Below, piece after piece: positions 1 to 64,000 of a stretch of 64,000 bases of DNA. Origin of the DNA: Rhodospirillales bacterium (GTDB lineage Bacteria > Pseudomonadota > Alphaproteobacteria > JAJFIK01). A model generated the notes under the pieces. It was given only the letters and a program-made list of their open reading frames with translations. It had not been told where the DNA came from and did not search any database. The position numbers and the translations under genes were made by a program. Where the stretch lies: positions 6,616 to 70,615 of the forward strand of contig JAJFIK010000009.1 of assembly GCA_021775005.1 (NCBI GenBank). Direction: 5' to 3'. Every line of letters begins with the position of its first letter. The stretch's first letter is position 1.

Positions 1-1
1 T

Positions 2-484
2 TATGCCATTCTCATTGGCCAGCCCCGAAAGGCGGCTCTGGTGCGGGTCCACTCTGAGTGTTTTACCGGAGATTTGCTGGGCTCTCTCAAGTGCGATTGC
101 GGTGAGCAACTGCGCGGGGCCCTTGCGGCTATTGCCAAGGAAGGCGCGGGGGCCCTGCTATATTTGGCCCAGGAAGGCCGCGGTATTGGCCTGCCCAACA
201 AGCTGCGGGCCTATCGTTTGCAGGACCAAGGCTTTGACACGGTAGAGGCCAACACCAGGCTCGGCTTTGAAGTAGATGAGCGGTTTTTCGACCCCGCCGC
301 CAAGATGTTGGCGCTCTTGGGGCTGGGCGAGGTGCGCCTCATGAGCAACAATCCAGACAAGGTTAACGCGCTGGAAGCGTGCGGCGTTAAAGTTGTAGAG
401 CGAGTGGCGCACAGTTTCCCATCAAATGCCCACAATGAGCATTACCTGCTCACCAAGCGTGATCGCACCGGTCACCTGCTTTAA
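2..484 (+). CDS. ribA: GTP cyclohydrolase II (RibA domain), 5' end truncated by window edge
   Basis: Frame-2 translation from position 2 gives ...[13 protein letters not shown]..., the RibA catalytic-core signature. ORF continues to stop at 484. Confidence 0.85.
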
Positions 485-548
485 TCATGTTTTTGGCCGC
501 CCTATGGTTAATTTTGCATGAACGACCATCTATAACGTTATGAAATTA

Positions 549-1223
549 TTAATGTTTGACTTCGCGCGCGCCAAAAATGGCGCTGCCGACGCGGACAAAA
601 TTCGCGCCCATGCGCACCGCTTCCGGGAAGTCCGCGCTCATGCCCATGGAAAGGCCTGTCAGACCGTTGCGGGCCGCTAGTTTTACGAGCAATGCGAAGT
701 GGGGCGCCGGGGCCTCTGCCGCCGGCGGAAGGCACATAAGACCCTTAATGGAAAGGCCGAATTCGTCCCGGCACTGGGCCACAAAGGCGTCGGTGGCCCC
801 TGGCAGCACCCCTGCTTTTTGCGCTTCCTCGCCGGTATTGACCTGAATGAAAAGCGCGGGCGCATGGCCCCGGGCTTGGATCTCGTCGGCCAAAATGCGC
901 GCCAATTTGGGCCGGTCGAGGGTATGGATGGCATCAAATAACCCCACGGCATCGCGGGTTTTGTTGCTCTGCAGCGGGCCAATAAGATGAAGCTTGATAT
1001 CAGGGGTATCGGCCTTCAAAGCGGGCCATTTTGCCAGCGCTTCCTGCACCCGGTTCTCGCCAAAAACGCGCTGACCGGCGGCAATGACCGGGCTAATCTG
1101 CGCCGCTGCAAAGGTCTTGGAGACCGCCACCAGGGTCACCTCGGCCCCGTCGCGGTTCACAGCCTTTGCGGCCTCAGCAATAGTCTGCTTTACCTCCGAA
1201 AGGGCCGCTGCGGGATCAAACAT
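549..1223 (-). CDS. yggS: YggS-family PLP homeostasis protein (alanine racemase N-terminal fold)
   Basis: 224-aa ORF with VSKTF...IGPLQSNK...LMCLPP motifs typical of the YggS/PROSC family. Confidence 0.85.
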   Translation of the reverse strand: MFDPAAALSEVKQTIAEAAKAVNRDGAEVTLVAVSKTFAAAQISPVIAAGQRVFGENRVQEALAKWPALKADTPDIKLHLIGPLQSNKTRDAVGLFDAIHTLDRPKLARILADEIQARGHAPALFIQVNTGEEAQKAGVLPGATDAFVAQCRDEFGLSIKGLMCLPPAAEAPAPHFALLVKLAARNGLTGLSMGMSADFPEAVRMGANFVRVGSAIFGAREVKH

Positions 1224-1848
1224 GGTTAAGAGCTTTCAAGGTGGACGCGACGCGGCAACGCTAGCAGAGGTGGCGGACGCGCTCAACGCAAGCCACCCCT
1301 TGGGGGCCAATTTGCCCGCGCTGGTGTTCATGACGGACGAGACCCGCACCCCGGACCCGGTGGGAGCGATAGCGGGGCTGCCGCCCGACTGCGCGGTTTT
1401 GTTTCGTCACTATGACCACAAGGATCGCAGAGCGCTGGCAACTCGGATTGCCGCTGCCGCCCATGATGCGGGCCGCCAATTCATTGTGGCAGGTGATCTT
1501 GAGCTGGCGCGCGCTGTCAGCGCCGACGGCTTGCATCTGCCTGCGCCCGTGCTTGGGACATCCAATAGCTGGCGCGCGGCATGGCGCGGGCTCTTGACGG
1601 CGTCTGCGCACAGCAAGGCGGAGCTGGAGGCCGCAGCAGTGGCACAATGCGACGCGGCATTTCTCTCGCCTGTGTTTACTACTGAAAGCCACCCCCGCGC
1701 GGCCGCAATCGGCATCGAGCGGTTTGCAGAAATAGTGGGCGATGCGGCACTGCCGATCTATGGCCTTGGGGGGGTCACAAGTAAAAACGCCCCCGAGCTT
1801 TTAGGCTCAGGGGCGGTGGGGATTGCCGCTATTGGCGGTTTGCTTTGA
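1222..1848 (+). CDS. Thiamine-phosphate synthase-like (ThiE/TenI family) protein
   Basis: C-terminal ...YGLGGV...GAVGIAAIGG resembles the ThiE phosphate-binding tail. Start chosen at internal MVKSF, which abuts the divergent yggS start. Confidence 0.55.
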   Translation: MVKSFQGGRDAATLAEVADALNASHPLGANLPALVFMTDETRTPDPVGAIAGLPPDCAVLFRHYDHKDRRALATRIAAAAHDAGRQFIVAGDLELARAVSADGLHLPAPVLGTSNSWRAAWRGLLTASAHSKAELEAAAVAQCDAAFLSPVFTTESHPRAAAIGIERFAEIVGDAALPIYGLGGVTSKNAPELLGSGAVGIAAIGGLL

Positions 1849-3006
1849 TTAAAACCGAAGGCCCACGCCGACCGAGAGCGCACTGCCGTCTGTTTCAAAT
1901 TCGTTGGTAATGCCGCCACGGGTGTCGCGTTCAAAATTGAAATGTTGATAGACCACACCGACGTCAAATCCGGCACCGATATTGTATTGCGCGCCGAGCA
2001 AGAAACCGTCGTATTCACCATCGGTGCTAATGCCACCAAGATAAAAGTCATCCTTGCGATTGCCGGACGTGCTTTCACCAATTTGTGCTAAAATCCTTAC
2101 CGGCCCTTGCTCATAGGTGAGCGACCCGATGAATTGGTCCTTGTCGTCAAAGCGTTTGGTTGACCATGGATCCTCATAACGCAGGTCATGCAAGGTGTAT
2201 TGCACGCCGCCGGTAAAGGGCCCGACAGCAAGGGCGCCACCCAACGATGTTTCGGTTGGGGTGTTGCGCGAGTCGCCACTTTCACCCCTGAGATATGCAC
2301 CATAAAGGCGCAAGCCATATTTATCTTCCCATGAGTAGCGCCAGTCCACTGCAACTTCCCAGGTATTGCGGCCAAACTCTTCGTCAACGCAATCGGAGAA
2401 GCCGGTGTCATTCTTACATGGGTTAGGCGCGAAGGACGCGCCGAGGCGGAAGCCGTCAAAGCTTGGTGTAATGTAGGAAATTTTCACGGCATCTTCTTGC
2501 GCCATGCTGTCCAAGTTGATCCGATTGCGGAGCGACGTCCATGTAAGCCCGGTATCCACATCGTAGGGTGCAAACGGATCCAAATTGTATTCGTCATTGT
2601 TATTGAGGCTTTGGCCGAGCATGCCGGGAATGATGCCGTCGCTGAAGGTCGAGAACACCCCGTCGGTTTGCCCAAATTGTATTTCGCCCATGTAGCCCGC
2701 TACGAACACAAAAGCTTCGTCAATTACATCGCCGTCACCGTCACCGTCCTGATCACTCTCCAAATCAAGTTGGATGTTGGCGCCGATTCTAATGCCATTA
2801 TCGAGGGTGATGGAGGGAAGGAAAAACACCTCGCCATCGCTACCAAGATTGACCTCATTTGGATCCGCAACAGCATCAGTTTGCGCATAGGCGACCATGG
2901 CGTTGTAATAGCCGCCGACCCGAACATCCCACTCCGCCGCCTGCGCTGCCGTTGCCGCCATGCTCGCGGCCACCAGTGCCGTTGTACCCATAAAAAATGA
3001 TTTCAT
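1849..3006 (-). CDS. Outer-membrane porin (alphaproteobacterial porin family) with acidic DGDGDGD insert
   Basis: Signal peptide MKSFFMGTTALVAASMAATAAQA, beta-rich body, C-terminal ...GLRF. Shares FTPNPCKNDTG and EFGRN(T/F)WE motifs with the next ORF. Confidence 0.7.
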   Translation of the reverse strand: MKSFFMGTTALVAASMAATAAQAAEWDVRVGGYYNAMVAYAQTDAVADPNEVNLGSDGEVFFLPSITLDNGIRIGANIQLDLESDQDGDGDGDVIDEAFVFVAGYMGEIQFGQTDGVFSTFSDGIIPGMLGQSLNNNDEYNLDPFAPYDVDTGLTWTSLRNRINLDSMAQEDAVKISYITPSFDGFRLGASFAPNPCKNDTGFSDCVDEEFGRNTWEVAVDWRYSWEDKYGLRLYGAYLRGESGDSRNTPTETSLGGALAVGPFTGGVQYTLHDLRYEDPWSTKRFDDKDQFIGSLTYEQGPVRILAQIGESTSGNRKDDFYLGGISTDGEYDGFLLGAQYNIGAGFDVGVVYQHFNFERDTRGGITNEFETDGSALSVGVGLRF

Positions 3007-3162
3007 GTCCCGCTCCCCAAGGCTCCTGCGTGCTTGCAGTATTTATCACCTACGCCGCGCCACGATGTCTGACCTTCGGGGCATCTGAAACATAGTTAAC
3101 AATATCTTAACGGGGCTGGGAGAGCAAGAATGGGGCGCGGCCTAGACGTAAGTCATTCAGGC

Positions 3163-3196
3163 ACAAAAAAGAGGCGGCCCGCAGGCCGCCCCTTCG
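3163..3196 (-). terminator. Rho-independent terminator for second porin gene
   Basis: Minus-strand reading gives GGCGGCCTGCGGGCCGCC hairpin followed by TTTTTT, 25 nt downstream of the porin stop. Confidence 0.55.
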
Positions 3197-3220
3197 CATC
3201 CCCTCAGATGCTTTAAGTCT

Positions 3221-4345
3221 TTAGAACGTGATCGCGTTCTCGAAGAAGACCGCCAAGCCGTCTTCATCGTCGCTAACGCCTGAATCATCCACGTCCAGCG
3301 TTTGCAAGCCGAAGCCAAACTGCATGCCGGGGCCGTACATATAGGTCACGCCGCCAAGCCAGCTTTGGAATTCTTCGTCTTCCACTGAGCCATAATCCAT
3401 GTCGCCTTCAGCAGTGCCGTAGGACAGCATAAAGGACCACGGGCCGGTTTCATATGATACGCCGGCATCCCAGTGATCTTGCTCAGTGGTAACACCGAAG
3501 CCGCCGCCGGTTTGCTTGTTGGCGTAGGAGCCGCCAACGGTGAAGCCACCAAAGTCCAACGAGCCACCGAGGCTCCATTCACGAGGCTCTTCAGCGCCAG
3601 AGCCCTGTTCGCCTTGGCCGTAGCCGCCGGAGAGGCTGAGCGTGACATTGTTGAAGTCCTGGCGATATGTGCCGGACGCTTCCCAGAAGTTGCGACCAAA
3701 TTCGGTCGTCACGCAGCCAGAATAGCCAGTGTCGTTCTTACACGGGTTCGGTGTAAAGCTGAGCCCAAACTGAAAGCCATTCAAGTCCGGCGTAAAGTAC
3801 GTGAGCTTGATATTGTCGTTGGAGAAATCCGCATAGGTATCAATGGGATTGCCTACGCCAGGTGTTGCATTGGTGAGCCCAACTTGCGAGCTGGATCCAA
3901 ACCCGTAGGGGCCAAACGGATCCATGTCCGGATCGTTGTGCCCGTGCTCTGCAAAAATCAGCGGAGCAGTAACGGCCATTTGGTCCATCACGCCGTCGTT
4001 TTGGCCAAACTGGATGCGGCCAAAGCCACCGTCGAACTGAATGTAAACTTCGTCGATGGTGTCAGCATCGCTATCCACGGCGCCGTCATCTTCCAATTCA
4101 AGATCGGCACGGAAGGAGACCTTCAGGCCATTGTCCAAAACCGTCGAGCCGCGGAAGTGAATTTCAGAATCAGAACCGAAGTTAATTTCGTTCGGATCAC
4201 CAGAGCTGGTGTCGACGTCAGTATAAGCAACACCGCCAACATGGTAACCGCGCAGGCCGAGATTAATTGACTCAGCTGCGACTAACGGGGTGCTCATCGC
4301 TGCGACGGCAACAAGTGCCGTTGTCCCCAAGAGTATCTTTTTCAT
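3221..4345 (-). CDS. Outer-membrane porin, paralog of 1849..3006
   Basis: Start at MKKILLGTTALVAVAAMSTPLVAA signal peptide, C-terminal aromatic F, motifs shared with the neighbour. Confidence 0.7.
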   Translation of the reverse strand: MKKILLGTTALVAVAAMSTPLVAAESINLGLRGYHVGGVAYTDVDTSSGDPNEINFGSDSEIHFRGSTVLDNGLKVSFRADLELEDDGAVDSDADTIDEVYIQFDGGFGRIQFGQNDGVMDQMAVTAPLIFAEHGHNDPDMDPFGPYGFGSSSQVGLTNATPGVGNPIDTYADFSNDNIKLTYFTPDLNGFQFGLSFTPNPCKNDTGYSGCVTTEFGRNFWEASGTYRQDFNNVTLSLSGGYGQGEQGSGAEEPREWSLGGSLDFGGFTVGGSYANKQTGGGFGVTTEQDHWDAGVSYETGPWSFMLSYGTAEGDMDYGSVEDEEFQSWLGGVTYMYGPGMQFGFGLQTLDVDDSGVSDDEDGLAVFFENAITF

Positions 4346-4880
4346 GCGTCCCCTCCACCGAGAGCAAATAAGACGACCGGCCACCGGACCGGTCTGTCAA
4401 TTTCAAGTTCGTGGTTAAGAATGCGCACTTAAAGGGGGTTCTTCAAGCGAAGAACGCCGCGATTCGAGGCACGCGTCCGTTTCATGACATATGTGTGTCT
4501 GGCGCGCTACAGTTCTGCGACGCAGCATTTCTACTATTGAGGGTGTATTGCAATCAGGGGTGGAGGTCGCTTCCTTTCAGTGGCGCTGATAGTCCAGCGA
4601 TTTCAACAGCTTAGAACCCAGTTGAGCGTTCAACAAAGACTAGCAAACCGTCCGCGTCCTCGGTGTCACCCGTAGTGTCCAGCAAGCGCAGACGCAAGCA
4701 AGTCCTGCGGGTCGGCTCAAGGCCAGTTTGCCTATCGGGGCCCCAGGCATTGATCACCCCCGCCCAGCCCCGCGCTAAAACCTTGGCCAATAGGGCTGTT
4801 TTTCGCTGGAAAGCCACGCGCGCCCACGGTATAAGCGCCCGAAAGACGTACCGAATTGTCGGTTCTTAAGGAGTTCAGAA

Positions 4881-5474
4881 ATGGCGTTTGCCCCCCAGCT
4901 GCGCCGGTCTGCCCGCCTTCTGGCCATGGCTACCCTTATTGGGTTTGGTCTGGCTGGATGCATGGGTACCGGTGAAAATACCGATAGCCGATATCCCGAA
5001 CAATATGGCGGTAGCGAGCGCCATGACCCCTTTGGTCGTGATGCAGAAGAGCAAAACCGCGGCGGCCTGTTTGGCCCCGACGGGATTACGCTTTTTGGCG
5101 GCGATAACAATGGCGGCAACAGCTCTGGCAGTGGCAATGGCGGCGGCATCGGCGTCAATTCATTCCTTTGGCGCGCGTCACTGGATACGGTTTCCTTCAT
5201 GCCACTTACGACCACCGACCCGTTTGGCGGCGTCATCATCACCGATTGGTACACCACGCCGGAAAGCCCATCGGAGCGCTTTAAGCTGACGGTCTTTATT
5301 CTTGATCGCCGCCTGCGCGCAGACGGGGTGCGGGTGAATGTCTTCCGCCAGGAGCAACCCGTCGCAGCGGCCATGTGGGCCGATGCGGAAGTTGATCCTG
5401 AAATGGCCATCCGTATTGAGAACGCCATCCTTACACGCGCCCGCCAGTTGCGGGTGTCGCAGTTCGACAACTAA
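4881..5474 (+). CDS. Lipoprotein, DUF3576-like (Gly-rich N-terminal region)
   Basis: Lipobox LAGC. Gly/Asn-rich low-complexity segment followed by a conserved C-terminal domain. Position upstream of leuS is conserved in alphaproteobacteria. Confidence 0.6.
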   Translation: MAFAPQLRRSARLLAMATLIGFGLAGCMGTGENTDSRYPEQYGGSERHDPFGRDAEEQNRGGLFGPDGITLFGGDNNGGNSSGSGNGGGIGVNSFLWRASLDTVSFMPLTTTDPFGGVIITDWYTTPESPSERFKLTVFILDRRLRADGVRVNVFRQEQPVAAAMWADAEVDPEMAIRIENAILTRARQLRVSQFDN

Positions 5475-5626
5475 AGCGCCGACGCACCCTTCCAACTGAC
5501 GGGCAAAAATTTCCCCCTCGCCAAGCTTAAGCGCTTGGCGGGCCGCAGGGGCTTTTGCCTCGAGATATTGACCAAAGCCAAGCCGCCCATTAGGGCCAAG
5601 AGACCGGACTTTCAAAGAGCAACAAG

Positions 5627-8233
5627 ATGAGCACACCCGAGCGCTACAACGCCAAACCCATCGAGCAAAAATGGCAACGGATCTGGAATGAACGCGATGT
5701 GTTTTTGGCGCGCGCGGATTCCGGCAAGGACAAGGCTTATGTCCTGTCCATGTTCCCTTATCCCTCGGGGCGCATTCATGTGGGCCATACGCGCAATTAT
5801 GCCATGAGCGATGTGGTGGCGCGCTTTAAGCGCGCGCAAGGCTTTGAAGTGCTGCAGCCCTTTGGCTGGGATGCATTCGGTTTGCCGGCCGAGAACGCCG
5901 CTCGCGAACGCGGCGAACATCCTGGTCCCTGGACCCGGCAAAATATCGAAGCCATGAAAGAGCAGCTCAGCATTATGGGTTTTGCGCTCGACTGGTCCCG
6001 CGAGTTCGCTACTTGCGACGCGAGCTATTACCAACACCAGCAGCGCCTGTTTGTGGATTTCTACAACGCTGGCCTTGCCTATCGCAAAAGCGCGACGGTG
6101 AATTGGGACCCGGCGGAAAACTCCGTGCTCGCCAATGAGCAGGTGGTGGACGGCAAGGGCTGGCGTTCCGGTGCCACGGTGGAAAAGCGTCAACTCACCC
6201 AGTGGTTTTTCAAGATCACTGACTATGCCGACGACTTACTGGATGCCGTTGAAAACAAGCTGACACGCTGGCCCGACAATGTGCGGTTGATGCAGGCCAA
6301 CTGGATCGGCAAATCCCATGGCGCGAACATTACGTTCAAGCTTAAAGGCAGCGGTGCTTCTGCAGCGCAAGGCGGCTTGGACGTTTACACCACGCGCCCG
6401 GACACGATTTTCGGCATGAGCTTTTGCGCCATTGCCGCCGATCACCCTTTGGCCAGGGCGCTGGCAAAAGATAACGCGGATCTGGCGGCTTACTGCGCGG
6501 AGGTGGCGAAAAGCTCCACCATGCAGGCCGATCTCGACACTGCGGAAAAAACCGGTTTTGACACCGGGCTGAAAGCGGTAAACCCGTTTGACGCTGCATC
6601 TGAAGTGCCTGTCTTCGTGGCCAATTACGTGCTGATGGATTACGGCACTGGCGCCATCTTCGGCTGCCCCGCCCATGACGTCCGCGACTTTGAGTTTGCG
6701 CAGAAATACAATCTTGCAATCCCCACGGTGGTGAGCCCCGACGGGGATGCCTCGTTCAACGTGCTCAAAGACGGCGCGGCCTATGTGGGCCCTGGCGCAT
6801 TGATCAATTCAGAGTTTCTCGATGGGCTCGGCGTGGATGACGGCATTGCGGCGGTATGCAAAGCGCTGGAAGCCAAAGCCATCGGCAAGGGCACAACGGT
6901 TTTCCGTTTGCGCGATTGGCTGATCTCGCGCCAACGCTATTGGGGCTGCCCGATCCCCATGATTCATTGCGAGGCCTGCGGCGTGGTCCCCGTGCCCGTT
7001 GATCAATTACCGGTAAAGCTGCCGGACGATGTGAGCTTTGAGAAACCTGGCAACCCGCTGGACCATCACGCCACATGGAAACATGTTGATTGCCCCCAGT
7101 GCGGCAAGGCCGCGACCCGCGAAACTGACACCATGGATACCTTTGTGGATAGCTCGTGGTACTACGCGCGGTTTTGCGACAACTCGGTCGCCACCCCCAC
7201 CAATGTCGCCGCGACAGATTATTGGTTGCCGGTGGACCAATATATCGGCGGCGTGGAACACGCGGTGCTGCATTTGCTTTATGCGCGCTTTTTCGCCCGC
7301 GCCATGGCCAAGACCGGACACTTGCCGCCAAATATGAGCGAGCCCTTCGCCGGGCTTTTCACCCAAGGCATGGTGATCCACGAAACCTATAAGTCTGCTG
7401 CTGGCGCTTGGCTTTATCCCGATGACATTGAGCGCAAAGACGGCGCGGTGATTGAGCGTAGCTCAGGCAAGCCGGTAACCGTGGGCGCGGTGGAAAAAAT
7501 GTCCAAGTCCAAGCGCAACACCATCGACCCTGAAGAGATTGTCGAGCAATACGGTGCCGACACCGCCCGTTGGTTCATGATGTCCGACACCCCGCCGGAG
7601 CGCGACATCGAATGGACCCAAAGCGGTATTGATGGCGCGTGGCGCTATGTCCAGCGGCTTTGGCGTCTGACCAACGATGCGCTGCCGCATTTGCCTGAGG
7701 TGGGCGGGGCCGCGCCAGCTGCGTTCTCAGCCGAAGCAGCGGCCTTGCGCAAGACCGCCCATAAAACCGTGCGCGATGTCACCACTGACATTGCAGGCTT
7801 CCGCTTCAATCGTGCCATTGCGCGATGCTATGAGCTTGCCTCTGAAATTGGCAGCGTGGCCGGGGCGAACCGTATTGGCGGGGCGGGGGCCGCGTGGGCC
7901 GTGCGCGAGGCTTTGGAGAAACTCACTGGGCTGATCAATCCCTTCATGCCTCATTTGGCCGAGGAACTTTGGCAAGTGCTGGGTCACGAGACCTTGATGG
8001 TGGAAAGCCCCTGGCCAGAATTTGACCCCGAATTGGTGCTGGATAACACCCTCACCATGCCCATTCAGGTCAATGGCAAGCGCCGCGGCGAGATTGAGAT
8101 TGCACCGGACGCGGACAACGCTACCATTGAGGCCCTGGCCCTCGGAAACGATGCCGTGCAGCGCGCCATTGAGGGCAAGACCGTGCGCAAGGTGATTGTG
8201 GTGCCTAAGCGTATCGTGAATATTGTGGTTTAA
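5627..8233 (+). CDS. leuS: Leucine--tRNA ligase
   Basis: 868 aa with HVGHTRNY (HIGH) and KMSKS motifs and a CP1 editing domain. Confidence 0.97.
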
Positions 8234-8251
8234 AGTTCGTGTCAGAAAACA

Positions 8252-8797
8252 GTGGGTCTAGCGATGGTCAAGCAAGCGGTGAAAGTCATAATCGGTGCCC
8301 TGCTTGCGGCGTCACTGAGCGCTTGCGGATTTGCACCGCTCTATGGCGTGCACGAAGGCACCGCGTCGCGCACAGAAAATGAGCTGGCGCAGATACAAGT
8401 GCTGCCGGTGCGCGATGATCGCTTGGGCTATGACGTTTACAACGCCCTGTTTGAACGGCTCTCCCCCAATGGGGAGCCCGTCACCCCGGACTACACATTG
8501 CGGGTGCGCCTGCGCGAAGACCGGGAAGGCGTCGCCATTGAGCGCGATGCCTCCATCACGCGGTATAACTATCGCCTCAACGCCCATTACACATTGATGG
8601 ATGTGCGCTCCGGTAACGCGATCCACGAAGGCGATAGCCGCTCCATTGCGGCCTATAATGTTGTGGACAACCAGTTTGCTACCCTGTCGGCGCAACGGGA
8701 CGCGGAAGAACGCGCGGCGGTGGAATTATCGGAAGACATTCGCTTGCGCCTGGGCATATTTTTTGATCGCCAAATCAGCACCACCACCGCTCCGTAA
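8252..8797 (+). CDS. lptE: LPS-assembly lipoprotein LptE
   Basis: Lipobox LSAC, ~180 aa, located in the conserved leuS-lptE-holA arrangement. Confidence 0.7.
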   Translation: MGLAMVKQAVKVIIGALLAASLSACGFAPLYGVHEGTASRTENELAQIQVLPVRDDRLGYDVYNALFERLSPNGEPVTPDYTLRVRLREDREGVAIERDASITRYNYRLNAHYTLMDVRSGNAIHEGDSRSIAAYNVVDNQFATLSAQRDAEERAAVELSEDIRLRLGIFFDRQISTTTAP

Positions 8798-8821
8798 CCT
8801 CACATCCATAGAGGCCCGTTC

Positions 8822-9862
8822 TTGCGCCTTAAGACCAACGAGATTCAAAGCTTCATGCGCGCGGGCAAACCCCCGGCAGCGGCGGTGCTTGTCTATGGCC
8901 CCGACGAGGGCCTGGTGCGTGAACGCGGGCAGGCTTTGGCCAAGAAAGTGGTGGCGGACCTCAACGATGCGTTTCTGGTCACCGATGTATCCGACAGCGA
9001 TGTAAAGTCTGATCCTTCCGTGCTCGCGAACGCCCTTGGCTCGCTCTCGCTTATGGGGGGCGACCGCGTGGTGCGCTTGCGCCCGGGCACAGATGCGGTT
9101 TCCAAACATGTGGAAGCCGCTTTGGCGGAACTGCAACCGGCTGAGCAAACCGATGCCTGGCTTATCATCGAAGCAGGCGACCTCACACCGCGCTCAGGTT
9201 TGCGTAAATTGTTTGAAGCCTCAAAAGTGCATGTGGCATTGCCGTGCTACGCCGAGGAAGGCGCGGCGCTGGAAGATCTCATTCGCGGTGTGGTGAAGGC
9301 CGAGGGGCTTAGCATTGCAAGCGATGCCATGCCGCTTTTGACCGAACGCCTGGGCGGTGACCGGGGCCTGGTGCGGCGGGAGCTTGAAAAGCTCTGCCTT
9401 TACGTGGGTGACGCCGAGGAAGTCACAGCAGACGATGTGCGCACCATTATTGCTGGTAACGACGAAGCGCGCTTTGACGGCTTGATCGATGCCGTGGCCA
9501 GCGGCGACATGGCCCGCGCCGACCGGGAATTGCAAAAGGCGCTGATCTCTGGCACCCAGGCGCCACAGATAATCCGTATGCTGACGAACCAGATGAAGCT
9601 GCTGCATTTGCTTGCCGGACTCACGGAGAAAAATGGCAACACCCAGGATGCCATCCGCACCTTGCGCCCGCCGGTGCGTTGGCCGCGCGATAAAGCATTG
9701 GCGCGACAGGCGGCCCTATGGCCGCGCCCCTCTGCAGAGCGCGCTTTGGTGCTGCTCGAGGCCGCCGATGCGGACTGCAAAACCACCGGCCAGCCCCACG
9801 GGGCCATTTGCGGCCGCGTGGTATTGTCGCTCACGCGCCAGGCCGCGGTTGCCCGGCGCTAG
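8822..9862 (+). CDS. holA: DNA polymerase III delta subunit
   Basis: 346 aa with VLVYGPDEGL N-terminal clamp-loader signature. Synteny after leuS-lptE. Confidence 0.85.
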   Translation: MRLKTNEIQSFMRAGKPPAAAVLVYGPDEGLVRERGQALAKKVVADLNDAFLVTDVSDSDVKSDPSVLANALGSLSLMGGDRVVRLRPGTDAVSKHVEAALAELQPAEQTDAWLIIEAGDLTPRSGLRKLFEASKVHVALPCYAEEGAALEDLIRGVVKAEGLSIASDAMPLLTERLGGDRGLVRRELEKLCLYVGDAEEVTADDVRTIIAGNDEARFDGLIDAVASGDMARADRELQKALISGTQAPQIIRMLTNQMKLLHLLAGLTEKNGNTQDAIRTLRPPVRWPRDKALARQAALWPRPSAERALVLLEAADADCKTTGQPHGAICGRVVLSLTRQAAVARR

Positions 9863-9883
9863 TTATGCCTTAAGTGAAGGGCT

Positions 9884-10291
9884 ATGGACGAGAAGATTGC
9901 CGCGCAAGACCTGATTGTTTTTGACGGGCTTTGCGCCGCGTGCTCCCGCTTTGTGCGCTTTGTGGTGCACCACGACAAGGCAGCGCGGTTTTCATTTGTC
10001 ACCGCGCAGTCACCAACGGGCCGCGCGCTTTATGCGGCACACAATCTCGACCCCGATGAGATGGAAACCAACATCATCATTGTAGGCGGCACCGCCCACA
10101 CCAAGATGCAAGGCCTCGCCATTGCCATGGGGACGCTGGGCAAACCGTGGTCGCTTTTGGCGGGCTTGCGCGCGCTGCCAAAACCTTTGGGGGACGGGCT
10201 TTATGATCTTATCGCCGCGAGCCGCTATTTCTTTGGCCGCCGCGTCTGCCCTCTGCCGTCAGAGGATTTGCGCAATCGCTTAATTGAGTAA
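9884..10291 (+). CDS. DCC1-like thiol-disulfide oxidoreductase family protein (DUF393)
   Basis: FDGLCAACSRFV... with a DxxCxxC motif near the N-terminus, ~135 aa. Confidence 0.65.
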   Translation: MDEKIAAQDLIVFDGLCAACSRFVRFVVHHDKAARFSFVTAQSPTGRALYAAHNLDPDEMETNIIIVGGTAHTKMQGLAIAMGTLGKPWSLLAGLRALPKPLGDGLYDLIAASRYFFGRRVCPLPSEDLRNRLIE

Positions 10292-10299
10292 GAGGGCGG

Positions 10300-10640
10300 T
10301 GTGCCCGCGACGCCTGCGCCTCCTTCCCCCTTGCGGGGGAAGGCCGGGATGGGGGGAAGTTGTGGCACGTGGAACTTCCCACGCCGTCATGTTCGGGCTA
10401 GACCCGGACATCTGGCTGCGCCCGCGTCTTGAGTAACCACTTTTGCGCAAACTTTAAGTCAGCCAGATCCCCGGGTCTCGCTAGCGCTCGCCCGAGGATG
10501 ACAATTCAAATTAGTTCGACGTCCCCCGGTTTATCCGGGGGACCCATTTTAAAGCAGCCCTGGGCACCCCGGATAAACCGGGGCGCGTCAAGAAAGGGAG
10601 GCGAAGCGCGCCTTTGCACCGCCCCCGACTCGCCGCAAAC
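10300..10640. repeat. Cluster of REP/MITE-like palindromes
   Basis: Hairpins at 10323..10344 (ccttccccc/gggggaagg) and 10354..10380. Half MITE copy at 10466..10502. 17-bp inverted repeat ccccggtttatccgggg / ccccggataaaccgggg at 10524..10583. Confidence 0.55.
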
Positions 10641-10650
10641 TAGCGGGATG

Positions 10651-11334
10651 ATTTCAACTCATATGAAACAGATTTGGCGATTTATGGAGAAGCGGTGGCT
10701 GGTGTTTTTGATCAGCGTCGTTGCCGGCGTTCTGATCGGCGCGGGTGCTGCGGACTTACCCACACTAGGCCGGGGGCAGTTTTTTGCTACATATGGCGAC
10801 TTTCTTGGCTCCGTTGTCGGCGGCCTGATCGCAGTTCTTGTTGCTTGGTGGATTGTTTCGCATGAGCGCCAGGAGATGCGGAAAGACAGAGCAAATTCAG
10901 CCGGTGATGCCGCTGCCATTCTTGCTGCGGAGATCGAGGAAGAGAAGCGGTTTATCAACAGGCGATGGGATAGCATCAAAGGCCTAATTTCTGAGTATTC
11001 GAACTACAAGACCCTTGAGGACGTGCTGCTCTCAGATCGGGAGTTCATTGCCGAACTCTTGCTTCACAGCCCCCTTAAAAATGTCGAGGTTCGCGAAGTT
11101 GCAATTGCAAATCGATGGGAAAGGAACGTTCTAAGCCGACACTTTTTTGCATTGCAGGTGTTCACTCTAATTGAACTCTATGCAGAGGTTCTTGTTGATC
11201 GACAAAGAATTCTGCTGCGGCGTATGCCGCGTGAGGATGAGCTCAAACGTATCAACGGGCACATCAAGACCTATTATGGTTTGCTAGAACTAATCGAGTT
11301 GGACCTGCAGAACCTGGCCAAGGTTGGGACCTAA
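10651..11334 (+). CDS. Hypothetical membrane-anchored protein (two N-terminal TM helices), low GC
   Basis: ORF 10429..11334. Start likely MISTHMKQIW..., because upstream codons overlap the palindrome cluster. AT-rich composition relative to neighbours. Confidence 0.45.
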   Translation: MSTHMKQIWRFMEKRWLVFLISVVAGVLIGAGAADLPTLGRGQFFATYGDFLGSVVGGLIAVLVAWWIVSHERQEMRKDRANSAGDAAAILAAEIEEEKRFINRRWDSIKGLISEYSNYKTLEDVLLSDREFIAELLLHSPLKNVEVREVAIANRWERNVLSRHFFALQVFTLIELYAEVLVDRQRILLRRMPREDELKRINGHIKTYYGLLELIELDLQNLAKVGT

Positions 11335-11344
11335 ATCTCCCAGC

Positions 11345-11427
11345 TTACCACGCTAACCGCTTTGCAATGTCATCAAGCTGTTCCAGCGTTGAGTAGCTGA
11401 GCGTAACCTTGCCCGCCACGCACCCCC
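11345..11427 (-). pseudogene. Fossil 3' end of a second, divergent parB allele (encodes ...VAGKVTLSYSTLEQLDDIAKRLAW*)
   Basis: Reverse-complement translation matches the last 22 codons of resident ParB (GKVTLSYSTLEQLDDIAKRLA). It carries 8 synonymous codon substitutions and one terminal change, and is cut upstream by a TGA at the MITE boundary. Confidence 0.65.
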
Positions 11428-11429
11428 CT

Positions 11430-11532
11430 CGTCATCCCGGAAATCGCGCCAGCGATTGTCCGGGATCTTGCACCACGTGAGGGGCTCTGAGATTCCGGGC
11501 TCCTCGCGTCCCGCGACGCCCCGGAATGACGG
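11430..11532. mobile_element. MITE-like element copy A (TIR cgtcatcccgg ... ccggaatgacgg, two internal hairpins)
   Basis: Near-identical architecture to copies at 35717..35813 and 42375..42468. Confidence 0.6.
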
Positions 11533-11558
11533 CGTGGGGCAGAGTGAGCAAGGATCAC

Positions 11559-12428
11559 CTATCGCGCCAACCGCTTTGCGATGTCATCAAGTTGTTCCAG
11601 CGTGCTGTAGGACAACGTGACTTTGCCCGCCTCGCCCTTGTGGCTGATCTCAACTTTGAGGCCCAAAGCATCCATCAGGCGTTTTTCCAGCGCCCGCGTG
11701 TCGGCGTCTTTCGGTGCTGGCGTTTTACCCTTGCTCTTTGACTTAGCGCCAACATCGCCCCCGTCTTTCGCCAGCGCTTCGGCCTGACGCACAGAGAGCC
11801 CCTCGGCGATAACCTGTTTGGCAAGTTGCGCCACCTCCGGCGACATCATGATGGCGCGGGCGTGGCCGGCGGAAAGCCGTCCGTCCGCCAGCATCACCTG
11901 CACCGCTTCGGGCAACCCCAAGAGCCGAAGCGTATTGGCAATATGCGGCCGCGACTTGCCGATGTATTTCGCCAGCGCGTCTTGAGTGTAGGAAAACTCA
12001 TCCATCAGCTGGCGATAGCCCAAGGCTTCCTCGATGGCATTAAGATCAGTACGCTGAACATTTTCCACAATGGCGATTTCAAGCGCCTGGGAATCATCAA
12101 GCTCTTTCACCCGTACCGGCACGTTGTGCAGTTGCGCGCGCTGGGCGGCGCGCCAACGGCGCTCCCCGGCAATAATCTGATAACGCCCGGCAACACCGGG
12201 CTTTGGCCGCACGATGATGGGTTGGATCACGCCGCGTTCCTTCACGCTGGCGGTGAGGTCTTTCAAATCATCTTCAGAAAAAATGCGCCGGGGTTGATAG
12301 GGGTTGGGTTCCAAAAACTCCACCGGCATTTCGGTGACCTCAATCGGGCCCGCTGCAGCATCTTTCCGCGCGGGGGCGTCTTCTTCACCCATCAGGGCTG
12401 AGAGCCCGCGACCTAATCCTCTTGCCAT
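11559..12428 (-). CDS. parB: Chromosome partitioning protein ParB
   Basis: 289 aa with the GERRWRAA ParB box and HTH, adjacent to parA. Confidence 0.95.
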   Translation of the reverse strand: MARGLGRGLSALMGEEDAPARKDAAAGPIEVTEMPVEFLEPNPYQPRRIFSEDDLKDLTASVKERGVIQPIIVRPKPGVAGRYQIIAGERRWRAAQRAQLHNVPVRVKELDDSQALEIAIVENVQRTDLNAIEEALGYRQLMDEFSYTQDALAKYIGKSRPHIANTLRLLGLPEAVQVMLADGRLSAGHARAIMMSPEVAQLAKQVIAEGLSVRQAEALAKDGGDVGAKSKSKGKTPAPKDADTRALEKRLMDALGLKVEISHKGEAGKVTLSYSTLEQLDDIAKRLAR

Positions 12429-12475
12429 ATCACCGAAGCCATTGCTGGCTTTCCTTCTTGTTCGCTCGCGCGCAA

Positions 12476-13312
12476 TTACGCCGCGCGTAAATCTTTTTCC
12501 CGCTGGATGACTTCACCAGCGAGGCGGATATAGGCCTGACTGCCCGCGCATCTGAGATCATAAACCAGCGCCGGCATGCCGTGGCTGGGCGCCTCAGACA
12601 CCCGCACATTGCGCGGGATGACGGTCTTGTAGACCTTGTCGCCCATAAATTCGCGCACGTCCTTGGCCACTTGGTCAGAGAGATTGTTGCGCCGATCAAA
12701 CATGGTCAGCACGATGCCTTGTATCTCAAGCTCTGGATTGAGGGAGCCCTGCACCAGTTCTACGGTGCGAAGAAGTTGGCTCAAACCTTCCAACGCGAAA
12801 AACTCACATTGCAGCGGCACCATCACCGCGTTCGCTGCCGTCATGGCATTGATGGTGAGCAAGTTGAGCGATGGCGGGCAGTCGATCAGCACATAGGTAA
12901 ACGCCGCCGCGCTGCCCTGCGCGAATTGCTCAAACATGTCTCGGAGCCGAAATGACCGGCGTGGCGCACTGATGAGTTCCAACTCGGCTCCGGAAAGATC
13001 CACTGTGGAAGGCACAATGGAAAGGTTCGGGATCCTGGTCGGTTTCACCGCATCGGCAATGGGGGTCTCGTCCACCAGCACTTCATAGGTGGAAATCTCC
13101 CGCTCATTGCGCGGAATGCCCAGACCCGTGGAGGCGTTGCCTTGAGGGTCCATATCGATGATCAGCACCTTCTCGCCCACCGCCGCCAGCGCCGTGCCAA
13201 GGTTGATCGCCGTCGTGGTTTTACCCACCCCGCCCTTTTGATTGGCAATGGCCAGAATACGGGGCGATTTGCCCCGGCCCGGCTTTGCTTGCTCGCTTAT
13301 GTCGTCGGTCAT
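12476..13312 (-). CDS. parA: Chromosome partitioning ATPase ParA
   Basis: KGGVGKTT deviant Walker A motif, 278 aa. Confidence 0.95.
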   Translation of the reverse strand: MTDDISEQAKPGRGKSPRILAIANQKGGVGKTTTAINLGTALAAVGEKVLIIDMDPQGNASTGLGIPRNEREISTYEVLVDETPIADAVKPTRIPNLSIVPSTVDLSGAELELISAPRRSFRLRDMFEQFAQGSAAAFTYVLIDCPPSLNLLTINAMTAANAVMVPLQCEFFALEGLSQLLRTVELVQGSLNPELEIQGIVLTMFDRRNNLSDQVAKDVREFMGDKVYKTVIPRNVRVSEAPSHGMPALVYDLRCAGSQAYIRLAGEVIQREKDLRAA

Positions 13313-13337
13313 ACTTTGTCAATCAAAAGGCCCGCGA

Positions 13338-13973
13338 CTAAGCCGGGCGAAAGCCGGAAAGCTTGAGAATCTGCGCCTCTCCGGCGGTATGGCTGGGGAG
13401 GGCTTGGGCCTCAAATCTCCCCCAGGCGCGGGCGTTAGTCAATTCATCATCCGCGCTTCTGCCCTTTAGGAATAGGGCGATTCCCCCCTTACCTACAAAT
13501 GGCACCGCCAGGGGCAAAAGCTCAATGAGCGGGGCGAGGGCACGGGCTGTCACTACATCAGAGGCCCAGGGCTCAAGCACTTCCGCGCGGGCATTGTGCA
13601 CTTCAGCAGGGGCCCCGGTGGCGCGGATGGCCTCGCGCAGAAACACCGCTTTGCGGCTGTCACTCTCAATCAGATGGACTTTTAGCCCTGGACGATCGCG
13701 CCCCGAAATGGCCAGAGTGAGCCCTGGAAATCCGGCCCCACTGCCAAGGTCTGTGATCGTAGTGGCGTTCTCCGGGATCAGCGGCCAGAGCTGTGCTGAG
13801 TCCACCACATGGCGGGTCCAAACGTCTTTCAGGCTCGCTTTCGAGACCAAGTTGATTTTGGGCTGCCATTTTTCCAAAAGCGCCACATGGGCGCTGAGGG
13901 CGTCCAATGTTTCACGTGAAACAATTCCAAAAGATTTGAGCGCCTCGAGCGCTTCAGGCGGAACGGCGGACAT
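13338..13973 (-). CDS. rsmG: 16S rRNA (guanine527-N7)-methyltransferase
   Basis: GidB family, [13 protein letters not shown]-binding motif. Classic gidA-gidB-parAB order. Confidence 0.9.
13908..13923. promoter_or_regulatory. parS: parS centromere site (TGTTTCACGTGAAACA)
   Basis: Perfect 16-bp palindrome matching the canonical ParB-binding parS, inside the 5' part of rsmG. Confidence 0.85.
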
Positions 13974-15825
13974 TGCCTTTTTTCACCAAATTGAGCAGCA
14001 AAGTAAGCGCAGCCGGGGTCACCCCCTCCACGCGCGCTGCCTGGCCAAGGGTCGCCGGGCGTGCCGCGGTAAGCTTGGCACGCATTTCATTGGAGAGCCC
14101 TTTGATGGCGCCATAGTCCAGATCATCAGGCAAGCCAAGGGATTCGTCTTTGCGGAATGCTAGGATGTCTGCCTCTTGCCTATCGAGATAGCCAGCATAG
14201 GCGGCGTCGATTTCCACTTGCTCCTGCACGTCCGGGGCAAAATCCAGCAGCTCCGGCCAAACCTTTGCCAGATCAGCAAAGCCGATGGATGGATAGGCCA
14301 AGAGATCCGCCACAGTGCGACGCTGGCCATCGAGATTGACCGCCAAGCCGTGGCTACGGGCCTCGTTTGGCGTAAGATTGGCCGCTGTCACAAAGGCTCG
14401 CGCATGCGCCAATCGCTGGGCCTTTGCTTCAAAGGCCTTGCCGCGCACGGGGCCGACGCAGCCCAGATTGAGGCCCAAAGGGGTCAGGCGCTGGTCCGCA
14501 TTATCGGCCCGCAGGATGAGGCGATACTCCGCCCGGCTGGTGAACATGCGATAGGGCTCTGAAACCCCGCGGGTCACCAGATCATCGATCAGAACGCCGA
14601 TATAGGCATCGGCGCGGTCGAGCACAAATGGCTCCTCCCCGCCAAGGGCCAATGCAGCGTTGAGCCCGGCCATGAGCCCCTGGGCGGCGGCTTCCTCATA
14701 CCCGGTTGTGCCATTGATCTGCCCGGCGAGATAAAGCCCAGGCAAACGGCGGGTTTCCAGCGTGGCGCGCAGCTCGCGCGGGTCCACATAGTCATATTCA
14801 ATGGCATAGCCCGGGCGGCGGATCACAGCTTCTTCCAACCCCGGAATGGTCGCCACAAAGGCGCGCTGCACGTCTTCTGGCAATGACGTGGAAATGCCAT
14901 TGGGATAGATCGTGTCATCGTCCAGGCCTTCGGGCTCCAGGAAAATCTGATGGCTGTCGCGCCCTGAAAAGCGCACGACTTTGTCCTCAATGGAGGGGCA
15001 ATAGCGCGGGCCCACGCCGTCGATCTGGCCTGAATAGACCGGGGCTTTATCCAGATTATCGGCAATGATCTTATGGGTCGCAGCCGTGGTGTGGGTAATG
15101 TGGCAAGGCACCTGGGGCACGGTGATTTCAGGGGTCAGGAATGAGAACGGCACCGGGGGCGTATCACCAGGCTGAACCTCAAGCTGGGCCCAGTTGATGG
15201 TGCTGCCATCAAGGCGCGCCGGGGTGCCGGTTTTGAGCCGCCCCATATCAAACCCAAGGCCGTAAAGCCGCTTTGAAAGGCCTATAGCCGGGGCCTCTCC
15301 TATCCTGCCGGCAGGAATGCGCTCGGTGCCAATATGAATAAGCCCATTGAGGAAAGTGCCGGTGGTGAGCACCACAGCGCCAGCGCGGATTTCCTGCCCC
15401 GCAGCTGTTACCACCCCCACAACGCGGGAGTCCTCGATCAGAAGGTCCTCCGCCGCCGCCGCCACAATAGTCAGATTTGGCGTCCCCGCCATTTCCCCCT
15501 GCATGGCTTCGCGATAGAGCTTGCGGTCCGATTGGCAGCGGGGGCCGCGCACGGCAGGGCCTTTGCGCCGGTTGAGCATGCGGAATTGAATGCCGCTGGC
15601 GTCCGCCACCCGGCCCATGACGCCATCGAGAGCATCAATTTCCCGCACCAGGTGGCCCTTGCCCAGGCCCCCGCTGGCAGGATTGCAGGACATTTCGCCG
15701 ATGGTTTCTGGTTTGTGGGTGAGCAGCGCCGTTTTTGCCCCCAGGCGCGCCGCTGCTGCCGCAGCCTCGCAGCCGGCGTGGCCGCCGCCAATTACAATAA
15801 CATCAAAGGGGATGGGCTCGGTCAT
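13954..15825 (-). CDS. mnmG: tRNA uridine-5-carboxymethylaminomethyl modification enzyme
   Basis: 623 aa with FAD-binding [11 protein letters not shown]-terminus. Confidence 0.97.
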
Positions 15826-15863
15826 GCCGGGCTATGTAGCGCGGGGGGCCGCCAACGCCAAGA

Positions 15864-15879
15864 TGTTTCACGTGAAACA
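15864..15879. promoter_or_regulatory. parS: parS centromere site (TGTTTCACGTGAAACA)
   Basis: Second perfect 16-bp parS palindrome, 39 bp upstream of the mnmG start. Confidence 0.85.
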
Positions 15880-15886
15880 CTGGCTA

Positions 15887-16555
15887 CTATGGCTGCGGTT
15901 TGGTACCTATCACTTGAGGCACATCTGAAAGCTCCCGACAGTACCATTCGGTATCCGCGCATATCCACCCTATTAATCCCAACAGCCTGTCATGTTCTCG
16001 GGTCGGTGATTTATCAATAATACAATAGTGGTGCGCGATCTTGTTGCGGAACAGTCGAAATCCTTCTGCTCGTTTCATTATCGTATCCAGAGTGGTACGC
16101 GCCGGAACATATGGGAAAGATCGACTGGTCCCGACCGCCCACAGGTGTGAGCTATATCTTGCGGTCAACATACTACACCAAAAATTGAGTGGAAGTGCGG
16201 CTAAGACCTGATCTGTCGTTGGTGTGCTTCTTCGCGCCTTTTGCTCCCTCTCTATTATTTGCTCTAGCTTTATCCGATGGTGCTCCACCAGAATTCCGTG
16301 AAAGCCCGTCTCCCAAGGCCATCTATCGCCAAATCTACGATAGATTGGCTTTGCAATGGTGTTTCGCAGGGATACTTCTCCAATATGTATTGGAAGGTTA
16401 AATGCTTGAGATAACTGAATGTTCCAAGCGTACAAGCGGATGGCGTATTGATCATCACCTTTTGCTAGGCCCAGATATCTTGAGAATCGCCCACTCGACA
16501 TTGTTGACCTAATTGTCGCCAATGTGCTGGGCGTTAGAGAGAATTCGTATTGCAT
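15887..16555 (-). CDS. Abi_2-family (AbiD/AbiF-like) abortive-infection protein, low GC
   Basis: N-terminal ...YAIRLYAW... and C-terminal ...RLFRNKIAHHYCII... match Abi_2 hallmark blocks. AT-rich codon usage. Inserted between mnmG and mnmE. Confidence 0.6.
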   Translation of the reverse strand: MQYEFSLTPSTLATIRSTMSSGRFSRYLGLAKGDDQYAIRLYAWNIQLSQAFNLPIHIGEVSLRNTIAKPIYRRFGDRWPWETGFHGILVEHHRIKLEQIIEREQKARRSTPTTDQVLAALPLNFWCSMLTARYSSHLWAVGTSRSFPYVPARTTLDTIMKRAEGFRLFRNKIAHHYCIIDKSPTREHDRLLGLIGWICADTEWYCRELSDVPQVIGTKPQP

Positions 16556-16696
16556 ATTTTACTTTTTCAGACTATATCTAGCTCACGAGCTGCAGAAGGA
16601 TCACTGGAAACATATCCCTGCAGACAAAGATCGAGGCCGGGCCGAAAGGTGCCGGTCTCAACCTTATGTAGTCCTTGATAGCGCCTACATCTACCA

Positions 16697-18007
16697 CTAT
16701 TTCCCAATGCAGAACTCAGCGAAAACCACATCCAGCAGGTCTTCCACGTCCACCTTGCCCATAAGGCGCTCCAAAGCGCGGGCGGCCAGGCGCAGATCTT
16801 CCCCGCATAACTCAGCTTCCTGGGCCATTTCAGCCCGTGTCAGCGCCCCGATGGCGTCTTCCAGGGCGCGGATATGGCGCGCGCGGGTGAGGGTCGGGGC
16901 CTCGGTAATGCCAGCGCGGGCCACCACTTCGTCCCGCAGACGGGCCTCCAGAGTGTCCAGCCCTTCACCGGTTTTGACGCTGACGCGGAGGAAATCAGGG
17001 GTATCGGTGCTCAGATCCGCCTTGCTGATGAGCACTATATCGCCCTCGCGCACCTGGGCTTTGGCTTGGGGGTCTGGCGGCAAGGTGGCATCAAACAGCA
17101 CCAATCTTAGGTCCGCCCGCTGGGCCCGCGCCAGGGCGCGTTTGATCCCCTCACTCTCAATCTCATCGGAAGCATCCCGTAGCCCGGCGGTGTCGGCGAG
17201 GGTCACCGGGTAGCCGCCAAGGTCCATTTGCACCTCAACCACGTCCCTGGTGGTGCCTGCCGTGGCCGAGACAATGGCCGCCTCTCTGCCCGCTAAGGCA
17301 TTGAGTATGCTTGACTTTCCCGCGTTCGGCGCACCCAGGATGGCAACCTCCAGCCCCTCGCGCAGGCGCACGCCCTTTTGCCCGCACACAAGTTCCGCTT
17401 CCAGCTCGTTTGCCAAATCTTTGATCCCCGGCCGGGCCTTGCCCAAAAGACCGCCGGGGACGCCATCTTCATCGGGAAAGTCGATATCCGCGGCCACCAA
17501 GGCGGCCAGCTTGATGATCTGCCTGCGCCACAAGGCGACCCGCCCGGCGAGCGCGCCTTCCATCTGGCGCAGGGCCTGGCGGCGCTGGGCTTCGGTTTCA
17601 GCGTCGATAAGGTCGGCAAGGCCCTCAACGGCGGTAAGATCCATCTTGCCCGCCTCAAAGGCGCGGCGGGTAAACTCGCCAGGCTCCGCAGGGCGCAAGT
17701 CATCAAAAGTCCCAAGCGCATCCAGAACCGCCGCAATGACCGCGCGGCCGCCATGAATGTGAAGCTCCGCCACATCCTCGCCGGTAAAGCTTGCCGGGGC
17801 GGGAAACCACAAAGAAAGCGCCCGGTCCAGCGGTGCATTGGTCTTGGGATGCGCCAGCTCACAAAGGCTTGCCGCGCGCGGCTTTGGCAATGATTTGCCC
17901 GAAAGCGCAGCTAATGCCGGCCCCGCGCCTGGCCCTGAGAGGCGGATCACCGCCACCCCTGCCCGGCCCGCAGCAGAGGAAAGCGCATAGATGGTGCCCG
18001 TACTCAC
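16697..18007 (-). CDS. mnmE: tRNA modification GTPase
   Basis: 436 aa with G-domain GAPNAGKSS and C-terminal CIGK. Confidence 0.95.
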   Translation of the reverse strand: MSTGTIYALSSAAGRAGVAVIRLSGPGAGPALAALSGKSLPKPRAASLCELAHPKTNAPLDRALSLWFPAPASFTGEDVAELHIHGGRAVIAAVLDALGTFDDLRPAEPGEFTRRAFEAGKMDLTAVEGLADLIDAETEAQRRQALRQMEGALAGRVALWRRQIIKLAALVAADIDFPDEDGVPGGLLGKARPGIKDLANELEAELVCGQKGVRLREGLEVAILGAPNAGKSSILNALAGREAAIVSATAGTTRDVVEVQMDLGGYPVTLADTAGLRDASDEIESEGIKRALARAQRADLRLVLFDATLPPDPQAKAQVREGDIVLISKADLSTDTPDFLRVSVKTGEGLDTLEARLRDEVVARAGITEAPTLTRARHIRALEDAIGALTRAEMAQEAELCGEDLRLAARALERLMGKVDVEDLLDVVFAEFCIGK

Positions 18008-18270
18008 TCGTCGTCAGGCTCGCTCTTGCTTGATCCCCGGCCGGTGGCCTTGCTCATGGCACTCATGAAGACATTGCGCATTTGGTCATAGCCCGCGCCG
18101 CCGGGCATCCACGCCCGCATCAGCGTTTCGGGGTCCACCATCCCGGCAGCCGCTTCCATGCGCTCCTGCAGCTTTGCCGTCATGGCCTCATTCAAGGGCT
18201 CAAGGTCCGGCAGCCCAAAAAAGCTCCGCGCTTCCTGCGGGGTACAATCAATCTCAACTTTGATCTTCAT
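18004..18270 (-). CDS. Small conserved hypothetical protein, translationally coupled to mnmE (ATGA overlap)
   Basis: 88-aa ORF whose stop overlaps the mnmE start codon. No recognisable family. Confidence 0.45.
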   Translation of the reverse strand: MKIKVEIDCTPQEARSFFGLPDLEPLNEAMTAKLQERMEAAAGMVDPETLMRAWMPGGAGYDQMRNVFMSAMSKATGRGSSKSEPDDE

Positions 18271-18430
18271 TAGGGCATCTCCTTTGCGCCCCAGACTAAG
18301 CCAGTGCAGCGCCTGACGCCAATCAGCCTTAACTTAAGGCCCTGCTTTAACCGCCAGGGCACCCCGCCGTTGACAGGACCCCGTCCTTTGTGAGAACTCG
18401 CGCCTTCAACAATCAGGATCAAGTCATATC

Positions 18431-20470
18431 ATGCCCAATCGCCTTGCCAATGAGACCAGCCCCTACCTTTGTCAGCATGCTGATAATCCCGTCGACTGGT
18501 GGGCATGGGGGACGGATGCCTTTGCTGAGGCGAAGCGCACCGGCAAGCCTATTATCCTTTCCATTGGATATGCCGCCTGCCACTGGTGCCACATCATGGC
18601 CCATGAAAGCTTTGAAGATGAAGAAACCGCCAACCTGATGAATGCCGAATTTATCTGCATCAAAGTGGACCGGGAAGAGCGCCCTGATGTGGATCAGATT
18701 TACATGACCGCGCTGCATGTAATGCAGCAGCAGGGTGGCTGGCCCCTGACCATGTTCCTGACGCCAGACGGCGAGCCGTTCTTCGGCGGCACCTATTTTC
18801 CAATGGAAGCAGCCAATGGTTTGCCGCCGTTCCAACATATTCTGTTGAACATCGCCCAAGCTTGGAAAGAAAAGGGTGAAGACATCAAGGGTCAGGCCGG
18901 GCGCATCACTGAAGCGCTAAGGCAAATCGCGGCACATGACACCGCCGGCCAAGTTGATCAAGCCAGCCTTGATGCGGCGTTTGCCGAGATCGCAGGCAAT
19001 TTTGATACCCAGGCGGGGGGCATGAAAGGCGCGCCGAAATTTCCCCAGCTTCAGCTCTTGGATTTTGTTTGGCGTCAAGCGCTGCGTCATGGAGATCCAG
19101 CGCGGGAACTTCTTGTAACCTCCGCCCTTAAAGGCATGTCCATGGGCGGCATCTACGATCACTTGGGCGGTGGCTACAGCCGCTACTCGGTCGACCCGAT
19201 CTGGCTGCTGCCGCACTTTGAGAAGATGCTCTATGATAACGCCGGGCTTATTACCGCGCTCACGCGCGCTTGGCAGCGCACCCGCGATACTCTGTTTCGC
19301 GATACCGCAGAACAAACTGTCGCCTGGGTCTTGCGCGAAATGACCACGGAAATGGGCGGCTTTGCGTCTTCGCTTGATGCCGACAGCGAGGGCGTTGAAG
19401 GCAAGTTCTATGTTTGGACTGAAGCGGAAGTAACAGACGTCATTGGCGACAGTGACGAGGCGGTAATGTTCAAAGCAGCCTATGGCGTGGGGCCGGGCGG
19501 CAATTGGGAGGGCAAAACCATTCTCAACCGCCTCCACCCGCAACCCAATAACACCGAAGACAATCGTCAAACCCTCGCGCAAATGCGCCAGGCGCTGTTT
19601 GAAGTGCGCGAGGCGCGTGTGCATCCGGCACGGGATGACAAAGTGCTTGCTGATTGGAACGGCCTGATGATTGTCGCGCTTGCTGAGGCCAGCATGGCGT
19701 TCGACAAGCCCGCATGGCTTGAAGCCGCCGTGAGCGCCTTCACCTTTGTCACAAATACCATGAGTGATGGCGACCAACTCCGGCACGCGGCACTGGGGGG
19801 CGATGCCCGCCACCCCGCCGTTGCGGAAGATTACGCCAATATGATTGCCGCCGCGTTGACGCTTTATGAAGTCACCGGCGATGACACCTATCTCAGCCGC
19901 GCAAAAGCGTGGACGGGTGTCATGGACACATACTACATCGATGCCGATAAGGGCGGGTATTTCGCCACCCACAAAGATGCCGGTGATTTGATCGTCCGCA
20001 CACGGATGGTTTCTGATGAAGCCATGCCCAACGCCAATGGGGTGATGATCGGCAACCTCACCAAACTATGGCTGATGACCGGCAGCAATGACTACCGCAA
20101 AACCGCGCGCGCGGTGATGGACGGCTTTGCTGGCGAAGTGGAACGCAGTCCCACCAGTGTCGGCGGCTTTCTGGCGGGATGTGAATTTCATTTGCAGCCG
20201 GTGCAGGTTGCCATTATTGGCCGCCGCGAACAGGCTGGCACGGAAGCCCTCTTAAGCGCGGTCTTTGATGCCTCAATCCCCAGCCGCGTTCTTATGGTGG
20301 TGGACCCGCAAGAAAAATTGCCCAAGGGCCACCCCGCCCATGGCAAACAGCAAAAGAGCCACCAACCAACGGCCTATGTTTGCGTGGGCACCCAATGCTC
20401 CTTGCCGGTGACAGACCCCGCGGGCCTTGCCCAGGTGCTCGCCGTGGGCCCCCGTGTGGTTGCCGCATAG
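18431..20470 (+). CDS. Thioredoxin-domain protein, DUF255/YyaL family (N-acylglucosamine 2-epimerase-like C-terminal fold)
   Basis: N-terminal [17 protein letters not shown]...CHWCHxM thioredoxin-like module and a large alpha/alpha-barrel-like C-terminus, 679 aa. Confidence 0.85.
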
Positions 20471-20556
20471 CAGCCGCGCCCACTGGCCCCTTCACGTTTA
20501 CCTCATCCTCTGGCTAGACTGCGCGCAAATTTCAACACGCGCGGAGGCGACCCCCT

Positions 20557-21246
20557 ATGTTTGAGTTCAACACCACCATCAAAACCAAAGACGGCCAGGA
20601 CATGGGCGGCTATCTCGCGACCCCTGCGTCCGGCAGCGGCCCCGGCATTGTCGTGGCGCAGGAAATCTTCGGTGTGAATACTGTGATGCGCAATGTGGCC
20701 GACTGGCTTGCGGGCCAAGGCTTTGTGGCGCTGGTGCCCGATTTGTTTTGGCGCATTGAGCCCGGTATCGAGCTCACGGACCAAACCGAGGCCGAGTGGG
20801 CGCGGGCATTTGAGCTTTTTGGCGCCTTTGATATCGATAGCGGCATGGATGACATGCAGGCGGCCATCACCCACCTGCGCGGGCAAACCGGCAAGGTGGG
20901 CACCGTGGGATATTGCTTGGGGGGAAGTCTGGCGTATCTCTCCGCCACCCGCACAGATGCCGATGCCTCTGTGGGATACTATGGCGTGCGCATCAACGAA
21001 GCGCTGGCTGAGGCCGCGCAAATCTCAAAACCGCTTATGCTGCACATCGCCACCAAAGACGAATTCGTTCCGCCTGAAGCGCAAGCGGCAATCCACGAAA
21101 TTTTAGATGGCAATGACCACGCCACGCTGCATGACTATGTCGGCAATGATCATGCCTTCGCGCGGGTCGGCGGCGCGCACTTTGACCAAACCGCAGCCGA
21201 TCTTGCCAACTCCCGCACTATCGCATTCTTCAAGGCGAATCTTTAA
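20557..21246 (+). CDS. Dienelactone hydrolase family protein
   Basis: 229 aa with GYCLGG nucleophile elbow and His in the C-terminal half. Confidence 0.8.
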   Translation: MFEFNTTIKTKDGQDMGGYLATPASGSGPGIVVAQEIFGVNTVMRNVADWLAGQGFVALVPDLFWRIEPGIELTDQTEAEWARAFELFGAFDIDSGMDDMQAAITHLRGQTGKVGTVGYCLGGSLAYLSATRTDADASVGYYGVRINEALAEAAQISKPLMLHIATKDEFVPPEAQAAIHEILDGNDHATLHDYVGNDHAFARVGGAHFDQTAADLANSRTIAFFKANL

Positions 21247-21251
21247 AGGCC

Positions 21252-22217
21252 ATGCCCATGCACCGTGCCGCGCCGTGGGCCCTGGTGGCAGCACTGCTCG
21301 TCCTCTCCACAATAGCCAGCATTTGGTGGGGAAGAGCGACCCAAGCCGGCACACCTGTCGTTGTCTTCGACTTGTCGCAGACCTCTCTCCCTGCGTTCTT
21401 CGCGTGTATGGATGGTCGCAGCTTGCTCATCGCCGCGCATCGCGGTGGCCCCATCGGGGCGCGGCCTGAGAACGGACTGTCAACCCTCAGCGCGACCCTT
21501 CACGCCGTCCCCGCGCTTTTGGAAATCGACATCTCCAAAACCTCAGATGACGTTCTGATCCTGTTTCATGATGAGCAGTTGGAGCGGACCACAAACGGCA
21601 CCGGCCCGGTTTATCGGCCCTGGCGGGAGCTCCGCGACCTGCAACTTCGCGGGCTAAACCGCCAGTTCACCGCCGACCATATCCCCTTGCTGAGTGAGGT
21701 GCTCGCTTGGGCCCATGGCCGCGCCATCCTACAGCTTGATCGCAGGGGTGAAGCGCACTGGTCAGACATCGCGGCAGCGGTTCAAGACGCGGGGATGGCC
21801 CCCCACGTCATCGCAATCGCCTATTCCATCGAAGAGGCAGCAACTATTCACAGCCTTCTGCCCAACACCATGATTTCTGTGCCCATCAACAGCTACAGCG
21901 ATCTCACCAGCTTAAGACGGGCGAGCATCCCCCTGAACCAAGTGCTCGCCTGGACGGGCACAAGTGAGATTGATGAGCGCCTCAACGCTTCGCTTGATGG
22001 CGCGGGCGTGCCCGTAATTCACGGGGTGTTTGAGCGCCAAAGCGACCCGTGGGACCTGCCGCTGGCGGTGGACCGGGTGGCGCGCGCCGGCCATGATCGG
22101 GGCATAGATATATTATCTGTCAATCAACCCGCTGGCGTCTGGGCGCTTCTTGATTCTCTTGACCCCGCGGCCACATCCACTGACCTCTATCAATCCTGCC
22201 TCAATGGAGCCCCATGA
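21252..22217 (+). CDS. Glycerophosphodiester phosphodiesterase (GDPD) family protein, secreted
   Basis: Signal peptide. HRG...EIDISKTSDDVLILFHDEQLERTTNG matches the GDPD catalytic block. Confidence 0.65.
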   Translation: MPMHRAAPWALVAALLVLSTIASIWWGRATQAGTPVVVFDLSQTSLPAFFACMDGRSLLIAAHRGGPIGARPENGLSTLSATLHAVPALLEIDISKTSDDVLILFHDEQLERTTNGTGPVYRPWRELRDLQLRGLNRQFTADHIPLLSEVLAWAHGRAILQLDRRGEAHWSDIAAAVQDAGMAPHVIAIAYSIEEAATIHSLLPNTMISVPINSYSDLTSLRRASIPLNQVLAWTGTSEIDERLNASLDGAGVPVIHGVFERQSDPWDLPLAVDRVARAGHDRGIDILSVNQPAGVWALLDSLDPAATSTDLYQSCLNGAP

Positions 22218-22218
22218 C

Positions 22219-23199
22219 ATGACCCAAATCAAAGCTGTTCGTATTCACGAGACCGGCGGACCGGAGGTAATGAAGCTGGAAACCGTGGCCCTCCCCGATC
22301 CCGGGCCCGGCGAAGTGCGCGTGAAACTGGGCGCGGTCGGGCTCAACTTCATCGACACTTATCAACGCTCTGGGCTCTACCCGGTGCCATTGCCTTCCGG
22401 CCTCGGCCTTGAGGGGGCGGGCACTGTTACGGCCATTGGCGAAGGCGTCAGCACTTTAACGCTCGGTGATCGTGTGGCCTTTGGCACCGGGCCCATCGGC
22501 GCTTACGCCGAAGCCATCAACGTGCATGAAACCCGCGTGGTGAAGCTGCCGGACACAATCTCAGATGAAACCGGCGCCGCCATGATGCTGCAAGGCATGA
22601 CGGCGCAATACCTGCTGCGGCAAACCTTCTTTGTGCGCGAAGGCGACACGATTTTGGTCCACGCCGCTGCGGGCGGGGTCGGGCTCATCGCCTGCCAATG
22701 GGCAAAACATTTGGGGGCGACGGTCATCGGCACCGTGGGCTCAGAAGAAAAGGCCGCGCTTGCCCGCGCCAATGGCTGCGACTTCCCCATATTGTATCGC
22801 GACGAAGATGTCGCGGCCCGCGTGCGCGAAATCACCGACGGCAAAGGCGTGCCGGTGGTCTATGATTCCGTGGGCAAGGACACCTTGATGGCCTCCCTCG
22901 ACTCGCTCTCTCCCCTTGGGCTGTTTGTCACGTTTGGCAATGCCAGCGGCCCAACGGGCCCCATTGATCCGCTTCTCTTGTCCGCCAAGGGCTCACTTTT
23001 CATGACCCGGCCGACGTTGTTCAATTACACCGCCACCCCCGAAGCGCTTCAGCGCACGGCGGCGGACTTGATCGGTGTTGTCTCCTCCGGTGCGGTGAAA
23101 ATCGCCATCAATCAAAGCTACAAGCTGGATGACATCGTAGCGGCGCATGTGGATCTGGAAGGGCGCAAGACCACCGGCGCGACGGTAATCCTTCCGTGA
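22219..23199 (+). CDS. qor: NADPH:quinone oxidoreductase (MDR/Zn-ADH superfamily)
   Basis: Start at MTQIKAVRIHETGGPEVM. GxGxxG Rossmann AAGGVGL motif. Confidence 0.85.
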   Translation: MTQIKAVRIHETGGPEVMKLETVALPDPGPGEVRVKLGAVGLNFIDTYQRSGLYPVPLPSGLGLEGAGTVTAIGEGVSTLTLGDRVAFGTGPIGAYAEAINVHETRVVKLPDTISDETGAAMMLQGMTAQYLLRQTFFVREGDTILVHAAAGGVGLIACQWAKHLGATVIGTVGSEEKAALARANGCDFPILYRDEDVAARVREITDGKGVPVVYDSVGKDTLMASLDSLSPLGLFVTFGNASGPTGPIDPLLLSAKGSLFMTRPTLFNYTATPEALQRTAADLIGVVSSGAVKIAINQSYKLDDIVAAHVDLEGRKTTGATVILP

Positions 23200-24044
23200 G
23201 CAAACCCTTTGCCCTTGCCACCACCACGGAAGATTTTCTTCACGGTGTCACTGAAGACGATTTGATTGTTGAGGCTCTTGAGGCAAAGGGCGCAGCGGCG
23301 CGCAAGATTATCTGGCATCAATCGCCGCCGGAAAGCCTTAGCAAACAGACCGTGGTTATCCGCACCCCGTGGGATTACTTTCAGCGCCTGGAGGAATTTC
23401 TGGCATGGCTTCGCGCTATCGATGCCGGTGAAGCGCGCCTGCTTAATCCGCTCAGCGTGATCGAGGCGACCATCGACAAGCGCTACCTGGTGGACATGAT
23501 CGGCAAGGGATATGCGCTGCCCAAAACCATGCTTTGCCCCACCACGCCTGTTGAGCTTGCCGCGGCGCTTAAAGATCCCGCCTTCGCTGAGGCCGTCATT
23601 AAACCTTGCGTCAGCGGCGGCGCCATCGGCTTGCGCAAAATCATCGCCCATGATCCCGCGAGTTGGGAACACCTCGATACTAAGAGCCCACACATTTTGC
23701 AGGCGTTTCTGCCGGAGATTGAAACCAAAGGCGAGATCTCCTTTGTCTTTTTCGGCGGCAGCTTTAGCCATGCCATTTGTAAACGCCCCAAGCCCGGCGA
23801 CATCCGTGTACAGATCGAATGGGGCGGCACGGTAGAGCAAATCCATCCCGATGCGGATTTGGTTGAACAAGCGGCAGCGTTTCTGCGCTTCTTGCCCGCG
23901 CCTACGACCTATGCCCGCGTCGATGTGGTGGAAGTGGCGGGGCGCTTGCTGCTCATGGAATTGGAAGTGATCGAGCCTGAGCTGTTCCTCACCCAAGTGC
24001 CTGCTGCTGCAGTGCGGTTTGCGGCGGCGATGCTCAGGGCTTAG
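23196..24044 (+). CDS. ATP-grasp domain protein (RimK/GshB-like)
   Basis: IKPCVSGGAIGL glycine-rich ATP-grasp loop, ~280 aa. Start codon overlaps the qor stop. Confidence 0.55.
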   Translation: MSKPFALATTTEDFLHGVTEDDLIVEALEAKGAAARKIIWHQSPPESLSKQTVVIRTPWDYFQRLEEFLAWLRAIDAGEARLLNPLSVIEATIDKRYLVDMIGKGYALPKTMLCPTTPVELAAALKDPAFAEAVIKPCVSGGAIGLRKIIAHDPASWEHLDTKSPHILQAFLPEIETKGEISFVFFGGSFSHAICKRPKPGDIRVQIEWGGTVEQIHPDADLVEQAAAFLRFLPAPTTYARVDVVEVAGRLLLMELEVIEPELFLTQVPAAAVRFAAAMLRA

Positions 24045-24087
24045 ACTTTACCCAACGCAGCAGGTCTTGTTGAAAGGCGGGCTCAAG

Positions 24088-24990
24088 ATGCGGTGGTCTC
24101 AACTTTCATTGCTGATCGGCATTGTCGCGCTTTGTTGGGGTGGCAACGCGAGCCCCCAAACCCTTGAGGACTATTGTGCGGCGGACCCTGGCCTTGCCAG
24201 TTGCGATCCCAATGCGCCAGGAACTCTGGAAGAGTACTGCCAAGCCTACCCTGATTGGGCCGGCTGTCAGGATAACGCCGGCCTGACAACGTGCGAGCGC
24301 AATCCTGATTTCGCGGGCTGCACGGATGAGGAAGAAGAGCCCCCGATCTATATTACCGTAGACCCCGACGGCGACAGTGAAGAGTTTGAACCGGCTGATC
24401 CTGAGGAGGTCGCTCAGGATGAAGAGGACAATGCGGAGATCGATGGCTTTGTCGAAGGGCTAACAGACGGCGATGAAGACACTGAGTTACTTGACGAGGA
24501 TGAAACGCCTGAGTTTGACGCCGATGCATACAACGAATTAATCGAAGCCGTTGATCGCGAACTGGAAGCCGAAAGAGCATGCGCCAATCTTGCCCGGCTT
24601 ACCGCGTTGAGTGAGCAACTCGAATTTGAAGCCGACGAGGCAAACGAACGCTATATCAGTTGGAATCGGTCAGAAATACCGCCCAGCGAAGAAGATGCAT
24701 CCACTCTTGAAAACGAGTTGGCTAGTTTCAGTACCGAATTCAGCCGTGTGAACAGGCAAATTGAAGATCTGGAAGCCTCAGGCGAAACAGTGCCCCCCTT
24801 GCTGCGGCAACAAAGGTCTTTCATTGGCGACGAAATCATAAGAGTCATGGATGAGTTGGATAGGCAAGATGGGCAAAGCCGTACCTGGCGAATTGAACGG
24901 AGCCTACATGTGCAGCGCATGAATGCAATCGCCGAACGTCGCGTTGCCGTGCAGCGCCAGATTGATGAGATCAATGCGGACTGCCCCTAA
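24088..24990 (+). CDS. Secreted, highly acidic protein with four CxnC mini-repeats and C-terminal coiled coil
   Basis: Signal peptide MRWSQLSLLIGIVALCWGGNA. Repeats YCAADPGLASC / YCQAYPDWAGC / TCERNPDFAGC. Long D/E-rich linker. Confidence 0.5.
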   Translation: MRWSQLSLLIGIVALCWGGNASPQTLEDYCAADPGLASCDPNAPGTLEEYCQAYPDWAGCQDNAGLTTCERNPDFAGCTDEEEEPPIYITVDPDGDSEEFEPADPEEVAQDEEDNAEIDGFVEGLTDGDEDTELLDEDETPEFDADAYNELIEAVDRELEAERACANLARLTALSEQLEFEADEANERYISWNRSEIPPSEEDASTLENELASFSTEFSRVNRQIEDLEASGETVPPLLRQQRSFIGDEIIRVMDELDRQDGQSRTWRIERSLHVQRMNAIAERRVAVQRQIDEINADCP

Positions 24991-25133
24991 CGAACAGGGA
25001 TTTTGGGCACGACGTTGGTCACCGGGCAGCGTCGCTAACCCCTTACGTTGCAAGTGCTTTATCCCGCCCGGTTGACGGGCAATCGACAATCCGCCACGCT
25101 TATAGCTAACGGGCTTAATGGGGGGCGGGGATT

Positions 25134-27395
25134 GTGCGACTGGAACCGGTAACACTGGCGGAAGAAAGCCTTCTTGCGGCAGTGCGCCAAGGGGAACCGT
25201 GGACGGGGGAATTTCATCGGAAGTTTCTGCGCCGGCGACCCAAAGGCCCTGCGCCCGACGTGCACCAAGGTCAAGATGCGGACGCCAAAAGTAAGACCGC
25301 TGCATCCGGCGCGTCTGGTAAGCACGACGCAGAACGCACAGTGAGCGCCGATCTCATCCGCAAACTGATACTGCAAGACAATGATCGAATGGCCAGAGGC
25401 AACCCCTCGAGGGAATACGACGTCACTCGCAAGACGCGGGCAGAGAAGGACTGGCTGCAAATATCAGCACGCGGGCTCATCCTTGAGGGTGAAAGCAAGA
25501 CAGACAAAACCGCAATTCCGTTTCGCCCTCTCATCATCGGGTCATTGGACTTGTCCGCCGTCGAGTTTCCTAGGCCTCTAAAAATTGTAAACTGCGATTT
25601 TGAAGACAGCCTGATCCTTGACGAAGCACACCTCAAGAGTCTCAACCTGTCAGGCTCAGAGTTTACGCAGGAGGAGCCCGAGGGCGCCCTCATATCCGGT
25701 GGTCAGGTGCGCATTGATGCCAATCTGTGCTTCAATAAATTGAAAGTTGCCGGTATCAATCTTTATGGCATTCAAATTGGAGGCACCCTCGAACTAAGTG
25801 GTGCGCGGATTTCATCCTGGTCCCCTAATGAACACGCAATTGAAATGGATGGCGCTACAATTAGCGGCACGGTAGCCTTTGCGGACAAGTGCGTTGTAGA
25901 TGGCGGCATAAGCCTGGTTCGCGCAAGAATTGGAGGAACGCTAAATTTCATAAGCGCAAGAATATGCCACAAGCATAGCGCCATAGATGCAGCCCACCTC
26001 AGGGTCGGCGGGTCGGTCTACTTTCAGGCAGAGTTTTCGTCTAAAGGAGAACTCTCATTCTCCAAAGCAGTAATTCAAGGCGACCTAATCGCAAATGGCG
26101 CAACATTCAGGGCTGATCACGGTCTCTGCTTCAATGGTGATTCAATAACAATTGATGGGCGCTTGCACCTTCAAGAAAAATTCCGCTCGTTCGGGACCAT
26201 ACGAATGATTGCTGCCAGGGTGCAGAATGAGTTTTCGATTTCGGATTCAATTCTTGAATCCCGAGGGCCGTTTGAGCGGGCAATATCAGCTGAAAGGCTC
26301 GACCTAAAAAATTCATTGTACATTCGTGGCGCCACAACAATCACAGGCCAAACGGACTTCGGCGATGCTCACATTAATGGCAATGTGCACATATATGATT
26401 CGGAGCTGAAACCACAAAACGCAAGAAACGAAGGTGTAGTTTTATCATTTAGTGGCGCGCAAATCGTAGGGGATCTTAATCTCGCAGACCCCTACTTTTC
26501 TCGGTGGCAATCGAATCAAGGTATTCTTGGTGGAACCGATCTTCGCGACTGTTCAGCTCGCACACTTTGCGACGGTCATAGCAAACCTCCAGCACTCCAC
26601 CGCGCGGTCAATCGCATTAGCCAATCTGCGTTGAAGCGCTCGATCATCAGTTCCGCCATTGAACGACCGGTCCTTCTCGATGGCTTTGTCTATGATCGAA
26701 TAAGCCGCCAAGCGGCCACAGCACCAGCTTCCAGAATCGCATGGTTGAAACGACAGCCTAAGCAATTCTTGAGAGGGGACGGATTTGCGCCGCAACCGTG
26801 GGATCAACTCATTCACGTCTACCACAAAATGGGTATGCCGCGCCAAGCTCGCCAAATTGCTATTGCCAAAGAAGATCACGTGGTTGCCCATGGCGGTCTT
26901 AGGGGGCTGGCACGAATTTGGCGGGCATTTCTCGGCTGGTCGGTCCGCTATGGTTACTCGGCTACTCGCCCCTTAGCGCTGAGCATGTTTCTGATTCTTT
27001 TCGGCTGGATGTCATTTGCCGCGGCTGATCAGGCCGGATGGATGACAGAGAGCCCACCAATAGTTTCCATTCAGCGCGATGCGCCCGGCGCGATGGGTGC
27101 CGTACCCCCTTTTAATGCGTTTATGTATTCAGTCGACGTATTCCTGCCCCTCGCTGAGTTTGGGCAGCAAAACGCATGGCGTCCCGGGGAAACGGGTGGG
27201 CCCATCCACCTGCAAGACTCAATACCACTTGGGCAGAACTGGATTCCAGACGGTGCTTGGGGCCTTGACACTATTTTGACCCATTGGGTGCGAGGCGGAG
27301 GCCTCAAAACCCTGCAGTGGTTGATGATCGCAGTTGGGTGGATCGCTTCTGCTTTGATCGCGGCAAACTTATCCGGCGTTATGAAACAGGACTAA
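25134..27395 (+). CDS. Large beta-helix-like repeat protein (~11 repeats of ~23 aa) with C-terminal two-TM membrane domain, low GC
   Basis: Recurring ...G(A/T)xIxGxLxF/L... units. C-terminal FVYDRI...FAPQPWDQLIHVY... followed by two hydrophobic helices. Start codon uncertain. Confidence 0.55.
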   Translation: MRLEPVTLAEESLLAAVRQGEPWTGEFHRKFLRRRPKGPAPDVHQGQDADAKSKTAASGASGKHDAERTVSADLIRKLILQDNDRMARGNPSREYDVTRKTRAEKDWLQISARGLILEGESKTDKTAIPFRPLIIGSLDLSAVEFPRPLKIVNCDFEDSLILDEAHLKSLNLSGSEFTQEEPEGALISGGQVRIDANLCFNKLKVAGINLYGIQIGGTLELSGARISSWSPNEHAIEMDGATISGTVAFADKCVVDGGISLVRARIGGTLNFISARICHKHSAIDAAHLRVGGSVYFQAEFSSKGELSFSKAVIQGDLIANGATFRADHGLCFNGDSITIDGRLHLQEKFRSFGTIRMIAARVQNEFSISDSILESRGPFERAISAERLDLKNSLYIRGATTITGQTDFGDAHINGNVHIYDSELKPQNARNEGVVLSFSGAQIVGDLNLADPYFSRWQSNQGILGGTDLRDCSARTLCDGHSKPPALHRAVNRISQSALKRSIISSAIERPVLLDGFVYDRISRQAATAPASRIAWLKRQPKQFLRGDGFAPQPWDQLIHVYHKMGMPRQARQIAIAKEDHVVAHGGLRGLARIWRAFLGWSVRYGYSATRPLALSMFLILFGWMSFAAADQAGWMTESPPIVSIQRDAPGAMGAVPPFNAFMYSVDVFLPLAEFGQQNAWRPGETGGPIHLQDSIPLGQNWIPDGAWGLDTILTHWVRGGGLKTLQWLMIAVGWIASALIAANLSGVMKQD

Positions 27396-27405
27396 CCCCT
27401 ATGCA

Positions 27406-27436
27406 AAACGCCCTCGCTTTTGGCGAGGGGCGCTGA
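27406..27436. terminator. Bidirectional hairpin terminator between repeat-protein gene and rho
   Basis: cgccctcgc-ttttg-gcgaggggcg stem-loop. On the minus strand it is followed by TTTTG. Confidence 0.5.
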
Positions 27437-27474
27437 TGCATGGCGAAGCTACGTGAGTAGAGCAAAAGCCCGCT

Positions 27475-28770
27475 TTACGTATTCATATTGTCGAAGAATT
27501 CTGCGTTGGACTTGGTTTGCTTGAGCTTGTCGATCAAGAACTCGATGGCGTCCACCGTGCCCATGGGGTTCAGGATGCGTCGCAGCACAAAGACCTTCTG
27601 CAGCTCTTTCTTGTCGACGATGAGCTCTTCTTTCCGGGTACCGGACTTCATAATGTCCATGGCCGGATAGACGCGCTTGTCGGACGCTTTGCGATCAAGC
27701 ACAATCTCTGAGTTACCGGTGCCCTTGAACTCTTCAAAGATGACTTCGTCCATGCGGGAGCCGGTATCGATCAGCGCGGTGGCGATAATGGTCAGCGAGC
27801 CGCCTTCTTCGATGTTCCGTGCTGCGCCAAAGAAGCGTTTCGGGCGCTGCAGCGCGTTGGCGTCCACGCCGCCGGTGAGCACTTTGCCGGAGCTTGGCAC
27901 CACGGTGTTGTAGGCGCGTCCCAGCCGGGTGATGGAATCAAGCAAGATGATCACATCGCGGCCGTGTTCCACCAGGCGCTTGGCTTTCTCAATCACCATT
28001 TCAGCCACCGCCACGTGGCGCGTAGCAGGCTCATCAAAGGTCGAGGACACAACCTCGCCGATCACCGTGCGCTGCATGTCGGTGACTTCTTCAGGGCGCT
28101 CATCAATCAGCAAAACGATCAGGTAGCACTCAGGGTGATTGGCCGCGATGGATTTGGCGATGTTTTGCAGGAAGACGGTTTTACCAGTGCGCGGCGGCGC
28201 AACAATGAGCCCGCGTTGGCCCTTACCCAGCGGCGCCACGAGATCAATCACGCGGGCGCTCAGGTCTTTGATGCTGGGGTCTTCGATTTCCAGGCGCAGC
28301 CGCTCATCGGGATAGAGCGGTGTCAGATTATCAAAGTGCACCTTGTGGCGCATTTTTTCGGGGTCTTCAAAATTGATTGTGCCGACTTTAAGCAGGGCGA
28401 AATAACGCTCGCCTTCCTTGGGCGCGCGGATCTCCCCTTCGACGGTGTCGCCGGTACGCAGCGAGAAGCGCCGAATCTGGCTCGGTGAGATATAGATGTC
28501 ATCGGGGCCCGGCAGGTAGTTGGCCTCTGGCGAGCGCAAAAAGCCGAAGCCATCCTGCAGCACTTCCAGAACGCCAATGCCGACGATATCAGTTTTTCGA
28601 TCAGCGAGCTGCTTCAGGATGGCAAACAGCATGTCCTGCTTACGCAAGGTCGACGCATTTTCCACCTCGAGCTCTTCGGCGAACGCCAGAAGGTCGGTAG
28701 GGGATTTGTCTTTGAGATCCTGAAGTTTCAGCGCTTGCACGTCCTGGGGCTCTATTTCTTGAATGGTCAT
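27475..28770 (-). CDS. rho: Transcription termination factor Rho
   Basis: 431 aa with N-terminal RNA-binding domain and Walker A GKT. ~300-nt 5' leader (28771..29072), typical of rho. Confidence 0.97.
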
Positions 28771-29072
28771 TTGATTTTCTTTGTTGAAGGTCGGCCCGGA
28801 CTTTTTGAATTGGGAAAGGTCGGGGCTTTTGAAAAGGAGAGTGGGCCATGATCTGATTCAAATCGCCCAAACCGAACCTGCGGCCAAAGGGCTTACCAAA
28901 TCGTTTCCCAGGAGAAGCCGCCTCGCGCGCCTTTAACAGGTCCCGTCCCAAACAGGACCCAAGGTGAGCACAGGCAGCTGGACGGCCGATATGTGACCAT
29001 CGCTGCCCCGCAACATACGCAAAAAACCCTCTGAGGCAAGGGGGTAAAATCTGTGTTCGCGCGGGCGCCGTT

Positions 29073-29825
29073 CTACGCCAACGCTTTTTGGGCGACCAGT
29101 CGCCTTCCTAACCATTTGATTTTGTTAGATGAAACAGCATCCTGCTCACCTCGGAGTATTTCCAGGCCGATTTCAATGCGCTTGCCATCACGAAGGCCGG
29201 CCAGCCCACTTTCAATATAGCGATAGAAATAGGCCACTTCCGCGACATGGAGCACCTCAAATTGAGCAGCGATCTCCTGTTCCATTAACTCATATTCATG
29301 GATGTGATCGTGACTCCTGGTCCAGCATCCAAACTCGTTATCGGTTGCGAGCAACTGTCCTGGAAAACTCTCTGATGAGAATTTGAAACCCCGCTTTTCG
29401 AGGCGCTTTAGGCAACGAAAGAACCACACTCTCGTGTTCGCCGGCACATTCTTAAAATCGAAGTCGTCCAAAATAAGAATTCCGCCCGCCCGCAATACTT
29501 CATGCGCTGCAGAAATAGCAGCGCTGAGATCACCGATGTGGTGTAGTGATCTGACGAAAAGCACCGCATCAAAATCCCTCGAAGGTAGTTTTGTTGGCCA
29601 GGGCTCTACCAAGGTGTCCAGCCCTCGGCATTGGCATACCTCCGCGAACCCAGCCGAGGGCTCCACAACCAAAATTCCATGACGCATTTGCTGAAGCGCG
29701 GAAGCAAGCTCTCCACTTCCAGGGCCCACCTCAAGGATCTTCAAGCCTTTTTGAGCGCCTAAGGCAGCCTCTACAAACTTAAGGCTCTCGCGCGAACCGA
29801 CGGCCATCTCATTTGAGTTTGTCAT
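29073..29825 (-). CDS. Class I SAM-dependent methyltransferase, lower GC
   Basis: LEVGPGSGELA motif I. 250 aa. Compositionally distinct, inserted between hemJ and the rho leader. Confidence 0.75.
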   Translation of the reverse strand: MTNSNEMAVGSRESLKFVEAALGAQKGLKILEVGPGSGELASALQQMRHGILVVEPSAGFAEVCQCRGLDTLVEPWPTKLPSRDFDAVLFVRSLHHIGDLSAAISAAHEVLRAGGILILDDFDFKNVPANTRVWFFRCLKRLEKRGFKFSSESFPGQLLATDNEFGCWTRSHDHIHEYELMEQEIAAQFEVLHVAEVAYFYRYIESGLAGLRDGKRIEIGLEILRGEQDAVSSNKIKWLGRRLVAQKALA

Positions 29826-29835
29826 ATTCCATACC

Positions 29836-30279
29836 TCAAAACGGCTTCACAATGGCCAAAATCACCACAGCGATCATGATGAGCGCGGGAACCTCGTTCA
29901 AGATTCGATAAGTCCTTGAAGAGTAACGGATTTCATCCTTCGCAAGCCGCTTGCGCTCAGCTGAAAGCCAACCGTGAAAGCCCGACAACAGCGTCACCAG
30001 CGCCAGCTTAAACCAAAGCCAGACCCCCGCACCGATACCAAGGCCGCCGGGGGAAAAAATCATCAATAGGCCAAAAGCCCACGCCCCTGCCATGGCCGGA
30101 TTGATAATCACCCGGAGGAGCTTTTCCTCCATCACCTTGAATGTTTCCGCCTGGGGCGAGCCCACGCCCGCCTCCACATGATAGACGAACAGTCGCGGCA
30201 GATAGAGCATCCCCGCCATCCACGATATGACGCTGATAATATGGAAGGCTTTAAACCAGATCTGCGCCTCAGCCCACAT
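29836..30279 (-). CDS. hemJ: Protoporphyrinogen IX oxidase HemJ (CopD-like UPF0093)
   Basis: Start at MWAEAQIWFKAFHIISVISWMAG, ~148 aa, four TM helices. Follows hemH. Confidence 0.8.
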   Translation of the reverse strand: MWAEAQIWFKAFHIISVISWMAGMLYLPRLFVYHVEAGVGSPQAETFKVMEEKLLRVIINPAMAGAWAFGLLMIFSPGGLGIGAGVWLWFKLALVTLLSGFHGWLSAERKRLAKDEIRYSSRTYRILNEVPALIMIAVVILAIVKPF

Positions 30280-31339
30280 GGTGCTCTCCTGTTGTGCTTT
30301 TCGGTGCCGCATTTGGGCAGCCGGTCCAATTTGCCGAGCAAAGCCGGGCTGACGTGCCTTTTCCGGGGGCTGTGCCGTGGCCCCGCGCGGCTGCGGCCAA
30401 CGCCACCTCTGCCAGGGCGTCCATATAGCCCGGCGCGGTGCCAAGGGCCGCAACGCGGATATAGCTGGGAACGCCGCAGCTTTCAGCCAATTCCTTGTAT
30501 TCGATGTCGAGCTCCACAAGGGTCTCAGAATGCTCAGAGACAAAGGCTATGGGCGTCAGCACCAACGCCTTGCCGTCACCGCCCGCCCGTTTAATCTCGT
30601 CTTCCGTCGATGGTCCAATCCATTTCAGCGGCCCCACCCGGCTTTGATAGCAGATGCTCCAATCAAGATCGCTGATCCCAAGCTCGTCCACCACTTTTTG
30701 CGCTGTTTGCTCCACCTGCCATTGATATGGATCGCCGCCGTCGACAACCCGCTGCGGCAACCCATGAGCGGAAAACAGCAGCCTCGGGTTTGGGACAGAT
30801 GCCAGCCTTTCCCTGATGAGTTCCGCATGCGCAACGATAAACGAGCGCTCCAGGGGGTGACAGCACACTGTCGCGGTGGGGGCCGTCAGTCCGATTTTTT
30901 CCGCTGCGGCGCGCCACTCTTTCAAGGACGACCCGCTGGTGGTGGCAGAAAACTGCGGATAAAGCGGTAATAATACGATCTGATCCGGGCCATAGGCCAT
31001 AACCTCCTGCACCATTTCAGCCGCTCGCGGGGTCCAATAGCGCATGGTGACAAAGCACCGCGCCTCGTCCCAGCCGCGCTCATTCAAACGGGCTTCAACC
31101 GCCGCTGCCTGTCGTTTGGTCTCCGGAACAATCGGGGAGCGGCCACCGATTTTAGCGTATATGGTGGCAGCGATTGGCGCCCGGCGCGCGGAAATGAATT
31201 TGGCCAAGGGCCAGCGCAAAATTCGCGGCAGATTCAGGATCGCCGGATCACTGAAGAGATTAAAAAGGAACGGCTGCACTGCCCCCGGCGCGTCCGGCCC
31301 GCCAAGATTGAATAATATGACCGCTAACCTATTTCCCAT
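30269..31339 (-). CDS. hemH: Ferrochelatase
   Basis: 356 aa, N-terminal LFNLGGPD..., HemH fold. The 3' end overlaps the hemJ start by 11 nt. Confidence 0.9.
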   Translation of the reverse strand: MGNRLAVILFNLGGPDAPGAVQPFLFNLFSDPAILNLPRILRWPLAKFISARRAPIAATIYAKIGGRSPIVPETKRQAAAVEARLNERGWDEARCFVTMRYWTPRAAEMVQEVMAYGPDQIVLLPLYPQFSATTSGSSLKEWRAAAEKIGLTAPTATVCCHPLERSFIVAHAELIRERLASVPNPRLLFSAHGLPQRVVDGGDPYQWQVEQTAQKVVDELGISDLDWSICYQSRVGPLKWIGPSTEDEIKRAGGDGKALVLTPIAFVSEHSETLVELDIEYKELAESCGVPSYIRVAALGTAPGYMDALAEVALAAAARGHGTAPGKGTSARLCSANWTGCPNAAPKSTTGEHHVG

Positions 31340-31344
31340 ACCGA

Positions 31345-32406
31345 TCAGCCTTGCCAGCTGGTAACAAGATCCACCAGATCAGCCACATGCTCTGGCGGCG
31401 TTTCCGGCACAATGCCGTGGCCCAGGTTAAAGATGTGCCCGCCCCCCTTGAAGCTCTCAAGAATGGCTCTGGCTTCGCGCTCAAGTGCCTCCCCGCCCGC
31501 CACAAGGGCGAAAGGATCAAGATTGCCCTGCACCGGGCACAAGGGCTGCACATGTTCTACGGCCCAGTCCCTTGGAACGCCGGTATCAAGGCCCACAGCA
31601 GCGACCCCCGTGCCCTGGATATAGCCAGGGATTGCGGGACCCGCTCCTCTGGGGAAACCAATGATGGGGACGCCGGGATGACTTTTACCCAGTGCCGCCA
31701 CAATTTGTTTTGTCGGCGCGATGACCCAGCGCTCAAACTCAGCTGTGGGCATGTTCGCGGCCCAGCTATCAAACAGCTGCAAAACCTCCGCCCCGGCGTC
31801 TACTTGCTCACGCAGATAAATCACCGTGGCATCGACTACCAGATTGATGAGACTCTGAAACCCGGCAGGATCTCTTGCCGCCCAAATGCGTGCTGCACGC
31901 TGGTCTGGAGAGCCTCGCCCCCCCACCATGTAGGTCGCTACCGTCCATGGGCTTCCTGCAAACCCAATGAGCGCCACATGGTCTGGCAGCTCGCTTTTAA
32001 GCCTGTCCAGGGTTTCAAACACCGGCGCAAGGTGGCCGGAAATATTATCCAGTGATAGTGCTGCCAATTCAGCCTCGCTTGAAATGCATTCCAGCACCGG
32101 CCCTTCACCCTCTTGAAATGAGACCTTCTGCCCCAGCGCATCAGGGATCAAAAGAATATCTGCAAAAAGGATCGCCGCATCGAGATTAAATCGCCGCAAG
32201 GGCTGCAAGGTTACCTCTGCTGCCAGCTTAGGATTATAGCAAAGCTCTAGGAAGCTCCCGGCCCCTTTGCGCACTTCACGATACTCAGGCAGATAGCGCC
32301 CCGCTTGGCGCATGAGCCAAATGGGTGGCCGCTCAACCACACTCTTCTCAAGGACTTTGAGAAGCCGCTTGTTTGAACGTTCCAGGGTTTGTTGGGAGGC
32401 GGACAA
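31345..32406 (-). CDS. hemE: Uroporphyrinogen decarboxylase
   Basis: PIWLMRQAGRYLPEY URO-D signature 1. Confidence 0.95.
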   Translation of the reverse strand: MSASQQTLERSNKRLLKVLEKSVVERPPIWLMRQAGRYLPEYREVRKGAGSFLELCYNPKLAAEVTLQPLRRFNLDAAILFADILLIPDALGQKVSFQEGEGPVLECISSEAELAALSLDNISGHLAPVFETLDRLKSELPDHVALIGFAGSPWTVATYMVGGRGSPDQRAARIWAARDPAGFQSLINLVVDATVIYLREQVDAGAEVLQLFDSWAANMPTAEFERWVIAPTKQIVAALGKSHPGVPIIGFPRGAGPAIPGYIQGTGVAAVGLDTGVPRDWAVEHVQPLCPVQGNLDPFALVAGGEALEREARAILESFKGGGHIFNLGHGIVPETPPEHVADLVDLVTSWQG

Positions 32407-32788
32407 TCTATTCCCTCTCTATCTTAAAGAATCTTAGTAGTTGTAGTAGGGAGGGCTGAGATTGGGGATCAAATGTTTTCCCGCTGTTTTCCCGTGACAT
32501 CTTAGCTTTCATACGACAGGTGCGGGAGTTCCCCAAGCCTGGGGAGAAAAAAAGCAGCCCCCGAGCAATCAAGGGGTTAGCAGATGGGATGCCGCGAAAA
32601 CCTCCCAAATAGTTTTCAAACCACAACGCTTCCCTCGTTATGATTGCTGACGAGCAACTTGCGCTCCCTCTTAGGGTATAACGTGTCTATGGGAGTGCTT
32701 TGTTATGATTGCAGGCCGCGGTGCAAACCGATCATCCAATGTGTGAGCGCTATGGACTTTTGGTCCGTGCTTATCCACAAATTTGCCC
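32407..32788. other. oriC: Candidate chromosomal replication origin (oriC) in hemE / DUF299 intergenic region
   Basis: Synteny identical to Caulobacter Cori (hemE | CC0001-DUF299-maf-aroE-coaE-dnaQ, with parAB-gidAB-trmE-rho on the other side). Perfect DnaA box TTATCCACA at 32771..32779. AT-rich stretch 32415..32450 with TTAA-N7-TTAG. Tandem tgttttcccg x2. Duplicated gttatgattgc motif. Confidence 0.6.
32771..32779 (+). promoter_or_regulatory. DnaA box (TTATCCACA), perfect consensus
   Basis: Exact 9-mer immediately upstream of the DUF299 gene start. Confidence 0.6.
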
Positions 32789-33628
32789 ATGACCACTGAT
32801 CAGCCCGGAACGGGAAAACCATTTCACCTTCACCTCGTTTCTGACGCGACGGGGGAAACCCTTGCCGCGGTGGCGCGCGCTGCCGCGGTTCAGTTTGAAG
32901 ACCACCAGGCGGTTGAACATCTCTATGCTCTAGTGCGCACCGTGCGGCAGCTTGATCGGGCGCTGACCGAGATTGAAGCCCACCCCGGGATCGTCATGTT
33001 TACCATGGTGAGCGAAGACTTGCGCGATAAGCTCGAAGCGCGCTGCGCGGAAATTGCCATGCCCTGCGTCGCGGTTCTTGACCCTGTGTTGCGCGCCTTC
33101 GAGCAATTCCTTGGCGCTGTGCAAACCCACCGGCCCGCCGGCCAGCACCAAATGGATGATGCCTATTTCGAGCGCATCGAAGCCCTCAACTACACCATGG
33201 CCCACGATGATGGGCAGAACATAGAAACCCTGGGGACTGCGGATGTGGTCCTTGTGGGCGTCAGCCGGACCTCAAAAACACCGACGTGTATCTATCTCGC
33301 CAACCGCGGGGTGAAGGCTGGCAATGTGCCGTTGGTGCCGGGAATGCCGCTGCCGGAGCTTTTAAAGAACAGCAGCGCCCCCTTTGTGGTAGGGCTGACC
33401 GTGGCACCAGAGCGTCTGGTGCGGGTGCGCCGGAACCGTTTGTTGTCTCTCAATGAAAACGTTGAGACCGATTACACCGACCCCGACATGGTCAAGCGTG
33501 AAGTCGTGGACGCGCGGCGCATGTTCACCCAATCCGGCTGGCCGGTGATTGATGTCTCGCGCCGCTCAATCGAGGAAACCGCCGCCGCTGTGCTCAATCT
33601 GCTCACTGACCGGCGGCCCGCCTCATGA
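32789..33628 (+). CDS. PEP synthetase/pyruvate phosphate dikinase regulatory protein family (DUF299, bifunctional kinase/pyrophosphorylase)
   Basis: FHLHLVSDATGETL... N-terminus and P-loop GVSRTSKTPT. Ortholog position of Caulobacter CC0001. Confidence 0.85.
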   Translation: MTTDQPGTGKPFHLHLVSDATGETLAAVARAAAVQFEDHQAVEHLYALVRTVRQLDRALTEIEAHPGIVMFTMVSEDLRDKLEARCAEIAMPCVAVLDPVLRAFEQFLGAVQTHRPAGQHQMDDAYFERIEALNYTMAHDDGQNIETLGTADVVLVGVSRTSKTPTCIYLANRGVKAGNVPLVPGMPLPELLKNSSAPFVVGLTVAPERLVRVRRNRLLSLNENVETDYTDPDMVKREVVDARRMFTQSGWPVIDVSRRSIEETAAAVLNLLTDRRPAS

Positions 33629-34227
33629 CCGTGCCGCCGCTCATTCTCGCTTCCGCAAGTCCAGCGCGCGCTGCCATGTTGCGCGGTGCCGGATTGACCT
33701 TTGAAATTGACCCCGCTGACGTGGATGAGCGCGCCTTGCGGGACCATCTGGTGGCGGATGGGGCCAGCATTTCTGATATTGCCGGGGCGCTGGCAGAATT
33801 TAAGGCCGCCACAGTGGCGCGCCGCCATCCTGATGCGTTGGTGATCGGCGCAGACCAACTTTTGGTTCTGGGCCACGAGATCTTTGAAAAATCAAGCTCC
33901 ACACGCAGCGCGCGCGAAACCTTGCAGCGCCTGCGCGGCAAAACCCATGAGCTCGTCTCTGCCGTTGCCCTGGTGCAGGGCGACAATTTGCTCTGGGCCC
34001 ATACAGATGAAGCCCGCCTTACAATGCGGGCGTTTTCTGACGCCTATCTTGAGGATTATCTCGAACGCGATGATTCAGGACTGACGGAAAGCGTCGGCGC
34101 CTATCGCCTGGAAGGGCCCGGCGCGCAACTTTTTGAGCGCATTGAGGGCGACTATTTCACCGTGCTTGGGTTGCCGCTGTTGCCGCTTTTGGATGTCTTG
34201 CGCCAGGCCGGAGTGCTGCAACCATGA
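33625..34227 (+). CDS. maf: Maf-like nucleoside triphosphate pyrophosphatase
   Basis: LILASASPARAAML N-terminal Maf motif, 200 aa. Confidence 0.9.
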   Translation: MTVPPLILASASPARAAMLRGAGLTFEIDPADVDERALRDHLVADGASISDIAGALAEFKAATVARRHPDALVIGADQLLVLGHEIFEKSSSTRSARETLQRLRGKTHELVSAVALVQGDNLLWAHTDEARLTMRAFSDAYLEDYLERDDSGLTESVGAYRLEGPGAQLFERIEGDYFTVLGLPLLPLLDVLRQAGVLQP

Positions 34228-35069
34228 CCGCGCGCGGCACAAAAGCAGGGGTTATTGGCTGGCCGGTGGCGCATTCGCTCTCCCCGGCGCTGCATCAATA
34301 TTGGCTCCAGCGATACGGGGTTGAGGGCAGCTATGGCCATTATCCCGTTGCGCCCAATGACCTTAAACATTTCATCATGGCGCTTGCTGACAATGGTTTT
34401 GTCGGCATCAACGCCACCTTGCCTCATAAGGAACATGTGGCCCAGCTTATGGATCGTCTGGGTCCCGCCGCTCAAGCGGTGGGGGCAGCAAACACCGTGG
34501 TTGTCGAAGCCGATGGCACTTTAACGGGCCACAGCACCGATGGCTTTGGCTTTGTTGCCAATTTGCGCAGCGCGGTACCAAAGCTGAAGCTGGACAGTGC
34601 CCAAGCGGTGATATTGGGGGCCGGCGGGGCGGCGATGTCGATCCTGGCCGCGCTCAAATGGGCGGGCGTCACAGTTACGCTTTGCAATAGAACGCGCGCC
34701 CGCGCGGAGGCTTTGGCCGCCCTGGTGGGCGGCATCCATGTCCTGCCCTGGGGCGAGCGTTCCGTAGCGCTTGACGCGTGCGATCTATTGATCAACACCA
34801 CCAGTCTTGGGATGCGCGGCCAACCGGCACTTGAAATTGATCTGAACGCCATGCCGCGCGGCAGCGCGGTGGCCGATTGCGTTTATGCGCCACTCCAAAC
34901 GGCTTTGCTCAAAGCGGCGGCGGCGCAGGGGCTGGTGCCCGTTGATGGCCTTGGCATGTTGATCCATCAAGCGCGCCCGGCCTTTAAGGCCTGGTTCGGC
35001 ATCGACCCTGAGGTAACCGATGAATTGCGCGGCCATCTGGTCAAAGCACAAAGGACTCTCGTCACATGA
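34224..35069 (+). CDS. aroE: Shikimate dehydrogenase
   Basis: [16 protein letters not shown] substrate-binding motif. GAGGAA NADP site. Confidence 0.9.
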
Positions 35070-35665
35070 TTCTTGTTGGTCTCACCGGCTCCATCGGCAT
35101 GGGCAAATCGGCCACGGCAAAATTGTTCGCCGCAGAAGGTGTGCCGGTTTATGACGCCGATCTGGCGGTTCATGATCTCTACGCCAAAGGCGGCGCGGCA
35201 GTGGCCCCGATTGCGGTCTCGTTTCCCGGCGCTGTGAAAGACGGCGCGGTGGACCGTGATCGGCTCTCCGCCATGGTGCTGGGCCAGCAAGACGCGCTCA
35301 AAACCCTTGAGGCCATTGTTCACCCGCTGGTACGCCAGGTGCAGGTGGACTGGCTAACCAAACACGCCAAGGCCGGCGAAGGGATTGTGGTGCTCGACGT
35401 GCCGCTGTTGTTTGAAACCTCGTCTGAGAAAAACTTTCAGGAAATTGTTGTTGTCAGTGCGCCGGAAGAGGTGCAGCGCGCGCGGGTGCTGGGGCGGCCC
35501 GGCATGACGGCAGAAAAGCTCGACGACATTTTGATGCGTCAGATTCCCGATGCGCAAAAACGCGAGCGGGCGGATTTCATTATCGAAACTTCAAAAGGCA
35601 TTGATGACGCCCGTGGGCAGGTGCAGGCGGTGCTGCAGGCGATAAAGAAAAAACATATGCTTTAA
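35066..35665 (+). CDS. coaE: Dephospho-CoA kinase
   Basis: [12 protein letters not shown]-loop, 199 aa. Confidence 0.9.
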
Positions 35666-35716
35666 AATCAGTCGGCTTGGCTGCGGTGTTGTGAAAGCCC
35701 TCCGCCCTCTCAATAA

Positions 35717-35813
35717 CGTCATCCCGGGGCGGCAACGCCAAATCCGGGATCTTGCGATACATATCGCCGTTCGAGATTCCGGGCTCCTCGGATTACGCGG
35801 CCCCGGCATGACG
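35717..35813. mobile_element. MITE-like element copy B (TIR cgtcatcccgg ... ccggcatgacg)
   Basis: Same bipartite hairpin architecture (atcccgg..ccgggat ; gagattccgggc..gccccgg) as copies A and C. Sits in the coaE-dnaQ intergenic region. Confidence 0.6.
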
Positions 35814-35896
35814 ATGTGTGTGGTTTGTTGAGAATGGTACTGGACGGCCCCCCAAAGCGTTCGCCATGATGGCAGCGGGTCATTGAGGGGCAGGTT

Positions 35897-36586
35897 ATGC
35901 GTGAGATCGTGTTCGACACGGAAACCACCGGGTTTGATCCCGACAGCGGCGACCGCATCGTGGAAATTGGTGCGTTGGAGCTGGTCAATCATGTGGTCAC
36001 CGGCAAATCCTTCCATGAGTATCTCAATCCAGAGCGGGACATGCCCCAAAGTGCCTTTGAAGTGCACGGGCTCTCAGCGGAGTTCCTTGCGGACAAGTCG
36101 CTTTTCGCCGATGTGGCGGATGAGTTTTTGAAATTTATCGGCGATGCCCCGCTTATCGCCCATAACGCCAGCTTTGATATGAAGTTCATCAATGCGGAGC
36201 TGCGCAAAGCCAATCGTGAAGTTCTGCCGCTGGCGCGCGCCATCGACAGCTTGCTTATCGCGCGCAAGAAATACCCCGGCGCGCCAGCAAGTCTCGATGC
36301 CCTTTGTCGCCGCTTCAATGTGGATTCGAGCGGGCGCACGCTTCACGGAGCGTTGCTAGATAGCCAATTGTTGGCGGAAGTTTATCTGGAGCTTATTGGC
36401 GGGCGGGAACCAGGGCTGACATTGATTGAGGATGATGACGCCGCGTCTGCACACGCAGGCCCGGCACGGCGGGGCCCGCGGCCGCAACCCCTGGCCGCTC
36501 GTCTTAGCGATGATGAGCGCACGGCCCACGAGGCCTTTGTGGACCTCATGGGCGCAAACGCCTTGTGGGCAAAATCGCCAGCTTAG
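35897..36586 (+). CDS. dnaQ: DNA polymerase III epsilon subunit (3'-5' exonuclease)
   Basis: Exo I motif VFDTETTG, Exo II and Exo III present. Confidence 0.9.
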   Translation: MREIVFDTETTGFDPDSGDRIVEIGALELVNHVVTGKSFHEYLNPERDMPQSAFEVHGLSAEFLADKSLFADVADEFLKFIGDAPLIAHNASFDMKFINAELRKANREVLPLARAIDSLLIARKKYPGAPASLDALCRRFNVDSSGRTLHGALLDSQLLAEVYLELIGGREPGLTLIEDDDAASAHAGPARRGPRPQPLAARLSDDERTAHEAFVDLMGANALWAKSPA

Positions 36587-37119
36587 GCGTCGTCGCCTGA
36601 TGCCTCAGTGTCCGCGGCGGCGGCTTGGTCTTCTTTCGCTTTGGCCAATTGCTGACGATAGATTTGCGCAAAATCCATGTAGTCGAGGGCCAACGGCGGG
36701 AAACCGCCATCGCGGGTGAGGTCAGACACGATGCGCCGCGCGAAGGGGAACAAAAAGCGCGGCGCTTCGATCAGAACCAGCGGCTGAAGGCTTTCTTCCG
36801 GCACGCCCGCAATATGAAACGCCCCCGCATAAAGCAGGTCGACCAGAAAGACGACTTTGTCGCCTCGGGTGGCGCGGGCGGTAAGCTTCAGGCAAACCTC
36901 GTATTGGTCTTTGCCAAGTTGCTTGGGCAACACATCCACAAGAATGTCGATGGCGGGTTGCGGCAATCCGTTGCCAAGCGCCTGGGGCGCGTTGGGGTTC
37001 TCAAAGCTGAGATCCTTGACGTATTGGGTGAGCACGCGAAAGGCGCTGCCTTTTTCGCTCGATGGTGCCGGGCCGGCTGTTGGAGCGGCTGCACCGCCGC
37101 CTTGGGTATTGTCACTCAT
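36583..37119 (-). CDS. secB: Protein-export chaperone SecB
   Basis: Start at MSDNTQ. FRVLTQYVKDLSFENP SecB core. Confidence 0.85.
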   Translation of the reverse strand: MSDNTQGGGAAAPTAGPAPSSEKGSAFRVLTQYVKDLSFENPNAPQALGNGLPQPAIDILVDVLPKQLGKDQYEVCLKLTARATRGDKVVFLVDLLYAGAFHIAGVPEESLQPLVLIEAPRFLFPFARRIVSDLTRDGGFPPLALDYMDFAQIYRQQLAKAKEDQAAAADTEASGDDA

Positions 37120-37213
37120 AAACTTGCTTCCCCTGATGGGAGGGCCCTTGCGCCCCCCGTGATCTCGGCGGCGCATCTAGCATGTCCAATCCAAGGGCAC
37201 AAGAATGAGGCCG

Positions 37214-37720
37214 CTAGTGGGGCGGGGTGTCGTCGATTTCTGTGGCCTCGCCTTCAATAACCGGGCCACTGCCGCCGCTGGTCCCAGAAGTGGTGGCATG
37301 GACATGGATATTTTTGCGCAGGGCCTCAAAGACCAATTTGGCGATGGCTTGGCGCACCGGCGGCACAAAGAGCAAAAATCCGATGGCATCGGTGACAAAC
37401 CCTGGCGTCAGCAGCAATGCCCCGGCGACGATAAGGAAAGCCCCATTGGCGACCTCATTAATGGGCAGCTCGCCGCGATTGAGCGCGTCTTGCGCGCGGG
37501 CCCAGGTGGCTAGGCCTTGAGCGCGCCAAAGGGCAGCCCCCAAAAGCGCTGTGAGGATCACAATCAAGAGAGTGGGCATCACGCCGATAATGCCGCCCAC
37601 TTGCAGGAACACCGCAATTTCAATGAGGGGCGTGATGAGAAAAGCGATGAAAAGTGTCAAACCCACGATTGTTTCCTTTGGTTTTGAGCATATCTCTTGC
37701 TCATAGCTCACTTGGGCCAT
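37214..37720 (-). CDS. fxsA: FxsA family membrane protein
   Basis: PLIEIAVFLQVGG...LLLTPGFVTDAIGFLLFVPPVR FxsA signature. Confidence 0.7.
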   Translation of the reverse strand: MAQVSYEQEICSKPKETIVGLTLFIAFLITPLIEIAVFLQVGGIIGVMPTLLIVILTALLGAALWRAQGLATWARAQDALNRGELPINEVANGAFLIVAGALLLTPGFVTDAIGFLLFVPPVRQAIAKLVFEALRKNIHVHATTSGTSGGSGPVIEGEATEIDDTPPH

Positions 37721-37892
37721 ATGTCCCTAACACGAGGGCGGTGGACCGCACCGCAGCACACCGTTAAGCTGGATCCCGTGGGGCCCTTGCTGCGAGGTGG
37801 CGCTTGGGTTGTATATGGGGCTTGGTCAGGAAATGTCAGCTATTTGAGTGTAAGGACGCTTAAAGGCTGGGTAAAAAAGGCAAATCGATACA

Positions 37893-38549
37893 GTGCTAGA
37901 TTTCGATATCATCATTCTGCTGGCGATCGTCGGCTTTATCGGCTGGAAGCTGTTTGGCGCGCTGGGCACGCGCACGGGCCATGAAAACCCCAATCCGGAC
38001 CCCATGGCCCGCCGTCGTCATGGTGCCCCTGCATCAGATCAAAGCGCTGACAATGTGGTCAATATGCCCAATGCCAATCGCGACGCAGCGCCCGGCTCGG
38101 CCTCAGGCCAGGGCATCCTTGATATTCAATTGGCCGATCGCAGCTTTGATCCGGGCGGCTTCCTGGAAGGCGCGCGCCATGCTTATGAGATGATTGTCAC
38201 GGCGTTCGCGGAGGGCAACCGCCGCTCCTTACGCCCGCTTTTGTCTGATGAAGCCTATGAGGATTTCGATGCCGCCTTGCGCGCCCGCGAAGCCGAAGGC
38301 AAGCGTATTGAAACCACGTTTATCGGTATTGATGACGCAAAGATTTCCAGCGCCGCGCTTAATGGCACTTGGGCCGAGGTGGTGGTGAAGTTTATCTCTG
38401 AAATTATCTCCGTGACTAAAAACGAAGACGGCGCAGTGATCGAAGGTGACCCCACTACGGTGCGCAAAATCACCGACGTGTGGACGTTTTCTCGCGACAC
38501 CCGCTCACCGGACCCCAACTGGGTGCTGATCGCCACTGACGAGGCGTAA
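37893..38549 (+). CDS. Tim44-like domain membrane protein
   Basis: N-terminal TM helix. C-terminal domain similar to Tim44/MBA1. Conserved neighbour of mltA in alphaproteobacteria. Confidence 0.7.
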   Translation: MLDFDIIILLAIVGFIGWKLFGALGTRTGHENPNPDPMARRRHGAPASDQSADNVVNMPNANRDAAPGSASGQGILDIQLADRSFDPGGFLEGARHAYEMIVTAFAEGNRRSLRPLLSDEAYEDFDAALRAREAEGKRIETTFIGIDDAKISSAALNGTWAEVVVKFISEIISVTKNEDGAVIEGDPTTVRKITDVWTFSRDTRSPDPNWVLIATDEA

Positions 38550-38555
38550 GACCCC

Positions 38556-39881
38556 ATGCGCGGTGTTGCCTATGCCTTGCTGATCCTTGGGGCGAGCGGG
38601 CTGTTACTTTTCTCCTATATTGCGCGACCGCCAGCTCCTGAATTGCCAGACCATATGATTGTGGAAGTGGCCAGCTTCGATGATCTGCCAGGATGGGGGG
38701 CCCAGCGCCCGCAATCCATTCTCAGCGCGTTAGACCGTGGCTGCTTGAGGTTTTTTGGGCTACGCGGCAACGACTGGGAAGATCCAGATGATTCACAAGC
38801 GTTTAGGCAATTCTTTGAGTTACCCTTTCAAGAAGTAAGCATCGGTGGGGACTCAGGCCTCTATGGGTTTCTAAACGAGTGGGGGCAAGCCTGTTTGGAG
38901 CTAGAGGGTGCAGAATTTGGACTGTCCCACACGCGGTTGACCCCAGACACTATGATAACAGGTGATCAGGCGGCAGCGCTGTTGCTGGAGGGCGCTGAGC
39001 AAAAATTTACACCCATCCGCATACGGAACAATTCAGAAACAACTGGCATGTTCACTGGTTATTATGAGCCGGAGCTGCAAGGCAGCCGCACAGAGACGGC
39101 AGAGTTCTCAACGCCGCTGCTCACCCGCCCCGATGATCTTGTGATCGTGCAGCTGGGGGATTTTCCTGGCGATCATGATGGCCGCATTGCTGGCCGTGTT
39201 GTTGATGGCAACCTGCATCCGTTTGAAAGCCGCACGGAGATCGAAGCAGGCGCGCTTGCCAATGCGCAGCCCCTTGCCTGGGTTAGGCCGGTGGATGCGT
39301 TCTTTTTGCAAATACAAGGCTCTGGCCGTGTGGTGTTTGAAGATGGCGCGGTTTTGCGCGCAGGCTATGACGGCGTCAACGGGCATCCCTACACCGCCAT
39401 TGGGCGCACGCTTATTCGGCAAGGCGCGCTGACGCTGGAAAATGTTTCCATGCAGTCCATCCGCGATTGGCTTGAGCAAAATCCCGATGGTGCGGGGGAG
39501 GTGATGCGCACTAACGCCTCTTATGTTTTCTTTCGCGAGGTCGAAGTGGATGACCCAGAGCTTGGCCCCATTGGCGCGGCGGGGGTGCCGCTTACGCCGG
39601 GCTATAGTCTTGCCGTGGACGCGCGCTATCACGCCTATGGCGCGCCCATTTACATCGCCACCACATTGCCTGACGGCACACCGTTCAATCGTTTGATGGT
39701 GGCGCAAGATACCGGCGGCGCGATCCGCGGGCCCATCCGCGGTGACATCTTTTTTGGCTACGGCGATGAAGCCGGCGCAGTTGCCGGGCGCATGCGCAAC
39801 CAAGGGGAAATGTGGGTGCTGGTGCCCAACGCCATTGCTGATCGCCTGCTCGCAGAGCAAGCTGCGCAAGAGAGCGAGTAA
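38556..39881 (+). CDS. mltA: Membrane-bound lytic murein transglycosylase A
   Basis: 441 aa, MltA domain plus 3D domain (...AQDTGGAIRGP...DIFFG). Confidence 0.85.
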   Translation: MRGVAYALLILGASGLLLFSYIARPPAPELPDHMIVEVASFDDLPGWGAQRPQSILSALDRGCLRFFGLRGNDWEDPDDSQAFRQFFELPFQEVSIGGDSGLYGFLNEWGQACLELEGAEFGLSHTRLTPDTMITGDQAAALLLEGAEQKFTPIRIRNNSETTGMFTGYYEPELQGSRTETAEFSTPLLTRPDDLVIVQLGDFPGDHDGRIAGRVVDGNLHPFESRTEIEAGALANAQPLAWVRPVDAFFLQIQGSGRVVFEDGAVLRAGYDGVNGHPYTAIGRTLIRQGALTLENVSMQSIRDWLEQNPDGAGEVMRTNASYVFFREVEVDDPELGPIGAAGVPLTPGYSLAVDARYHAYGAPIYIATTLPDGTPFNRLMVAQDTGGAIRGPIRGDIFFGYGDEAGAVAGRMRNQGEMWVLVPNAIADRLLAEQAAQESE

Positions 39882-40444
39882 TGCGCCGCAAGGGTCGCCC
39901 ATTGCACGGCGAAGAACGCAGCCTCTGGAACCACGTGGCGCGGACCGTCAATCCGCGACATCCTAATGTGCGCCCTGCCCAAGATGATGCCTTGCCGCTA
40001 GCTCACAACAAAGCACAGCCGCACAAGCCAGTGCTCACTTCAAAACCGGCACTGCTGAAATCAACCCCCGCCCGCCCTGCCCCGCAATTACATATTGATG
40101 GTGCCACCGCGCGCCGCCTCAAACGCGGGCAAGCGCAGATCGATGCAAAGCTTGATCTGCATGGCATGCGCCAAACAGAAGCTCATGATGCGCTGGTGAG
40201 TTTTATCCTGGGGGCGCAAGCCCGCGGCGCACGCTGCGTGCTTGTCATCACTGGCAAAGGCACAAAGGGCGCCGGGCATTCCAACCCTTACGAGACGCCG
40301 GGCCCGGGTATTTTGAAATCCCGGCTCGGGCAATGGCTCGCGCAAGCTCCCCTGAGCGCCATCACATATGGATTGCGCAAAGCCCACCCGCGCCACGGCG
40401 GCTCCGGCGCGCATTACGTCTTTATACGGAAGATCAAAGGTTAG
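39881..40444 (+). CDS. Smr domain protein
   Basis: LDLHGMRQTEAHDAL...VLVITGKG Smr/MutS2 C-terminal nuclease-like domain. Confidence 0.7.
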   Translation: MRRKGRPLHGEERSLWNHVARTVNPRHPNVRPAQDDALPLAHNKAQPHKPVLTSKPALLKSTPARPAPQLHIDGATARRLKRGQAQIDAKLDLHGMRQTEAHDALVSFILGAQARGARCVLVITGKGTKGAGHSNPYETPGPGILKSRLGQWLAQAPLSAITYGLRKAHPRHGGSGAHYVFIRKIKG

Positions 40445-42317
40445 GTGCCACATGCAAACGGGCCCCGCTGCTTGGGGCGGCCCGTTTTTTGTTTTCAGGA
40501 ACCGCTGCGCCCGCCCCCGGCTGTGCGTTGGGAATGCGCGCCATGATGCAGCCCTTGAACTGGAAGGTGCCCTTTTTGCCAGCGCGCTTTGGCGATCCTC
40601 CGCCCCTCCAGGCGTCGGCGCTCCACATTGAATTGGTGCCGGTATGGGATTTGCGTTGGGCGTCAACGGCGACGTCCTTCAGCGCTTTCTGAACGGTCGC
40701 ATCACCAATAAGCTCTGCATGTTCATTGCGGGCGAGATAGGCCCTGAGCTCGATGAACGCCCGCTCGCCTTCATCGCGGCTGCGCGGCGGCAGCACCTGC
40801 ACCATTGTTGCGTCCACGTCGGTTGCGCCGAGCAACTTGCTTAGAAGCGGATAAATGGACGTCTCCCCCTTGGGAGGCGTCAGCACGATAAACGACCGGT
40901 AGGGGCTGAGCAGCCGACGCAGGCCAGTTTCTGCGTCAACGGCAAACAGATGATCCATCGCCGCCCGGACGCAGGTTGTCGCCTCAACCATCATGGCGCG
41001 GCGCTCAGGGGGCAGATCGGTGTAAGGCGCAGGGTCGCGGAAGACGGGGAACCATTCAAACGGGGCGGCGCCCCAGAACCCGTCCCGATAGCTTCGCTGG
41101 TTCAGCAACCGGACAATGGCCTCCAAATCCGGCAGTTTCAGCTTTTCAGTTTTCTTGAGCTTCTCGCGGTCCTTCTTAGGAGCCTTGTTCAAGGCAGCCT
41201 TTTGTTCGTCTTTCAAGGCAGCCATGAATTCCCGAATAAGGGCGCCGGCGAAAAAGTATCTGTCGCTTTTAAGCAGACCATCACGCTTTGCAGCAGCTTC
41301 CCGTCCGCGCAGCTTGGCGCATTCGCTCAGAGCTTTAAAAGTGGCCCTGTCTTTGATGTCATTGAACTGGCCGGTCTGTTTGGCAATCTGCAGAAAAATG
41401 TATCGCGCAGCGGCTTTGTCGACGTCTTTTGGCTTTTGTGCCTTGCGCGACAAAAGCAGATAGCGCGTCAGGTTCCCTTCGCCATAATCCTGAATGCCGC
41501 GCACGAGGCGTGCGTCGGTTGCCGGGGTGTTGGAGCCGTGATCGGCCCCTGCCCGTTCCGCCTCTGCCTCCGCGTCTTCGTTGTCGGCTTCAGCGTTGGG
41601 AAGTTGCGCTGCGGATGTCTTACGCACCGCGCCGCCGACGCGGACGAGATCGAACATGCGTGCCGAATAGGCCGAGCCGATGGCCGCCACCTTTAGCGAA
41701 TAGGGTGGGTTCATCACCTCGACATTCAGCTCGTCGGTTTCCGTCTTGATGCTCTTTGCCGCCGCCGCCGTGCAGGTCATGGTCACGCGCCGGGCATTGG
41801 GCATGGTGCGGGAAATGAAATCGGCGCACTGGCGCAGGCCCTGATCGTCTGAGCGGATTTCCGAAATCGCGCTCAGGATCGCTTCCTGCTTCTCGGGCGC
41901 GCCATCAAGGCGATCCTGAATCGCCAGGAGCTCGAGTTCTTCGTCTGGCCGGAACACCCCAAAGCGTTGTGCCAGCGATTTGGTGACCAGCACATGGTGC
42001 TCGACCTGCTGATAGACATCGTCAATCACATGCACGCCGTTTTGGGCGATCAGCGACAGTGGCTCCACTACCATGCCGGTCCGGTTGTTATGGACGGCAA
42101 CCACTGCGGCGTCAGCGCGGCCTTCGGTCAGAAGCTCAAACACTTCCTCATAGGTGGGCTGCGGTGCAGGCTTGTACTTGGAGGCAAATTCCGTCCGCTG
42201 GGTCACGGCAAAGCCGCACGCGCCCTGTTCTCCCTGGCAGGCAAGGTACTCCGTTGCTCTGTCTGCAGGTTCAGCCATGGCCGGTTCGGGTGCCTCGCAT
42301 CGACGTGGTAAATTCAT
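40434..42317 (-). CDS. Prephenate-dehydratase (PDT)-domain protein fused to ~380-aa uncharacterised Lys/Arg-rich C-terminal region
   Basis: N-terminal ~250 aa align to the PheA PDT fold (YLACQGEQGACGF ~ VAYQGxPGAYSE; AAVVAVHNNRTGMVVEPL ~ GVVPIENSxxGxV). No ACT domain. An acidic linker is followed by an unknown domain. Flanked by a MITE copy upstream. Confidence 0.55.
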   Translation of the reverse strand: MNLPRRCEAPEPAMAEPADRATEYLACQGEQGACGFAVTQRTEFASKYKPAPQPTYEEVFELLTEGRADAAVVAVHNNRTGMVVEPLSLIAQNGVHVIDDVYQQVEHHVLVTKSLAQRFGVFRPDEELELLAIQDRLDGAPEKQEAILSAISEIRSDDQGLRQCADFISRTMPNARRVTMTCTAAAAKSIKTETDELNVEVMNPPYSLKVAAIGSAYSARMFDLVRVGGAVRKTSAAQLPNAEADNEDAEAEAERAGADHGSNTPATDARLVRGIQDYGEGNLTRYLLLSRKAQKPKDVDKAAARYIFLQIAKQTGQFNDIKDRATFKALSECAKLRGREAAAKRDGLLKSDRYFFAGALIREFMAALKDEQKAALNKAPKKDREKLKKTEKLKLPDLEAIVRLLNQRSYRDGFWGAAPFEWFPVFRDPAPYTDLPPERRAMMVEATTCVRAAMDHLFAVDAETGLRRLLSPYRSFIVLTPPKGETSIYPLLSKLLGATDVDATMVQVLPPRSRDEGERAFIELRAYLARNEHAELIGDATVQKALKDVAVDAQRKSHTGTNSMWSADAWRGGGSPKRAGKKGTFQFKGCIMARIPNAQPGAGAAVPENKKRAAPSSGARLHVAPNL

Positions 42318-42374
42318 CTATATGATACACCCAATTTCGCAGGGGAGTCCAGAAACCACGAGTGCTTGCCAACT

Positions 42375-42468
42375 GTCATCCCGGAAATCGCGGCAGCGAT
42401 TTCCGGGATCTCACGGCGTAGGTTCTTGTTGGAGATCCCGGGCGCCCGGCGGTGCCCCGGGATGACGG
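42375..42468. mobile_element. MITE-like element copy C (TIR tgtcatcccgg ... ccgggatgacgg)
   Basis: Best-conserved copy. Both internal hairpins are nearly perfect. Confidence 0.6.
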
Positions 42469-42477
42469 GCATTGGGG

Positions 42478-43782
42478 TCAGAGCACGTAGCGAGACAAAT
42501 CCGCGTTTTTGGCTAGATCGCCAATATGACTGTCAACATATGCTGCATCCACGGTGATCGCCTCCCCGCCCTGATCGGTGGCGGAAAAGCTGATCTCATC
42601 CAGCACCCGCTCCAGCACCGTGTGAAGCCGCCGGGCGCCGATGTTTTCCACGCTGGCGTTCACGTCCGCGGCAATGTCAGCAATGGCGTCCACGCCATCA
42701 GGGGTGAACGTGAGCGTCAGCCCTTCGGTGCCCATCAAGGCCTCATATTGGCGGATCAGGCTCGCCTCGGGTTCGGTGAGGATGCGGACAAAGTCATCGC
42801 GGGTCAGCGCCTGCAGCTCCACCCGAATGGGCAGACGGCCCTGCAATTCCGGCAGCAGGTCTGAAGGTTTGGCGATATGGAAGGCACCGGACGCAATAAA
42901 GAGGATATGGTCGGTCTTCACCGGGCCATGTTTGGTGGGCACCGTGGAGCCCTCAATAAGCGGCAGCAGGTCCCGCTGGACCCCTTCGCGGGAGACGTCA
43001 GCGCCCCGCGCGTCAGATCTGGCAGTTATCTTGTCAATTTCATCCAAGAAAACGATACCGTCATTCTCCGCTATTTCGATGGCCTCGCGGACGAGTGCGT
43101 CTTCGTCAAGTAACTTGTCAGATTCCTCTGCCACTAAAGGCTCATAGGCGTCTTTGACAAACAACTTGCGCTTTTTCGTCCTGCGGCCCCCTTGCCCCAG
43201 TAGGTCCCCCAGATTCAGCATGCCCACTTGGGATCCGGGCATGCCAGGGATCTCAAGCCCCCCCAATGGGCTGGAGGTATCGGCCACATCGATCTCAATT
43301 TCCTTGATATCGAGCTCTCCGGCCCGAAGCTTGGTGCGGAAGCTATCCCGCGTGCCGGCGCTGGCGGTGGGCCCTACCAGGGCATCAAGCACGCGTTCTT
43401 CGGCGGCGGATTCAGCGGCCGCTTGCACCGCTTTGCGCTTCTTGGTGCGGGTCAGGCCAATGGAGATCTCGATGAGATCACGGATGATCTGCTCTACGTC
43501 GCGGCCCACATAGCCCACTTCGGTGAATTTGGTCGCTTCCACCTTGAGAAACGGGGCCCCGGCGAGCCGCGCCAGGCGGCGCGATATCTCGGTTTTTCCC
43601 ACCCCGGTCGGGCCGATCATAAGGATATTTTTCGGCAATACTTCCTCGCGCAGATCTTCAGGCAGCTGTTGCCGCCGCCAGCGGTTGCGCAAAGCGATAG
43701 CAACAGCGCGTTTGGCATCGCCTTGGCCAATAATGAAGCGATCGAGCTCGGAAACGATCTCGCGAGGGGAAAAATCTGACAT
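42478..43782 (-). CDS. hslU: ATP-dependent protease ATPase subunit HslU
   Basis: 434 aa, Walker A GPTGVGKT. Confidence 0.97.
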
Positions 43783-43786
43783 CTGG

Positions 43787-44335
43787 TTAGGAACTCAACT
43801 TCTCTAAAGTGACGGAATCATTGGTGTAAACGCATATTTCAGCGGCAATGGCCATGGCTTTGCGGGCAATGGCTTCGGCGTCCATATCGGTTTCCATGAG
43901 CGCGCGGGCCGCCGCCAAGGCATAGGTGCCGCCGGAGCCGATCCCCGCCACACCGCTTTCGGGTTCCAAAACATCGCCGGTTCCGGTGAGAACTAGGGAT
44001 GTTTTCGCATCCGCAACGATCATCATGGCCTCCAGGCGGCGGAGGTATCTATCTGTGCGCCAATCCTTGGCCAGCTCCACACAAGCGCGCAACAGCTGGC
44101 CCGGGTGCTGCTCCAGCCGGCCCTCAAGGCGCTCAAAAAGCGTAAAGGCATCCGCCGTGGCGCCGGCAAATCCGGTAATCACTTTGCCGCCGGAGCCGAT
44201 GGGCCGCACTTTCTGGGCCGTGGCTTTGATCACCGTCTGCCCCAGGGTGACCTGGCCGTCGCCAGCGACCACCACCATACCGCCCTTGCGCACAGTGAGG
44301 ATGGTTGTGCCGTGCATTACGGGAGCATCTGTCAT
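43787..44335 (-). CDS. hslV: ATP-dependent protease subunit HslV
   Basis: N-terminal TTIL(T)VR Thr-protease start. Confidence 0.95.
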
Positions 44336-45139
44336 GGGGGGTCGCTTTCGCTTTGGCAGGGAAACCTCTGGGCCCCTTCCATGTGGCGGTTAGGGGTCAA
44401 GCGTCAAGGGGCAAGCGGAAAAGGGCACCTTGGGAGGCTGAATTCTTCAGATGACCGTCATCATATTAAAATGCTCTCGTCTCAAGGTCGAGACCCGGCG
44501 AATTCAGCCGACAAACTTTAAAAACACGAGATATGCAGTCCACGCCCCGCCTCCTGCGAGCGCTATGAGGGCCAACAATGGCGACGGCTGAGATGACATG
44601 CGGGGGCGTGGGGTGTGGGCTAATCGCACCGCGCGCACATAAGTGTCTTCACCGTCTCCGGGCCCTGGGCGCGGCGGCAGAATGGCAGCAAAAGCAACAA
44701 TTGCGCCGAACATCAAAGGCGAAAAAATCAGAATCCAATCCATCGATCCAACGTAACAGCCCTGCCGATTTTGCCAATGCCGCCTTGCCCGCTTCTGGAC
44801 GTGCGCCGAACCCAGGCCCCCTAGAAATACAGCTTCACTGCAGCAAGGGCGGCGCTTAGCGCCAGGCCTACCAGCAAAATCACCAGCGCGCCGCCGCAGC
44901 CCGCGCCAGATATGGGGCTCGAATTCCAATTGAAGCCCACCTGGCCCGGGGGCGGGATGTGCAAATCATTGAAGGTCCGCTCGGGGGTTCCCGGCAGCCT
45001 CCAAAATGCCGCCAAAATGCCCGCGGCGATGGTGGGGAGTAGAACAACATTTCAGCTCATGGGGCGAGCATAACAACCCCGCTGCCTTCGTGCTTTGCCG
45101 AAAACCAAGTTCCTTGCCAAGGGCACAGAATCAGGATAG

Positions 45140-45154
45140 GTTCTTGTTTTGTTC
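45140..45154 (+). promoter_or_regulatory. Alphaproteobacterial LexA (SOS) box GTTC-N7-GTTC
   Basis: gttcttgttttgttc, 18 bp upstream of the dinD ATG. Confidence 0.6.
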
Positions 45155-45171
45155 CGGTCGTGGAGTGCCAT

Positions 45172-46038
45172 ATGCGCAAGGATCTGATTTCCGAGTTACA
45201 TCGAAGATTTGAAGATGTTTCCAGCCACCTTAGTGGCACTTCTGGGGAGACGGTTGAATGCTGGACCGCCCGAGATATTCAACCCCTTCTTGGGTATGAT
45301 ACGTGGCGGCGCTTTCACGACGTTATCGTGAAAGCAATGCGCGCCTGCGAACAGTCTGGCCATGAGATTGGAGACCATTTTGTCGACGTCGGCAAAATGG
45401 TCAGTTTGGGGTCCGGAGCGGAACGAGAAGTTCCCGATATCCTTTTAAGCCGTTATGCCTGCTATCTCATTGCTCAAAACGGCGATTCCAAAAAGGAACC
45501 CGTAGCATTTGCGCAAACCTATTTTGCACTGCAAACGAGAAAACAGGAGCTAATTGAAGAGCGGCTGGCGGACGCAGAGCGCCTCGAAGCTCGAGACAAG
45601 TTAAAGAGAACTGAAAAGGAGCTGAGTGGGGCACTCTACCAGAGAGGTATCGACCAAAGGGGGTTTGCCATCATTCGCAGTAAGGGTGACATGGCACTAT
45701 TTGGCGGTCGCACCACAGCGGACATGAAGTATCGCCTCGGAATTGCCAAAACCCGCGCCTTAGCCGACTTTTTGCCGACCGTTACTATCAAGGCCAAGGA
45801 TTTGGCTGCCGAAATGACCAACCACACTGTTCGCACACAAAATTTGCATGGCCAATCACCAATCGCGGCTGAACATGTAAGAAGCAATACTAATGTTAGG
45901 GCTGCGCTCAACAAAAGTGCCATATATCCAGAAAATCTCCCGGCGGCTGAAGATGCCAAGAAACTGGAGCGCCGCGTTCAAAAAGAAGAAATTGAGCTCG
46001 CCAAGCGCGCCGAAGACGCCAAACTAAGAGGTCGCTGA
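45172..46038 (+). CDS. dinD: DNA-damage-inducible protein D (DinD family), low GC
   Basis: ...WTARDIQPLLGYDTWRRFHDVI...VDVGKMVSLGSGAEREVPDILLSRYACYLIAQNGD... aligns closely to E. coli DinD. Preceded by a LexA box. Confidence 0.7.
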   Translation: MRKDLISELHRRFEDVSSHLSGTSGETVECWTARDIQPLLGYDTWRRFHDVIVKAMRACEQSGHEIGDHFVDVGKMVSLGSGAEREVPDILLSRYACYLIAQNGDSKKEPVAFAQTYFALQTRKQELIEERLADAERLEARDKLKRTEKELSGALYQRGIDQRGFAIIRSKGDMALFGGRTTADMKYRLGIAKTRALADFLPTVTIKAKDLAAEMTNHTVRTQNLHGQSPIAAEHVRSNTNVRAALNKSAIYPENLPAAEDAKKLERRVQKEEIELAKRAEDAKLRGR

Positions 46039-46089
46039 GCTGATTTGGTCTAACAACCCCGCCGCCTTCGCCAAGGCTGCAGCTCAGCT

Positions 46090-46533
46090 TCAGGCGGGCA
46101 GCGTCTTGCACATCATGATCTTGTTGCCGTCCTGGCCCACACGCTCCCAGCCCAAGCGCTCATAAAACGCAATGGTTTTGGGCATCAAAGCATGAGTTGT
46201 GAGGCGCAATTCCTGTTGGCCCCAGTTGTGGGCGCAGGCTTCCGCGTGCGCCAGAAGCTGCCGCCCCAGCCCCTGGCCTTGGGCGGCCGGGTCCACCGCC
46301 AAATTTGCCAAATGCACAAAGTCATCCGCCGCCGACAGAACCATCACGCCAGCAATGTGGCCTTTGAGCTCCACCACCCAGGCGCGGGTCTGCGCGATGT
46401 CATCGGCGAGGCCCTGGGATACCGGCGGCAGGTCGTGGATGGTGCTCTGAAAGGGGGCGTAAGCAGCAACGACGCAGCGCTTCAGGGCGGCCAAATCTCC
46501 CGCAACGGCTTGGCGGATCAAAGCCGACCTCAC
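46090..46533 (-). CDS. GNAT family N-acetyltransferase
   Basis: 147 aa, ...QGQGLGRQLL... acetyl-CoA-binding motif A. Confidence 0.7.
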   Translation of the reverse strand: MRSALIRQAVAGDLAALKRCVVAAYAPFQSTIHDLPPVSQGLADDIAQTRAWVVELKGHIAGVMVLSAADDFVHLANLAVDPAAQGQGLGRQLLAHAEACAHNWGQQELRLTTHALMPKTIAFYERLGWERVGQDGNKIMMCKTLPA

Positions 46534-47552
46534 GCCATAAGCCCGGCTGATTTGGCCAGTGCTGCTAGGTCCGCCTCAGGCCGCGCGCCAAAATGGCTAA
46601 TGACCTCAGCGGCTGCCAGGGATCCCAGATGCCCGCAAGTTGCGGCGTCTCTGCCCGTCGCCACGCCATAAAGAAACCCGGCGGCATATTGGTCGCCAGC
46701 GCCGGTGGTATCCACCACTTTGGCCACGGGGCTAGCGGAAATCACATGAACCTCGCTGTCCCACAGCACCACCGAGCCATGCTCTGAGCGGGTGAGGGCG
46801 GCGACGGGGCAGTGATGGCCTAACGCTTGGAGCGCGTCATCAAAACTCTCGGTCTCATAAAGCGACTTTAGCTCCGCCTCATTTGCAAAAAGAATGTCCA
46901 CTTCGCTCTCGATAAGTTTGAGGAAGTCAGCGCGATAGCGATCCACGCAAAATGAGTCCGACAAGGTCAGTGCCACTTTGCGCCCTGCCCCATGAGCGAT
47001 TTTGGCGGCCTTATAAAACGCCGCACGGGCAGGGGCGGGGTCAAACAAATAACCCTCAAGATAAGTCACGCCGGCGTCAGCCACGTCGGCCTCGATGACA
47101 TCATCGGGGGTCAGCGCCCCGGCAGCGCCGAGATAAGTGCTCATGGAGCGCTGGGCATCGGGAGTGACAAGGATAAAGCATCGCGCCGTCGCGGCACCCG
47201 CTTCCGCGATCGGGGTTGCGAACTGAACCCCGGCGGCGCGGATGTCATGGGCGAATACTTGCCCCAATTGGTCATTGCGCACCTTGCCCACAAAGGCACC
47301 CTTGCCGCCAAAAGCCGCCACGCCGTGAATCGTGTTTGCCGCAGAGCCGCCAGAAATTTCCACCGCCGGGCCCATGGCTGCATAAAGTTCCTCCGCGCGG
47401 GCATCATCAATCAGCGTCATGGCGCCTTTGGTGATGGCATTAGCGGCAAGAAACGCATCGTCCGCGTGGGCGAGCACATCCACAATGGCATTGCCAATGC
47501 CCAAGACATCAAAGCGAGAAGCGGTCATGAAAACTCCTGAATTAACCTGCAA
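46530..47552 (-). CDS. PfkB-family carbohydrate/adenosine kinase
   Basis: DTTGAGDQYAAGFLYG C-terminal PfkB signature. GG dipeptide near the N-terminus. Confidence 0.8.
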   Translation of the reverse strand: MQVNSGVFMTASRFDVLGIGNAIVDVLAHADDAFLAANAITKGAMTLIDDARAEELYAAMGPAVEISGGSAANTIHGVAAFGGKGAFVGKVRNDQLGQVFAHDIRAAGVQFATPIAEAGAATARCFILVTPDAQRSMSTYLGAAGALTPDDVIEADVADAGVTYLEGYLFDPAPARAAFYKAAKIAHGAGRKVALTLSDSFCVDRYRADFLKLIESEVDILFANEAELKSLYETESFDDALQALGHHCPVAALTRSEHGSVVLWDSEVHVISASPVAKVVDTTGAGDQYAAGFLYGVATGRDAATCGHLGSLAAAEVISHFGARPEADLAALAKSAGLMA

Positions 47553-47650
47553 TGAAATGAAGCGCCCGCATCCATAGAATATGCCGCGCGGCGTTGCTAG
47601 GGTAGAGCGGTTAAATCGGGCCGGCCAAAAGGTCGGGCAGGGGAGCTGTT

Positions 47651-48142
47651 ATGGCAAAGATTTGGGCAAGCGTAGTGGTGATGGCCGTCCTGGCGCTCGG
47701 GGCTTGCCAGAGCACCAGCGGCCCGCCTGCGGCAGATGAAAGCGCCATGCCGCAAAACCGCGCCAGCGAAGCGACCTCTCCAATCAACGTGCCCACCAAC
47801 GATCCCATCAGTACGCCGCAAATGGCAGCAGTGCCGCATCGTGCGCCCATAGAGCCCAGCTTCATCCCTACATCAGAAGACCTCATTGGGGTCGATGCCA
47901 TCGAGGCAGAAAGCATGCTTGGGGCGGCAACCCTCAAGCGCACCGATCACGGCAGCGAGATGTGGCAATACCGCTCCGATGTATGTGTCTTGTTTGTGTT
48001 TTTGTATCCCGATGATGATGGCGCAATGGCGGTTTCATATCTTACCGCTGGCGCAGCGGCGGCAGGGGGCAGCGTGCCAGACGACGACGCCTGCATTGCG
48101 GCGGCGGTGCGCGCGGCGGCCAATGCCCCTGCGACAAGCTAG
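47651..48142 (+). CDS. Hypothetical lipoprotein
   Basis: Lipobox LGAC. No recognisable domain. Confidence 0.5.
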   Translation: MAKIWASVVVMAVLALGACQSTSGPPAADESAMPQNRASEATSPINVPTNDPISTPQMAAVPHRAPIEPSFIPTSEDLIGVDAIEAESMLGAATLKRTDHGSEMWQYRSDVCVLFVFLYPDDDGAMAVSYLTAGAAAAGGSVPDDDACIAAAVRAAANAPATS

Positions 48143-48825
48143 GCCTCTTCCACCAGCGGGGCTTTTTCCGGGAACAGGCAAAACTTGTACACCGCGCATT
48201 TGCCGCACTCGGGCTTGCGCGCCTTGCATACATAGCGCCCATGCAAAATCAGCCAATGGTGCGCGTGAAGCTTATAGGCATCGGGCACGGCTTTTTCTAA
48301 AGCCAGCTCGACTTGAAGCGGGTCTTTGCCGGGCGCAAGCCGCGTGCGATTGGAGACACGAAAGATGTGCGTGTCGACGGCAATGGTGGGCTCGCCATAG
48401 GCGACGTTGAGCACAACGTTCGCTGTTTTGCGCCCCACGCCGGGAAGTTTTTCCAGATCCTCTCGTGCGCGCGGCACCTCGCCGCCAAAATCGTCCAGGA
48501 TCATTTGGCTCAGTTTGATGACGTTCTTGGCCTTGTTGCGAAACAGCCCGATGGTTTTGATTGCCTCGCGCAATTTGTCCTCACCGAGCGCCACCATTTT
48601 CTGCGGCGTGTCCACCTTTGCGAAGAGCGGTCTTGTGGCGAGGTTGACGCCTTTGTCTGTAGCCTGGGCGGAAAGGGCCACCGCCACCACAAGTGTAAAG
48701 GTGTTGACGAAATGCAGCTCGGTTTGCGGCTCCGGCACGCCCTCGCTGAGCGCAGCAAAAAACGGCTCAACCCAATCTTTGGGCATTTTGGCAGGGCGGC
48801 GCTTGGGCTGGGATAGTTTGCTCAT
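48139..48825 (-). CDS. nth: Endonuclease III
   Basis: HhH-GPD with LPGVGRKTAN and a C-terminal CxxxxxxCxxCxxxxxC 4Fe-4S cluster. Confidence 0.9.
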   Translation of the reverse strand: MSKLSQPKRRPAKMPKDWVEPFFAALSEGVPEPQTELHFVNTFTLVVAVALSAQATDKGVNLATRPLFAKVDTPQKMVALGEDKLREAIKTIGLFRNKAKNVIKLSQMILDDFGGEVPRAREDLEKLPGVGRKTANVVLNVAYGEPTIAVDTHIFRVSNRTRLAPGKDPLQVELALEKAVPDAYKLHAHHWLILHGRYVCKARKPECGKCAVYKFCLFPEKAPLVEEA

Positions 48826-48919
48826 GGTGCCACGCTACCCAAGCGGCTGCCTGCAGGAAACCCGAAACCTGCGCAAGAACCGGGTGGCGCAGCCCTAATC
48901 TGCCGCCTATCTTTGGCTC

Positions 48920-49795
48920 ATGAGCACGAGAACCAAAAAATTGCGGCGCAAACCTCTACCCAGCCTCGGTCCCGCCGCTCGCGACTATGAGCGTATGGCC
49001 GATGCGATCCGGTTTTTGGAGCGCGCCCGCGAAACCCAGCCCAGCCTTGATGATGTGGCAGACGCTATGGGGCTCTCCCCCACCCATGCGCAGAAGGTCT
49101 TCACCAGATGGGCCGGGGTCAGCCCCAAGCGCTGCCTTGCCGCGCTTACCCACGCCGCAGCGCGAGATGTGCTCACTGGCGGCGGTACCGTGCTGGATGC
49201 AAGCTTTGAGTCAGGTCTCTCAGGCCCTGGCCGCTTGCATGATCTTTTTGTCTCTGTGGAAGCCATGTCCCCCGGCGAGGTGAAACTCAAGGGCAAGGGG
49301 CTCTTGATCGCATTTGGCACGCATGCGACGCCCTTCGGCCCGGGGCTCTTTATGGCCACGGCGCGCGGACTTTGCGGCTTGGGCTTTGTGGATGACGGCG
49401 CGGACGAGGCGGCGTTTAATGACATGGTGGCGCGCTGGCCGCGAGCGGAGTTCATTCATGACCCGTCGAAAACTAGACCTTATGCCGCGCGCGCATTTGG
49501 TGGCGGCGATGGCGAAGCACTGAACCTTCATCTCAGCGGCACACCGTTTCAGCTTCAAGTGTGGCGCGCTTTGCTCGAAGTGCCTAGCGGCACCACCACC
49601 ACCTACACCGACATCGCCAAACAAGTTTGCACTGCAAAGGCCGTGCGCGCGGTGGGAAACGCTGTGGGGCGGAATCACATTTCGTACTTGATCCCCTGTC
49701 ACAGAGTATTGCGGCAGACCGGCGCGTTGGGCGGATATCACTGGGGGGTCACGCGCAAAAAAGCATTGCTCGCCTGGGAAGAGGCGCGGGCCTAA
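48920..49795 (+). CDS. AraC-HTH / methylated-DNA-[protein]-cysteine S-methyltransferase fusion (Ada-like regulator)
   Basis: N-terminal HTH_AraC. C-terminal MGMT with IPCHRV active site. Confidence 0.8.
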   Translation: MSTRTKKLRRKPLPSLGPAARDYERMADAIRFLERARETQPSLDDVADAMGLSPTHAQKVFTRWAGVSPKRCLAALTHAAARDVLTGGGTVLDASFESGLSGPGRLHDLFVSVEAMSPGEVKLKGKGLLIAFGTHATPFGPGLFMATARGLCGLGFVDDGADEAAFNDMVARWPRAEFIHDPSKTRPYAARAFGGGDGEALNLHLSGTPFQLQVWRALLEVPSGTTTTYTDIAKQVCTAKAVRAVGNAVGRNHISYLIPCHRVLRQTGALGGYHWGVTRKKALLAWEEARA

Positions 49796-49804
49796 AGCGT
49801 TCGC

Positions 49805-50590
49805 TTAAAGCCCCAGCACATCTGTCATGGCATAGAATCCTGGCGCTTGATCGCGGGCCCAAAGGGCGGCCTGCACCGCGCCCGCCGCAAACAACGTGCG
49901 GTCCTGGGCCTTGTGGGTGAGCTCCAAACGCTCCGAGCCGCCGGCAAAAATTACCGTGTGTTCGCCGATCACTTCACCGCCGCGCACACTGGAAAAGCCA
50001 ATGTCGCCGGTTTTGCGCGCGCCGGTGATACCGTCTCGCCCGCGCACCGATGAGGTCTCCAGATCAACGCTGCGCCCGGCGGCGGCGGCTTCTCCCAACA
50101 TCAATGCGGTGCCTGATGGCGCATCGACTTTGTGCTTGTGATGCATTTCTGAGATTTCAATATCGTATTGCGGCCCCAACATTGCCGCGGCTTTTTTAGT
50201 CAGCCCCAAAAGCACATTGACGCCGACGGAAAAATTCCCCGCCTTCACCACGCGCGCGCCTTCGGCGGCGGTGCGCAATTGTGTTTCCTGCGCGGGCGTA
50301 AACCCTGTCGTGCCGACGATGTGCACTTGCCCGAAAGAGGCGCAGCCTTGTGCATGGGCAAGGGTTGCTTCAGGTGCGGTGAAATCAAGTAGGCCGTCTG
50401 CGCCTTTCATGGCGGCACAAATGTCATCTGCAATGGTGATGCCGTGAGCTGTTCCCCCGATGCAGGCGGCCCCTTTGCGGTCTACTGCCCCAAAAAGCGC
50501 ACACCCGGGATGGGCCGCAACAACGTTCATGAGCATGCGCCCCATGCGCCCGCCTGCTCCGGCAACAACCAATTTCATGGGCCCGCTCAT
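49805..50590 (-). CDS. dapB: 4-hydroxy-tetrahydrodipicolinate reductase
   Basis: Start at MSGPMKLVVAGAGGRMGR. EISEMHHKHKVDAPSGTAL DapB signature. Confidence 0.9.
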   Translation of the reverse strand: MSGPMKLVVAGAGGRMGRMLMNVVAAHPGCALFGAVDRKGAACIGGTAHGITIADDICAAMKGADGLLDFTAPEATLAHAQGCASFGQVHIVGTTGFTPAQETQLRTAAEGARVVKAGNFSVGVNVLLGLTKKAAAMLGPQYDIEISEMHHKHKVDAPSGTALMLGEAAAAGRSVDLETSSVRGRDGITGARKTGDIGFSSVRGGEVIGEHTVIFAGGSERLELTHKAQDRTLFAAGAVQAALWARDQAPGFYAMTDVLGL

Positions 50591-51603
50591 CAGCCGCCTC
50601 CAAATATATTGCCGAGCATAGTCTCTGCAAACCCGGCCCCGACCCAGGGAACAATGGGAATAAGAAGATACAGCGGCAGCCGCGCCGCGGTGGGCAGATC
50701 CATAGGCCATTCGCGCACTTGTTCAATGCGGGTCTCTAGCGCGATAAGCGCAGGGATGCCGCTCACATCGCCGTTGCTATCGAGGCGCTTACGAGCTTCC
50801 GCCAGTCGCATGCGAATTCTACCAAGCTCTACTTCTTTGGCGGCGCGGATTTTTCGTCTCACCGGCTGCATAGTGGAGACAAAGTTGAACACAGCAATGG
50901 AAATCGCAATGCCCAGCGTGGGCTGGGCAAACACCGTGCCTTCGTTGTTGATAAAGAACAGCAAAATAATACCCACAAAAATCAGCCACACAAATGCGCC
51001 GCGCATGGCGATGCGTCCGAATATGGCAAGCTCGTGATGGCGATAGAGATCGATTTCCAACTTCTCTTTGATAAGTGCTGCCATGGCGTTGCCGGTAAAA
51101 ACCGAAGCCACAACGCCCCGCGCCAGCTGCACCCACAGAATTGGCGTCATTATGGCGAACCAGAATCCGATAGATCCCAGAAAGGCAAGAACATTACCGC
51201 CAGCGTTGGTCCAAATCATAAAGCCCAAGAAGATCGCGGAACAGATCAGACCGCCAATGGTCGCATTGCGCAAAGCGTTTGCGTTCTGTTGGCGCAGAAC
51301 ACCCTCCAATGCGAAGATGCGGCGCAAGTTGTCGTTGTCTCGCTGGCTGGCTTGAGCTTCAAAGTAACTCACGCCCAAGACGGCGCAATAAATGAGCGTC
51401 AAAATAAAGGCAAGACGCATGGTCTGCGCGCCGTTTGGGTCTGCGACAAAGGCGGTGAAATCTGCCGTAATCCAAATATTGGCCAAGAACGCGCCATAGA
51501 CCAGCAAACCCATTCCGATGACCGTTGCAACGGGCCCCAATGGCGAGGCGCGAAAGACCCAAAGTTCAATCGCATTACTATCTCTGAGGGGGATGCCCGT
51601 CAC
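50590..51603 (-). CDS. Hypothetical polytopic membrane protein
   Basis: 337 aa, >=6 predicted TM segments, no recognisable family. Confidence 0.45.
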   Translation of the reverse strand: MTGIPLRDSNAIELWVFRASPLGPVATVIGMGLLVYGAFLANIWITADFTAFVADPNGAQTMRLAFILTLIYCAVLGVSYFEAQASQRDNDNLRRIFALEGVLRQQNANALRNATIGGLICSAIFLGFMIWTNAGGNVLAFLGSIGFWFAIMTPILWVQLARGVVASVFTGNAMAALIKEKLEIDLYRHHELAIFGRIAMRGAFVWLIFVGIILLFFINNEGTVFAQPTLGIAISIAVFNFVSTMQPVRRKIRAAKEVELGRIRMRLAEARKRLDSNGDVSGIPALIALETRIEQVREWPMDLPTAARLPLYLLIPIVPWVGAGFAETMLGNIFGGG

Positions 51604-51885
51604 ACGGTAACCTTTCGTTTAGAATCGCTCGGTCTTCTCGTGCACTCTAGGGGGCGGCACGGGGCAATCGCAACGGGCCGCTGCCAGCGAATCACTTCGC
51701 CCGCGATTTGGCAGAGTCGCGGGCGGGGCGGTTTTTGCGGATCTGCGAAAACTTCGCGGATTCAACGAGTTATTGACGGGGCGGGGGCCGAGATTCGACT
51801 CTATGTGCCCGGTGTGATGGGAATCAGAACGGCGTTGGCCAAGCGCTGGGGGGCGATGGGCTGACGGGGATTTTTGGGGAACTAG

Positions 51886-52230
51886 ATGGAACATGACGTC
51901 GTTCACTTTAAAGGCCGTTCGGGGAAGATGTATCCCTTCACGCGCTTTCCGATCACCACCACGCTGCTCAGCGGCGGCGCGGGTTACATCTTGTTGTCGG
52001 AAATTGCGCGCAAAGCCTTTGAGGTGATTTCCATCCACGCCACCGCGAACATCGGCGGCGAGGATGTGAAAGACAACTCCACCAAGGCGATCTTCTCCGA
52101 CCGCGCCTCGCACATTTGTGTGCACTTTGAGGACGACACCGATGTGCGGCGCGCCCTCAAAGAAGATATCGAACTACATTACTTCGGCGAAGTGACGCCG
52201 GAGCTGGAGCATCAAGACGCACGCTGGTAA
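51886..52230 (+). CDS. Hypothetical protein
   Basis: 114-aa ORF with plausible spacing. No recognisable domain. Confidence 0.35.
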   Translation: MEHDVVHFKGRSGKMYPFTRFPITTTLLSGGAGYILLSEIARKAFEVISIHATANIGGEDVKDNSTKAIFSDRASHICVHFEDDTDVRRALKEDIELHYFGEVTPELEHQDARW

Positions 52231-52235
52231 CGCGG

Positions 52236-52643
52236 TCAGTTACTTGCCTTGTCGCCGCCTGCGCGGTCTTTTGAGCGATGGATGATCAGGGAAAGTACGA
52301 CCCACCAAATGGCAATAATGGCCCCTGTGAGAATGTCGGCGTTTACGCCCTCAGAAACATAGCCAGCGTTTTGCGCAATGGTCATGCCCAGCGATCCTGC
52401 CAGCACTGCACCTGCCCCGATTAGCGACACGCGCAGAAGGCGATAGGCCTTTTCGCTCTTCTCGACCACTCGAGTGAATTTCCCGGAGATGCTCAAGGCC
52501 ATCATCGATGCGGGCAAGAACCCCATGGCGATCAGATAGGCCCACATGCGGGTGGTGTCTTGCGCAATGGCGACCCAGGCAAGCGCGCCCACAAGCCCGA
52601 TCATCAACCAAACTCCAAGCGTATTTACCTTGTTGGCGGACAT
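52236..52643 (-). CDS. Small 4-TM membrane protein (paralog of 55269..55694), last gene of SdpR/SdpI-like operon
   Basis: Shares AMGFLPASMMALS and LIGAGAVLAGS blocks with the 4-TM protein ending the second operon. Confidence 0.5.
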   Translation of the reverse strand: MSANKVNTLGVWLMIGLVGALAWVAIAQDTTRMWAYLIAMGFLPASMMALSISGKFTRVVEKSEKAYRLLRVSLIGAGAVLAGSLGMTIAQNAGYVSEGVNADILTGAIIAIWWVVLSLIIHRSKDRAGGDKASN

Positions 52644-52692
52644 AGCTGTCCCTCCTTTTGTTAGTATACAGATTAAAAAACGTAAGCGGTGG

Positions 52693-53274
52693 TTAGCTCA
52701 TTCGCTGATTTGTTGACATCAGCACCCAGCGCCCAATAACGAGCACAACGGCGCCAGCACATATGATCGTTGAAACAATATTGGCGGGCCCGATGGGCAA
52801 GGTGAGCCACGCACCCGCATAGCCGATCCCGGCAACAACAAAGGTCCATCCTGAAAAGCGCTGCAGAGATTGAATGGCGGCCGGGGAGTGGCGTTTCTCA
52901 AGCATGGGCTCCAGCCGTTTGGGCATGAAGTTGCCGATGATCACTAGCACCAGCCCAACCCCAACACCGTAAGCGCGGCGCACCACATCACCGCCTGCGC
53001 TGCCAAGAAGGCCGGCTGCCTCTGCGGCGCTGAACCCCAGCGTTAGGGTAAGAAGGCTTGCAGCCAAAACGGCCGAGCCGCGAATTTCATTGAGGCCCTT
53101 GCGGCCGCGCAACAAGACCTCAAAGGCCCCCCAGGCGACAGGCAGGAACAATCCAGATATTGCCCATGTCATGGCGTCTTCTGGGTCGAGTGCCCAATTT
53201 GTCGTCGCCAATCCAGCCACAAGCGCAGCCCCCGCCAGCGGAAAGGCGAGAGGTATGGTGCGGGTTTCGGTCAT
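52693..53274 (-). CDS. SdpI/YhfL-family immunity-like membrane protein (copy 2)
   Basis: Start at MTETRT. GNFMPKRL...QRFSGWTFVVAG matches SdpI N-x-x-(G/P)-x-R ... (H/Q)R-x-x-G-W motifs. Paralog of the upstream gene. Confidence 0.55.
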   Translation of the reverse strand: MTETRTIPLAFPLAGAALVAGLATTNWALDPEDAMTWAISGLFLPVAWGAFEVLLRGRKGLNEIRGSAVLAASLLTLTLGFSAAEAAGLLGSAGGDVVRRAYGVGVGLVLVIIGNFMPKRLEPMLEKRHSPAAIQSLQRFSGWTFVVAGIGYAGAWLTLPIGPANIVSTIICAGAVVLVIGRWVLMSTNQRMS

Positions 53275-53302
53275 ATGGTTTTCCTTTCCTGGCGCGGGCT
53301 GA

Positions 53303-53866
53303 TTAGCGCGGCCTGCGCGCAAGGGCGCGGCGGGCCAAAACCAATCCAGAAGCAATGAGGGCCAAGGCGGTTGCAACAATATTGGCAGGCACAGTTGGCA
53401 AGATGAGCCATGCGGCGATGTAGCCGAGCCCGGCCAGCACAAATGCCCATCCAGTGAAGCGGTGCACGGCTTGAACGCGCACGGGGTCGAACTCCGCGTC
53501 ATCAAGGGGCGGAAGCCGTTTGGGGATGTAATTGCCCATGAAGATCAAAACGCCGCCCATAAGCAGCCCCAGCGCATTGCTTGCCAAGGTTCGGGCCTGT
53601 CCGTCGTATAGGTCGATTGATATGCCAATCGTGAAGAGCAACGGGAAGGCGAGCATGAAACTGGCAAAGAAGATCGAGCGGCGCACTTCATCCGAAGGCG
53701 CGTTACGCAATCCCTCAAGCACACCCCAGGCGATAGGAAGCATCACGGCAACGCCCGTCCACACAAACCAAAGCTCACGTTCCAAAAGCCAAACCGTTAG
53801 CGCCAACCCCGCCACCAGCGCATTGGCGCTCATGGGGTAGACCGCGCGCATCACTTTATCGCTCAT
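53303..53866 (-). CDS. SdpI/YhfL-family immunity-like membrane protein (copy 1)
   Basis: GNYIPKRL...VHRFTGWAFVLAG. Immediately downstream of an ArsR/SdpR-like regulator. Confidence 0.6.
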   Translation of the reverse strand: MSDKVMRAVYPMSANALVAGLALTVWLLERELWFVWTGVAVMLPIAWGVLEGLRNAPSDEVRRSIFFASFMLAFPLLFTIGISIDLYDGQARTLASNALGLLMGGVLIFMGNYIPKRLPPLDDAEFDPVRVQAVHRFTGWAFVLAGLGYIAAWLILPTVPANIVATALALIASGLVLARRALARRPR

Positions 53867-53869
53867 GGT

Positions 53870-54169
53870 TCAGTCCTCCTCATCGGGGTGCTCAACAGGC
53901 GCCCCTTCCATCTTCATGCCGAAGACTTCAGCAAAGCCGAGCAGCGCGTCTTCCAAAACCGAAAGCTTGATGCGGTAGATGATGGCCTTGCCGTCCCGTG
54001 TGGCATCCACAAGATTCGCTTCTCGCAAAACCGCAAAGTGGGCGGACATGGTGGGCTTTGAGACAGCAAATTCAGCCGCCAGCTCTCCGGCTGTCTTAGG
54101 GCCCTGACGCAGCAGCTCCAGCACCTTGCGGCGGGTGGGGTCGGCCAGGGCTTTGAAGACGTTGCTCAT
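53870..54169 (-). CDS. ArsR-family (SdpR-like autorepressor) transcriptional regulator
   Basis: 99 aa. ALADPTRRKVLELL...ELAAEFAVSKPTMSAHFAVLREANLV wHTH. Confidence 0.8.
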   Translation of the reverse strand: MSNVFKALADPTRRKVLELLRQGPKTAGELAAEFAVSKPTMSAHFAVLREANLVDATRDGKAIIYRIKLSVLEDALLGFAEVFGMKMEGAPVEHPDEED

Positions 54170-54350
54170 GCATAGATATTTAGCTAATTATCTAAATGAT
54201 TGCAAGAGGAAATCTGAAATTTATCCAAAAATGGCTGAAGTCTGGGTTGGATTGTCAGGTTGGTTAACCAACGGCGGCTGAGTGAGTTAAGCCAGTCAAC
54301 TCATCAACAAGGCTTGACAGATGGCAATCTTTAGTCGAGAGTGCCACGGT

Positions 54351-54437
54351 GCCTCGGTGGCGAAATTGGCAGACGCACCGAACTCCTAATTCGGCGATCA
54401 GTTGATCATGCGGGTTCGATCCCCGCTCGGGGCACCA
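54351..54437 (+). tRNA. Class-II (long variable arm) tRNA with tRNA-Leu-like D-arm and anticodon loop CUCCUAA (anticodon CCU, Arg AGG)
   Basis: Hand-folded. 7-bp acceptor (2 GU pairs), U8, 3-bp D stem with 11-nt D loop AAAUUGGCAGA, 5-bp anticodon stem ccgaa/ttcgg, 15-nt variable arm with gatc/gatc hairpin, T arm GCGGG-TTCGATC-CCCGC, A73, encoded CCA. Confidence 0.6.
54388..54409 (+). repeat. Direct repeat 1 (aattcggcgatcagttgatcat) inside tRNA (anticodon-stem 3' half plus variable arm)
   Basis: Identical 22-mer recurs at 55021..55042. Confidence 0.6.
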
Positions 54438-54462
54438 CACTAACCTCCCTGGAGACCGAAAA

Positions 54463-54975
54463 ATGGCAACAGCAAGCAGCGCCGCCAAGAAAAGACTTGA
54501 AGAACAACGGGGGCGGCTTATGGATGAGATCGTTGCCATTCGACATAGAATCGAAGGCTTAGAGATCGCAATTTCAACATTGGAAGATGAAGAAGAGGCC
54601 AAGAAGCAAAGTCGAAGCAGCGGGCGTCAAAAAAATCTTAAAAAGATTGTTCTTGATCTACTCGAAGAAGCAGGAACTCGAGGCCTGAATGCCACTCTTG
54701 CGGTTCAAACCGCGGAAAGACGTAACATTGAAATTGATCGAAATTCGGTATCTTCATTGCTTAGCCGCCTAAAACGGGACGATGTCGTCGACTATGATGG
54801 CCACCGATATCGGCTAAAGGTATTTTCAGCGTCAGCCGCGGGTGTAGCTCGAAGACGCGTTAGAAGTGAACCAGATAACGCAAGGAAACGCTTGGACGAC
54901 ACCCAACAGTTTAGAGACATTAACGAGGCTACTAAAGCCGCGATTTTGGCGCTCAATCGAAATTTGAAAAGTTAA
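54463..54975 (+). CDS. Hypothetical coiled-coil / winged-helix-like protein, low GC, inside tRNA-flanked mini-island
   Basis: 170 aa. N-terminal heptad-like region. IVLDLLEEAGTRGLNATLAVQTAERRNIEIDRNSVSSLLSRLKRDDVV resembles a wHTH. Confidence 0.45.
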   Translation: MATASSAAKKRLEEQRGRLMDEIVAIRHRIEGLEIAISTLEDEEEAKKQSRSSGRQKNLKKIVLDLLEEAGTRGLNATLAVQTAERRNIEIDRNSVSSLLSRLKRDDVVDYDGHRYRLKVFSASAAGVARRRVRSEPDNARKRLDDTQQFRDINEATKAAILALNRNLKS

Positions 54976-54979
54976 AAAA

Positions 54980-55006
54980 CGGGGCTAGCGCTCCTAACAC
55001 TAGCCC
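54980..55006. terminator. Hairpin ggggctag-N11-ctagcccc (T-run on minus strand)
   Basis: 8-bp stem. The reverse strand is followed by TTTTT. Confidence 0.4.
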
Positions 55007-55020
55007 CAGCGCCAAACTAC

Positions 55021-55042
55021 AAATTCGGCGATCAGTTGATCA
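55021..55042 (+). repeat. Direct repeat 2 (aattcggcgatcagttgatcat), candidate att remnant
   Basis: Exact copy of the tRNA segment 54388..54409. Followed by an AT-rich tract 55043..55270. Confidence 0.6.
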
Positions 55043-55268
55043 TACTATCGGATCAGCATTGACAATCTAGGTCAACCACATTTTGACGCAGTGATTAACC
55101 AATTGAAATATCACAGTTTTCGCATTGATAGAAAGAATGCGTGCCTACAAAATTGCCAACTATCTAGGTGTCACTAGCGCTATTCAGCGCGGTGCCGCCC
55201 CAACAATTCAGGCGCAATCCTTTGTTCATTCAAAACGGCTGAAGTCTAGGGATTTTGGACAGAAAAGA

Positions 55269-55694
55269 TTAGGAATCAGACCCAGCATCAGGGTCTTTTT
55301 CGGCAACCTGACTGAGCCGGTTGCTGAGAATATCAGCGAAAATCACAATCATTGGCAGCACCAGAAGGGTAATTATTTTGCCGCTGCCGTCGCCGGTCCA
55401 GCCCAGTGTGTCCGTTGCTGCAAAGCCAAAGGCGAGCGCCAACACCATGCCCGCGCCCACAAGGCCTGAGCGAAACCCGCCTGCCGCCCGCGGCCCGATG
55501 CTGATGGCTCCCGTGCGCCGCGCCAGCAGATGAAGCCCGGTCATCAGGGCGGGCATAAATGCCATCCCCAGCAGCCAGGTGAGAATCCGCTCTGGCGCGA
55601 GGGCAATGTTCACCGCGCCGGCCAGCACAACCAGGGCCGCGATGCCGATGACAAGCGGCGTCAATATCCGGGCAGGGGCAGCTTCATGCGTCAT
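55269..55694 (-). CDS. Small 4-TM membrane protein (paralog of 52236..52643), last gene of 4-paralog operon
   Basis: 141 aa, 4 TM. GMAFMPALMTGL and LVGAGMVLALAFG blocks shared with its paralog. Confidence 0.5.
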   Translation of the reverse strand: MTHEAAPARILTPLVIGIAALVVLAGAVNIALAPERILTWLLGMAFMPALMTGLHLLARRTGAISIGPRAAGGFRSGLVGAGMVLALAFGFAATDTLGWTGDGSGKIITLLVLPMIVIFADILSNRLSQVAEKDPDAGSDS

Positions 55695-55727
55695 TGCTGT
55701 CTTCTCCTTACCGCCGCGCCCCAGGCA

Positions 55728-56216
55728 TCAATCGACATCGCGCAGAGTCTCCTTTTGGCCTTCCTCAAACAGGTGATCGATGAAGGCGCGCACATCTGTC
55801 CGGAACGTGTGGCGAACCCGCTGCCACCACTCCAATGCGCCCTTGCGCACCGTCACGGGGCGGGCGTTGAGGGGAAGCTGCTTCCAATCTTCCTCGGGCA
55901 TTTGCTTTGCCCTGTGCTGCTCATAAATGTCCATCATGGACGCGGCCCATTGAGACAAATACGCGCCATAGGCAACACGCTCTTCTGCATCCAGATTCGC
56001 AAGGCCATCGACGCCCTTCACCCAGACGCGCCGGAGGTCGGGGTTTTCAAGAAGGTAGGCCTGGCTGCGCACACCAAGCGCATTGCGTTCGCCGATGCGG
56101 CGCAGCGCTTGCTCTTTGGTATTTGCGCGCACCTGAAACGCGAGATAGATCAGAGAAATGATAACGGCGATGCCGCCAAACACTTCGGCGTAGTTGGCAA
56201 GTTGATCAATAGGCAT
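55728..56216 (-). CDS. Single-pass membrane protein, tandem paralog P1
   Basis: Starts MPIDQLANYAEVFGGIAVIISLIYLAFQVRANTKEQ (TM anchor), then a divergent Trp-containing soluble domain. Confidence 0.55.
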   Translation of the reverse strand: MPIDQLANYAEVFGGIAVIISLIYLAFQVRANTKEQALRRIGERNALGVRSQAYLLENPDLRRVWVKGVDGLANLDAEERVAYGAYLSQWAASMMDIYEQHRAKQMPEEDWKQLPLNARPVTVRKGALEWWQRVRHTFRTDVRAFIDHLFEEGQKETLRDVD

Positions 56217-56736
56217 GATTCTCAATTCCTTTTCGGCCCTCGCCGCCGGCAACAAGATATCCCTTGCCCTTGCTCGAACTAAGCAAGTCGCTGACAAGTG
56301 CTTGGGTTGACGGTACGAAAAACACCTTCATCCCCGTCAACTCCCACCAATGGCGCCCGCCAACAGAACCAAGCACTGAATAGATCATCCGCTCAAGTGC
56401 CGCACGATCTTCCGCTGTTGCGTTTCCCGCGCGCCGCATTTTGTCCATCAATTCAAGAACCCGCACAGCCTTTGTCATCACGTTGTTGAACCGAAATTTG
56501 TCAGGGTCTGAAAGGGCCGTGTAGTCCGCAGTTCCGGTGACAAGCACCTCCGGCATTGTGCTGGCGTCGGTAAAGGGGTCAGAGAGCGACATAAGCAATT
56601 CATAGGCTTCTTGATCCCGGCGGCGTTTTTGCTCGCGCGTATTGTCCCGCACTTGAAACCCCAGGAAAATCAACGTGACAATGACAGCTCCGCCGCCAAA
56701 TATCTCCGCGTAATTTGCAAGCACATCAATCGACAT
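56206..56736 (-). CDS. Single-pass membrane protein, tandem paralog P2
   Basis: Starts MSIDVLANYAEIFGGGAVIVTLIFLGFQVRDNTREQ. Overlaps P1 start and P3 stop by ~11 nt. Confidence 0.55.
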   Translation of the reverse strand: MSIDVLANYAEIFGGGAVIVTLIFLGFQVRDNTREQKRRRDQEAYELLMSLSDPFTDASTMPEVLVTGTADYTALSDPDKFRFNNVMTKAVRVLELMDKMRRAGNATAEDRAALERMIYSVLGSVGGRHWWELTGMKVFFVPSTQALVSDLLSSSKGKGYLVAGGEGRKGIENHAY

Positions 56737-57241
56737 GGACACTCCTGGACGTTGGGGGGTTGACGCCCTGCGCTTCAAGCTCTGCCACCACCTGATCAAC
56801 GCGTTCGCGCACACGATCCGACGCAAGGGCCTTGTCGGCAAAATTACTCCACCAATACCGAATGTCGGGATAGTTGAACCCGCCAATCATATACCGGTCG
56901 AACCGCGCCAGCTCATCGGCGGTGATTGAGCCGTCTTCATGCATCCCAATAATCATATCAAAGGCATGAAAAACTTTGAGATACATGTTCGTAAATCTGA
57001 TCCGCTCGGCTTCGGTCAGATTGTTATAATCGCGCGCTGCTTTGACGAATGTCTCAGACAGGTTGGCAGGGCCAGACATAAAGTCATAAATCGTGTTTTG
57101 AATTTCAAAGCTTTCAAAGCGACGTTGATGGCGTTGCTCGCGTGTATTGGCGCGGACCTGAAAGGCCAAGTAAATCAGCGAAACGATAACTGCCGCACCG
57201 CCAAACACCTCTGCATAATTTGCAAGTTGATCAATCGGCAC
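56726..57241 (-). CDS. Single-pass membrane protein, tandem paralog P3
   Basis: Starts MPIDQLANYAEVFGGAAVIVSLIYLAFQVRANTREQ. Shares NLTEAERIRF and RYWWSNF blocks with P4. Confidence 0.55.
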   Translation of the reverse strand: MPIDQLANYAEVFGGAAVIVSLIYLAFQVRANTREQRHQRRFESFEIQNTIYDFMSGPANLSETFVKAARDYNNLTEAERIRFTNMYLKVFHAFDMIIGMHEDGSITADELARFDRYMIGGFNYPDIRYWWSNFADKALASDRVRERVDQVVAELEAQGVNPPTSRSVHVD

Positions 57242-57725
57242 TCGCGGCTTCCTCCCGGTCCCGCTCCACTATCAGGCGATCAATATGGGTTCGCACACGT
57301 GGCACAACCCGCTTGGCAAAGTCCATGTTGTTCCACCAATAACGTGAGCCTGTGGTCATCATAGTTCCAAGAATGAACTGCTCAAAGCTTTCATAGGTGT
57401 CCTGGTCGATGCTGCCTTCTTTACGCATTTGCATCACCAGATCAAAGGCGTGGCACATCTTCACCATCATAATGCCGAATCTGATCCGCTCCTCATCATT
57501 GAGCACGGCGTAATCCTCAGCGGCCTTCATAAAAATTCGCGTCGTCTCGGACCCGTCGACAATGTTGTTGAAGATTGAATTCTGAATCTCAAACAAGTCA
57601 TAGCGCAAGCGGTGGAGCTGCTCGCGCGTGTTGGCGCGCACTTGGAACGCCAAATAAATCAGCGAGACGATAACCGCCGCGCCGCCAAAAACCTCAGCGT
57701 AATTTGAAAGCGTATCAATCGGCAT
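57231..57725 (-). CDS. Single-pass membrane protein, tandem paralog P4 (first gene of operon)
   Basis: Starts MPIDTLSNYAEVFGGAAVIVSLIYLAFQVRANTREQ. Overlaps P3 start by 11 nt. Confidence 0.55.
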   Translation of the reverse strand: MPIDTLSNYAEVFGGAAVIVSLIYLAFQVRANTREQLHRLRYDLFEIQNSIFNNIVDGSETTRIFMKAAEDYAVLNDEERIRFGIMMVKMCHAFDLVMQMRKEGSIDQDTYESFEQFILGTMMTTGSRYWWNNMDFAKRVVPRVRTHIDRLIVERDREEAASAD

Positions 57726-57791
57726 GAAAGCCCCGCGCAATTTTCCAAGCGCTGAGATTAGGCGGGGGTTCGCAACGTGTCTAGGCGGGCG

Positions 57792-58592
57792 TTATTTGGG
57801 CAACGCCCAATTTTCACGCAAATAGTCTTCATGAAAGCCGCGCTTGAGAATGTTGCTGTAAGAGTGCTGCGCATCCCCTTCCACCGCCTCGCCCGTTTCG
57901 GTGGTGATGAGCGTGACGCCAAGGGCGCGAGCCGCTTCGATGCGGGCGGCAAGGACGATACTTTGGCTGCCGCGGCGGCGGAACTTCGGGTCAGTGGCGC
58001 CATAATCGACGACCGCTGCGCCGTCTTCTACATAAAGCCCGCCGGTACCCGCCGGGGTCTCCCCGTCAAAACTCATGAAAATGTGCCAGTTGGGGTGGTC
58101 AACCAGTGCGGCAAGGGCGGGTTGGGCGGCTTTGCTAATATCAAAAGCGTTACCGCAGACACGCGCAAAGTCATCAGCGTTGCTGCTGTCAATTTCGCGC
58201 ACCGTTAAATCAGATTTCGCCAGCTCAGCTGGCGCATTGTCGCGGAAAAATTTCATCCAGCCGCGGGTTGTCTCAAACCCGGCGTTGCCGAGCCAGTGGC
58301 GAATTTTATTTTTAGGCTCTGCTTGCGGCGCGACATGGATAAAGTAACGCCCGACTTCGGCGGCGTCATAGATTGCCTTGATGCGCGCAATGCCTGCTTC
58401 TGTGGCGGGCGCGTTCAGGCCCAAGCCAATTGTGCGATTGAGCAATATGCTGCCATCACCGGCGCATACGGAAACTGCCGCGCCATCAATCTCATAGAGC
58501 GCAAGCCCGAGCTGGTCGCGGATTTGGGGGCTGGCTGCTTCGTGCAAGGTTTCAACGGAGCGGCGCTCAACCCATTCGGTTTTGGATGTCAT
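57792..58592 (-). CDS. GNAT-family acetyltransferase (tandem GNAT-like halves)
   Basis: 266 aa with ...RRRGSQSIVLAARIEAARALG... acetyl-CoA motif in the C-terminal half. Confidence 0.65.
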   Translation of the reverse strand: MTSKTEWVERRSVETLHEAASPQIRDQLGLALYEIDGAAVSVCAGDGSILLNRTIGLGLNAPATEAGIARIKAIYDAAEVGRYFIHVAPQAEPKNKIRHWLGNAGFETTRGWMKFFRDNAPAELAKSDLTVREIDSSNADDFARVCGNAFDISKAAQPALAALVDHPNWHIFMSFDGETPAGTGGLYVEDGAAVVDYGATDPKFRRRGSQSIVLAARIEAARALGVTLITTETGEAVEGDAQHSYSNILKRGFHEDYLRENWALPK

Positions 58593-58618
58593 AGAATCCT
58601 CGCCAATTGTGCGGTGAA

Positions 58619-59776
58619 CTATTCCGCCGCGCGCTTGATAAAGCCTTCAAGGCGTTTTTTGAACTTGGCGAATTCAGGAAACACCGCGCCGCCATCTGCC
58701 TCGTCAAAGTCCTTGAGCAATTGCTTTTGCTTGGCGTTGAGTTTGGTGGGCACCTCAATCACCGCCTCCACCAGCATATCACCGCTGCGATTGCCGCGCA
58801 GCACAGGCATGCCCTTGCCGCGCAGGCGGAACTGGCGGCCGGTCTGGGTGCCTTCGGGAATGGAAATGCGCGCTTGCCCACCGTTGACGGTCGGCACTTC
58901 CACCTGGCCGCCCAAGGCCGCCGTAGTGAAGGGTACGGGCATCTGCAGATAAATATGCGGCCCCTCGCGGTGGAAAATCTCATGCGGGCGAATGGAGATG
59001 AAAATATAAAGATCGCCCGCAGGTCCGCCGCGCATGCCGGCTTGCCCTTTACCGGCAAGGCGAATGCGGGTGCCGTCTTCCACACCAGCGGGAATGTTCA
59101 CCGCTAAGGTTTGTTCTTTTTCTTTGCGGCCTGCCCCGCCGCAGTCGCGACACGGGTTCTTGATGGTCTTGCCGGTGCCGCCGCAATGGGGGCAGGCGCG
59201 CTCAATGGTAAAGAAGCCTTGGGTCGCGCGCACCTTGCCCATGCCGTGGCAGGTGTCGCAGTTTTCTGGTTGGGTGCCGGGCTCCGCGCCTGCACCGCCG
59301 CAGCGTTCACAGGCGATGGTAGTGGGCACGCGCACTTCGGTATCTTTGCCCAAATAGGCTTCTTCGAGATTGATTTCCATGTTGTAGCGCAGGTCCGCAC
59401 CGCGGCTGCGCCCGCGGGCTCCGCCACGGCCCCCGCCGCGACCGCCCATGACATCGCCAAACAAGTCATCAAAAATATCTGAAAAGGCGGAACCAAATTC
59501 AGGTCCAAACCCAGCGCCGCCCGGTCCCCGCCCGCCGGGCCCCCGACCTCCTTCAAAGGCGGCATGACCAAAGCGGTCATAAGCGGCGCGCTTTTCAGGG
59601 TCTTTCAGCGCTTCATAAGCCTCGCCAATTTCCTTGAATTTCACTTCCGCTTCGGGGTCGTCTTTGTTCTGGTCGGGGTGGTACTTCATGGCAAGTTTGC
59701 GAAACGCAGCCTTCAGCTCCGCATCGGTTGCGGTTTTGGTAACGCCAAGGGCTTCGTAGTAATCGCGCTTGCTCAT
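58619..59776 (-). CDS. dnaJ: Chaperone DnaJ
   Basis: J-domain HPD, G/F region, four CxxCxGxG zinc fingers. Confidence 0.97.
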
Positions 59777-59865
59777 GGGGCGGCGGTTCGCTTTGCGAAT
59801 TGGGTGGAGGAATTGAAAAGTGAGGGGAGCGCCATGGTTGTCATGAAGCGCTCCCGCTCAATCGC

Positions 59866-61806
59866 TTAATTGGCCGAAGACTTCTTGTCTTCGTCGTCAA
59901 CTTCTTCGAATTCTGCATCCACAACATCACCGTCGTCGGTGTTGTCGGCCGAGCCAGCAGCATCGGCCGCCGCTGCTGCTTCACCTTCAGCTTGTTGGGC
60001 GGCGTACATCGCCTCACCCAGCTTCATGGCGCTGGTGGAAAGGGCCTGCAGCTTTTCGTCAAGCTCTTGCTTGGTGACGTCTTCCTTCTTGAGCAGATCA
60101 GTGATCTCCTCAATGTCAGCTTCGATCGCCATCTTGTCTTCCGGTGCCAGCGCTTCGCCGTGTTCCTTGAGGGACGCTTCAGTGGAATGGGCCAGGGCTT
60201 CTGCCTTGTTGCGCACTTCCACAAGCTCACGACGTTCAGCATCTTCCGCCTTGTGCTCTTCGGCGTCCTTCATCATCTGATCGATCTCTGCGTCGGAAAG
60301 ACCGCCAGAGGCCTGAATGCGAATGGCTTGCTCTTTGCCGGTCGCTTTATCCTGTGCGCCAACATTGACGAGCCCGTTGGCATCGATGTCGAAGGTCACT
60401 TCGATTTGCGGTACGCCGCGCGGAGCGGGCGGAATGCCCACCAGGTCAAATTGGCCGAGGCTCTTGTTGTCCGCCGCCATTTCCCGCTCGCCTTGGAAGA
60501 CGCGGATGGTGACCGCGCTTTGATGATCTTCGGCAGTGGAGAAAATCTGACCCTTCTTAGTAGGGATCGTGGTGTTGCGATCAATAAGCCGCGTGAACAC
60601 ACCGCCCAGAGTTTCAATGCCCAAGGACAACGGCGTCACGTCAAGAAGCAACACGTCTTTCACATCACCTTGCAGCACGCCCGCTTGAATGGCAGCGCCC
60701 ATGGCCACCACTTCATCGGGGTTCACGCCGGTGTGCGGTTCTTTGCCAAAAAGGTTCTGCACTGTTTCTTGCACTTTTGGCATGCGGGTCATGCCGCCCA
60801 CCAAAATCACATTGTCGATGTCACTCGCTGACAGCCCGGCATCTTTCAGAGCGTCTTTACATGGACCTTCGGTGCGCTTGATGAGGCTGAGCACAAGGGT
60901 TTCCAGCTTAGCGCGAGTCAACTTCATGGTCAGGTGCTTGGGGCCAGAGGCGTCAGCGGTAATAAACGGCAGATTGATTTCCGTTTGCGTGGTGCTTGAC
61001 AACTCAATCTTGGCTTTTTCAGCAGCCTCTTTCAGGCGCTGGAGCGCCAGGCGATCTTTCTTCAGATCTATGCCTTGGTCTTTTTTAAACTCAGCGGCGA
61101 GGTACTGCACAATTGCCATGTCAAAGTCTTCCCCGCCAAGGAACGTATCCCCGTTGGTGGATTTCACTTCAAACACGCCATCGCCAATTTCAAGCACGCT
61201 CACATCAAAGGTGCCGCCGCCAAGGTCATAAACCACGATGGTGCCGGTTTGCTCTTTGTCGAGGCCATAGGCGAGGGCTGCCGCCGTGGGCTCGTTGATA
61301 ATGCGCAAAACCTCAAGGCCGGCGATCTTGCCGGCGTCTTTGGTGGCCTGGCGTTGGGCGTCATTAAAGTAAGCAGGAACCGTGATGACCGCCTGGGTCA
61401 CGCCGGTGCCGACAAAGCTTTCCGCGGTTTCTTTCATCTTTTGCAGGATGAAGGCGGAAATTTCACTTGGGCTCAGCTTTTCGCTGTTGCGGCCCTCAAC
61501 CCACGCATCGCCGTTTTCGGCCTTGATGATGGAATACGGCACCATGGCCATATCCTTCTTCGTGGTGGGGTCGTCAAACGGGCGGCCAATAAGCCGCTTG
61601 ATGGCGAAAAACGTATGCTCCGGGTTGGTGACGGCTTGCCGCTTGGCGGGCTGGCCGATCAGGCGCTCACCGTCTTCGGTGAAGGCCACCATGGACGGCG
61701 TTGTGCGCGCGCCCTCGGAATTCTCAATTACTTTTGGTGTGGATCCATCCATCACGGCAACGCATGAATTGGTCGTGCCGAGGTCGATCCCGATTACTTT
61801 TGCCAT
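59866..61806 (-). CDS. dnaK: Chaperone DnaK (Hsp70)
   Basis: Start at [23 protein letters not shown]-terminal EEVD-like acidic tail. Confidence 0.97.
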
Positions 61807-62041
61807 TTTATATTCTCCCATAAACGGCGGAATTCTGCGGGTCCTCCGCATTTGAAGCGGCCCGCTGATCCCCTAGAGATTTGAAGGTCCAAACCACCTC
61901 GCGGGGGTCTTGGGCTTTGGGGGCCCGTGATCTCCCGCGAATTCCAGCCGGATATAGGGATTTGAGCCCCCAAGTGCAACAGGGGGCGGGGCCATGGGTC
62001 GCAGTAATGAAAGGTACTTTAGTTAGGGCTATTGTAATTAA

Positions 62042-62079
62042 AGAAAAAGGCCATATTCTTTAATTACAAAACCCGCTAT
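62042..62079. promoter_or_regulatory. AT-rich perfect inverted repeat TTGTAATTAAAG-N14-CTTTAATTACAA upstream of fic
   Basis: 12-bp arms, 30 bp before the fic start. Starkly AT-rich in a GC-rich genome. Not CIRCE. Confidence 0.4.
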
Positions 62080-62108
62080 GAAAGTGAAAATACATAAGGA
62101 GCATCCAA

Positions 62109-63281
62109 TTGAAGCGCGGACACACTGGAAAGATAAAGAAAATCGGGCGCGGACCAAATGCCTTTGGTGCTTTTGTGCCAGCTCCATTGCCGCCCGTACC
62201 GCCGTTAGTGTTTGACCGATTGTTCAAGCAATCAGAAGCCGCCAGTCAGGCATTAGGACGACTTGACGGCATAAGTCAGGTGCTGCCGGACACTGGATTG
62301 TTTCTATATCTATACGTCCGAAAAGAAGCGCTACTGTCATCCCAAATAGAAGGCACGCAGTCTTCGTTTTCCGAATTACTCCTTTTTGAAGAAGAGAGTT
62401 TGCCGAAGGATCGTGAACTCGATGCAATGGATGTTTCCAACTACATTGATGCGCTACAGCATGGAGTTAAACGTGTAAGAGAAGAGTTTCCGATTTCAGT
62501 TCGGCTCCTTAGAGAAATCCACCAGCGACTATTGCGGTCCGGCCGTGGAACGGATCAGGAGCCCGGCGAAATAAGGCGCTCCCAAAATTGGATTGGCGGA
62601 AGTCGGCCTGGCAATGCCGCTTATGTTCCACCACCCATTGAGGATTTGGACAAATGCCTGAGCGACTTTGAAAAATTCATTCATACAGATCCGACGCCGT
62701 TACCCATACTCATTAAAGTGGGACTCTTGCATGTTCAATTCGAGTCGATACACCCGTTCTTGGATGGAAATGGTCGCCTTGGGCGCTTGCTTATTACGTT
62801 ATATCTCTGCGAACGGAAGGTCCTTGCCGAGCCAATATTGTTTTTAAGCCTATATCTCAAAAACAATCGCGATCGATATTATGACCTGCTTCAAAGAGTT
62901 AGATCTGAAGGGGTTTGGGAAGAATGGTTGGAATTCTTTCTTGAAGGTCTCAGGCTCACAGCAGATCAAGCAGTTGATACGGCGCGCCGGACACTCAAAT
63001 TATTCACCGAAGATCGGGGGAAAATCGGAGACCTGGCGCGGGCCGCTCCCACCACCATAATGGTACACGATCTGCTAAAAGAGCGCATTGTCACGAGTGT
63101 TCCAAGGGCTAGCGAAAGACTTGGTATCTCGCAACCCACAACCAGGGCGGCTATTGCCAATCTTGAGGCACTTGGCATCGCGAAGGAGATATCAGGCAAA
63201 AAGAGAGGAAAAATCTTTTCCTACTCTGCGTTTTTGAAAATTCTTTCTGAGGGAACAGAACCTCTTCCACCAATGCGATAG
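62109..63281 (+). CDS. fic: Fic-family AMPylase (class II, N-terminal inhibitory SxxxEG helix) with C-terminal winged-helix
   Basis: HPFLDGNGRLGRLL Fic motif. LSSQIEGTQ inhibitory motif near the N-terminus. Confidence 0.85.
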   Translation: MKRGHTGKIKKIGRGPNAFGAFVPAPLPPVPPLVFDRLFKQSEAASQALGRLDGISQVLPDTGLFLYLYVRKEALLSSQIEGTQSSFSELLLFEEESLPKDRELDAMDVSNYIDALQHGVKRVREEFPISVRLLREIHQRLLRSGRGTDQEPGEIRRSQNWIGGSRPGNAAYVPPPIEDLDKCLSDFEKFIHTDPTPLPILIKVGLLHVQFESIHPFLDGNGRLGRLLITLYLCERKVLAEPILFLSLYLKNNRDRYYDLLQRVRSEGVWEEWLEFFLEGLRLTADQAVDTARRTLKLFTEDRGKIGDLARAAPTTIMVHDLLKERIVTSVPRASERLGISQPTTRAAIANLEALGIAKEISGKKRGKIFSYSAFLKILSEGTEPLPPMR

Positions 63282-63311
63282 CCCCCTTAACCCCATCCGC
63301 TATTTGAGCCC

Positions 63312-63620
63312 CTAAGCCGCCTCAACGGGGCGCACCACCGCTTCAATACGGGCGCCATCGGCGGCGCGGGCGCGGCGGAGGTCAAAGTCCGTCTGCAGAT
63401 TCAGCCACATTTCAGCCGAGGTGCCGAAGAAGGCTGCCAGCCGCAGGGCCGTGTCTGCGGTAATGGAGCGCTTGCCGTGGACAATCTCGGAAATACGGCT
63501 GACAGGAATGTCGATGTCGCGCGAAAGCTTGTTCTGGCTCACGCCCATGGGGGTCATGAATTCCTCCAGCAAAATCTCGCCGGGGGGGATCGGGCTCAGG
63601 TTTTTTGCCCTTTTGGCCAT
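63312..63620 (-). CDS. higA: HigA-family antitoxin (XRE HTH)
   Basis: 102 aa. ...QNKLSRDIDIPVSRISEIVHGKRSITADTALRLA... HTH. Downstream of higB. Confidence 0.8.
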   Translation of the reverse strand: MAKRAKNLSPIPPGEILLEEFMTPMGVSQNKLSRDIDIPVSRISEIVHGKRSITADTALRLAAFFGTSAEMWLNLQTDFDLRRARAADGARIEAVVRPVEAA

Positions 63621-63631
63621 CTCATCTGCTC

Positions 63632-63910
63632 CTAGTGGTAGTCCACAATTTCAACATCGTCTGCGCCGCCCTCGCCCCATCGGAAGCAAAGCCGCCATTG
63701 GTCATTGATCCGAATGCTGTACTGGCCCTTGCGATTACCCTTTAGAGCTTCCAACCGATTGCCCGGAGGAATGCGCAGATCGTCCAGGCGGTGGGCGGCG
63801 TGAAGCAGCAGCAATTTCCGCCGGGCCGCGCGCTCAATGCCCGCATACCGTTTTACATAGCGGTCACCGAACAGTCGCGCGGTGTCGGCGCAGGCAAAGC
63901 TTCGGATCAT
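63632..63910 (-). CDS. higB: HigB-like toxin (RelE/ParE superfamily, plasmid-maintenance-system killer)
   Basis: 92 aa. ...LKGNRKGQYSIRINDQWRLCFRW... HigB core. 12-nt gap to higA. Confidence 0.8.
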   Translation of the reverse strand: MIRSFACADTARLFGDRYVKRYAGIERAARRKLLLLHAAHRLDDLRIPPGNRLEALKGNRKGQYSIRINDQWRLCFRWGEGGADDVEIVDYH

Positions 63911-64000
63911 GGGCGCAATCTATACCGCACGGAGCATACTGTCAAACAGAATAGCGCTATTCCTTAACCCTCTCTTTACCTTGCCTTTACCGGGCCCAAA

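Follow-up and report, generated by a model that had tools for sequence, protein, structure and literature searches.

The window, that is the whole stretch of 64,000 nucleotides that we analyzed, contains an intact parB gene on the minus strand (12428..11559), which encodes a protein of 289 aa with the domains ParB_N, HTH_ParB, and ParB_C; an identical protein is on record (P0001). This resident parB is set in a gene cluster that is conserved in Alphaproteobacteria, consisting of porins, DUF3576, leuS, lptE, and holA followed by parB, parA, rsmG, mnmG, and mnmE, and two perfect parS sites are found at positions 13908 and 15864. About 15 relatives have holA (DNA polymerase III delta subunit; here 8822..9862 on the plus strand) directly facing parB in convergent orientation across a gap of 15 to 400 bp, and the 1.7 kb interval between the two genes in this genome is unmatched. 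The ancestral layout is parB directly convergent with holA. Since the relatives show direct convergence and the 1.7 kb found here is lineage-specific, the parB-holA junction has been rearranged in this lineage.

From the holA side, the interval begins with a gene for a DCC1-like thiol-disulfide oxidoreductase (9884..10291, plus strand), which is missing at the same position in relatives. A repeat-rich spacer without an assigned strand (10292..10662) contains a MITE-like element at about 10386..10503 and a palindrome at 10518..10589. The outer 13 nt of this element, CCCACGCCGTCAT (10378..10390), are the exact inverse of 11526..11538, and we considered whether these perfect 13-nt inverted repeats form the ends of a composite transposon (10378..11538). 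We rejected this arrangement, which shows no target duplication and for which a chance landing beside parB is improbable. The spacer is followed by an orphan ORF on the plus strand (10663..11334; 672 bp, 223 aa) with two N-terminal hydrophobic segments. An earlier reading of the sequence only, made without database searches, had described a low-GC island at this place, a term that overstates what is one ORF with a GC content of 50.6% against 57.7% for the whole window. The orphan ORF gave no Pfam match above curated cut-offs and no PADLOC match, and word-indexed and exhaustive searches revealed no real homologue among 5.8 billion proteins or 1.84 billion representatives. Among the genes neighboring parB, namely holA, the DCC1-like gene, the orphan ORF, and parA, there is no integrase, transposase, or reverse transcriptase, and the flanks are the conserved core cluster. 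Rfam, terminator, and promoter scans of the region 9800..11800 yielded chance hairpin matches only.

Between the orphan ORF and parB lies a second parB tail. This fossil tail (11421..11345, minus strand) sits downstream of the resident gene on the same strand and corresponds to the last 24 codons and TAG stop of parB (11635..11559, minus strand). A repeat search returned the two segments as a direct repeat of 76 nt with 80% identity and a spacing of 214 nt, and the pair is significant by blastn of the window against itself (E = 4e-12) as well as by tblastn (E = 4e-8, composition-corrected), with no third copy within the 64-kb window. Upon codon-by-codon comparison, we found that AGKVTLSYSTLEQLDDIAKRLA is encoded by both tails alike: 22 residues are identical and there are no frameshifts, which upholds the claim of the sequence-only reading that a protein-identical second tail is present. 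Eight codons differ, all synonymously and by 12 nt in total. Given as resident/copy, they are K AAA/AAG, V GTC/GTT, L TTG/CTC, S TCC/AGC, S AGC/TCA, Q CAA/CAG, I ATC/ATT, and L TTG/TTA, so that both Ser codons are swapped between the TCN and AGY sets. The identical stretch is followed by R (CGA) in the resident and W (TGG) in the copy, and the stop codon is TAG in the former and TAA in the latter. Homology does not extend past the stop codon in one direction; in the other it ends at codons −23 to −26, where the fossil is truncated (codon −24), and an in-frame TGA is located upstream of it at codon −29. Identical runs shared by the two tails measure 11 nt at most. The orphan ORF is convergent with the fossil, and 10 nt separate both stop codons; this arrangement implies that the orphan ORF stood directly behind parB in the lineage of the fossil.

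The same linkage is found in a second assembly. Logan contig SRR15505515_241794 (2,328 bp), which covers the end of the orphan ORF, the fossil, the MITE described below, and parB, is 100% identical to window 10902..13229; it is a k-mer assembly with no scaffolding, and both assemblies probably derive from the same reads. The second tail is absent from about 30 other parB loci, each of which is single-tailed, with the closest relatives covered being only 66 to 70% identical in ParB. The sequence-only reading would have been undone by a duplicate shared by all relatives, and this survey indicates instead that the second tail is not a conserved regulatory element. A tandem paralogue was likewise discarded as a source of the repeat, parB being single in relatives.

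To judge whether the fossil is a decaying duplicate or the remains of a working gene, we compared the differences between the tails with those expected from random change. A random substitution in the 66 nt is synonymous with a probability of 0.25 to 0.31, and under random change the preservation of the residue at eight of eight changed codons has P = 1.4e-5 to 9e-5. When 12 random substitutions were simulated, the peptide was kept in 0 of 200,000 trials. The earlier claim that neutral decay of a duplicate is ruled out thus held. The tails have a dS of 0.56 to 0.69, and the dN/dS check that had been proposed gave pS = 0.40 (dS 0.56) and pN = 0.02 when the Ser codons were left out. Formal path counting after Nei and Gojobori treats both Ser switches and one of the Leu changes as partly nonsynonymous (nd = 5.25), and the description of the eight differences as all synonymous is accurate at the amino-acid level.

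With 0 residue changes across about 50 nonsynonymous sites, the rule of three limits neutral drift of the fossil to at most about 0.06 substitutions per site. The fossil is non-functional and has been dead for a small fraction of the divergence time only; its death was recent, as there are 0 amino-acid changes in 22 codons and at most one mutation attributable to decay. The final W is most simply explained by one C-to-T change from CGG to TGG, and W is also found at the last position of a real ParB (P0012). Because the substitutions preserve the protein and the drift limit is small relative to the silent divergence, the two tails diverged while both were parts of working genes. The fossil derives from a closely related, functional parB allele with a synonymous divergence of about 0.6, and the end of homology at the stop codon fits orthologues with near-saturated silent sites.

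As to where this allele came from, the nearest ParB proteins in any collection are 66 to 70% identical to the resident and differ from it at 6 to 9 of the 22 tail positions. The fossil and the resident share lineage-specific residues (LSYS and IAK) that are missing in these relatives, which places the source of the fossil in a closely related functional parB. Together with the protein-preserving divergence, this agrees with the proposal of the sequence-only reading that the fragment came from a functional parB of another lineage. Among 120 alphaproteobacterial ParBs, the share of pairs with identical last 22 aa rose from 0.8% at an overall identity of 80% to 4% at 85%, 12.5% at 90%, and 52% at 95%; pairs alike in this stretch nearly always share 85 to 90% or more of the whole protein. 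The source ParB was probably at least 85 to 90% identical overall at the protein level, and its lineage was most likely close in protein sequence and strongly diverged at silent sites, as would be the case for a second species in the genus. For family-level relatives, 40 to 60% of codons at conserved residues differ, which corresponds to saturation. The Ser codons are less ordinary. A conserved Ser switched codon sets in about 10% of cases among relatives (51/501), and in the tail pair, where 8 of 22 codons changed, 2 of 2 Ser codons did so. This double switch is odd (p ~0.01) and is not predicted by simple orthologous divergence; relatives vary strongly at both Ser positions, so that passage through other residues is easier.

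The search for the donor that the sequence-only reading had recommended returned none from GTDB species genomes, JGI metagenomes, viral contigs, plasmids, phages, or 5.8 billion proteins. With ParB as the query, the best match was 56% in one genome per GTDB species, 70% in JGI metagenomes, and, after the self match, 70% among the 5.8 billion proteins. A degenerate DNA pattern for YSTLEQLDDIAKRL had 0 matches in metagenome and viral contigs, and the region 10292..11640 had no match among plasmids or phages. A query with the C-terminal 56 aa was uninformative, returning two unrelated fragments and missing the self match. What these searches show is absence of a donor from databases, which does not extend to nature.

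The two tails are separated by 137 nt, made up of a 100-bp MITE and 37 nt. The element is complete (11431..11530, no strand assigned), runs from GTCATCCCGG to CCGGAATGAC, and contains two internal hairpins; its span may reach 11423..11538 if C-rich 8-nt flanks, which are present on 4 of 10 termini, are included. Further full copies are located at 35718..35812 and 42375..42466, making three in the window where zero are expected by chance, and another is found in a relative whose ParB is 66% identical (L032:966-1059). With terminal inverted repeats, dispersed copies, and no ORF, the element between the tails is a real MITE or REPIN-like element of an old family. We observed no direct repeat that would mark a target-site duplication at any of the four copies, and the flanks are not conserved across copies. 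The 100-bp element resembles REP, REPIN, and MITE elements in convergent intergenic gaps: it has terminal inverted repeats and internal hairpins, is non-coding and multicopy, and is placed right behind gene ends. Unlike the situation at parB, however, such elements are not known for carrying or duplicating gene tails, and the other copies here have no such repeats beside them.

On the parB side, 28 nt (11531..11558, minus strand) connect the stop codon to the MITE and have no similarity to parB coding sequence. If the fossil had been truncated by a later MITE insertion, as was first supposed, its remainder would be expected beyond the MITE, where these 28 nt unlike parB are found. On the fossil side, a junction stretch of 9 nt, ACCCCCCTC (11422..11430, no strand assigned), leads from the end of homology to the MITE core, and this gap shrinks to 1 nt if the C-rich 8-nt flank is counted within the element. 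The last bases before the junction, CCACGC (11416..11421), resemble both parB CCTCGC and the inverted MITE flank CCCACGC. This ambiguous stretch is possible microhomology, short (4 to 6 nt) and noticed post hoc.

From the repeat and its setting, we infer transfer, a mechanism of recombination, and two polarities that could have produced it. Our preferred reading, to which we give a probability of roughly 0.55, is that an exchange of DNA with a congeneric lineage left the segment behind as a scar, by way of one homologous crossover and one illegitimate join. A linear piece of the other lineage's chromosome would have entered at the parB-holA junction. The homologous crossover would be located outside the repeated segment, at a distance, and the illegitimate join would have formed just past the hairpin-forming MITE that follows parB, 1 to 13 nt away from it. 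Such a join, misplaced to the wrong side of the end of the gene, would keep the final 24 codons from one lineage beside the complete gene of the other, as seen here. Two polarities fit equally well. In the first, the fossil and the convergent orphan ORF would have been imported and joined behind the resident parB and MITE; in the second, the fossil and orphan ORF would be native and the present parB and MITE imported. Codon usage gives a weak lean on polarity: codons of the resident tail are slightly commoner (summed log frequency −9.3, against −12.1 for the fossil), a difference that comes mostly from the rare TTA and, with eight codons and a weak codon bias in the genome, is too little to choose between the polarities. 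In Alphaproteobacteria, such DNA may plausibly have been carried by gene transfer agents. Among the arrangements considered, import of linear DNA with one homologous and one illegitimate join requires the fewest steps.

The identical runs of at most 11 nt are too short for a RecA crossover within the repeated segment; they imply that the tail pair was not the crossover site and that it is stable against RecA deletion.

The route that we prefer resembles homology-facilitated illegitimate recombination, in which a short ambiguous stretch marks the join of foreign to resident DNA (PMC3240628). Junction microhomology is typically 3 to 10 bp in such events (PMC3240628), and the ambiguity of 4 to 6 nt at parB, short and post hoc as it is, would fall within this range. 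Both leave novel DNA beside a conserved gene, need no recombinase gene, and draw on a diverged relative as donor. They differ in that laboratory events usually delete a similar amount of resident DNA, whereas the parB case leaves a partial duplicate, and in that, for parB, neither the homologous end nor the donor nor the uptake route was observed. The scar is small and well preserved, a fresh example of a known phenomenon, and our knowledge of ParB and of chromosome partition is unchanged by it. If the reading is right, it is a natural and datable footprint of recombination with a diverged lineage that ended in an illegitimate join, and one-ended illegitimate events, while much studied in the laboratory, have seldom been documented in wild genomes. 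An origin-proximal parB-holA junction that is fixed in most Alphaproteobacteria sampled here would have been reopened in this lineage. Where no sister genome has been sequenced, short remnants of gene tails that differ only silently could then serve as a cheap marker for the limits of imported blocks.

To look for further remnants of this kind, we queried the window with the last 35 aa of each ORF that has 120 aa or more, followed by 63 whole proteins. These screens yielded exactly one other short match of the parB-tail type, a probable second scar at 44754..44810 (minus strand) that corresponds to codons −20 to −3 of a PfkB kinase gene (46530..47552, minus strand) and lies 1.7 kb downstream of it. 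Its 18 codons comprise 5 that are identical, 11 that differ synonymously, and 2 that differ nonsynonymously, and the probability that at least 11 of 13 changed codons are synonymous is 1e-5 to 1e-4. Support for its homology is moderate, with a composition-corrected E of 7e-4 per query over 63 queries, and is helped by its proximity on the same strand. The copies are separated by a GNAT gene that overlaps, at its start, the stop of the kinase gene, and by a Bro-N gene (51% GC), and Logan contig SRR15505515_122664 is identical to window 44486..47154. If the PfkB segment is a scar of the same kind, as appears probable from its codon pattern, the pair suggests that such scars recur in this genome. 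The other lineage-specific insertion that we searched, 15887..16555 in the gap between mnmG and mnmE, contained no fossils above shuffled controls.

We weighed the preferred reading against several others. The first is Campbell-type integration, in which a circle carrying a parB fragment of a related lineage would have entered parB by a single crossover and been lost again by deletion. Integration of a circle in this way duplicates part of the target gene in direct orientation and leaves one copy intact, and partial duplications of loci of 109 to 950 bp have been obtained experimentally (PMC3240628). Here, a longer heterologous duplication with vector between the copies would have formed, and a later deletion, possibly promoted by the MITE, would have spared the MITE and the last 24 codons. 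The position of the fossil, within 1 nt of the MITE terminus if the 8-nt flank is included, is what transposon-mediated adjacent deletion would leave. On the other hand, the inserted molecule belongs between the repeats, and the 137 nt found there hold the MITE and no vector remnant; the repeats, with runs of 11 nt or less, are too diverged for a crossover site; and at least two events are required. Neither a target duplication nor a transposase was seen, and the MITE flanks vary across copies. Campbell-type delivery of the low-GC ORF, which had been suggested before, is contradicted by the layout, as only the MITE and 37 nt lie between the repeats and the ORF lies outside them, leaving its delivery unexplained. 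We consider this route unlikely.

A decayed integrative element is less likely. Under this explanation, an element carrying a replacement tail would have integrated site-specifically at codon −24 and later decayed to the 214 bp that bear the MITE, with attL and attR represented by the two copies. Integrative islands in gene 3′ ends follow a tail-replacement design. As in such islands, an intact gene whose tail would be supplied by the element is followed, in direct orientation, by the displaced and truncated original tail, and silent differences would be expected if the element's copy had evolved in other hosts. The shared identical blocks of 11 nt could act as a core for att-site recombination, whose general mechanism has been described (PMC7563491), and in the probable second case, PfkB, 1.7 kb including the Bro-N gene lie between the copies. 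Unlike attL/attR islands, the parB pair has no island and no long exact core; the repeats are 72 to 80% identical, and no integrase is present between or beside either repeat pair. Moreover, the parB interval consists of a common MITE only, which is found elsewhere without such repeats. This makes a decayed island a distinctly doubtful source of the parB repeat.

We also entertained, as a speculation of low probability, a class of small insertions that enter the last 20 to 25 codons of genes and bring a recoded replacement tail, with parB and PfkB as its first members, two in 64 kb. Such elements would be able to enter essential genes, parB among them, and leave their function unharmed, and thorough recoding, with both Ser sets exchanged and runs of 11 nt or less, would be selected against recombinational loss. 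In a variant of this idea, the displaced tail may be expressed as a ParB-derived peptide of 24 residues from a GTG start with a GAGG motif.

The same start and motif bear on another explanation, namely that the fossil is an old in-place duplicate kept under selection as a micro-protein of 24 residues, comprising the last strand and helix of the ParB dimerization domain, in which purifying selection would have left silent differences only. A GTG start is present at codon −24 with GAGG 7 nt upstream, the frame is open to the TAA stop, and the peptide is fully conserved. However, the GAGG motif is buried in the outer stem of the MITE hairpin, scans found no promoter-like site, no relative has such a copy, and a start codon is lacking in the PfkB scar. 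Both signals at the fossil, GTG and GAGG, were noticed post hoc, and a functional duplicate of 24 residues has a low prior. We hold a selected micro-protein to be very unlikely.

We attach still less weight to an assembly artefact, in which two co-occurring strains or species would have been joined in tandem. The contig is metagenome-assembled, and the two assemblies probably use the same run. Yet the unscaffolded Logan contig matches 2,328 bp of the structure with 0 mismatches, and since shared runs do not exceed 11 nt, a graph assembler could not hop between the tails through a de Bruijn jump. The protein collection searched, which includes Logan assemblies, contains no second ParB above 70% identity, and the probable PfkB scar is reproduced too. 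Lastly, we give next to no probability to an origin in which the parB tail was duplicated in tandem in place and the downstream copy then decayed neutrally. A direct repeat at short distance beside a hairpin-forming element suits such an origin, but random change would be nonsynonymous in about 72 to 75% of cases, the substitution pattern refutes this origin (P ≤ 1e-4), and each switch of Ser set needs two or three base changes.

One further likeness is to diversity-generating retroelements, which also place a near-copy of a gene 3′ end a short distance downstream. In contrast to these systems, the parB differences are not confined to adenine (T5 G4 A4 C3), the protein is unchanged, and no reverse transcriptase is nearby. 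The orientation of the tails, the identical protein, and a base spectrum that includes all four bases in both copies rule out readings of the pair as a diversity-generating retroelement, a shufflon, or a silent cassette.

The spacer rich in repeats, the orphan ORF and the truncated second parB tail (the fossil) are enclosed by two MITE-like elements with 13-nt inverted ends. These ends are a perfect inverted pair (10378..10390 and 11526..11538, CCCACGCCGTCAT / ATGACGGCGTGGG) and are the outer ends of two different elements. Since we found no target duplication at the bracketed unit, a composite mobile unit bounded by this pair is not supported. The orphan ORF (10663..11334, plus strand) encodes 223 aa with two hydrophobic segments at its N-terminus, and searches of 5.8 billion proteins and of 1.84 billion cluster representatives found no homologue, except for weak matches confined to this hydrophobic N-terminus. 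The fossil may constitute a 24-residue micro-ORF (11345..11419, minus strand; peptide VAGKVTLSYSTLEQLDDIAKRLAW). Its start is GTG, with GAGG 7 nt upstream, and this signal falls within the MITE outer stem.

Further copies of the MITE family, GTCATYCCGG...CCGGNATGAC, were found at 35718..35812 and 42375..42466, and their usual position is immediately behind gene ends. Another copy occurs in a relative with a ParB of 66% identity (L032:966-1059), and the family is therefore an old one in this clade. In another relative, L028 (GCA_054033475.1, 7880..12500; ParB 70% identical), the genes downstream of parB encode a methyltransferase, a metallo-beta-lactamase-fold protein and a response regulator in place of holA. 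The junction downstream of parB has thus been rearranged more than once within the family.

The window probably contains a second gene-tail remnant at 44754..44810 (minus strand). Here, 18 codons of a PfkB kinase C-terminus are repeated 1.7 kb downstream of the gene (46530..47552, minus strand); 11 of the codons differ synonymously and 2 nonsynonymously between the copies. A GNAT gene and a Bro-N gene (51% GC) lie between them, and the same arrangement is present in a Logan contig, from a k-mer assembly of run SRR15505515.

Two perfect parS sites (TGTTTCACGTGAAACA; 0.13 expected by chance) were observed, one within rsmG (13908..13923) and the other (15864..15879) between mnmG and an inserted 222-aa ORF (15887..16555, minus strand; 47.7% GC). 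This ORF, which is without a Pfam match, separates mnmG from mnmE, genes that are neighbors without an intervening ORF in L028 and a further relative, L030. Its borders yielded no remnants of neighboring gene ends.

Tandem gene arrays were also observed. Four tandem minus-strand ORFs of ~170 aa each (55749..57752) have a conserved N-terminus, MPIDxLANYAEVFGGxAVIVSLIYLAFQVR, and an overall identity of 30-49%; related membrane-protein paralogues occupy 52236..55721. Two tandem Porin_4 genes (1849..3006 and 3221..4384, minus strand) are ~37% identical, and porin genes occur at this position in relatives too.

Follow-up and report, generated by a model that had tools for sequence, protein, structure and literature searches.

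In the 64-kb stretch of alphaproteobacterial DNA analysed here (the window), a sequence of about 100 bp recurs between genes, and this raises the question of whether the copies are a new transposable element or members of a class of repeats that is already known. An earlier note on this DNA had described them as a novel, MITE-like family and had mentioned REP or BIME-type repeats as an alternative. It was the alternative that proved right. The inverted hairpin units of these repeats match the anatomy of REPs that carry a CGTC tag; the repeats, which lie in a Parvibaculum-like contig, belong to a class already described in 2013 and do not constitute a new transposon family.

Dimers in the window and their anatomy

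In nhmmer searches, the three copies of about 100 bp (A to C) were clearly homologous (E 1e-26 to 1e-31). A profile built from them recovered all three on the plus strand of the 64-kb window with E-values of 3e-31, 2e-27 and 5e-26, and so confirmed the places at which they had been reported, with the edges listed in Table 1. All three are intergenic and have the termini (C/T)GTCATCCCGG ... CCGGRATGACG and two internal hairpins in common, and in these respects the first description holds. The sequence beside one copy is unrelated to that beside the others, and thus the copies did not arise by segmental duplication, in which similarity would run on beyond the repeats and which the earlier note had set against a mobile element.

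The same profile gave no further strong match in the window. The next one was at 10466-10502 (E 0.31) and covers a right unit alone, at the position where a half copy, consisting of the right arm only, had been proposed. A repeat is indeed present there, but it is not a half: it forms the right unit of a fourth and diverged dimer, D. In total, the window, which covers 64 kb of a 91.7-kb contig, contains four dimers, or eight units.

Table 1. Coordinates in the window of the four dimers, which are predicted to be CGTC-tagged REPs, of their units where described separately, and of two neighbouring genes
Feature	Position	Tag sense or strand	Left unit	Spacer	Right unit	Organisation
Dimer A	11430-11531		11430-11469	11470-11488	11489-11531	tags outside
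Dimer A, left unit	11430-11469	+				CGTC-ATCCCGG-arm-CCGGGAT-CTT
Dimer A, right unit	11489-11531	-				CGTC-ATTCCGG-arm-CCGGAAT-CTC
Dimer B	35717-35813		35717-35753	35754-35772	35773-35813	
Dimer C	42374-42467		42374-42412 (TGTC variant)	42413-42431	42432-42467	
Dimer D	10385-10503		10385-10414	about 50 nt	10464-10503	fourth dimer, diverged and degenerate
Dimer D, left unit	10385-10414					CGTC-ATGTTCGGG-CTAGA-CCCGGACAT-CTG; 9-bp stem ATGTTCGGG:CCCGGACAT, 5-nt loop CTAGA, tail CTG
Dimer D, right unit	10464-10503	-				TGTC-ATCCTCGGG...CCCGGGGAT-CTG
parB	11559-12428	-				
DCC1-like gene	9884-10291					

In its own 5'-to-3' direction, a unit begins with an unpaired (C/T)GTC, which is followed by the start of the stem (AT-CCCGG), a variable and mostly self-complementary arm, CCGGG-AT and a tail of 3 nt (CTC, CTT or CTG); the tail is unpaired and present in every window unit. 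The tag is CGTC in six of the eight units and TGTC in the other two, and all eight read tag-AT...AT-tail. The stem is G+C-rich, with A-T and T-A as its first two pairs. The four elements are all dimers with their tags outside, and the spacer measures 19 nt in A to C and about 50 nt in D. Two inverted units some 19 nt apart account for the element of about 100 bp, and the apparent 11-bp terminal inverted repeats (TIRs) are the tag and the outer stem arm of these two units. The left unit of dimer D has a 9-bp stem and a 5-nt loop; in the units of dimers A to C, 7-8 conserved pairs lead into self-complementary, bulged arms of 15-22 nt.

Probable affiliation with CGTC-tagged REPs and relatives in other genomes

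CGTC-tagged REPs and their head-to-head (HH) dimers were described by Di Nocera, De Gregorio & Rocco (2013, BMC Genomics 14:522; PMC3733652). In that paper, the tag is an unpaired CGTC at one end of the palindrome, with TGTC and CCTC accepted as variants, the stems begin with AT, and a 3-bp tail is found in all families. The HH dimers, in which the tags lie outside, prevail and have spacers mostly of 20-100 bp. The hosts are mostly alphaproteobacteria. The units are multi-copy and dispersed genome-wide, in tens to thousands, and lie near ORF 3' ends, where the neighbouring genes run in one direction or converge; no association with a transposase is known in that account. The superfamily is stated to take in the Neisseria dRS3 repeats/NIMEs (as CGTC-1) and Rickettsia RPE-4/RPE-6.

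The window repeats resemble these published REPs (PMC3733652) in the CGTC or TGTC tag, the A-T/T-A stem base and the unpaired 3-nt tail. They are likewise inverted, tags-outside dimers, often heterodimers, whose units are spaced by about 20 nt or more, and they share the alphaproteobacterial host, the position at gene 3' ends in same-direction or convergent junctions and the lack of a known associated transposase. They differ from the same description in the tails, which are CTC, CTT or CTG in the window and CCA in the published consensus, and in the arms. The description gives stems of 8-9 bp and loops of 4-5 nt, with which only the left unit of dimer D agrees exactly; most window arms are long and bulged. 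The paper allows such variation for some families and reports it for CGTC-1 of Bradyrhizobium. Judged by the published description, the four window elements are very likely HH dimers of CGTC-tagged REPs with their tags facing outward, a match at the level of the superfamily. The earlier note's word "novel" is therefore not supported, as the matching anatomy was in print in 2013 (PMC3733652).

Relatives with short arms, in which an 8-9 bp stem encloses a loop of 4-5 nt, exist as well, for example ATCCCGGG-CTTGA-CCCGGGAT. The dRS3 sequence of Neisseria reads CGTC-ATTCCCGC-loop-GCGGGAAT-CCA; its logic of tag, AT-stem and tail is that of the window units, whereas its stem sequence differs. The Neisseria units mostly form large clusters flanking other repeats and the RPE-4/RPE-6 copies of Rickettsia are often within genes; in the window, by contrast, each dimer stands alone and outside genes.

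When reference genomes were scanned with a pattern, at least 112 loci were recovered, from alphaproteobacteria as well as from other phyla. The genome labels in the sample included Alphaproteobacteria, Gammaproteobacteria, Actinobacteria, Bacteroidota, Calditrichota and one candidate-phylum bacterium. Most box positions were fixed by the pattern, so their conservation in the sample is by construction. At the positions left free, the base ahead of GTCAT was C in 59 of the 98 non-redundant elements and T in another 30, and the tail was CTC at its two free positions in 72 of these 98 relatives. Position 6 of the third box covaried with position 5 of the fourth (C:G in 74 elements, T:A in 22, mismatched in 2). 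Because the arms are bulged, position-by-position pairing fails past the first pair, and arm pairing was judged instead by folding against shuffles; the inner arms proved self-complementary (median z -2.3 and -1.9) and the spacer was in general unstructured (median z -0.07). Singles, dimers and clusters all occur among the loci. Tags-outside dimers were the commonest, with 139 left-right pairs less than 60 nt apart and every other arrangement far rarer, in a scan that itself selected for dimers.

Five Bradyrhizobium genomes have a dimer at the same orthologous site, and the boxes there are conserved better than the adjoining intergenic DNA. In a plasmid collection, an 8-kb region had no match, and copy A had a single match (74%), on a Terrarubrum plasmid. 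A literature search by the repeat sequence and its hypothetical translated peptides returned primer coincidences at most.

Other readings of the repeats

Inverted doublets of tagged hairpins are also known from the GTAG REPs, BIMEs and REPINs of E. coli and Pseudomonas, which are likewise extragenic, near 3' ends, without target-site duplications (TSDs) and vertically persistent. A strict REPIN, that is, an inverted REP doublet moved by a single-copy RAYT (HUH-Y1) encoded elsewhere in the genome, would have the architecture seen here, in which two tagged hairpins lie inverted across a short spacer, outside genes and without a TSD, and persist vertically. It would also agree with the strong polarity of the loops. 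On the tag strand, triloops were C-GNA-G in 65 of 103 cases versus TNC in 1, and tetraloops were C-GNNA-G in 37 of 71 versus TNNC in 2, a bias that would fit an enzyme reading a single hairpin strand. However, the window units have CGTC where RAYT-associated REPs have a GTAG or GGAG head. A REPIN is built of two nearly identical units, but the arms of a window dimer differ from each other. REPINs also come with a matching RAYT gene that lies between REPs, whereas none is known or was seen for the CGTC type: no Y1/RAYT gene lies beside the four window dimers and none recurs in the 112 loci. According to the literature, Y1 homologues are absent or few in Alphaproteobacteria, and according to the survey in PMC3733652 no tyrosine transposase gene of a CGTC-positive species has CGTC units at its sides. 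We consider a strict REPIN improbable. The window dimers and the GTAG repeats probably work alike at the RNA or DNA level.

The other proposal of the earlier note was a non-autonomous transposon. As a classical MITE, each copy would be a deletion derivative of an insertion sequence with a DDE transposase (e.g. IS630/Tc1-like), moved by cut-and-paste and bounded by TIRs and a TSD. The length of about 100 bp, the inverted-repeat ends of 10-11 bp, the intergenic copies and the near-identical copies within some genomes fit this reading, and bacterial MITEs such as the Correia element and IS630-derived elements are similar in size, apparent TIRs and intergenic location. However, TSDs, which the earlier note had suggested checking, were found neither at the window copies nor among the 98 non-redundant relatives, and flanking direct repeats of 2-7 bp were not above the expectation from shuffled partners (for 4-mers, 0 observed versus 0.5 expected). 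The search for a cognate transposase with matching TIRs, likewise suggested, led to the same outcome. In an all-against-all comparison of ORFs at the 112 loci, complemented by inspection of the ORFs situated between units, no transposase or other protein family recurred beside the elements, and the ORF families shared among loci were ordinary paralogues (ABC ATPases, acyl-CoA synthetases and SDRs) and orthologous neighbourhoods. No longer element with these ends enclosed an ORF; one left-right pair is 487 bp apart and none is wider. The window elements have no TSD or parent insertion sequence, and the supposed TIR lies within each hairpin unit, a self-contained unit that is also found singly and in arrays. 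A MITE is therefore a most improbable reading. An Rpn/YhgA-like gene flanked by units was considered as an associated gene and rejected, as it was found in one Verticiella contig only.

Equally hard to credit is a structured non-coding RNA (an sRNA or a cis-regulatory element) with a four-way junction, in which the termini pair, the central boxes pair and the two arms form hairpins. Dimer C, the best folder of the copies, folds perfectly in this way (-65.8 kcal/mol, z -6.6), and RNAalifold on the three window copies favours pairing of the termini and of the central boxes. However, RNAalifold on these three copies cannot separate the two-hairpin from the four-way pairing, and the covariation between boxes 3 and 4 fits both models alike. 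Because the inverted units share tag and tail, four-way pairing is an automatic result and not independent evidence, and we rejected it as a feature in its own right. The unstructured spacer also counts against such an RNA, as does the two-fold symmetry of the element, which can lie either way round with respect to transcription (dimer B co-oriented with its genes, dimer C anti-oriented). No Rfam family was matched: gathering thresholds for the window and four related loci, and permissive thresholds for copy C, gave one tRNA and chance-level matches only. Neither a promoter-like nor a terminator-like site was seen in the flanks of dimer B.

Gene context, possible function and propagation

The genes adjoining the window dimers are the holA-side DCC1-like gene, a membrane protein gene, parB, coaE, dnaQ, hslU and an ORF with a PDT domain. 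Dimer D is 93 nt past the stop of the DCC1-like gene. Dimer A has convergent genes on either side, an ORF on the plus strand that ends at 11334 and parB, whose stop codon is at 11559. This dimer had been thought to truncate a fossil parB, but its edge is 27 nt away from the parB stop codon, beyond the end of the gene, and the parB product has its complete length of 289 aa, in which ParB_N, HTH_ParB and ParB_C match as far as residue 287. Dimer B lies 51 nt past the coaE stop and 83 nt ahead of the dnaQ start, and both genes are on the plus strand. Dimer C is situated, as had been noted, ahead of the PDT gene, 56 nt upstream of the start of this 627-aa ORF; more telling is that it follows the hslU stop by 10 nt (both genes on the minus strand). 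The nearest relative of this HslU is 82% identical. The relatives, too, tend to lie a short way downstream of a gene. In crude ORF calls, 45 lay between genes of the same direction, 31 between convergent and 12 between divergent genes, and the distance from element to stop was 3-30 nt in about a third.

If a dimer is read through from the upstream gene, two strong hairpins would form at the 3' end of the mRNA or between cistrons. By analogy with other REPs, these hairpins may modulate the stability or processing of mRNA 3' ends, and the literature favours, as its main hypothesis on function, a role as mRNA stabiliser or at the 3' end. Being two-fold symmetric, the dimer would act equally in either direction of transcription, and this would suit convergent junctions. 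A role as a terminator, which had been suggested as well, is unlikely in the classical sense since no T-run follows the hairpins. G-U pairs (85 on the tag strand versus 119 on the other) showed no strand bias and thus do not speak for selection that acts on a single strand of transcript.

For annotation, the repeats should be labelled as REP-type extragenic palindromes and not as a new mobile element; they do not disrupt parB. As a class of repeats, CGTC REPs occur very widely in bacteria. No enzyme has been a candidate for their propagation since their description in 2013, and the literature reports no dedicated transposase for them. Three observations may help with the question of propagation: loops of the C-GNA-G type are polar on the tag strand, TSDs are absent, and a dimer has been kept at the orthologous site in Bradyrhizobium. 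The family might spread, or be kept up, through a strand-specific and hairpin-recognising activity that acts in trans. It is a speculative and rather unlikely proposal that such an activity, other than a RAYT, copies or maintains CGTC dimers by recognising the tag and a hairpin with a C-GNA-G or C-GNNA-G loop. If it is true, tag, stem base and loop polarity would be shared across phyla owing to a conserved factor that acts in trans or to repeated horizontal spread, and not to common ancestry alone.

Repeat copies in the window and their anatomy

We built a profile HMM from the three full copies of the repeat (A, B and C) and searched it across the whole window. It returned these copies with E-values of 3e-31, 2e-27 and 5e-26, the only matches of that strength. 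The repeat family thus exists, at the places and in the form that the earlier note gave. The next-ranked match (E 0.31) was the reported half copy. This copy is present but is not a lone half: a generic unit search found a unit at 10385-10414 that faces it, and the two therefore form a fourth, diverged dimer (D), of which the half copy is the right unit. The sequences flanking A, B and C were unrelated between copies, and segmental duplication is thus ruled out. The decamer GTCATCCCGG, with at most one mismatch, occurred 15 times in the window versus 5.2 expected, an excess due to the repeat copies themselves; the occurrences at 31673, 35499, 12613 and 19630 have no palindrome and lie within long ORFs.

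Each full copy could be parsed into seven parts: box 1, arm, box 2, spacer, box 3, arm and box 4. The right half, when read on the minus strand, repeats the form of the left half. The element thus consists of two inverted units of a single kind, each composed in order of (C/T)GTC, AT-CCCGG, an arm, CCGGG-AT and a 3-nt tail. What had been described as 11-bp terminal inverted repeats is the tag plus the outer stem arm of both units. In dimer D the left unit reads CGTC-ATGTTCGGG-CTAGA-CCCGGACAT-CTG, and the right unit, on the minus strand, TGTC-ATCCTCGGG...CCCGGGGAT-CTG.

Dimers located in the window and boxes of the full copies
Feature	Position	Strand	Sequence	Basis or remark
Dimer A	11430-11531	+		profile HMM match; tag bases counted in
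Dimer B	35717-35813	+		profile HMM match; tag bases counted in
Dimer C	42374-42467	+		profile HMM match; tag bases counted in
Dimer D (diverged)	10385-10503			generic unit search and facing half copy
Box 1			GTCATCCCGG	then variable arm
Box 2			CCGGGATCT(C/T)	then 19-nt spacer
Box 3			GAGAT(C/T)CCGG	then second variable arm
Box 4			CCGG(G/A/C)ATGAC	closes the element

Assignment to the CGTC-tagged REPs

No Rfam family matched the repeats: the window and four related loci, searched at gathering thresholds, and copy C, searched at permissive thresholds, gave a tRNA and chance-level hits alone. The superfamily of CGTC-tagged repetitive extragenic palindromes (REPs), as described by Di Nocera, De Gregorio and Rocco in 2013 (PMC3733652), has an unpaired CGTC tag (variants TGTC or CCTC), an A and a T at the start of nearly all stems, and an unpaired 3-bp tail in every family. 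According to that description, "HH" dimers, in which the tags are outside, predominate and are often heterodimeric, with spacers of mostly 20-100 bp; the hosts are mostly alphaproteobacteria, with five phyla overall; the sites are near ORF 3' ends at unidirectional and convergent gene junctions; and transposase genes are not associated. Neisseria dRS3 is assigned there to CGTC-1 and Rickettsia RPE-6/RPE-4 to CGTC-1/CGTC-4, and Bradyrhizobium families with unusual loop lengths are listed. The elements in the window agree with this description in each defining feature, but differ in their tails, which are CTC, CTT or CTG versus a consensus of CCA, and, for dimers A-C, in their long bulged arms (PMC3733652). 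The repeats are thus a new instance of known CGTC-tagged REP dimers; of the two readings offered in the earlier note, the REP/BIME-type repeat holds and the novel MITE does not.

Relatives in other genomes

We scanned one genome per species with an exact pattern of three boxes and variable gaps, and at least 112 loci matched. The pattern fixes most box positions, and only the free positions are informative. The alphaproteobacterial loci among the matches listed include many Bradyrhizobium, as well as Hyphomicrobiaceae, Microvirga, Methylobacterium, Inquilinus, Marivibrio and others; the assembly labels also include Gammaproteobacteria, Verticiella, Wenzhouxiangella, Thioalkalivibrio, Micropruina/Propionicimonas, Chitinophagaceae/Bacteroidota, Calditrichota and a Paceibacter. 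Several of these genomes have multiple copies, and single units and arrays were found besides the tags-outside dimers.

Among the non-redundant elements in the matches listed, GTCAT was preceded by C (59/98) or T (30/98) and ATGAC was followed by G (55/98) or A (33/98), which makes CGTC or TGTC the head of the unit. Box 4 covaried with the variable base of box 3 in these matches (C:G 74, T:A 22, mismatches 2), and the arms were self-complementary compared to shuffles (median z -2.3 and -1.9), whereas the spacer was not (median z -0.07). Both the covariation and these arm values speak for the two unit hairpins. Copy C folded into a perfect four-way junction (-65.8 kcal/mol, z -6.6), copies A and B folded less cleanly (z -3.7 and -4.2), and RNAalifold on the three window copies preferred pairing of the terminal and central boxes. 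We rejected the junction as an independent feature, because inverted units with a shared tag and tail are automatically complementary there.

Read from the tag, the predicted triloops among the matches listed were C-GNA-G in 65 of 103 versus TNC in 1, and the tetraloops C-GNNA-G in 37 of 71 versus TNNC in 2. This asymmetry is real. DNA mini-hairpins of the d(C-GNA-G) type are unusually stable, and in RNA the GNRA tetraloop is stable. The polarity therefore places selection on the tag strand, although it alone does not tell whether as DNA or as RNA. No strand bias of G-U pairs was found.

With regard to mobility, direct repeats of 2-7 bp flanking the 98 non-redundant elements among the matches listed were not above shuffled expectation, and no target-site duplication flanks these elements or the window copies. 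A cognate transposase did not emerge either, as no protein family recurred near these elements except common paralogues and orthologous neighbourhoods, and no unit pairs enclosed a gene-sized insert in the manner of a transposon. The searchable later papers citing PMC3733652 added no mobilising enzyme, and one of them describes Y1 transposase homologues as few or none in alphaproteobacteria.

By crude ORF calls, 45 of the elements among the matches listed lie between same-direction genes, 31 at convergent and 12 at divergent junctions, and about a third of the distances from element to stop codon are 3-30 nt. In five Bradyrhizobium genomes a dimer occupies one orthologous junction, 10 nt past the stop codon; its boxes are conserved more than the adjacent intergenic DNA, but its right arm has an insertion or deletion in two of the five, which shows retention and also decay.

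Three groups of loci deserve separate description. In the Verticiella sp. MAG contig JAWLHC010000016.1, putative Rpn/YhgA-like nuclease genes (Pfam Transposase_31, E 1.7e-11, and DUF4351; L028 2552-3367 and L072 2442-3229, both minus strand) have CGTC-type dimers on both flanks in a locally duplicated segment. This linkage is probably incidental, because no unit-flanked gene of this kind was found outside that contig among the matches listed. In actinobacterial Micropruina/Propionicimonas MAGs (L006, L014, L023, L029, L033, L036, L039, L109 and others), one or two extra direct, partnerless GTCATCCCGG (tag and stem arm) stand ahead of the left unit, and tandem arrays of dimers were found as well, L109 having as many as 12 units within 8 kb. 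A Hyphomicrobiaceae MAG subfamily of ~150-bp dimers (L005, L016, L026, L049, L052, L103) has inverted repeats also just beyond the tags, e.g. gaaccacgatt ... aatgatggttc; here the repeated unit reaches beyond the CGTC tags.

Gene context and possible role

The window is an origin-proximal region of an alphaproteobacterial chromosome. Dimer D lies 3' of a DCC1-like gene, and dimer B separates coaE from dnaQ. Dimer A has a small membrane-protein ORF on one side and the parB 3' end on the other, 27 nt past the parB stop; its proposed truncation of a parB fragment was not reproduced, because the encoded protein is full-length, its ParB_N, HTH_ParB and ParB_C domains matching up to residue 287/289. 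Dimer C begins 10 nt past the hslU stop and, as had been noted, stands ahead of the PDT-fusion gene, 56 nt before a 627-aa ORF (40434-42317, minus strand). The prephenate dehydratase domain of this ORF is confined to N-terminal residues 26-223, and the remaining ~400 residues are lysine/alanine-rich, with no Pfam match. HslU has one identical protein, on an NCBI contig, and otherwise at most 82% identity to any protein, the best named relatives being Parvibaculum and related genera.

The predicted product of the small ORF (10429-11334, plus strand; true start probably near 10650) is a membrane protein for which Pfam gave no significant match, FtsX-like being below threshold. Dimers D and A stand on either side of the ORF, which lies between the holA/DCC1-like genes and the parB 3' end. 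In many alphaproteobacteria holA and parB adjoin each other directly in convergent orientation, and the ORF could be an inserted gene. Directly upstream of dimer D, at 10318-10381, are two further small palindromes, CTTCCCCC-TTGC-GGGGGAAG and GGAAGTT-GTGGCACGTGG-AACTTCC (which includes CACGTG), with no relation to the CGTC units. The sole tRNA gene of the window, tRNA-Arg(CCT) at 54351-54437 (plus strand, ARAGORN), is long for a tRNA-Arg at 87 nt. G+C dips to 0.53-0.54 at 54-58 kb, 0.515 at 62-64 kb and 0.535-0.547 at 24-30 kb, and these stretches may be islands.

T-runs are lacking after the hairpins of copies A-C on both strands, and a terminator scan around copy B found nothing; the dimers are therefore not canonical intrinsic terminators, a role that the earlier note had considered. 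Our analysis establishes the identity of the element and where such elements sit. Judging from the REP literature and this context, a read-through transcript from the upstream gene would end in, or pass, two strong hairpins, which could protect the mRNA 3' end or set the relative expression of the neighbours; the two-fold symmetry would make the dimer equivalent for both directions of transcription. Propagation would proceed via a trans-acting activity specific for hairpin and tag. The CGTC-tagged REPs, a widespread class, could be selfish yet long tolerated and at the same time useful to the host.

Follow-up and report, generated by a model that had tools for sequence, protein, structure and literature searches.

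The spacer between mnmE and mnmG in this Rhodospirillales genome holds what is, on balance, best explained as a mobile two-part module in which a HEPN toxin is partnered by an RNA antitoxin and which, by analogy, represents a variant of the AbiF-type type III systems. Comparative sequence analysis establishes that a HEPN protein gene and a structured RNA gene, both of foreign origin, strictly co-occur, that the RNA is encoded on the strand opposite the protein gene, and that its predicted promoter is interlocked with the start codon of the candidate toxin. Taken by itself, the Abi_2-type gene would add one more ordinary member to a family already known; the new part is the opposite-strand RNA partner, which is unlike the abiF motif.

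A foreign insertion beside a resident parS site

The window, that is the whole 64-kb stretch of DNA analysed, contains a minus-strand cluster of parB, parA, rsmG, mnmG and mnmE, the usual alphaproteobacterial set, with parA and parB at 11559-13312 (Table 1). The mnmE-mnmG spacer measures 871 bp (15826-16696) and is distinguished by a GC content of 0.477, compared with 0.62 and 0.65 in the flanking genes, and by a GC3 of 0.47, compared with 0.69 and 0.72. It harbours a single intact open reading frame (ORF), which encodes a protein with a LFRNKIAHHYCII motif. The leader of this ORF on the mnmE side spans 141 nt; on the other side a gap of 61 bp separates it from mnmG and contains a parS site, with only 7 nt between it and the ORF stop codon. 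An earlier, sequence-only reading of this DNA had described an AT-rich insert of ~870 bp with an ORF between mnmG and mnmE, and this description proved accurate, coordinates included.

The locus was compared with 80 mnmG loci from species-representative genomes, in which the best MnmG identity was 76% (a Rhizomicrobium MAG); spacer statistics are drawn from the 74 loci that have mnmE upstream of mnmG. The median spacer in these alphaproteobacterial relatives is 73.5 nt, in keeping with the earlier statement that the two genes are normally adjacent, and only 8 of the 74 exceed 400 nt. A relative of the ORF is encoded in none of the 80 loci, those 74 with the mnmE-mnmG pair included. The sequence-only reading had named a conserved core gene at this site in relatives as the finding that would speak against an insertion, and the count of zero supports the view that the ORF is foreign. 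The idea that the spacer is a general hotspot for defence genes was considered and rejected, as the eight relatives with long spacers carry unrelated genes or no obvious genes there. The protein has one further public copy and no more, an identical short read-assembly contig with the same neighbours.

Table 1. Features of the mnmE-mnmG region and its surroundings (positions are those of the window)
Feature	Position	Strand	Evidence and remarks
parS, second perfect copy	13908-13923	none	inside the 5' end of rsmG
mnmG	13954-15825	minus	TIGR00136, 834 bits; same strand as ORF, downstream neighbour
parS (ParB-binding palindrome), perfect TGTTTCACGTGAAACA	15864-15879	none	exact match; 16-bp palindrome; not part of the insert
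222-aa HEPN protein, AbiD/AbiF (Abi_2) superfamily, PD-T4-5-like minimal subfamily, predicted RNase toxin	15887-16555	minus	HMMs, homologues, fold
Predicted sigma-70-type promoter of the small RNA: -35 TTGCAT (16550-16555), 17-nt spacer, -10 TATATC (16573-16578)	16550-16578	plus	homologue loci
Candidate small RNA gene, ~85-90 nt, antisense and divergent to the ORF	16582-16670	plus	covariance model R1, 68.6 bits, E 1e-15
H2: outer stem CUGCAG/CUGCAG, middle stem GAU/AUC, conserved unpaired CAC and A, variable-length inner stem	16590-16623	plus	alignments and pair tables
H1: GC-rich hairpin with GAAA loop, predicted terminator of the small RNA	16633-16659	plus	12-pair helix, 7 covarying pairs
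mnmE	16697-18007	minus	NF003661, 565 bits; same strand as ORF, upstream neighbour

Perfect parS sites occur twice in the window, against 0.01 expected from shuffled sequences. A parS with no more than two mismatches, and often perfect, is present in the short mnmE-mnmG spacer of most Caulobacterales, Hyphomicrobiales and Rhizomicrobium relatives; moreover, the window sequence from parS onward is similar to that of one relative (L006). Deletion of 15887-16670 from the window leaves a spacer of ~87 nt with parS, as found in relatives. Because relatives carry parS in a short spacer and removal of the cassette restores a typical one, the site between the ORF and mnmG is a resident, ancestral component of the spacer beside which the module was inserted. 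The sequence-only reading was thus correct in placing a perfect parS in the ORF-mnmG gap and mistaken in having it inserted together with the gene, since most relatives possess it at this place without the gene. A 13-nt parS-like stretch at 16601-16613 was assessed as a decayed second parS or a target duplication and was discarded, being the conserved loop region of the RNA hairpin H2 described below. No convincing direct or inverted repeats that could be read as insertion scars flank the insert in the window.

A minimal HEPN protein related to PD-T4-5

Membership of the ORF in the AbiD/AbiF (Abi_2) HEPN superfamily, as the sequence-only reading had proposed, is supported by its homologues, by the PADLOC PD-T4-5 profile and by the modelled fold, a transitive route that does not pass through a direct Pfam score. 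The check originally suggested, a search against Pfam Abi_2 (PF07751), returned a match of 15.3 bits (E 0.026, profile positions 32-183 of 184), which is below the gathering score of 25.6. NCBIfam and PHROGs contain no match to the 222-aa protein. The PADLOC PD-T4-5 HMM (PDLC04038) is matched at an E value of 7.2e-8 (30 bits) over positions 13-212 of 309, with the C-terminal third uncovered.

An exhaustive phmmer search retrieved 2920 homologue cluster representatives, 1163 of them at E<=1e-10; a word-indexed search had returned 3 proteins only. The best homologues are 33-41% identical, and as most of them are ~220 aa long and align over residues 1-221, the protein is full length for its subfamily and the truncation suspected earlier on account of its 222 residues is not borne out. 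The start codon that yields 222 aa is supported over the public call of 204 aa, which begins 18 codons too late.

Eight residues are invariant in 69 aligned members (E60, R64, N65, W79, F125, W126, R170 and H175), and N171 is conserved in at least 90% of these sequences. The HEPN motif R-[NHD]-x3-H is present as R170-N171-K-I-A-H175 and is accompanied by an N-terminal E60-x3-R64-N65. Pfam Abi_2 is matched by 60 of the 69 homologues (E<=0.01, best 4.4e-9), HEPN_Swt1 by 12 and HEPN_RiboL-PSP by 8. The AbiD profile recognizes 49 of the 69 and the PD-T4-5 HMM all 69 (best 8e-19), the latter being the best-scoring defence HMM for the protein and for every one of these homologues. The AlphaFold2 model of the protein is all-helical (pLDDT 96.6, pTM 0.90), and a Foldseek search of the PDB produced a sole meaningful match, chain 8vz6_A of the PbAbiF dimer-ncRNA complex (probability 1.00, TM 0.59, E 0.058). 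Sequence profiles fail to reach the PbAbiF structure.

AbiD and AbiF proteins are HEPN RNases (PMC3710099), and PD-T4-5, a plasmid-borne single gene from E. coli characterized as 'a distant relative of AbiF/D', confers abortive-infection defence against T4 (PMC9519451, Vassallo et al. 2022). By analogy, the 222-aa protein would be a toxic RNase and the module may possess anti-phage activity, the latter by extension from PD-T4-5, a relative detected by HMM alone.

A candidate structured RNA gene opposite the ORF leader

AbiF systems are now regarded as type III toxin-antitoxin modules, whose HEPN site is bound and blocked by a sense-strand ncRNA encoded upstream (AbiFr or RCd22; Rfam abiF motif RF03085) (PMC12373285, PMC12737573, PMC13064643), and in lactococcal AbiD/F loci the upstream regions are reported to be better conserved than the protein gene (PMC13064643). 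As this literature describes ncRNA antitoxins, an RNA partner was sought. Rfam models, RF03085 included, found no match on either strand in the window interval 15600-17000 (E<=10) or in 15 homologue loci (E<=0.1). Nevertheless, the 130 nt upstream of the ORF are conspicuously conserved among homologue loci that lie in unrelated genomic contexts, and the mean pairwise nucleotide identity of the RNA block is 0.62, compared with 0.49 for the ORFs. The sequence-only reading, right about the ORF, had missed this structured gene opposite the ORF leader.

Read along the ORF strand, the conserved block consists of an A-tract, H1, CTTGTCC, H2, a TA-rich stretch and the ATG; H2 presents GAGATTTGC and GCAGTGATC on either side of an inner stem of variable length, and in the homologue loci CAGTGATC is found at a fixed -51 to -54 relative to the ATG. 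In the sense of the RNA, the three-part hairpin H2 forms the 5' portion and is followed by the GC-rich terminator hairpin H1. The minimum free energy fold of the window copy reproduces the H2 shape seen in the alignments. When folded alone, this copy attains -31.6 kcal/mol (z -3.62) in the consensus shape, the other strand giving a z of -1.9.

Across 24 pairs and 14 sequences, 95.8% of cells are paired, compared with 85.6% in shuffles, and compensatory changes affect 14 of the 24 pairs, compared with 5.8 in shuffles. None of 500 shuffles equals any of the observed pairing measures, a figure that overstates independence since the sequences are related by descent. Slid controls are paired to no more than 48%. 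The inner stem differs between loci in both length and sequence and remains complementary, and the helices and the unpaired nucleotides (GAUCACUG and AAAUC) are conserved across loci whose proteins are only 33-40% identical.

Alternative contents of the region were also surveyed. The leader was judged not to encode a small protein: no ORF is common to the loci in alignments read by eye, and the length differences in the loop are not multiples of three. Repeat families were sought in 15700-16900, and there were none beyond short two-copy matches that are likely due to chance.

Strand, promoter and terminator

The RNA gene is assigned to the strand opposite the ORF on four independent features: consensus energy, G.U asymmetry, loops together with the T-tract, and the promoter. 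The RNAalifold consensus energy is -19.5 kcal/mol on the opposite strand (covariation term -2.8) and -14.7 kcal/mol on the ORF strand (covariation term -0.9); for a trimmed alignment (A7) the opposite strand reaches -31.7 kcal/mol with a covariation term of -3.85. On the RNA strand, the cells of the helices include 34 G.U and a single A.C, or 23 and 1 when the loop-closing U.G pair is left out; read along the ORF strand, the G.U cells would turn into mismatches. In most loci the H1 loop, read on the RNA strand, is UUCG, UACG or UGCG; the window has GAAA, and such UNCG or GNRA loops appear on this strand only. A T-tract follows H1 on the RNA strand in most homologues; that of the window is weak (CCUUAUGU).

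The predicted promoter would start the RNA near 16585, and its -35 element is the reverse complement of ORF codons 1-2 (ATG CAA). TTGCAT is exact in 14 of 18 loci and is followed by a spacer of 17-18 nt and TAnnnT. Between -17 and -23 relative to the ATG, the RNA strand shows a cluster of promoter-like matches; the ORF strand has almost none. The second codon, when it specifies Gln, is CAA in 14 of 14 cases, compared with 62% CAA elsewhere in these ORFs, which lends the promoter modest support. A standard promoter scan of 15700-16900 made no call, its rule demanding T at position 6 of the -10 element where the window has TATATC. For the toxin, no recognisable promoter was found on the sense strand. 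The RNA, its ends and its promoter are accordingly given as predictions from sequence. H1 probably serves as a bidirectional terminator that also ends mnmE transcription.

A sense-strand ncRNA in the leader, resembling RCd22, was evaluated and rejected, given the recurrent A.C mismatches, the poorer consensus energy and the position of the terminator-like hairpin, which on that strand precedes the structured part.

Distribution and mobility

The covariance model R1 finds one copy in the 64-kb window. In homologues, it locates the RNA at the same place and on the same strand beside every close homologue with enough upstream sequence, and it matches seven loci outside its training set (L095, L096, L134, L102, L154, L158 and L159) with 46-83 bits. 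No real match was obtained in 845 kb of control loci, and R1 does not reach the remoter members of the family (L103-L153). Tentatively, an Agrobacterium pTi plasmid (20 bits) and Zymomonas pZM36 (18 bits) carry weak look-alikes in the position and orientation expected.

Among the homologues examined, the four closest each stand alone at a different housekeeping locus and have no neighbour in common; no integrase is found near them, and in three of the four the GC content is clearly below that of the flanks. The family is represented on 345 plasmid records, where it is common beside partition genes, and one RNA-bearing copy adjoins phage terminase and head-tail adaptor genes. Two loci combine an intact RNA gene with a frameshift in the ORF immediately ahead of the RNxxxH motif, the pattern of decay that would be expected if the protein were toxic. 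The low GC and GC3 of the spacer, the absence of the gene from the 74 relatives and the scattered, plasmid- and phage-linked homologues indicate that the module is of foreign origin.

Comparison with characterized systems

The resemblance to AbiF, AbiD and AbiD1 extends to a single HEPN RNase with R-N-x3-H and the PbAbiF fold, to a small structured RNA gene that lies directly upstream of the toxin start codon and is better conserved than the protein gene, and to an occurrence that takes in plasmids, prophage-like contigs and single copies dispersed on chromosomes. The differences are equally marked. The protein described here is ~80-100 aa shorter and scores below threshold in Pfam; the RNA is encoded on the opposite strand, where a promoter of its own, overlapping the start codon, would drive its transcription in the direction leading away from the toxin; it consists of one compound hairpin and a terminator, whereas AbiF RNAs comprise two abiF motifs before a terminator; and it lacks any RF03085 match on either strand. 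PD-T4-5 is likewise a single-gene abortive-infection system and supplies the best defence HMM, but that HMM is only partially covered, PD-T4-5 is plasmid-borne in E. coli, and the papers cited here report no RNA partner for it.

ToxIN, AbiQ, CptIN and TenpIN offer another parallel, as they are abortive-infection systems in which an endoribonuclease toxin is held by an adjacent non-coding RNA and a terminator sets the balance between the two. Their antitoxins, however, are tandem repeats encoded on the toxin strand and processed by the toxin, and their toxins adopt the ToxN/AbiQ fold and not HEPN; the RNA described here lacks repeats, being one unit encoded opposite the toxin. With regard to the type III class, therefore, an RNA gene does lie beside a predicted endoribonuclease gene, but there is no tandem-repeat array on the toxin strand. 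Type I systems such as SymE/SymR share the location of a small RNA opposite the 5' region of the toxin and the interlocked promoters. They are set apart by the nature of the toxin, here a 222-aa HEPN enzyme, and by the conservation of RNA structure and unpaired bases across distant loci, which a cis-antisense RNA does not need.

Proposed mode of action and competing explanations

According to the proposed model, a ~784-bp module (15887-16670) was inserted immediately upstream of the resident parS, into an mnmE-mnmG spacer whose ancestral length was ~87 nt. Its first gene would encode a minimal HEPN ribonuclease of 222 aa, whose closest characterized relative is the anti-T4 abortive-infection gene PD-T4-5, and its second a divergent, structured RNA of ~85-90 nt with a promoter that overlaps the toxin start codon. 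In uninfected cells the RNA would neutralize the toxin, as the analogous AbiF/AbiFr and RCd22 suggest. Unpaired bases that are conserved and helices that covary imply that a folded RNA is recognized, so that neutralization would most likely proceed through binding of these unpaired nucleotides to the HEPN dimer, in the manner of type III toxin-antitoxin systems; antisense pairing or promoter competition, the chief alternative to binding, may also play a part in toxin control. Phage infection or loss of the module would free the RNase and growth would stop. If H1 does end mnmE transcription, it would shield the toxin from read-through. Several observations weigh against this model. In the window, the U-tract behind H1 is weak and the -10 box has C as its last base. 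The direct Abi_2 score lies under the Pfam threshold, sequence profiles stop short of PbAbiF, the Foldseek E value is no better than 0.058, and the toxin has no recognisable promoter. The RNA is dissimilar from RF03085 and opposite in strand to all characterized AbiF ncRNAs, so that the analogy is one of mechanism, with no RNA homology behind it.

The doubtful but most probable of the competing explanations is that the cassette is a selfish addiction (toxin-antitoxin) element, or a decaying remnant, that takes no part in defending this host against phages. The close homologues stand alone among housekeeping genes outside defence islands, the toxin is frameshifted in two copies and the family is frequent on plasmids near partition genes, all of which would fit such an element; in the window, by contrast, both the ORF and the RNA gene are intact and all catalytic residues are present. 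Furthermore, PD-T4-5, AbiD, AbiD1 and AbiF, the nearest characterized relatives, all protect against phages (PMC9519451, PMC13064643), and addiction and defence are compatible roles. Less probable, and in our judgement unlikely, is a genuine RNA that acts in cis, either as an antisense to the toxin 5' leader in the manner of type I systems or through a promoter that overlaps the toxin start codon and -10 region and competes with toxin transcription. The geometry of the locus suits this explanation: the RNA promoter overlaps ORF codons 1-2, the RNA lies wholly within the leader upstream of the ORF, and the 29 nt from the predicted RNA start to the ATG leave no room for a separate sense-strand promoter, so that any toxin mRNA must overlap the RNA gene. 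The ORF also lies downstream of mnmE on the same strand, and read-through transcripts would be complementary to the RNA. What speaks against it is that a purely cis-antisense RNA needs no conserved sequence or structure, whereas here both are kept, with compensatory changes, and that such conservation across loci with proteins 33-40% identical points to recognition of a folded RNA. In addition, the toxins of type I systems are small membrane peptides, unlike a HEPN enzyme of this size.

It is improbable that the conserved block encodes no functional RNA and works at the DNA level only, combining a bidirectional terminator that insulates a toxic gene with a palindromic operator or promoter for the ORF. 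The A-tract and T-tract on either side of H1 do resemble a bidirectional terminator, and the constant distance of CAGTGATC from the ATG is what a promoter element or operator would show. A palindrome, however, would display no strand asymmetry, in disagreement with the excess of G.U over A.C cells; the inner stem varies in length and sequence yet remains complementary, RNA-specific UNCG and GNRA tetraloops are confined to one strand, and a sigma-70-like promoter is placed so as to transcribe exactly the conserved block. The original proposal of a truncated Abi_2 gene that arrived together with parS is refuted by the homologues and relatives. The PD-T4-5 HMM has 309 positions, of which 13-212 are matched, and the protein is shorter than classical AbiD and AbiF, as truncation would predict; yet a large subfamily that aligns end to end has ~220 aa as its normal full length, and parS occupies the site in relatives without the gene. 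The two-part HEPN toxin and RNA antitoxin module thus retains our preference.

Implications

A broader proposition, advanced tentatively and with less confidence than the module itself, is that the ~220-aa PD-T4-5-like HEPN proteins form a distinct class of RNA-protein toxin-antitoxin systems, in which the divergent, start-codon-interlocked RNA, unrelated to the abiF motif, would be a protein-binding antitoxin. These proteins comprise thousands of sequence clusters and are frequent on plasmids. AbiF-type HEPN toxins and their ncRNAs have recently been proposed as ancestors of Cas13 (summarised in PMC12737573 and PMC12373285); if the proposition is true, the AbiF/Cas13-ancestor fold would have gained an RNA partner a second time, by independent evolution. 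With the same fold and an unlike RNA encoded on the other strand, a sister subfamily would be evidence that the control of HEPN toxins by RNA has evolved repeatedly or is more flexible than had been assumed, and would offer a compact (~0.8 kb) two-part system that is easily tested.

The analysis also defines an RNA family absent from Rfam and corrects annotation on two counts: such genes are labelled 'hypothetical' or 'Abi family protein' and given no partner, and the public call for this gene places its start too late. In this genome, a potentially lethal RNase, as predicted, together with a terminator now sits between mnmE and mnmG, beside the centromere site of the chromosome.

Neighbourhood of the module in the window and its relatives

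The mnmE-mnmG spacer is enlarged, to 437–2288 nt, in eight of the 74 relatives (loci L007, L013, L017, L023, L026, L032, L058 and L073). The cargo of these eight spacers is unrelated: they encode putative secreted or outer-membrane proteins or, in one Pelagibacteraceae genome, a repeat protein of 579 aa, or they contain no clear ORF. L032 harbours four parS-like sites within 1.2 kb. The other perfect parS of the window falls within the rsmG coding sequence, close to the 5' end of that gene, as opposed to lying in an intergenic spacer. A 301-aa ORF adjoins parB: judged from its sequence, the second half resembles a membrane-anchored protein (MEKRWLVFLISVVAGVLIGAGAADL...), and its start was apparently over-called, to go by the long N-terminal extension.

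Coordinates of the features discussed
Feature	Location	Strand	Remark
301-aa ORF	window 10429-11334	plus	beside parB
rsmG	window 13338-13973	minus	
Perfect parS, other copy	window 13908-13923		within rsmG
Frameshifted HEPN ORF	L108 2501-3166		
Frameshifted HEPN ORF	L154 2501-3169		
Module and terminase region	L158 4674-8551		IMG/VR contig

Start, possible decay and genomic context of the HEPN gene

The public gene call for the protein encoded at window 15887-16555, P0001, begins at Met19 and is 204 aa long. Alignment of the family favours a start further upstream, at the ATG at 16555, which gives 222 aa with a conserved MQYxFS N-terminus; this start also supplies the -35 box of the predicted RNA promoter. 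The ORF is frameshifted in two homologues, L108 and L154, with the break approximately 10–15 codons ahead of the RNxxxH motif, and the adjacent RNA gene is intact in each (82.9 and 49.3 bits, respectively, with covariance model R1). One of the two lies on a metagenome contig also listed as viral in IMG/VR and the other on Tistrella mobilis plasmid pTM3; the frameshifts could reflect either genuine toxin decay or assembly error. In a third homologue, L158, 5 nt separate the end of the ORF-plus-RNA module from a convergent gene for the terminase large subunit; genes for the terminase small subunit and head-tail adaptor come next. The setting is that of a prophage, a phage or a gene-transfer agent.

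Distant family members

Two more distant homologues, L133 and L144, have in common a conserved hairpin, AAAAAAGAAACCCCGGCTCCT...GGAGGACCGGGGCTGAC, approximately 100 nt upstream of the ORF, which differs from the RNA gene of the window's subfamily. Other subfamilies may have RNA partners of their own.

Follow-up and report, generated by a model that had tools for sequence, protein, structure and literature searches.

A probable hemE-adjacent chromosomal replication origin without CtrA control in an uncultured alphaproteobacterium

The window, i.e., the whole 64-kb stretch of DNA that was analyzed, belongs to an uncultured alphaproteobacterium whose nearest named relatives are Parvibaculaceae (~64% identity in the DUF299 protein). 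Its hemE-DUF299 intergenic region separates two divergent gene strings (Table 1). On the same strand as hemE, and preceding it in the window, lie rho, a methyltransferase gene, hemJ and hemH, while the DUF299 gene heads the maf-aroE-coaE-dnaQ string and begins with a conserved ATG at 32789, with an in-frame TTG upstream at 32783. NCBIfam matches to hemE, PpsR-like/DUF299, maf, aroE, coaE, dnaQ, rho, mnmE, mnmG, rsmG, parA and parB give the order parB-parA-rsmG-mnmG-(222-aa ORF)-mnmE ... rho-(methyltransferase)-hemJ-hemH-hemE / DUF299-maf-aroE-coaE-dnaQ, in which a plus-strand gene block of ~9 kb (18.4-27.4 kb) is located between mnmE and rho. A first-pass annotation of this DNA had likened the gene order to the neighborhood of the Caulobacter origin Cori, which these family searches verified. 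The region thereby occupies the hemE-DUF299 (COG1806) intergenic position within a conserved neighborhood by which the hemE-adjacent origin location is defined (PMC1914354; PMC6393856). The Caulobacter origin maps to hemE/duf299 (PMC6393856) and the origin of Rickettsia prowazekii was placed between the hemE and DUF299 genes (PMC1914354). As the gene order matches that of experimentally mapped origins, the synteny supports an origin at this position, and Ori-Finder already uses hemE as a standard indicator gene when predicting origins (PMC2275245). The parAB genes and two perfect parS sites, both already seen in the first pass, are 17-21 kb away from the gap; 0.01 such sites would be expected by chance. 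Family searches did not find dnaA in the 64-kb window.

Table 1. Features of the hemE-DUF299 intergenic region and of the partition locus, in coordinates of the 64-kb window.
Feature	Position	Strand	Remarks
parB-parA partition genes	11559..13312	minus	TIGR00180 and ParA-family matches
parS site 1, perfect palindrome TGTTTCACGTGAAACA	13908..13923		inside rsmG 5′ end, 18.5 kb from the probable origin
parS site 2, perfect TGTTTCACGTGAAACA	15864..15879		61-bp gap upstream of mnmG
hemE (uroporphyrinogen decarboxylase)	31345-32406	minus	left boundary; TTG start; TIGR01464 E=5e-119
Intergenic region	32407-32788		382 bp, hemE to DUF299
Putative hemE ribosome-binding site AGAGAGGGAA	32411..32420	minus	conserved segment 32409-32420 in 8 relatives
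AT-richest stretch	32418..32434		lowest 40-nt G+C; candidate start of unwinding element
Array TAGTAGTTGTAGTAG (TAG TAG TTG TAG TAG)	32435..32449	plus	DnaA-trio-like (5′-TAG-3′ = 3′-GAT-5′)
13-nt spacer GGAGGGCTGAGAT	32450..32462		G+C-rich beside the array
DnaA box L, TGATCCCCA (7/9)	32463..32471	minus	plus strand TGGGGATCA, directly 3′ of the array and its spacer
TGTTTTCCCG x2, period 11	32474..32494	plus	degenerate plus-oriented DnaA-box positions
DnaA box M, TTCTCCCCA (7/9)	32540-32548	minus	faced by TCCCCA (plus, 32530-32535); element 32530..32548
Candidate IHF site, perfect consensus AATCAAGGGGTTA (WATCAANNNNTTR)	32567..32579	plus	3 matches in 64 kb, 1.47 expected
Weak DnaA-box position N, plus strand AGGGTATAA (6/9)	32673..32681	minus	
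Conserved TGGACTTTT	32753..32761	plus	conserved segment 32751-32763
DnaA box R, perfect TTATCCACA	32771-32779	plus	ends 9 nt upstream of the conserved ATG
DUF299/PpsR-like kinase-pyrophosphorylase gene	32789..33628	plus	right boundary; NF003742 E=2e-97; PF03618

The region was aligned with those of relatives whose DUF299 proteins are 71-83% identical. Identity over the region averages 49% across eight relatives, with two conserved blocks standing in an otherwise diverged spacer. Segments of at least 75% identity cover the putative hemE ribosome-binding site, recognized by its location 5-14 nt ahead of the TTG start, as well as 32435-32452 (array), 32460-32481 (box L), 32537-32547 (box M), 32751-32763 and 32768-32784 (box R). 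The hemE-side block comprises the AT-rich stretch with a conserved GANTC, the array TAGTAGTTGTAGTAG, the 13-nt spacer and the minus-strand DnaA box TGATCCCCA, and the DUF299-side block comprises TGGACTTTT, TTATCCACA and the ATG 9 nt later. The array is among the most conserved segments, the G at every third position being invariant. Its pattern (T[A/T]G)x5 occurs nowhere else in the 64 kb and was obtained in none of 200 Markov simulations. The key parts of the probable origin differ from those named in the first-pass annotation, which overlooked the most conserved element, i.e., the TAGTAGTTGTAGTAG array followed by TGGGGATCA; from its list of elements the perfect box, the parS sites, the direct repeats and the gene order were recovered, whereas a 7/9 box and a CtrA pair were not. 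Conservation of the left block could partly reflect the hemE promoter or leader, and that of the right block the DUF299 promoter.

With a G+C-content of 0.49 against about 0.58, the region has an above-average AT content, as is typical of Cori-type origins, and the lowest 40-nt value (0.30; window 0.58) is found at its hemE end. The AT-rich stretch is short, and it is surpassed in AT content elsewhere in the 64-kb window. The only GANTC (CcrM-type) site of the region, GAATC at 32429-32433, recurs at the same alignment column in all eight relatives, either as GAATC or as GATTC.

The DnaA boxes form a cluster of the Cori type, consisting of one perfect and two 7/9 sites, and relatives have kept three to four of the box positions. 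Box R had been recognized in the first pass, and the 64 kb contain no other perfect DnaA box. Box R is identical in seven of the eight relatives, the remaining one (L067) exhibiting TTATTCACA, and it is likewise perfect in L068 and L069. Box L joins the start of the Caulobacter G-box, TGATCC, to the core of the W-box, TCCCCA (sequences from PMC4285127), and its GGGGAT is invariant across the eight relatives. Box M is conserved as well, its plus-strand sequence in L062-L064 being TGTGGGAAA. At position N, relatives exhibit the 7/9 versions TGCGTATAA, TCGGGATAA and GGTGAATAA, with invariant G..A.AA columns (alignment A2); this position, too, may act as a DnaA box. The sequence tcatccaat (32732-32740), taken for a 7/9 box in the first pass, matches TTATCCACA at six of nine positions, falls outside the list of sites with at most two mismatches, is not conserved in relatives and was dismissed.

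The TCC[A/C]CA core hexamer occurs four times in the region, a number that no other 382-bp segment of the 64 kb reaches. Among intergenic regions of at least 120 bp, the hemE-DUF299 gap has the most of these cores along with a near-lowest G+C-content and divergent flanks. A longer gap (53867-54462, 596 bp) contains four nine-mers with at most two mismatches versus three here, at a lower density. No other intergenic region combines boxes, low G+C-content and divergent flanks, and none was retained as an alternative origin. The highest density of nine-mers with at most two mismatches is located inside the mnmG coding sequence. By classical standards the box cluster is thin, with one perfect site, two 7/9 sites and all others at 6/9 or worse; the same applies under the classical rule of at least four boxes when only sites with at most one mismatch are counted.

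A switch in strand composition coincides with the gap. Raw GC skew follows gene orientation, and in cumulative form it reaches lower values at 57-64 kb than at 33 kb. Because raw skew was uninformative in this respect, third-codon-position G versus C was scanned for a change-point over the 64-kb window with gene strand being controlled. The peak was located exactly at the hemE-DUF299 boundary, with a likelihood-ratio test (LRT) value of 13.5 for 4-fold sites (permutation P 0.017-0.038) and of 14.9 for all third positions. The 71% relative L068 peaked at the same boundary (LRT 12.8). Within the 64 kb, the region thus exhibits the compositional switch of a Cori-type origin, which is replicated in L068 but not in L069 (Parvibaculum sp., 64%) and L070 (65%). 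In the latter two, third-position skew does not switch at the equivalent gap, and the right-flank genes act as though a single replichore spanned the whole 20 kb; a position next to hemE is therefore no guarantee of an active origin in the wider group. In an ortholog-by-ortholog comparison the right flanks of the window and of L068 were opposite in sign to that of L070, and the signal is therefore genome-specific and not gene-specific.

Synteny, DnaA-site density, the comparative footprint and the skew change-point back the proposal, already made in the first pass, of a chromosomal origin at the Caulobacter-type hemE-DUF299 position. We consider it very likely (probability about 0.8) that this bacterium has its chromosomal replication origin (oriC) in the 382-bp region, as an ordinary representative of the well-known hemE-adjacent type. 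The gap might instead merely be a divergent, DnaA-regulated promoter region for hemE and the DUF299 string, or the relic of an ancestral origin, with the active origin being located elsewhere, for example beside dnaA outside the window. The single perfect box would fit this idea, as would its place 9 nt from the ATG within a plausible core promoter, with TGGACTTTT, which might serve the DUF299 operon as a -35 promoter element, one promoter-length upstream. Box L moreover holds a -35-like TTGATC on the hemE strand, and the missing switch in L069 and L070 points in the same direction. We nevertheless regard a promoter-only or relic role as improbable. The strand-corrected change-point is found at the gap both in the window and in L068, and the opposite right-flank sign in L070 marks it as a signal of these genomes. 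Furthermore, an array with a 3-nt period and an invariant G does not resemble a -10 element, a sigma-70 scan gave no promoter on the hemE strand at the array, and three to four conserved box positions exceed what a simple operator needs.

If the region is an origin, its left block resembles an unwinding module of DnaA box and DnaA-trios, as in the basal unwinding system (BUS). Among the BUS predicted for bacteria, a 13-nt spacer is the commonest, and 3′-GAT-5′ trios are found on the 5′ tail (PMC8287927). Like the BUS of Bacillus subtilis and other bacteria, the block has a box with no more than two mismatches to TTATCCACA (TGATCCCCA has two), a spacer within the 0-16 nt range and at its mode of 13 nt, starting G+C-rich, and 5′-TAG-3′ repeats on what would be the 5′-tail strand, with an AT-rich stretch beyond the array. 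The plus-strand order of AT-rich stretch, 5′-TAG-3′ repeats, spacer and TGGGGATCA also has the BUS polarity. The orientation of the box relative to the trios is that known from the B. subtilis and E. coli origins. The array supports an origin, its position, strand and spacer matching the published BUS geometry. The block differs from BUS in its third trio, TTG, and in a second tandem box that has decayed in this lineage: the spacer occupies the position of this box, which reads GCGGGATAA in L033, L065 and L068 (alignment A2). A further difference is that the relatives vary in the central base and keep T and G constant, the published rule being that the central adenine is the conserved trio base (PMC8287927; PMC10721633). 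Because the third trio is TTG, the array contains only two plus two consecutive NAN, and a strict scan for at least three consecutive NAN gave no match in the window, so that strict BUS membership was rejected. Under a relaxed rule (at least four of five trios) this site alone matches. Sphingomonadales, Hyphomonadaceae and Parvibaculum loci share this hemE-proximal layout and carry tandem boxes oriented as TGTGGATAA, and in five of 23 regions from distant relatives (0.5 expected) the strict rule holds at the hemE-proximal end.

It is conceivable, albeit unlikely, that the region is an origin whose TAGTAGTTGTAGTAG / GGGGATCAAATGTTTT block is kept mainly as hemE promoter or leader, or for binding another regulator, and that unwinding proceeds without trios. 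The strict rule of three NAN fails not only in the window but also in most close relatives, and a middle base that is A or T between fixed T and G is the reverse of the central-adenine rule (PMC8287927; PMC10721633). Conservation also runs past the 9-bp box into AAATGTTTT, and replication in Caulobacter needs the hemE promoter inside the origin (PMC6393856). What speaks for trios is the match to the BUS geometry in spacer, strand, polarity and adjacency to the AT-rich stretch, together with 5′-TAG-3′ being the commonest trio and 3′-GA-5′ the preferred captured pair (PMC10721633). L002, L014 and L007 moreover have clearer arrays (TAT GAT TAT TAG and TAT TAC TAT TAG) at the homologous position. 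A more specific variant of the trio interpretation, which we consider speculative and rather improbable, is that T[A/T]G x5 is a lineage-specific form of the DnaA-trio that works with one surviving box and the conserved GANTC at the edge of the unwinding element, so that opening and hemE transcription would be gated by methylation and not by CtrA. If this were true, then, considering also that two Parvibaculum-like relatives lack the skew switch, the hemE-type origins of Hyphomicrobiales-like lineages would be less uniform in mechanism and position than assumed. The departure of the array from the central-adenine rule is in itself mildly useful to specialists.

Regulation of the origin by CtrA, as in Caulobacter, had been suggested in the first pass from a TTAA-N7-TTAG pair, and one TTAA and one TTAG do occur within the AT-rich stretch. 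The pair, TTAA (32424-32427) and TTAG (32434-32437), is however separated by six nucleotides instead of seven, and its TTAA is not conserved. TTAA-N7-TTAA was absent from the region in the window and in seven close relatives, even with one mismatch being allowed, and the only full CtrA consensus in the 64 kb is located at 3096. With the wrong spacing, the unconserved site and the absence of CtrA boxes in eight genomes, CtrA control was rejected and we give it hardly any credence; CtrA sites are a feature of the Caulobacter and Rickettsia origins that is not universal. CtrA would accordingly be expected not to bind at this origin. The hemE-DUF299 region is in this respect a hemE-type oriC without CtrA control, comparable to the chromosomal oriC of Sinorhizobium meliloti, an alphaproteobacterial origin that lacks CtrA-binding motifs and to which CtrA does not bind (PMC4433202). 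With Cori of Caulobacter crescentus the region shares the boundary genes and the wider neighborhood, weak boxes with a TCCCCA core (W-box) and with the T-to-G change at position 2 (G-box-like TGATCC), the AT-rich stretch on the hemE side with the hemE leader/promoter running into the origin, a candidate IHF-type site, a GANTC site and a right end that reaches the duf299 start. Unlike Cori, which has five CtrA boxes and five GANTC sites, it contains no CtrA box and a single GANTC, and dnaA is not nearby; conversely, the perfect E. coli-type box is absent in Cori. A conserved counterpart of the small RNA CcnA was not found in relatives or in Rfam: a terminator-like hairpin with a T7 run is present on the minus strand (32575 to 32545), but it is not conserved in seven relatives and gave no Rfam match, and a CcnA-like RNA inside the origin was dismissed. 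The S. meliloti oriC was reportedly described as hemE-adjacent by Sibley and colleagues in 2006.

Judged from these motifs and their arrangement, initiation might proceed as follows. DnaA would bind a bracket of boxes, with L (TGATCCCCA, minus) and M on the hemE side and the perfect R (TTATCCACA, plus) on the DUF299 side, the weaker sites and a candidate IHF bend lying between the outer boxes. From box L, a DnaA oligomer may extend over the 13-nt spacer onto the plus-strand TAG TAG TTG TAG TAG and then open the adjacent AT-rich 17-30 bp. Since the hemE ribosome-binding site has this AT-rich stretch directly upstream, the hemE leader would cross it. The lone conserved GANTC at the junction of AT-rich stretch and array may couple the region to CcrM methylation. 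On the other side, box R overlaps the apparent leaderless promoter of DUF299-maf-aroE-coaE-dnaQ, and DnaA bound there would probably also tune this operon. Of the putative IHF site, only the (A/T)(A/T)TCAA part is common to the three closest relatives.

In the E. coli oriC, the unwinding element lies beside a box in TGTGGATAA top-strand orientation (R1), an opposite strong box (R4) marks the far end, and weaker sites and an IHF site are found in between. The relative orientation of boxes L and R is that of R1 and R4, and weaker sites and the candidate IHF site likewise lie between them. The outer boxes are, however, about 317 bp apart instead of about 190 bp, 13-mer repeats and GATC clusters are lacking here, and the flanking genes differ.

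For an uncultured lineage, a located oriC serves as an anchor for replichore orientation, for estimating growth rates from metagenome coverage and for designing vectors; beyond these uses its value is modest. Also mildly useful to specialists, the comparative footprint yields a clean and testable minimal model of a CtrA-free alphaproteobacterial origin, in which one side holds box L, the TAG array and the AT-rich stretch and the other a perfect box placed on a promoter.

The two direct repeats named in the first pass are present with slight corrections. The copies of TGTTTTCCCG (32474 and 32485) are not strictly tandem, being separated by 1 nt, and the second copy is replaced by TTATCCCAA, TTATCCAAA, TTTTCCGCA or TTTTCCCCA in relatives. 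The copies of GTTATGATTGC (32637 and 32702) are 65 and not 66 bp apart from start to start; this repeat is absent from relatives and was not retained as a core origin element. GTTATGATTGC carries a -10-like TATGAT, and the only sigma-70-like match (32615-32644, plus strand) uses its first copy.

The 382-bp intergenic region at 32407-32788, between the divergent genes hemE and DUF299 (the latter encoding a PpsR-like kinase-pyrophosphorylase) is, with a probability of roughly 80%, a chromosomal origin of replication of the hemE type. The first-pass annotation had placed an origin here, and this call was borne out by the features expected of hemE-adjacent origins (PMC1914354), as position, box cluster, AT-richness and skew all point to the region. 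Family matches also confirmed the gene order it had described. To the right, DUF299 is followed by maf, aroE, coaE and dnaQ and then by secB, fxsA, a Tim44-like gene, mltA, smr and hslUV. To the left of hemE lie hemH, hemJ, a methyltransferase gene and rho and, past a plus-strand gene block of about 9 kb, mnmE, a 222-aa ORF without family, mnmG, rsmG, parA and parB. Both perfect parS palindromes reported previously were recovered, against a chance expectation of 0.01. No dnaA was found among the ORFs searched in the 64-kb window. As origin prediction already relies on hemE as a standard indicator (PMC2275245), the region is a further example of a known origin type, and specialist interest is confined to a variant trio array, a conserved single GANTC and an odd skew in Parvibaculum-like relatives.

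Coordinates of the features discussed (positions in the window unless a relative's locus is named)
Feature	Position	Strand	Remark
hemE	31345-32406	minus	TIGR01464, E=5e-119
DUF299 gene	32789-33628		NF003742, E=2e-97; conserved ATG
hemE ribosome-binding site	32409-32420		at least 75% identity
AT-rich stretch	32418-32434		
TAG TAG TTG TAG TAG	32435-32449	plus	
TAGTAGTTGTAGTAGG	32435-32452		at least 75% identity
ATTGGGGATCAAATGTTTTC	32460-32481		at least 75% identity; includes box L (TGATCCCCA, minus)
Box L	32463-32471	minus	
Segment with box M	32537-32547		at least 75% identity; TGGGGAGAA in window, TGTGGGAAA in three relatives
Box M	32540-32548	minus	
Terminator-like hairpin	32545-32575	minus	
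IHF consensus	32567-32579		perfect
TGGACTTTT	32751-32763		at least 75% identity
Segment with box R	32768-32784		at least 75% identity
Box R	32771-32779	plus	
parS palindromes	13908; 15864		perfect
222-aa ORF	15887-16555		surroundings 15826-16555
Block between mnmE and rho	18431-27395	plus	DUF255 thioredoxin-domain, dienelactone-hydrolase-like, GDPD-like, zinc ADH, two family-less ORFs, 753-aa pentapeptide-repeat protein
Loci lacking the skew switch	L069:1-20828; L070:1-20840		gap near 9.4-10.0 kb in each
Full CtrA consensus	3096-3110		
Dense mnmG stretch	14711-15100		within coding sequence
627-aa ORF	40434-42317	minus	
Pfam-less ORFs	50590-51603; 51619-52125; 52693-53505; 54463-54975; 55530-56282; 56206-56886; 57792-58592		run 50590-58592
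tRNA-Arg(CCT)	54351-54437		

Raw GC skew proves nothing in this respect, since it tracks gene orientation within the window and, when cumulated, reaches its lowest point at the right end. When G and C were counted per gene at 4-fold degenerate sites, and coding-strand and leading/lagging terms were fitted with the switch placed at each possible point in turn, the likelihood-ratio test (LRT) reached its maximum of 13.5 exactly at the hemE-DUF299 boundary, with the inferred leading strand being enriched in G. The chance of a maximum this large anywhere was P=0.017 with genes permuted and P=0.038 with counts permuted. All third positions gave the same peak (LRT 14.9), and first and second codon positions in the window gave no skew signal. 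In L068, a relative with 71% DUF299 protein identity, the peak fell at the same boundary (LRT 12.8; 10 kb of flank per side). The switch at this gap was absent from about 20 kb each of two more distant loci, L069 (Parvibaculum sp., 64%) and L070 (65%, G+C 0.67), where plus-strand genes of the right flank match those of the left flank in third-position C-richness (-0.22 to -0.40 on both sides in L070), minus-strand genes have a third-position skew near zero or positive, and the 20 kb resembles one replichore. The hemE gap is thus not necessarily the point of skew switch throughout the group. These two genomes may have relocated their origin, or local effects may dominate; the gap of L069 contains eight boxes with at most two mismatches to the consensus, six of them with at most one, and yet shows no switch. 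As the same orthologs were compared in four genomes, the opposite right-flank sign in the window and in L068 is specific to the genome, and the switch in the lineage of the window gains weight from this.

The right-hand box R (TTATCCACA) is the sole perfect DnaA box in the window, in agreement with the first-pass annotation. A second box proposed there, 'tcatccaat', was scored 7/9; it has three mismatches to the consensus (6/9) and is not among the sites with at most two. The tandem TGTTTTCCCG is indeed present in two copies, with a period of 11, and so is the repeated GTTATGATTGC, although with a spacing of 65 nt instead of 66. In Caulobacter, the literature distinguishes 'G-boxes' (TGATCCACA), which are moderate, from weak 'W-boxes' whose core is TCCCCA (PMC4285127; PMC4468827). 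Of the 24 TCCCCA copies in the whole window, three fall in the region. With box R counted, TCC[A/C]CA occurs there four times, a count unmatched by any other 382-bp window of the 64 kb and by any other intergenic region of 120 bp or more. G+C is 0.49 in the region versus about 0.58, with a 40-nt minimum of 0.30.

Among species representatives the best match was 61% identical in protein, and no close genome was found there. Metagenome and assembly look-ups yielded relatives with 71-83% identical DUF299 proteins, all with hemE divergently upstream. Across the resulting 8-way alignment, the mean identity of the region to the window is 49%, and few segments reach 75%. Box R is identical in 7/8 relatives, its end always being 9 nt from the ATG, and a GANTC site, as GAATC or as the complementary GATTC, occupies the same alignment column in 8/8. 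Neither the 11-nt repeat GTTATGATTGC nor 'tcatccaat' is conserved, and the TGTTTTCCCG pair aligns with better plus-oriented boxes in relatives (TTATCCCAA, TTATCCAAA, TTTTCCGCA, TTTTCCCCA). The TTG start of hemE (32406) is also kept in the closest relative.

Given that the region is an origin, we lean towards reading its left block as a DnaA-box/trio unwinding module. Along the plus strand, an AT-rich stretch is followed by the array TAG TAG TTG TAG TAG, a 13-nt spacer with a G+C-rich start and TGGGGATCA. The basal unwinding system (BUS) comprises a DnaA box with up to two mismatches, a spacer of up to 16 nt, most commonly 13, and at least three NAN 'DnaA-trios', with 3'-GAT-5' as their consensus, located on the 5' tail (PMC8287927); the pair captured in them is the 3'-GA-5' dinucleotide (PMC10721633). 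The left block fits this system in box, spacer, strand and polarity. Alike in geometry, it departs in one formal point: its third trio is TTG, so that the strict BUS rule recovers no site in the window, whereas a relaxed rule (at least four of five trios) does recover the left block. The bases kept differ as well, as the published weight is on the central adenine, whereas across the relatives G and T do not vary and the base between them is either A or T. The pattern (T[A/T]G)x5 occurs once in the window and in 0 of 200 simulations. Support for an unwinding function comes from a second box in the relatives' spacer and from arrays or tandem boxes at the homologous position in distant loci. In three relatives (L033, L065, L068) the spacer can be recognized as another box, GCGGGATAA-C-GGGGATCAA, so that the tandem-box arrangement is the canonical one. 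At the corresponding place near hemE, more distant loci have clear arrays beside boxes, TAT GAT TAT TAG in two Hyphomonadaceae loci and TAT TAC TAT TAG in locus L007; Sphingomonadales and Parvibaculum loci have tandem boxes of the same orientation. The strict BUS rule recovers a site at the hemE-proximal end of 5/23 hemE-DUF299 regions, versus 0.5 expected from shuffles.

In the mechanism that we propose, DnaA would anchor at boxes L and M on the left, facing hemE, and at box R on the right, in opposite orientation, with weak sites and a candidate IHF site in between. A DnaA oligomer would extend from box L across the spacer onto the TAG array, and the AT-rich stretch abutting the hemE ribosome-binding site would open. 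DnaA binding and opening, like the roles of IHF, CcrM and the promoters, are predicted from the sequence. Three perfect IHF consensus sequences exist in the 64 kb; the one here is conserved only in part. As the hemE promoter must lie within or beyond the left block, hemE transcription is predicted to cross the unwinding site, which recalls Caulobacter, where a hemE promoter inside the origin is required (PMC6393856). A terminator-like hairpin (CCCTTGATTGCTCGGGGG, then CTGC and T7) overlaps the IHF consensus. The Caulobacter origin encodes the small RNA CcnA; the hairpin is not conserved in seven relatives and matches no Rfam family.

The right block consists of TGGACTTTT, an 18-nt interval holding box R, CAAATT and, 5 nt on, the ATG. 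TGGACTTTT and CAAATT may be interpreted as -35 and -10 elements from which a leaderless DUF299 message would be transcribed. In none of the relatives does a purine-rich ribosome-binding site separate box R from the ATG; the gene apparently has none, and a leaderless message may begin with the ATG directly after the perfect DnaA box. On the promoter reading, box R would be both the right-hand origin anchor and the operator of an operon ending in dnaQ.

The CtrA-like half-sites that had been described as TTAA-N7-TTAG are in fact TTAA (32424-32427)-N6-TTAG (32434-32437), which is not CtrA spacing, and TTAA-N7-TTAA is absent from the region even with one mismatch allowed. CtrA regulation of the region appears highly improbable. 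The hemE-type origins of Caulobacter and Rickettsia have CtrA sites, whereas this region has none; the origin of S. meliloti is likewise without CtrA input (PMC4433202). A complete CtrA consensus, TTAACAATATCTTAA, is present just once in the 64 kb, in the gap that separates two Porin_4 genes (1849-3006 and 3221-4384).

Over the window as a whole, DnaA boxes with at most one mismatch are about twice as frequent as expected (15 versus 7.4), and 9-mers with at most two mismatches are densest within mnmG (4-5 per 382 bp), including TTATCCAGA (15047) and TTACCCACA (15090, minus). The second parS site lies in the 61-bp gap between mnmG and the 222-aa ORF, which matches no NCBIfam or Pfam family and breaks the usual mnmG-mnmE adjacency; in L068 a DUF6489 gene adjoins mnmE, between mnmE and the DUF255 gene. 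With an origin at 32.4 kb, the block between mnmE and rho would be head-on to the leftward fork throughout. It is not a recent insertion, as its DUF255-hydrolase-ADH part is kept at the same place in L068, L069 and L070. In the 627-aa ORF a prephenate-dehydratase domain is confined to the first ~230 residues, and the long C-terminal remainder matches no family. The only tRNA gene of the window is flanked by a run of Pfam-less ORFs in which no integrase was identified. The run has a strongly positive AT skew (0.12-0.17) and several intergenic stretches of very high AT content, and it resembles a tRNA-associated genomic island.
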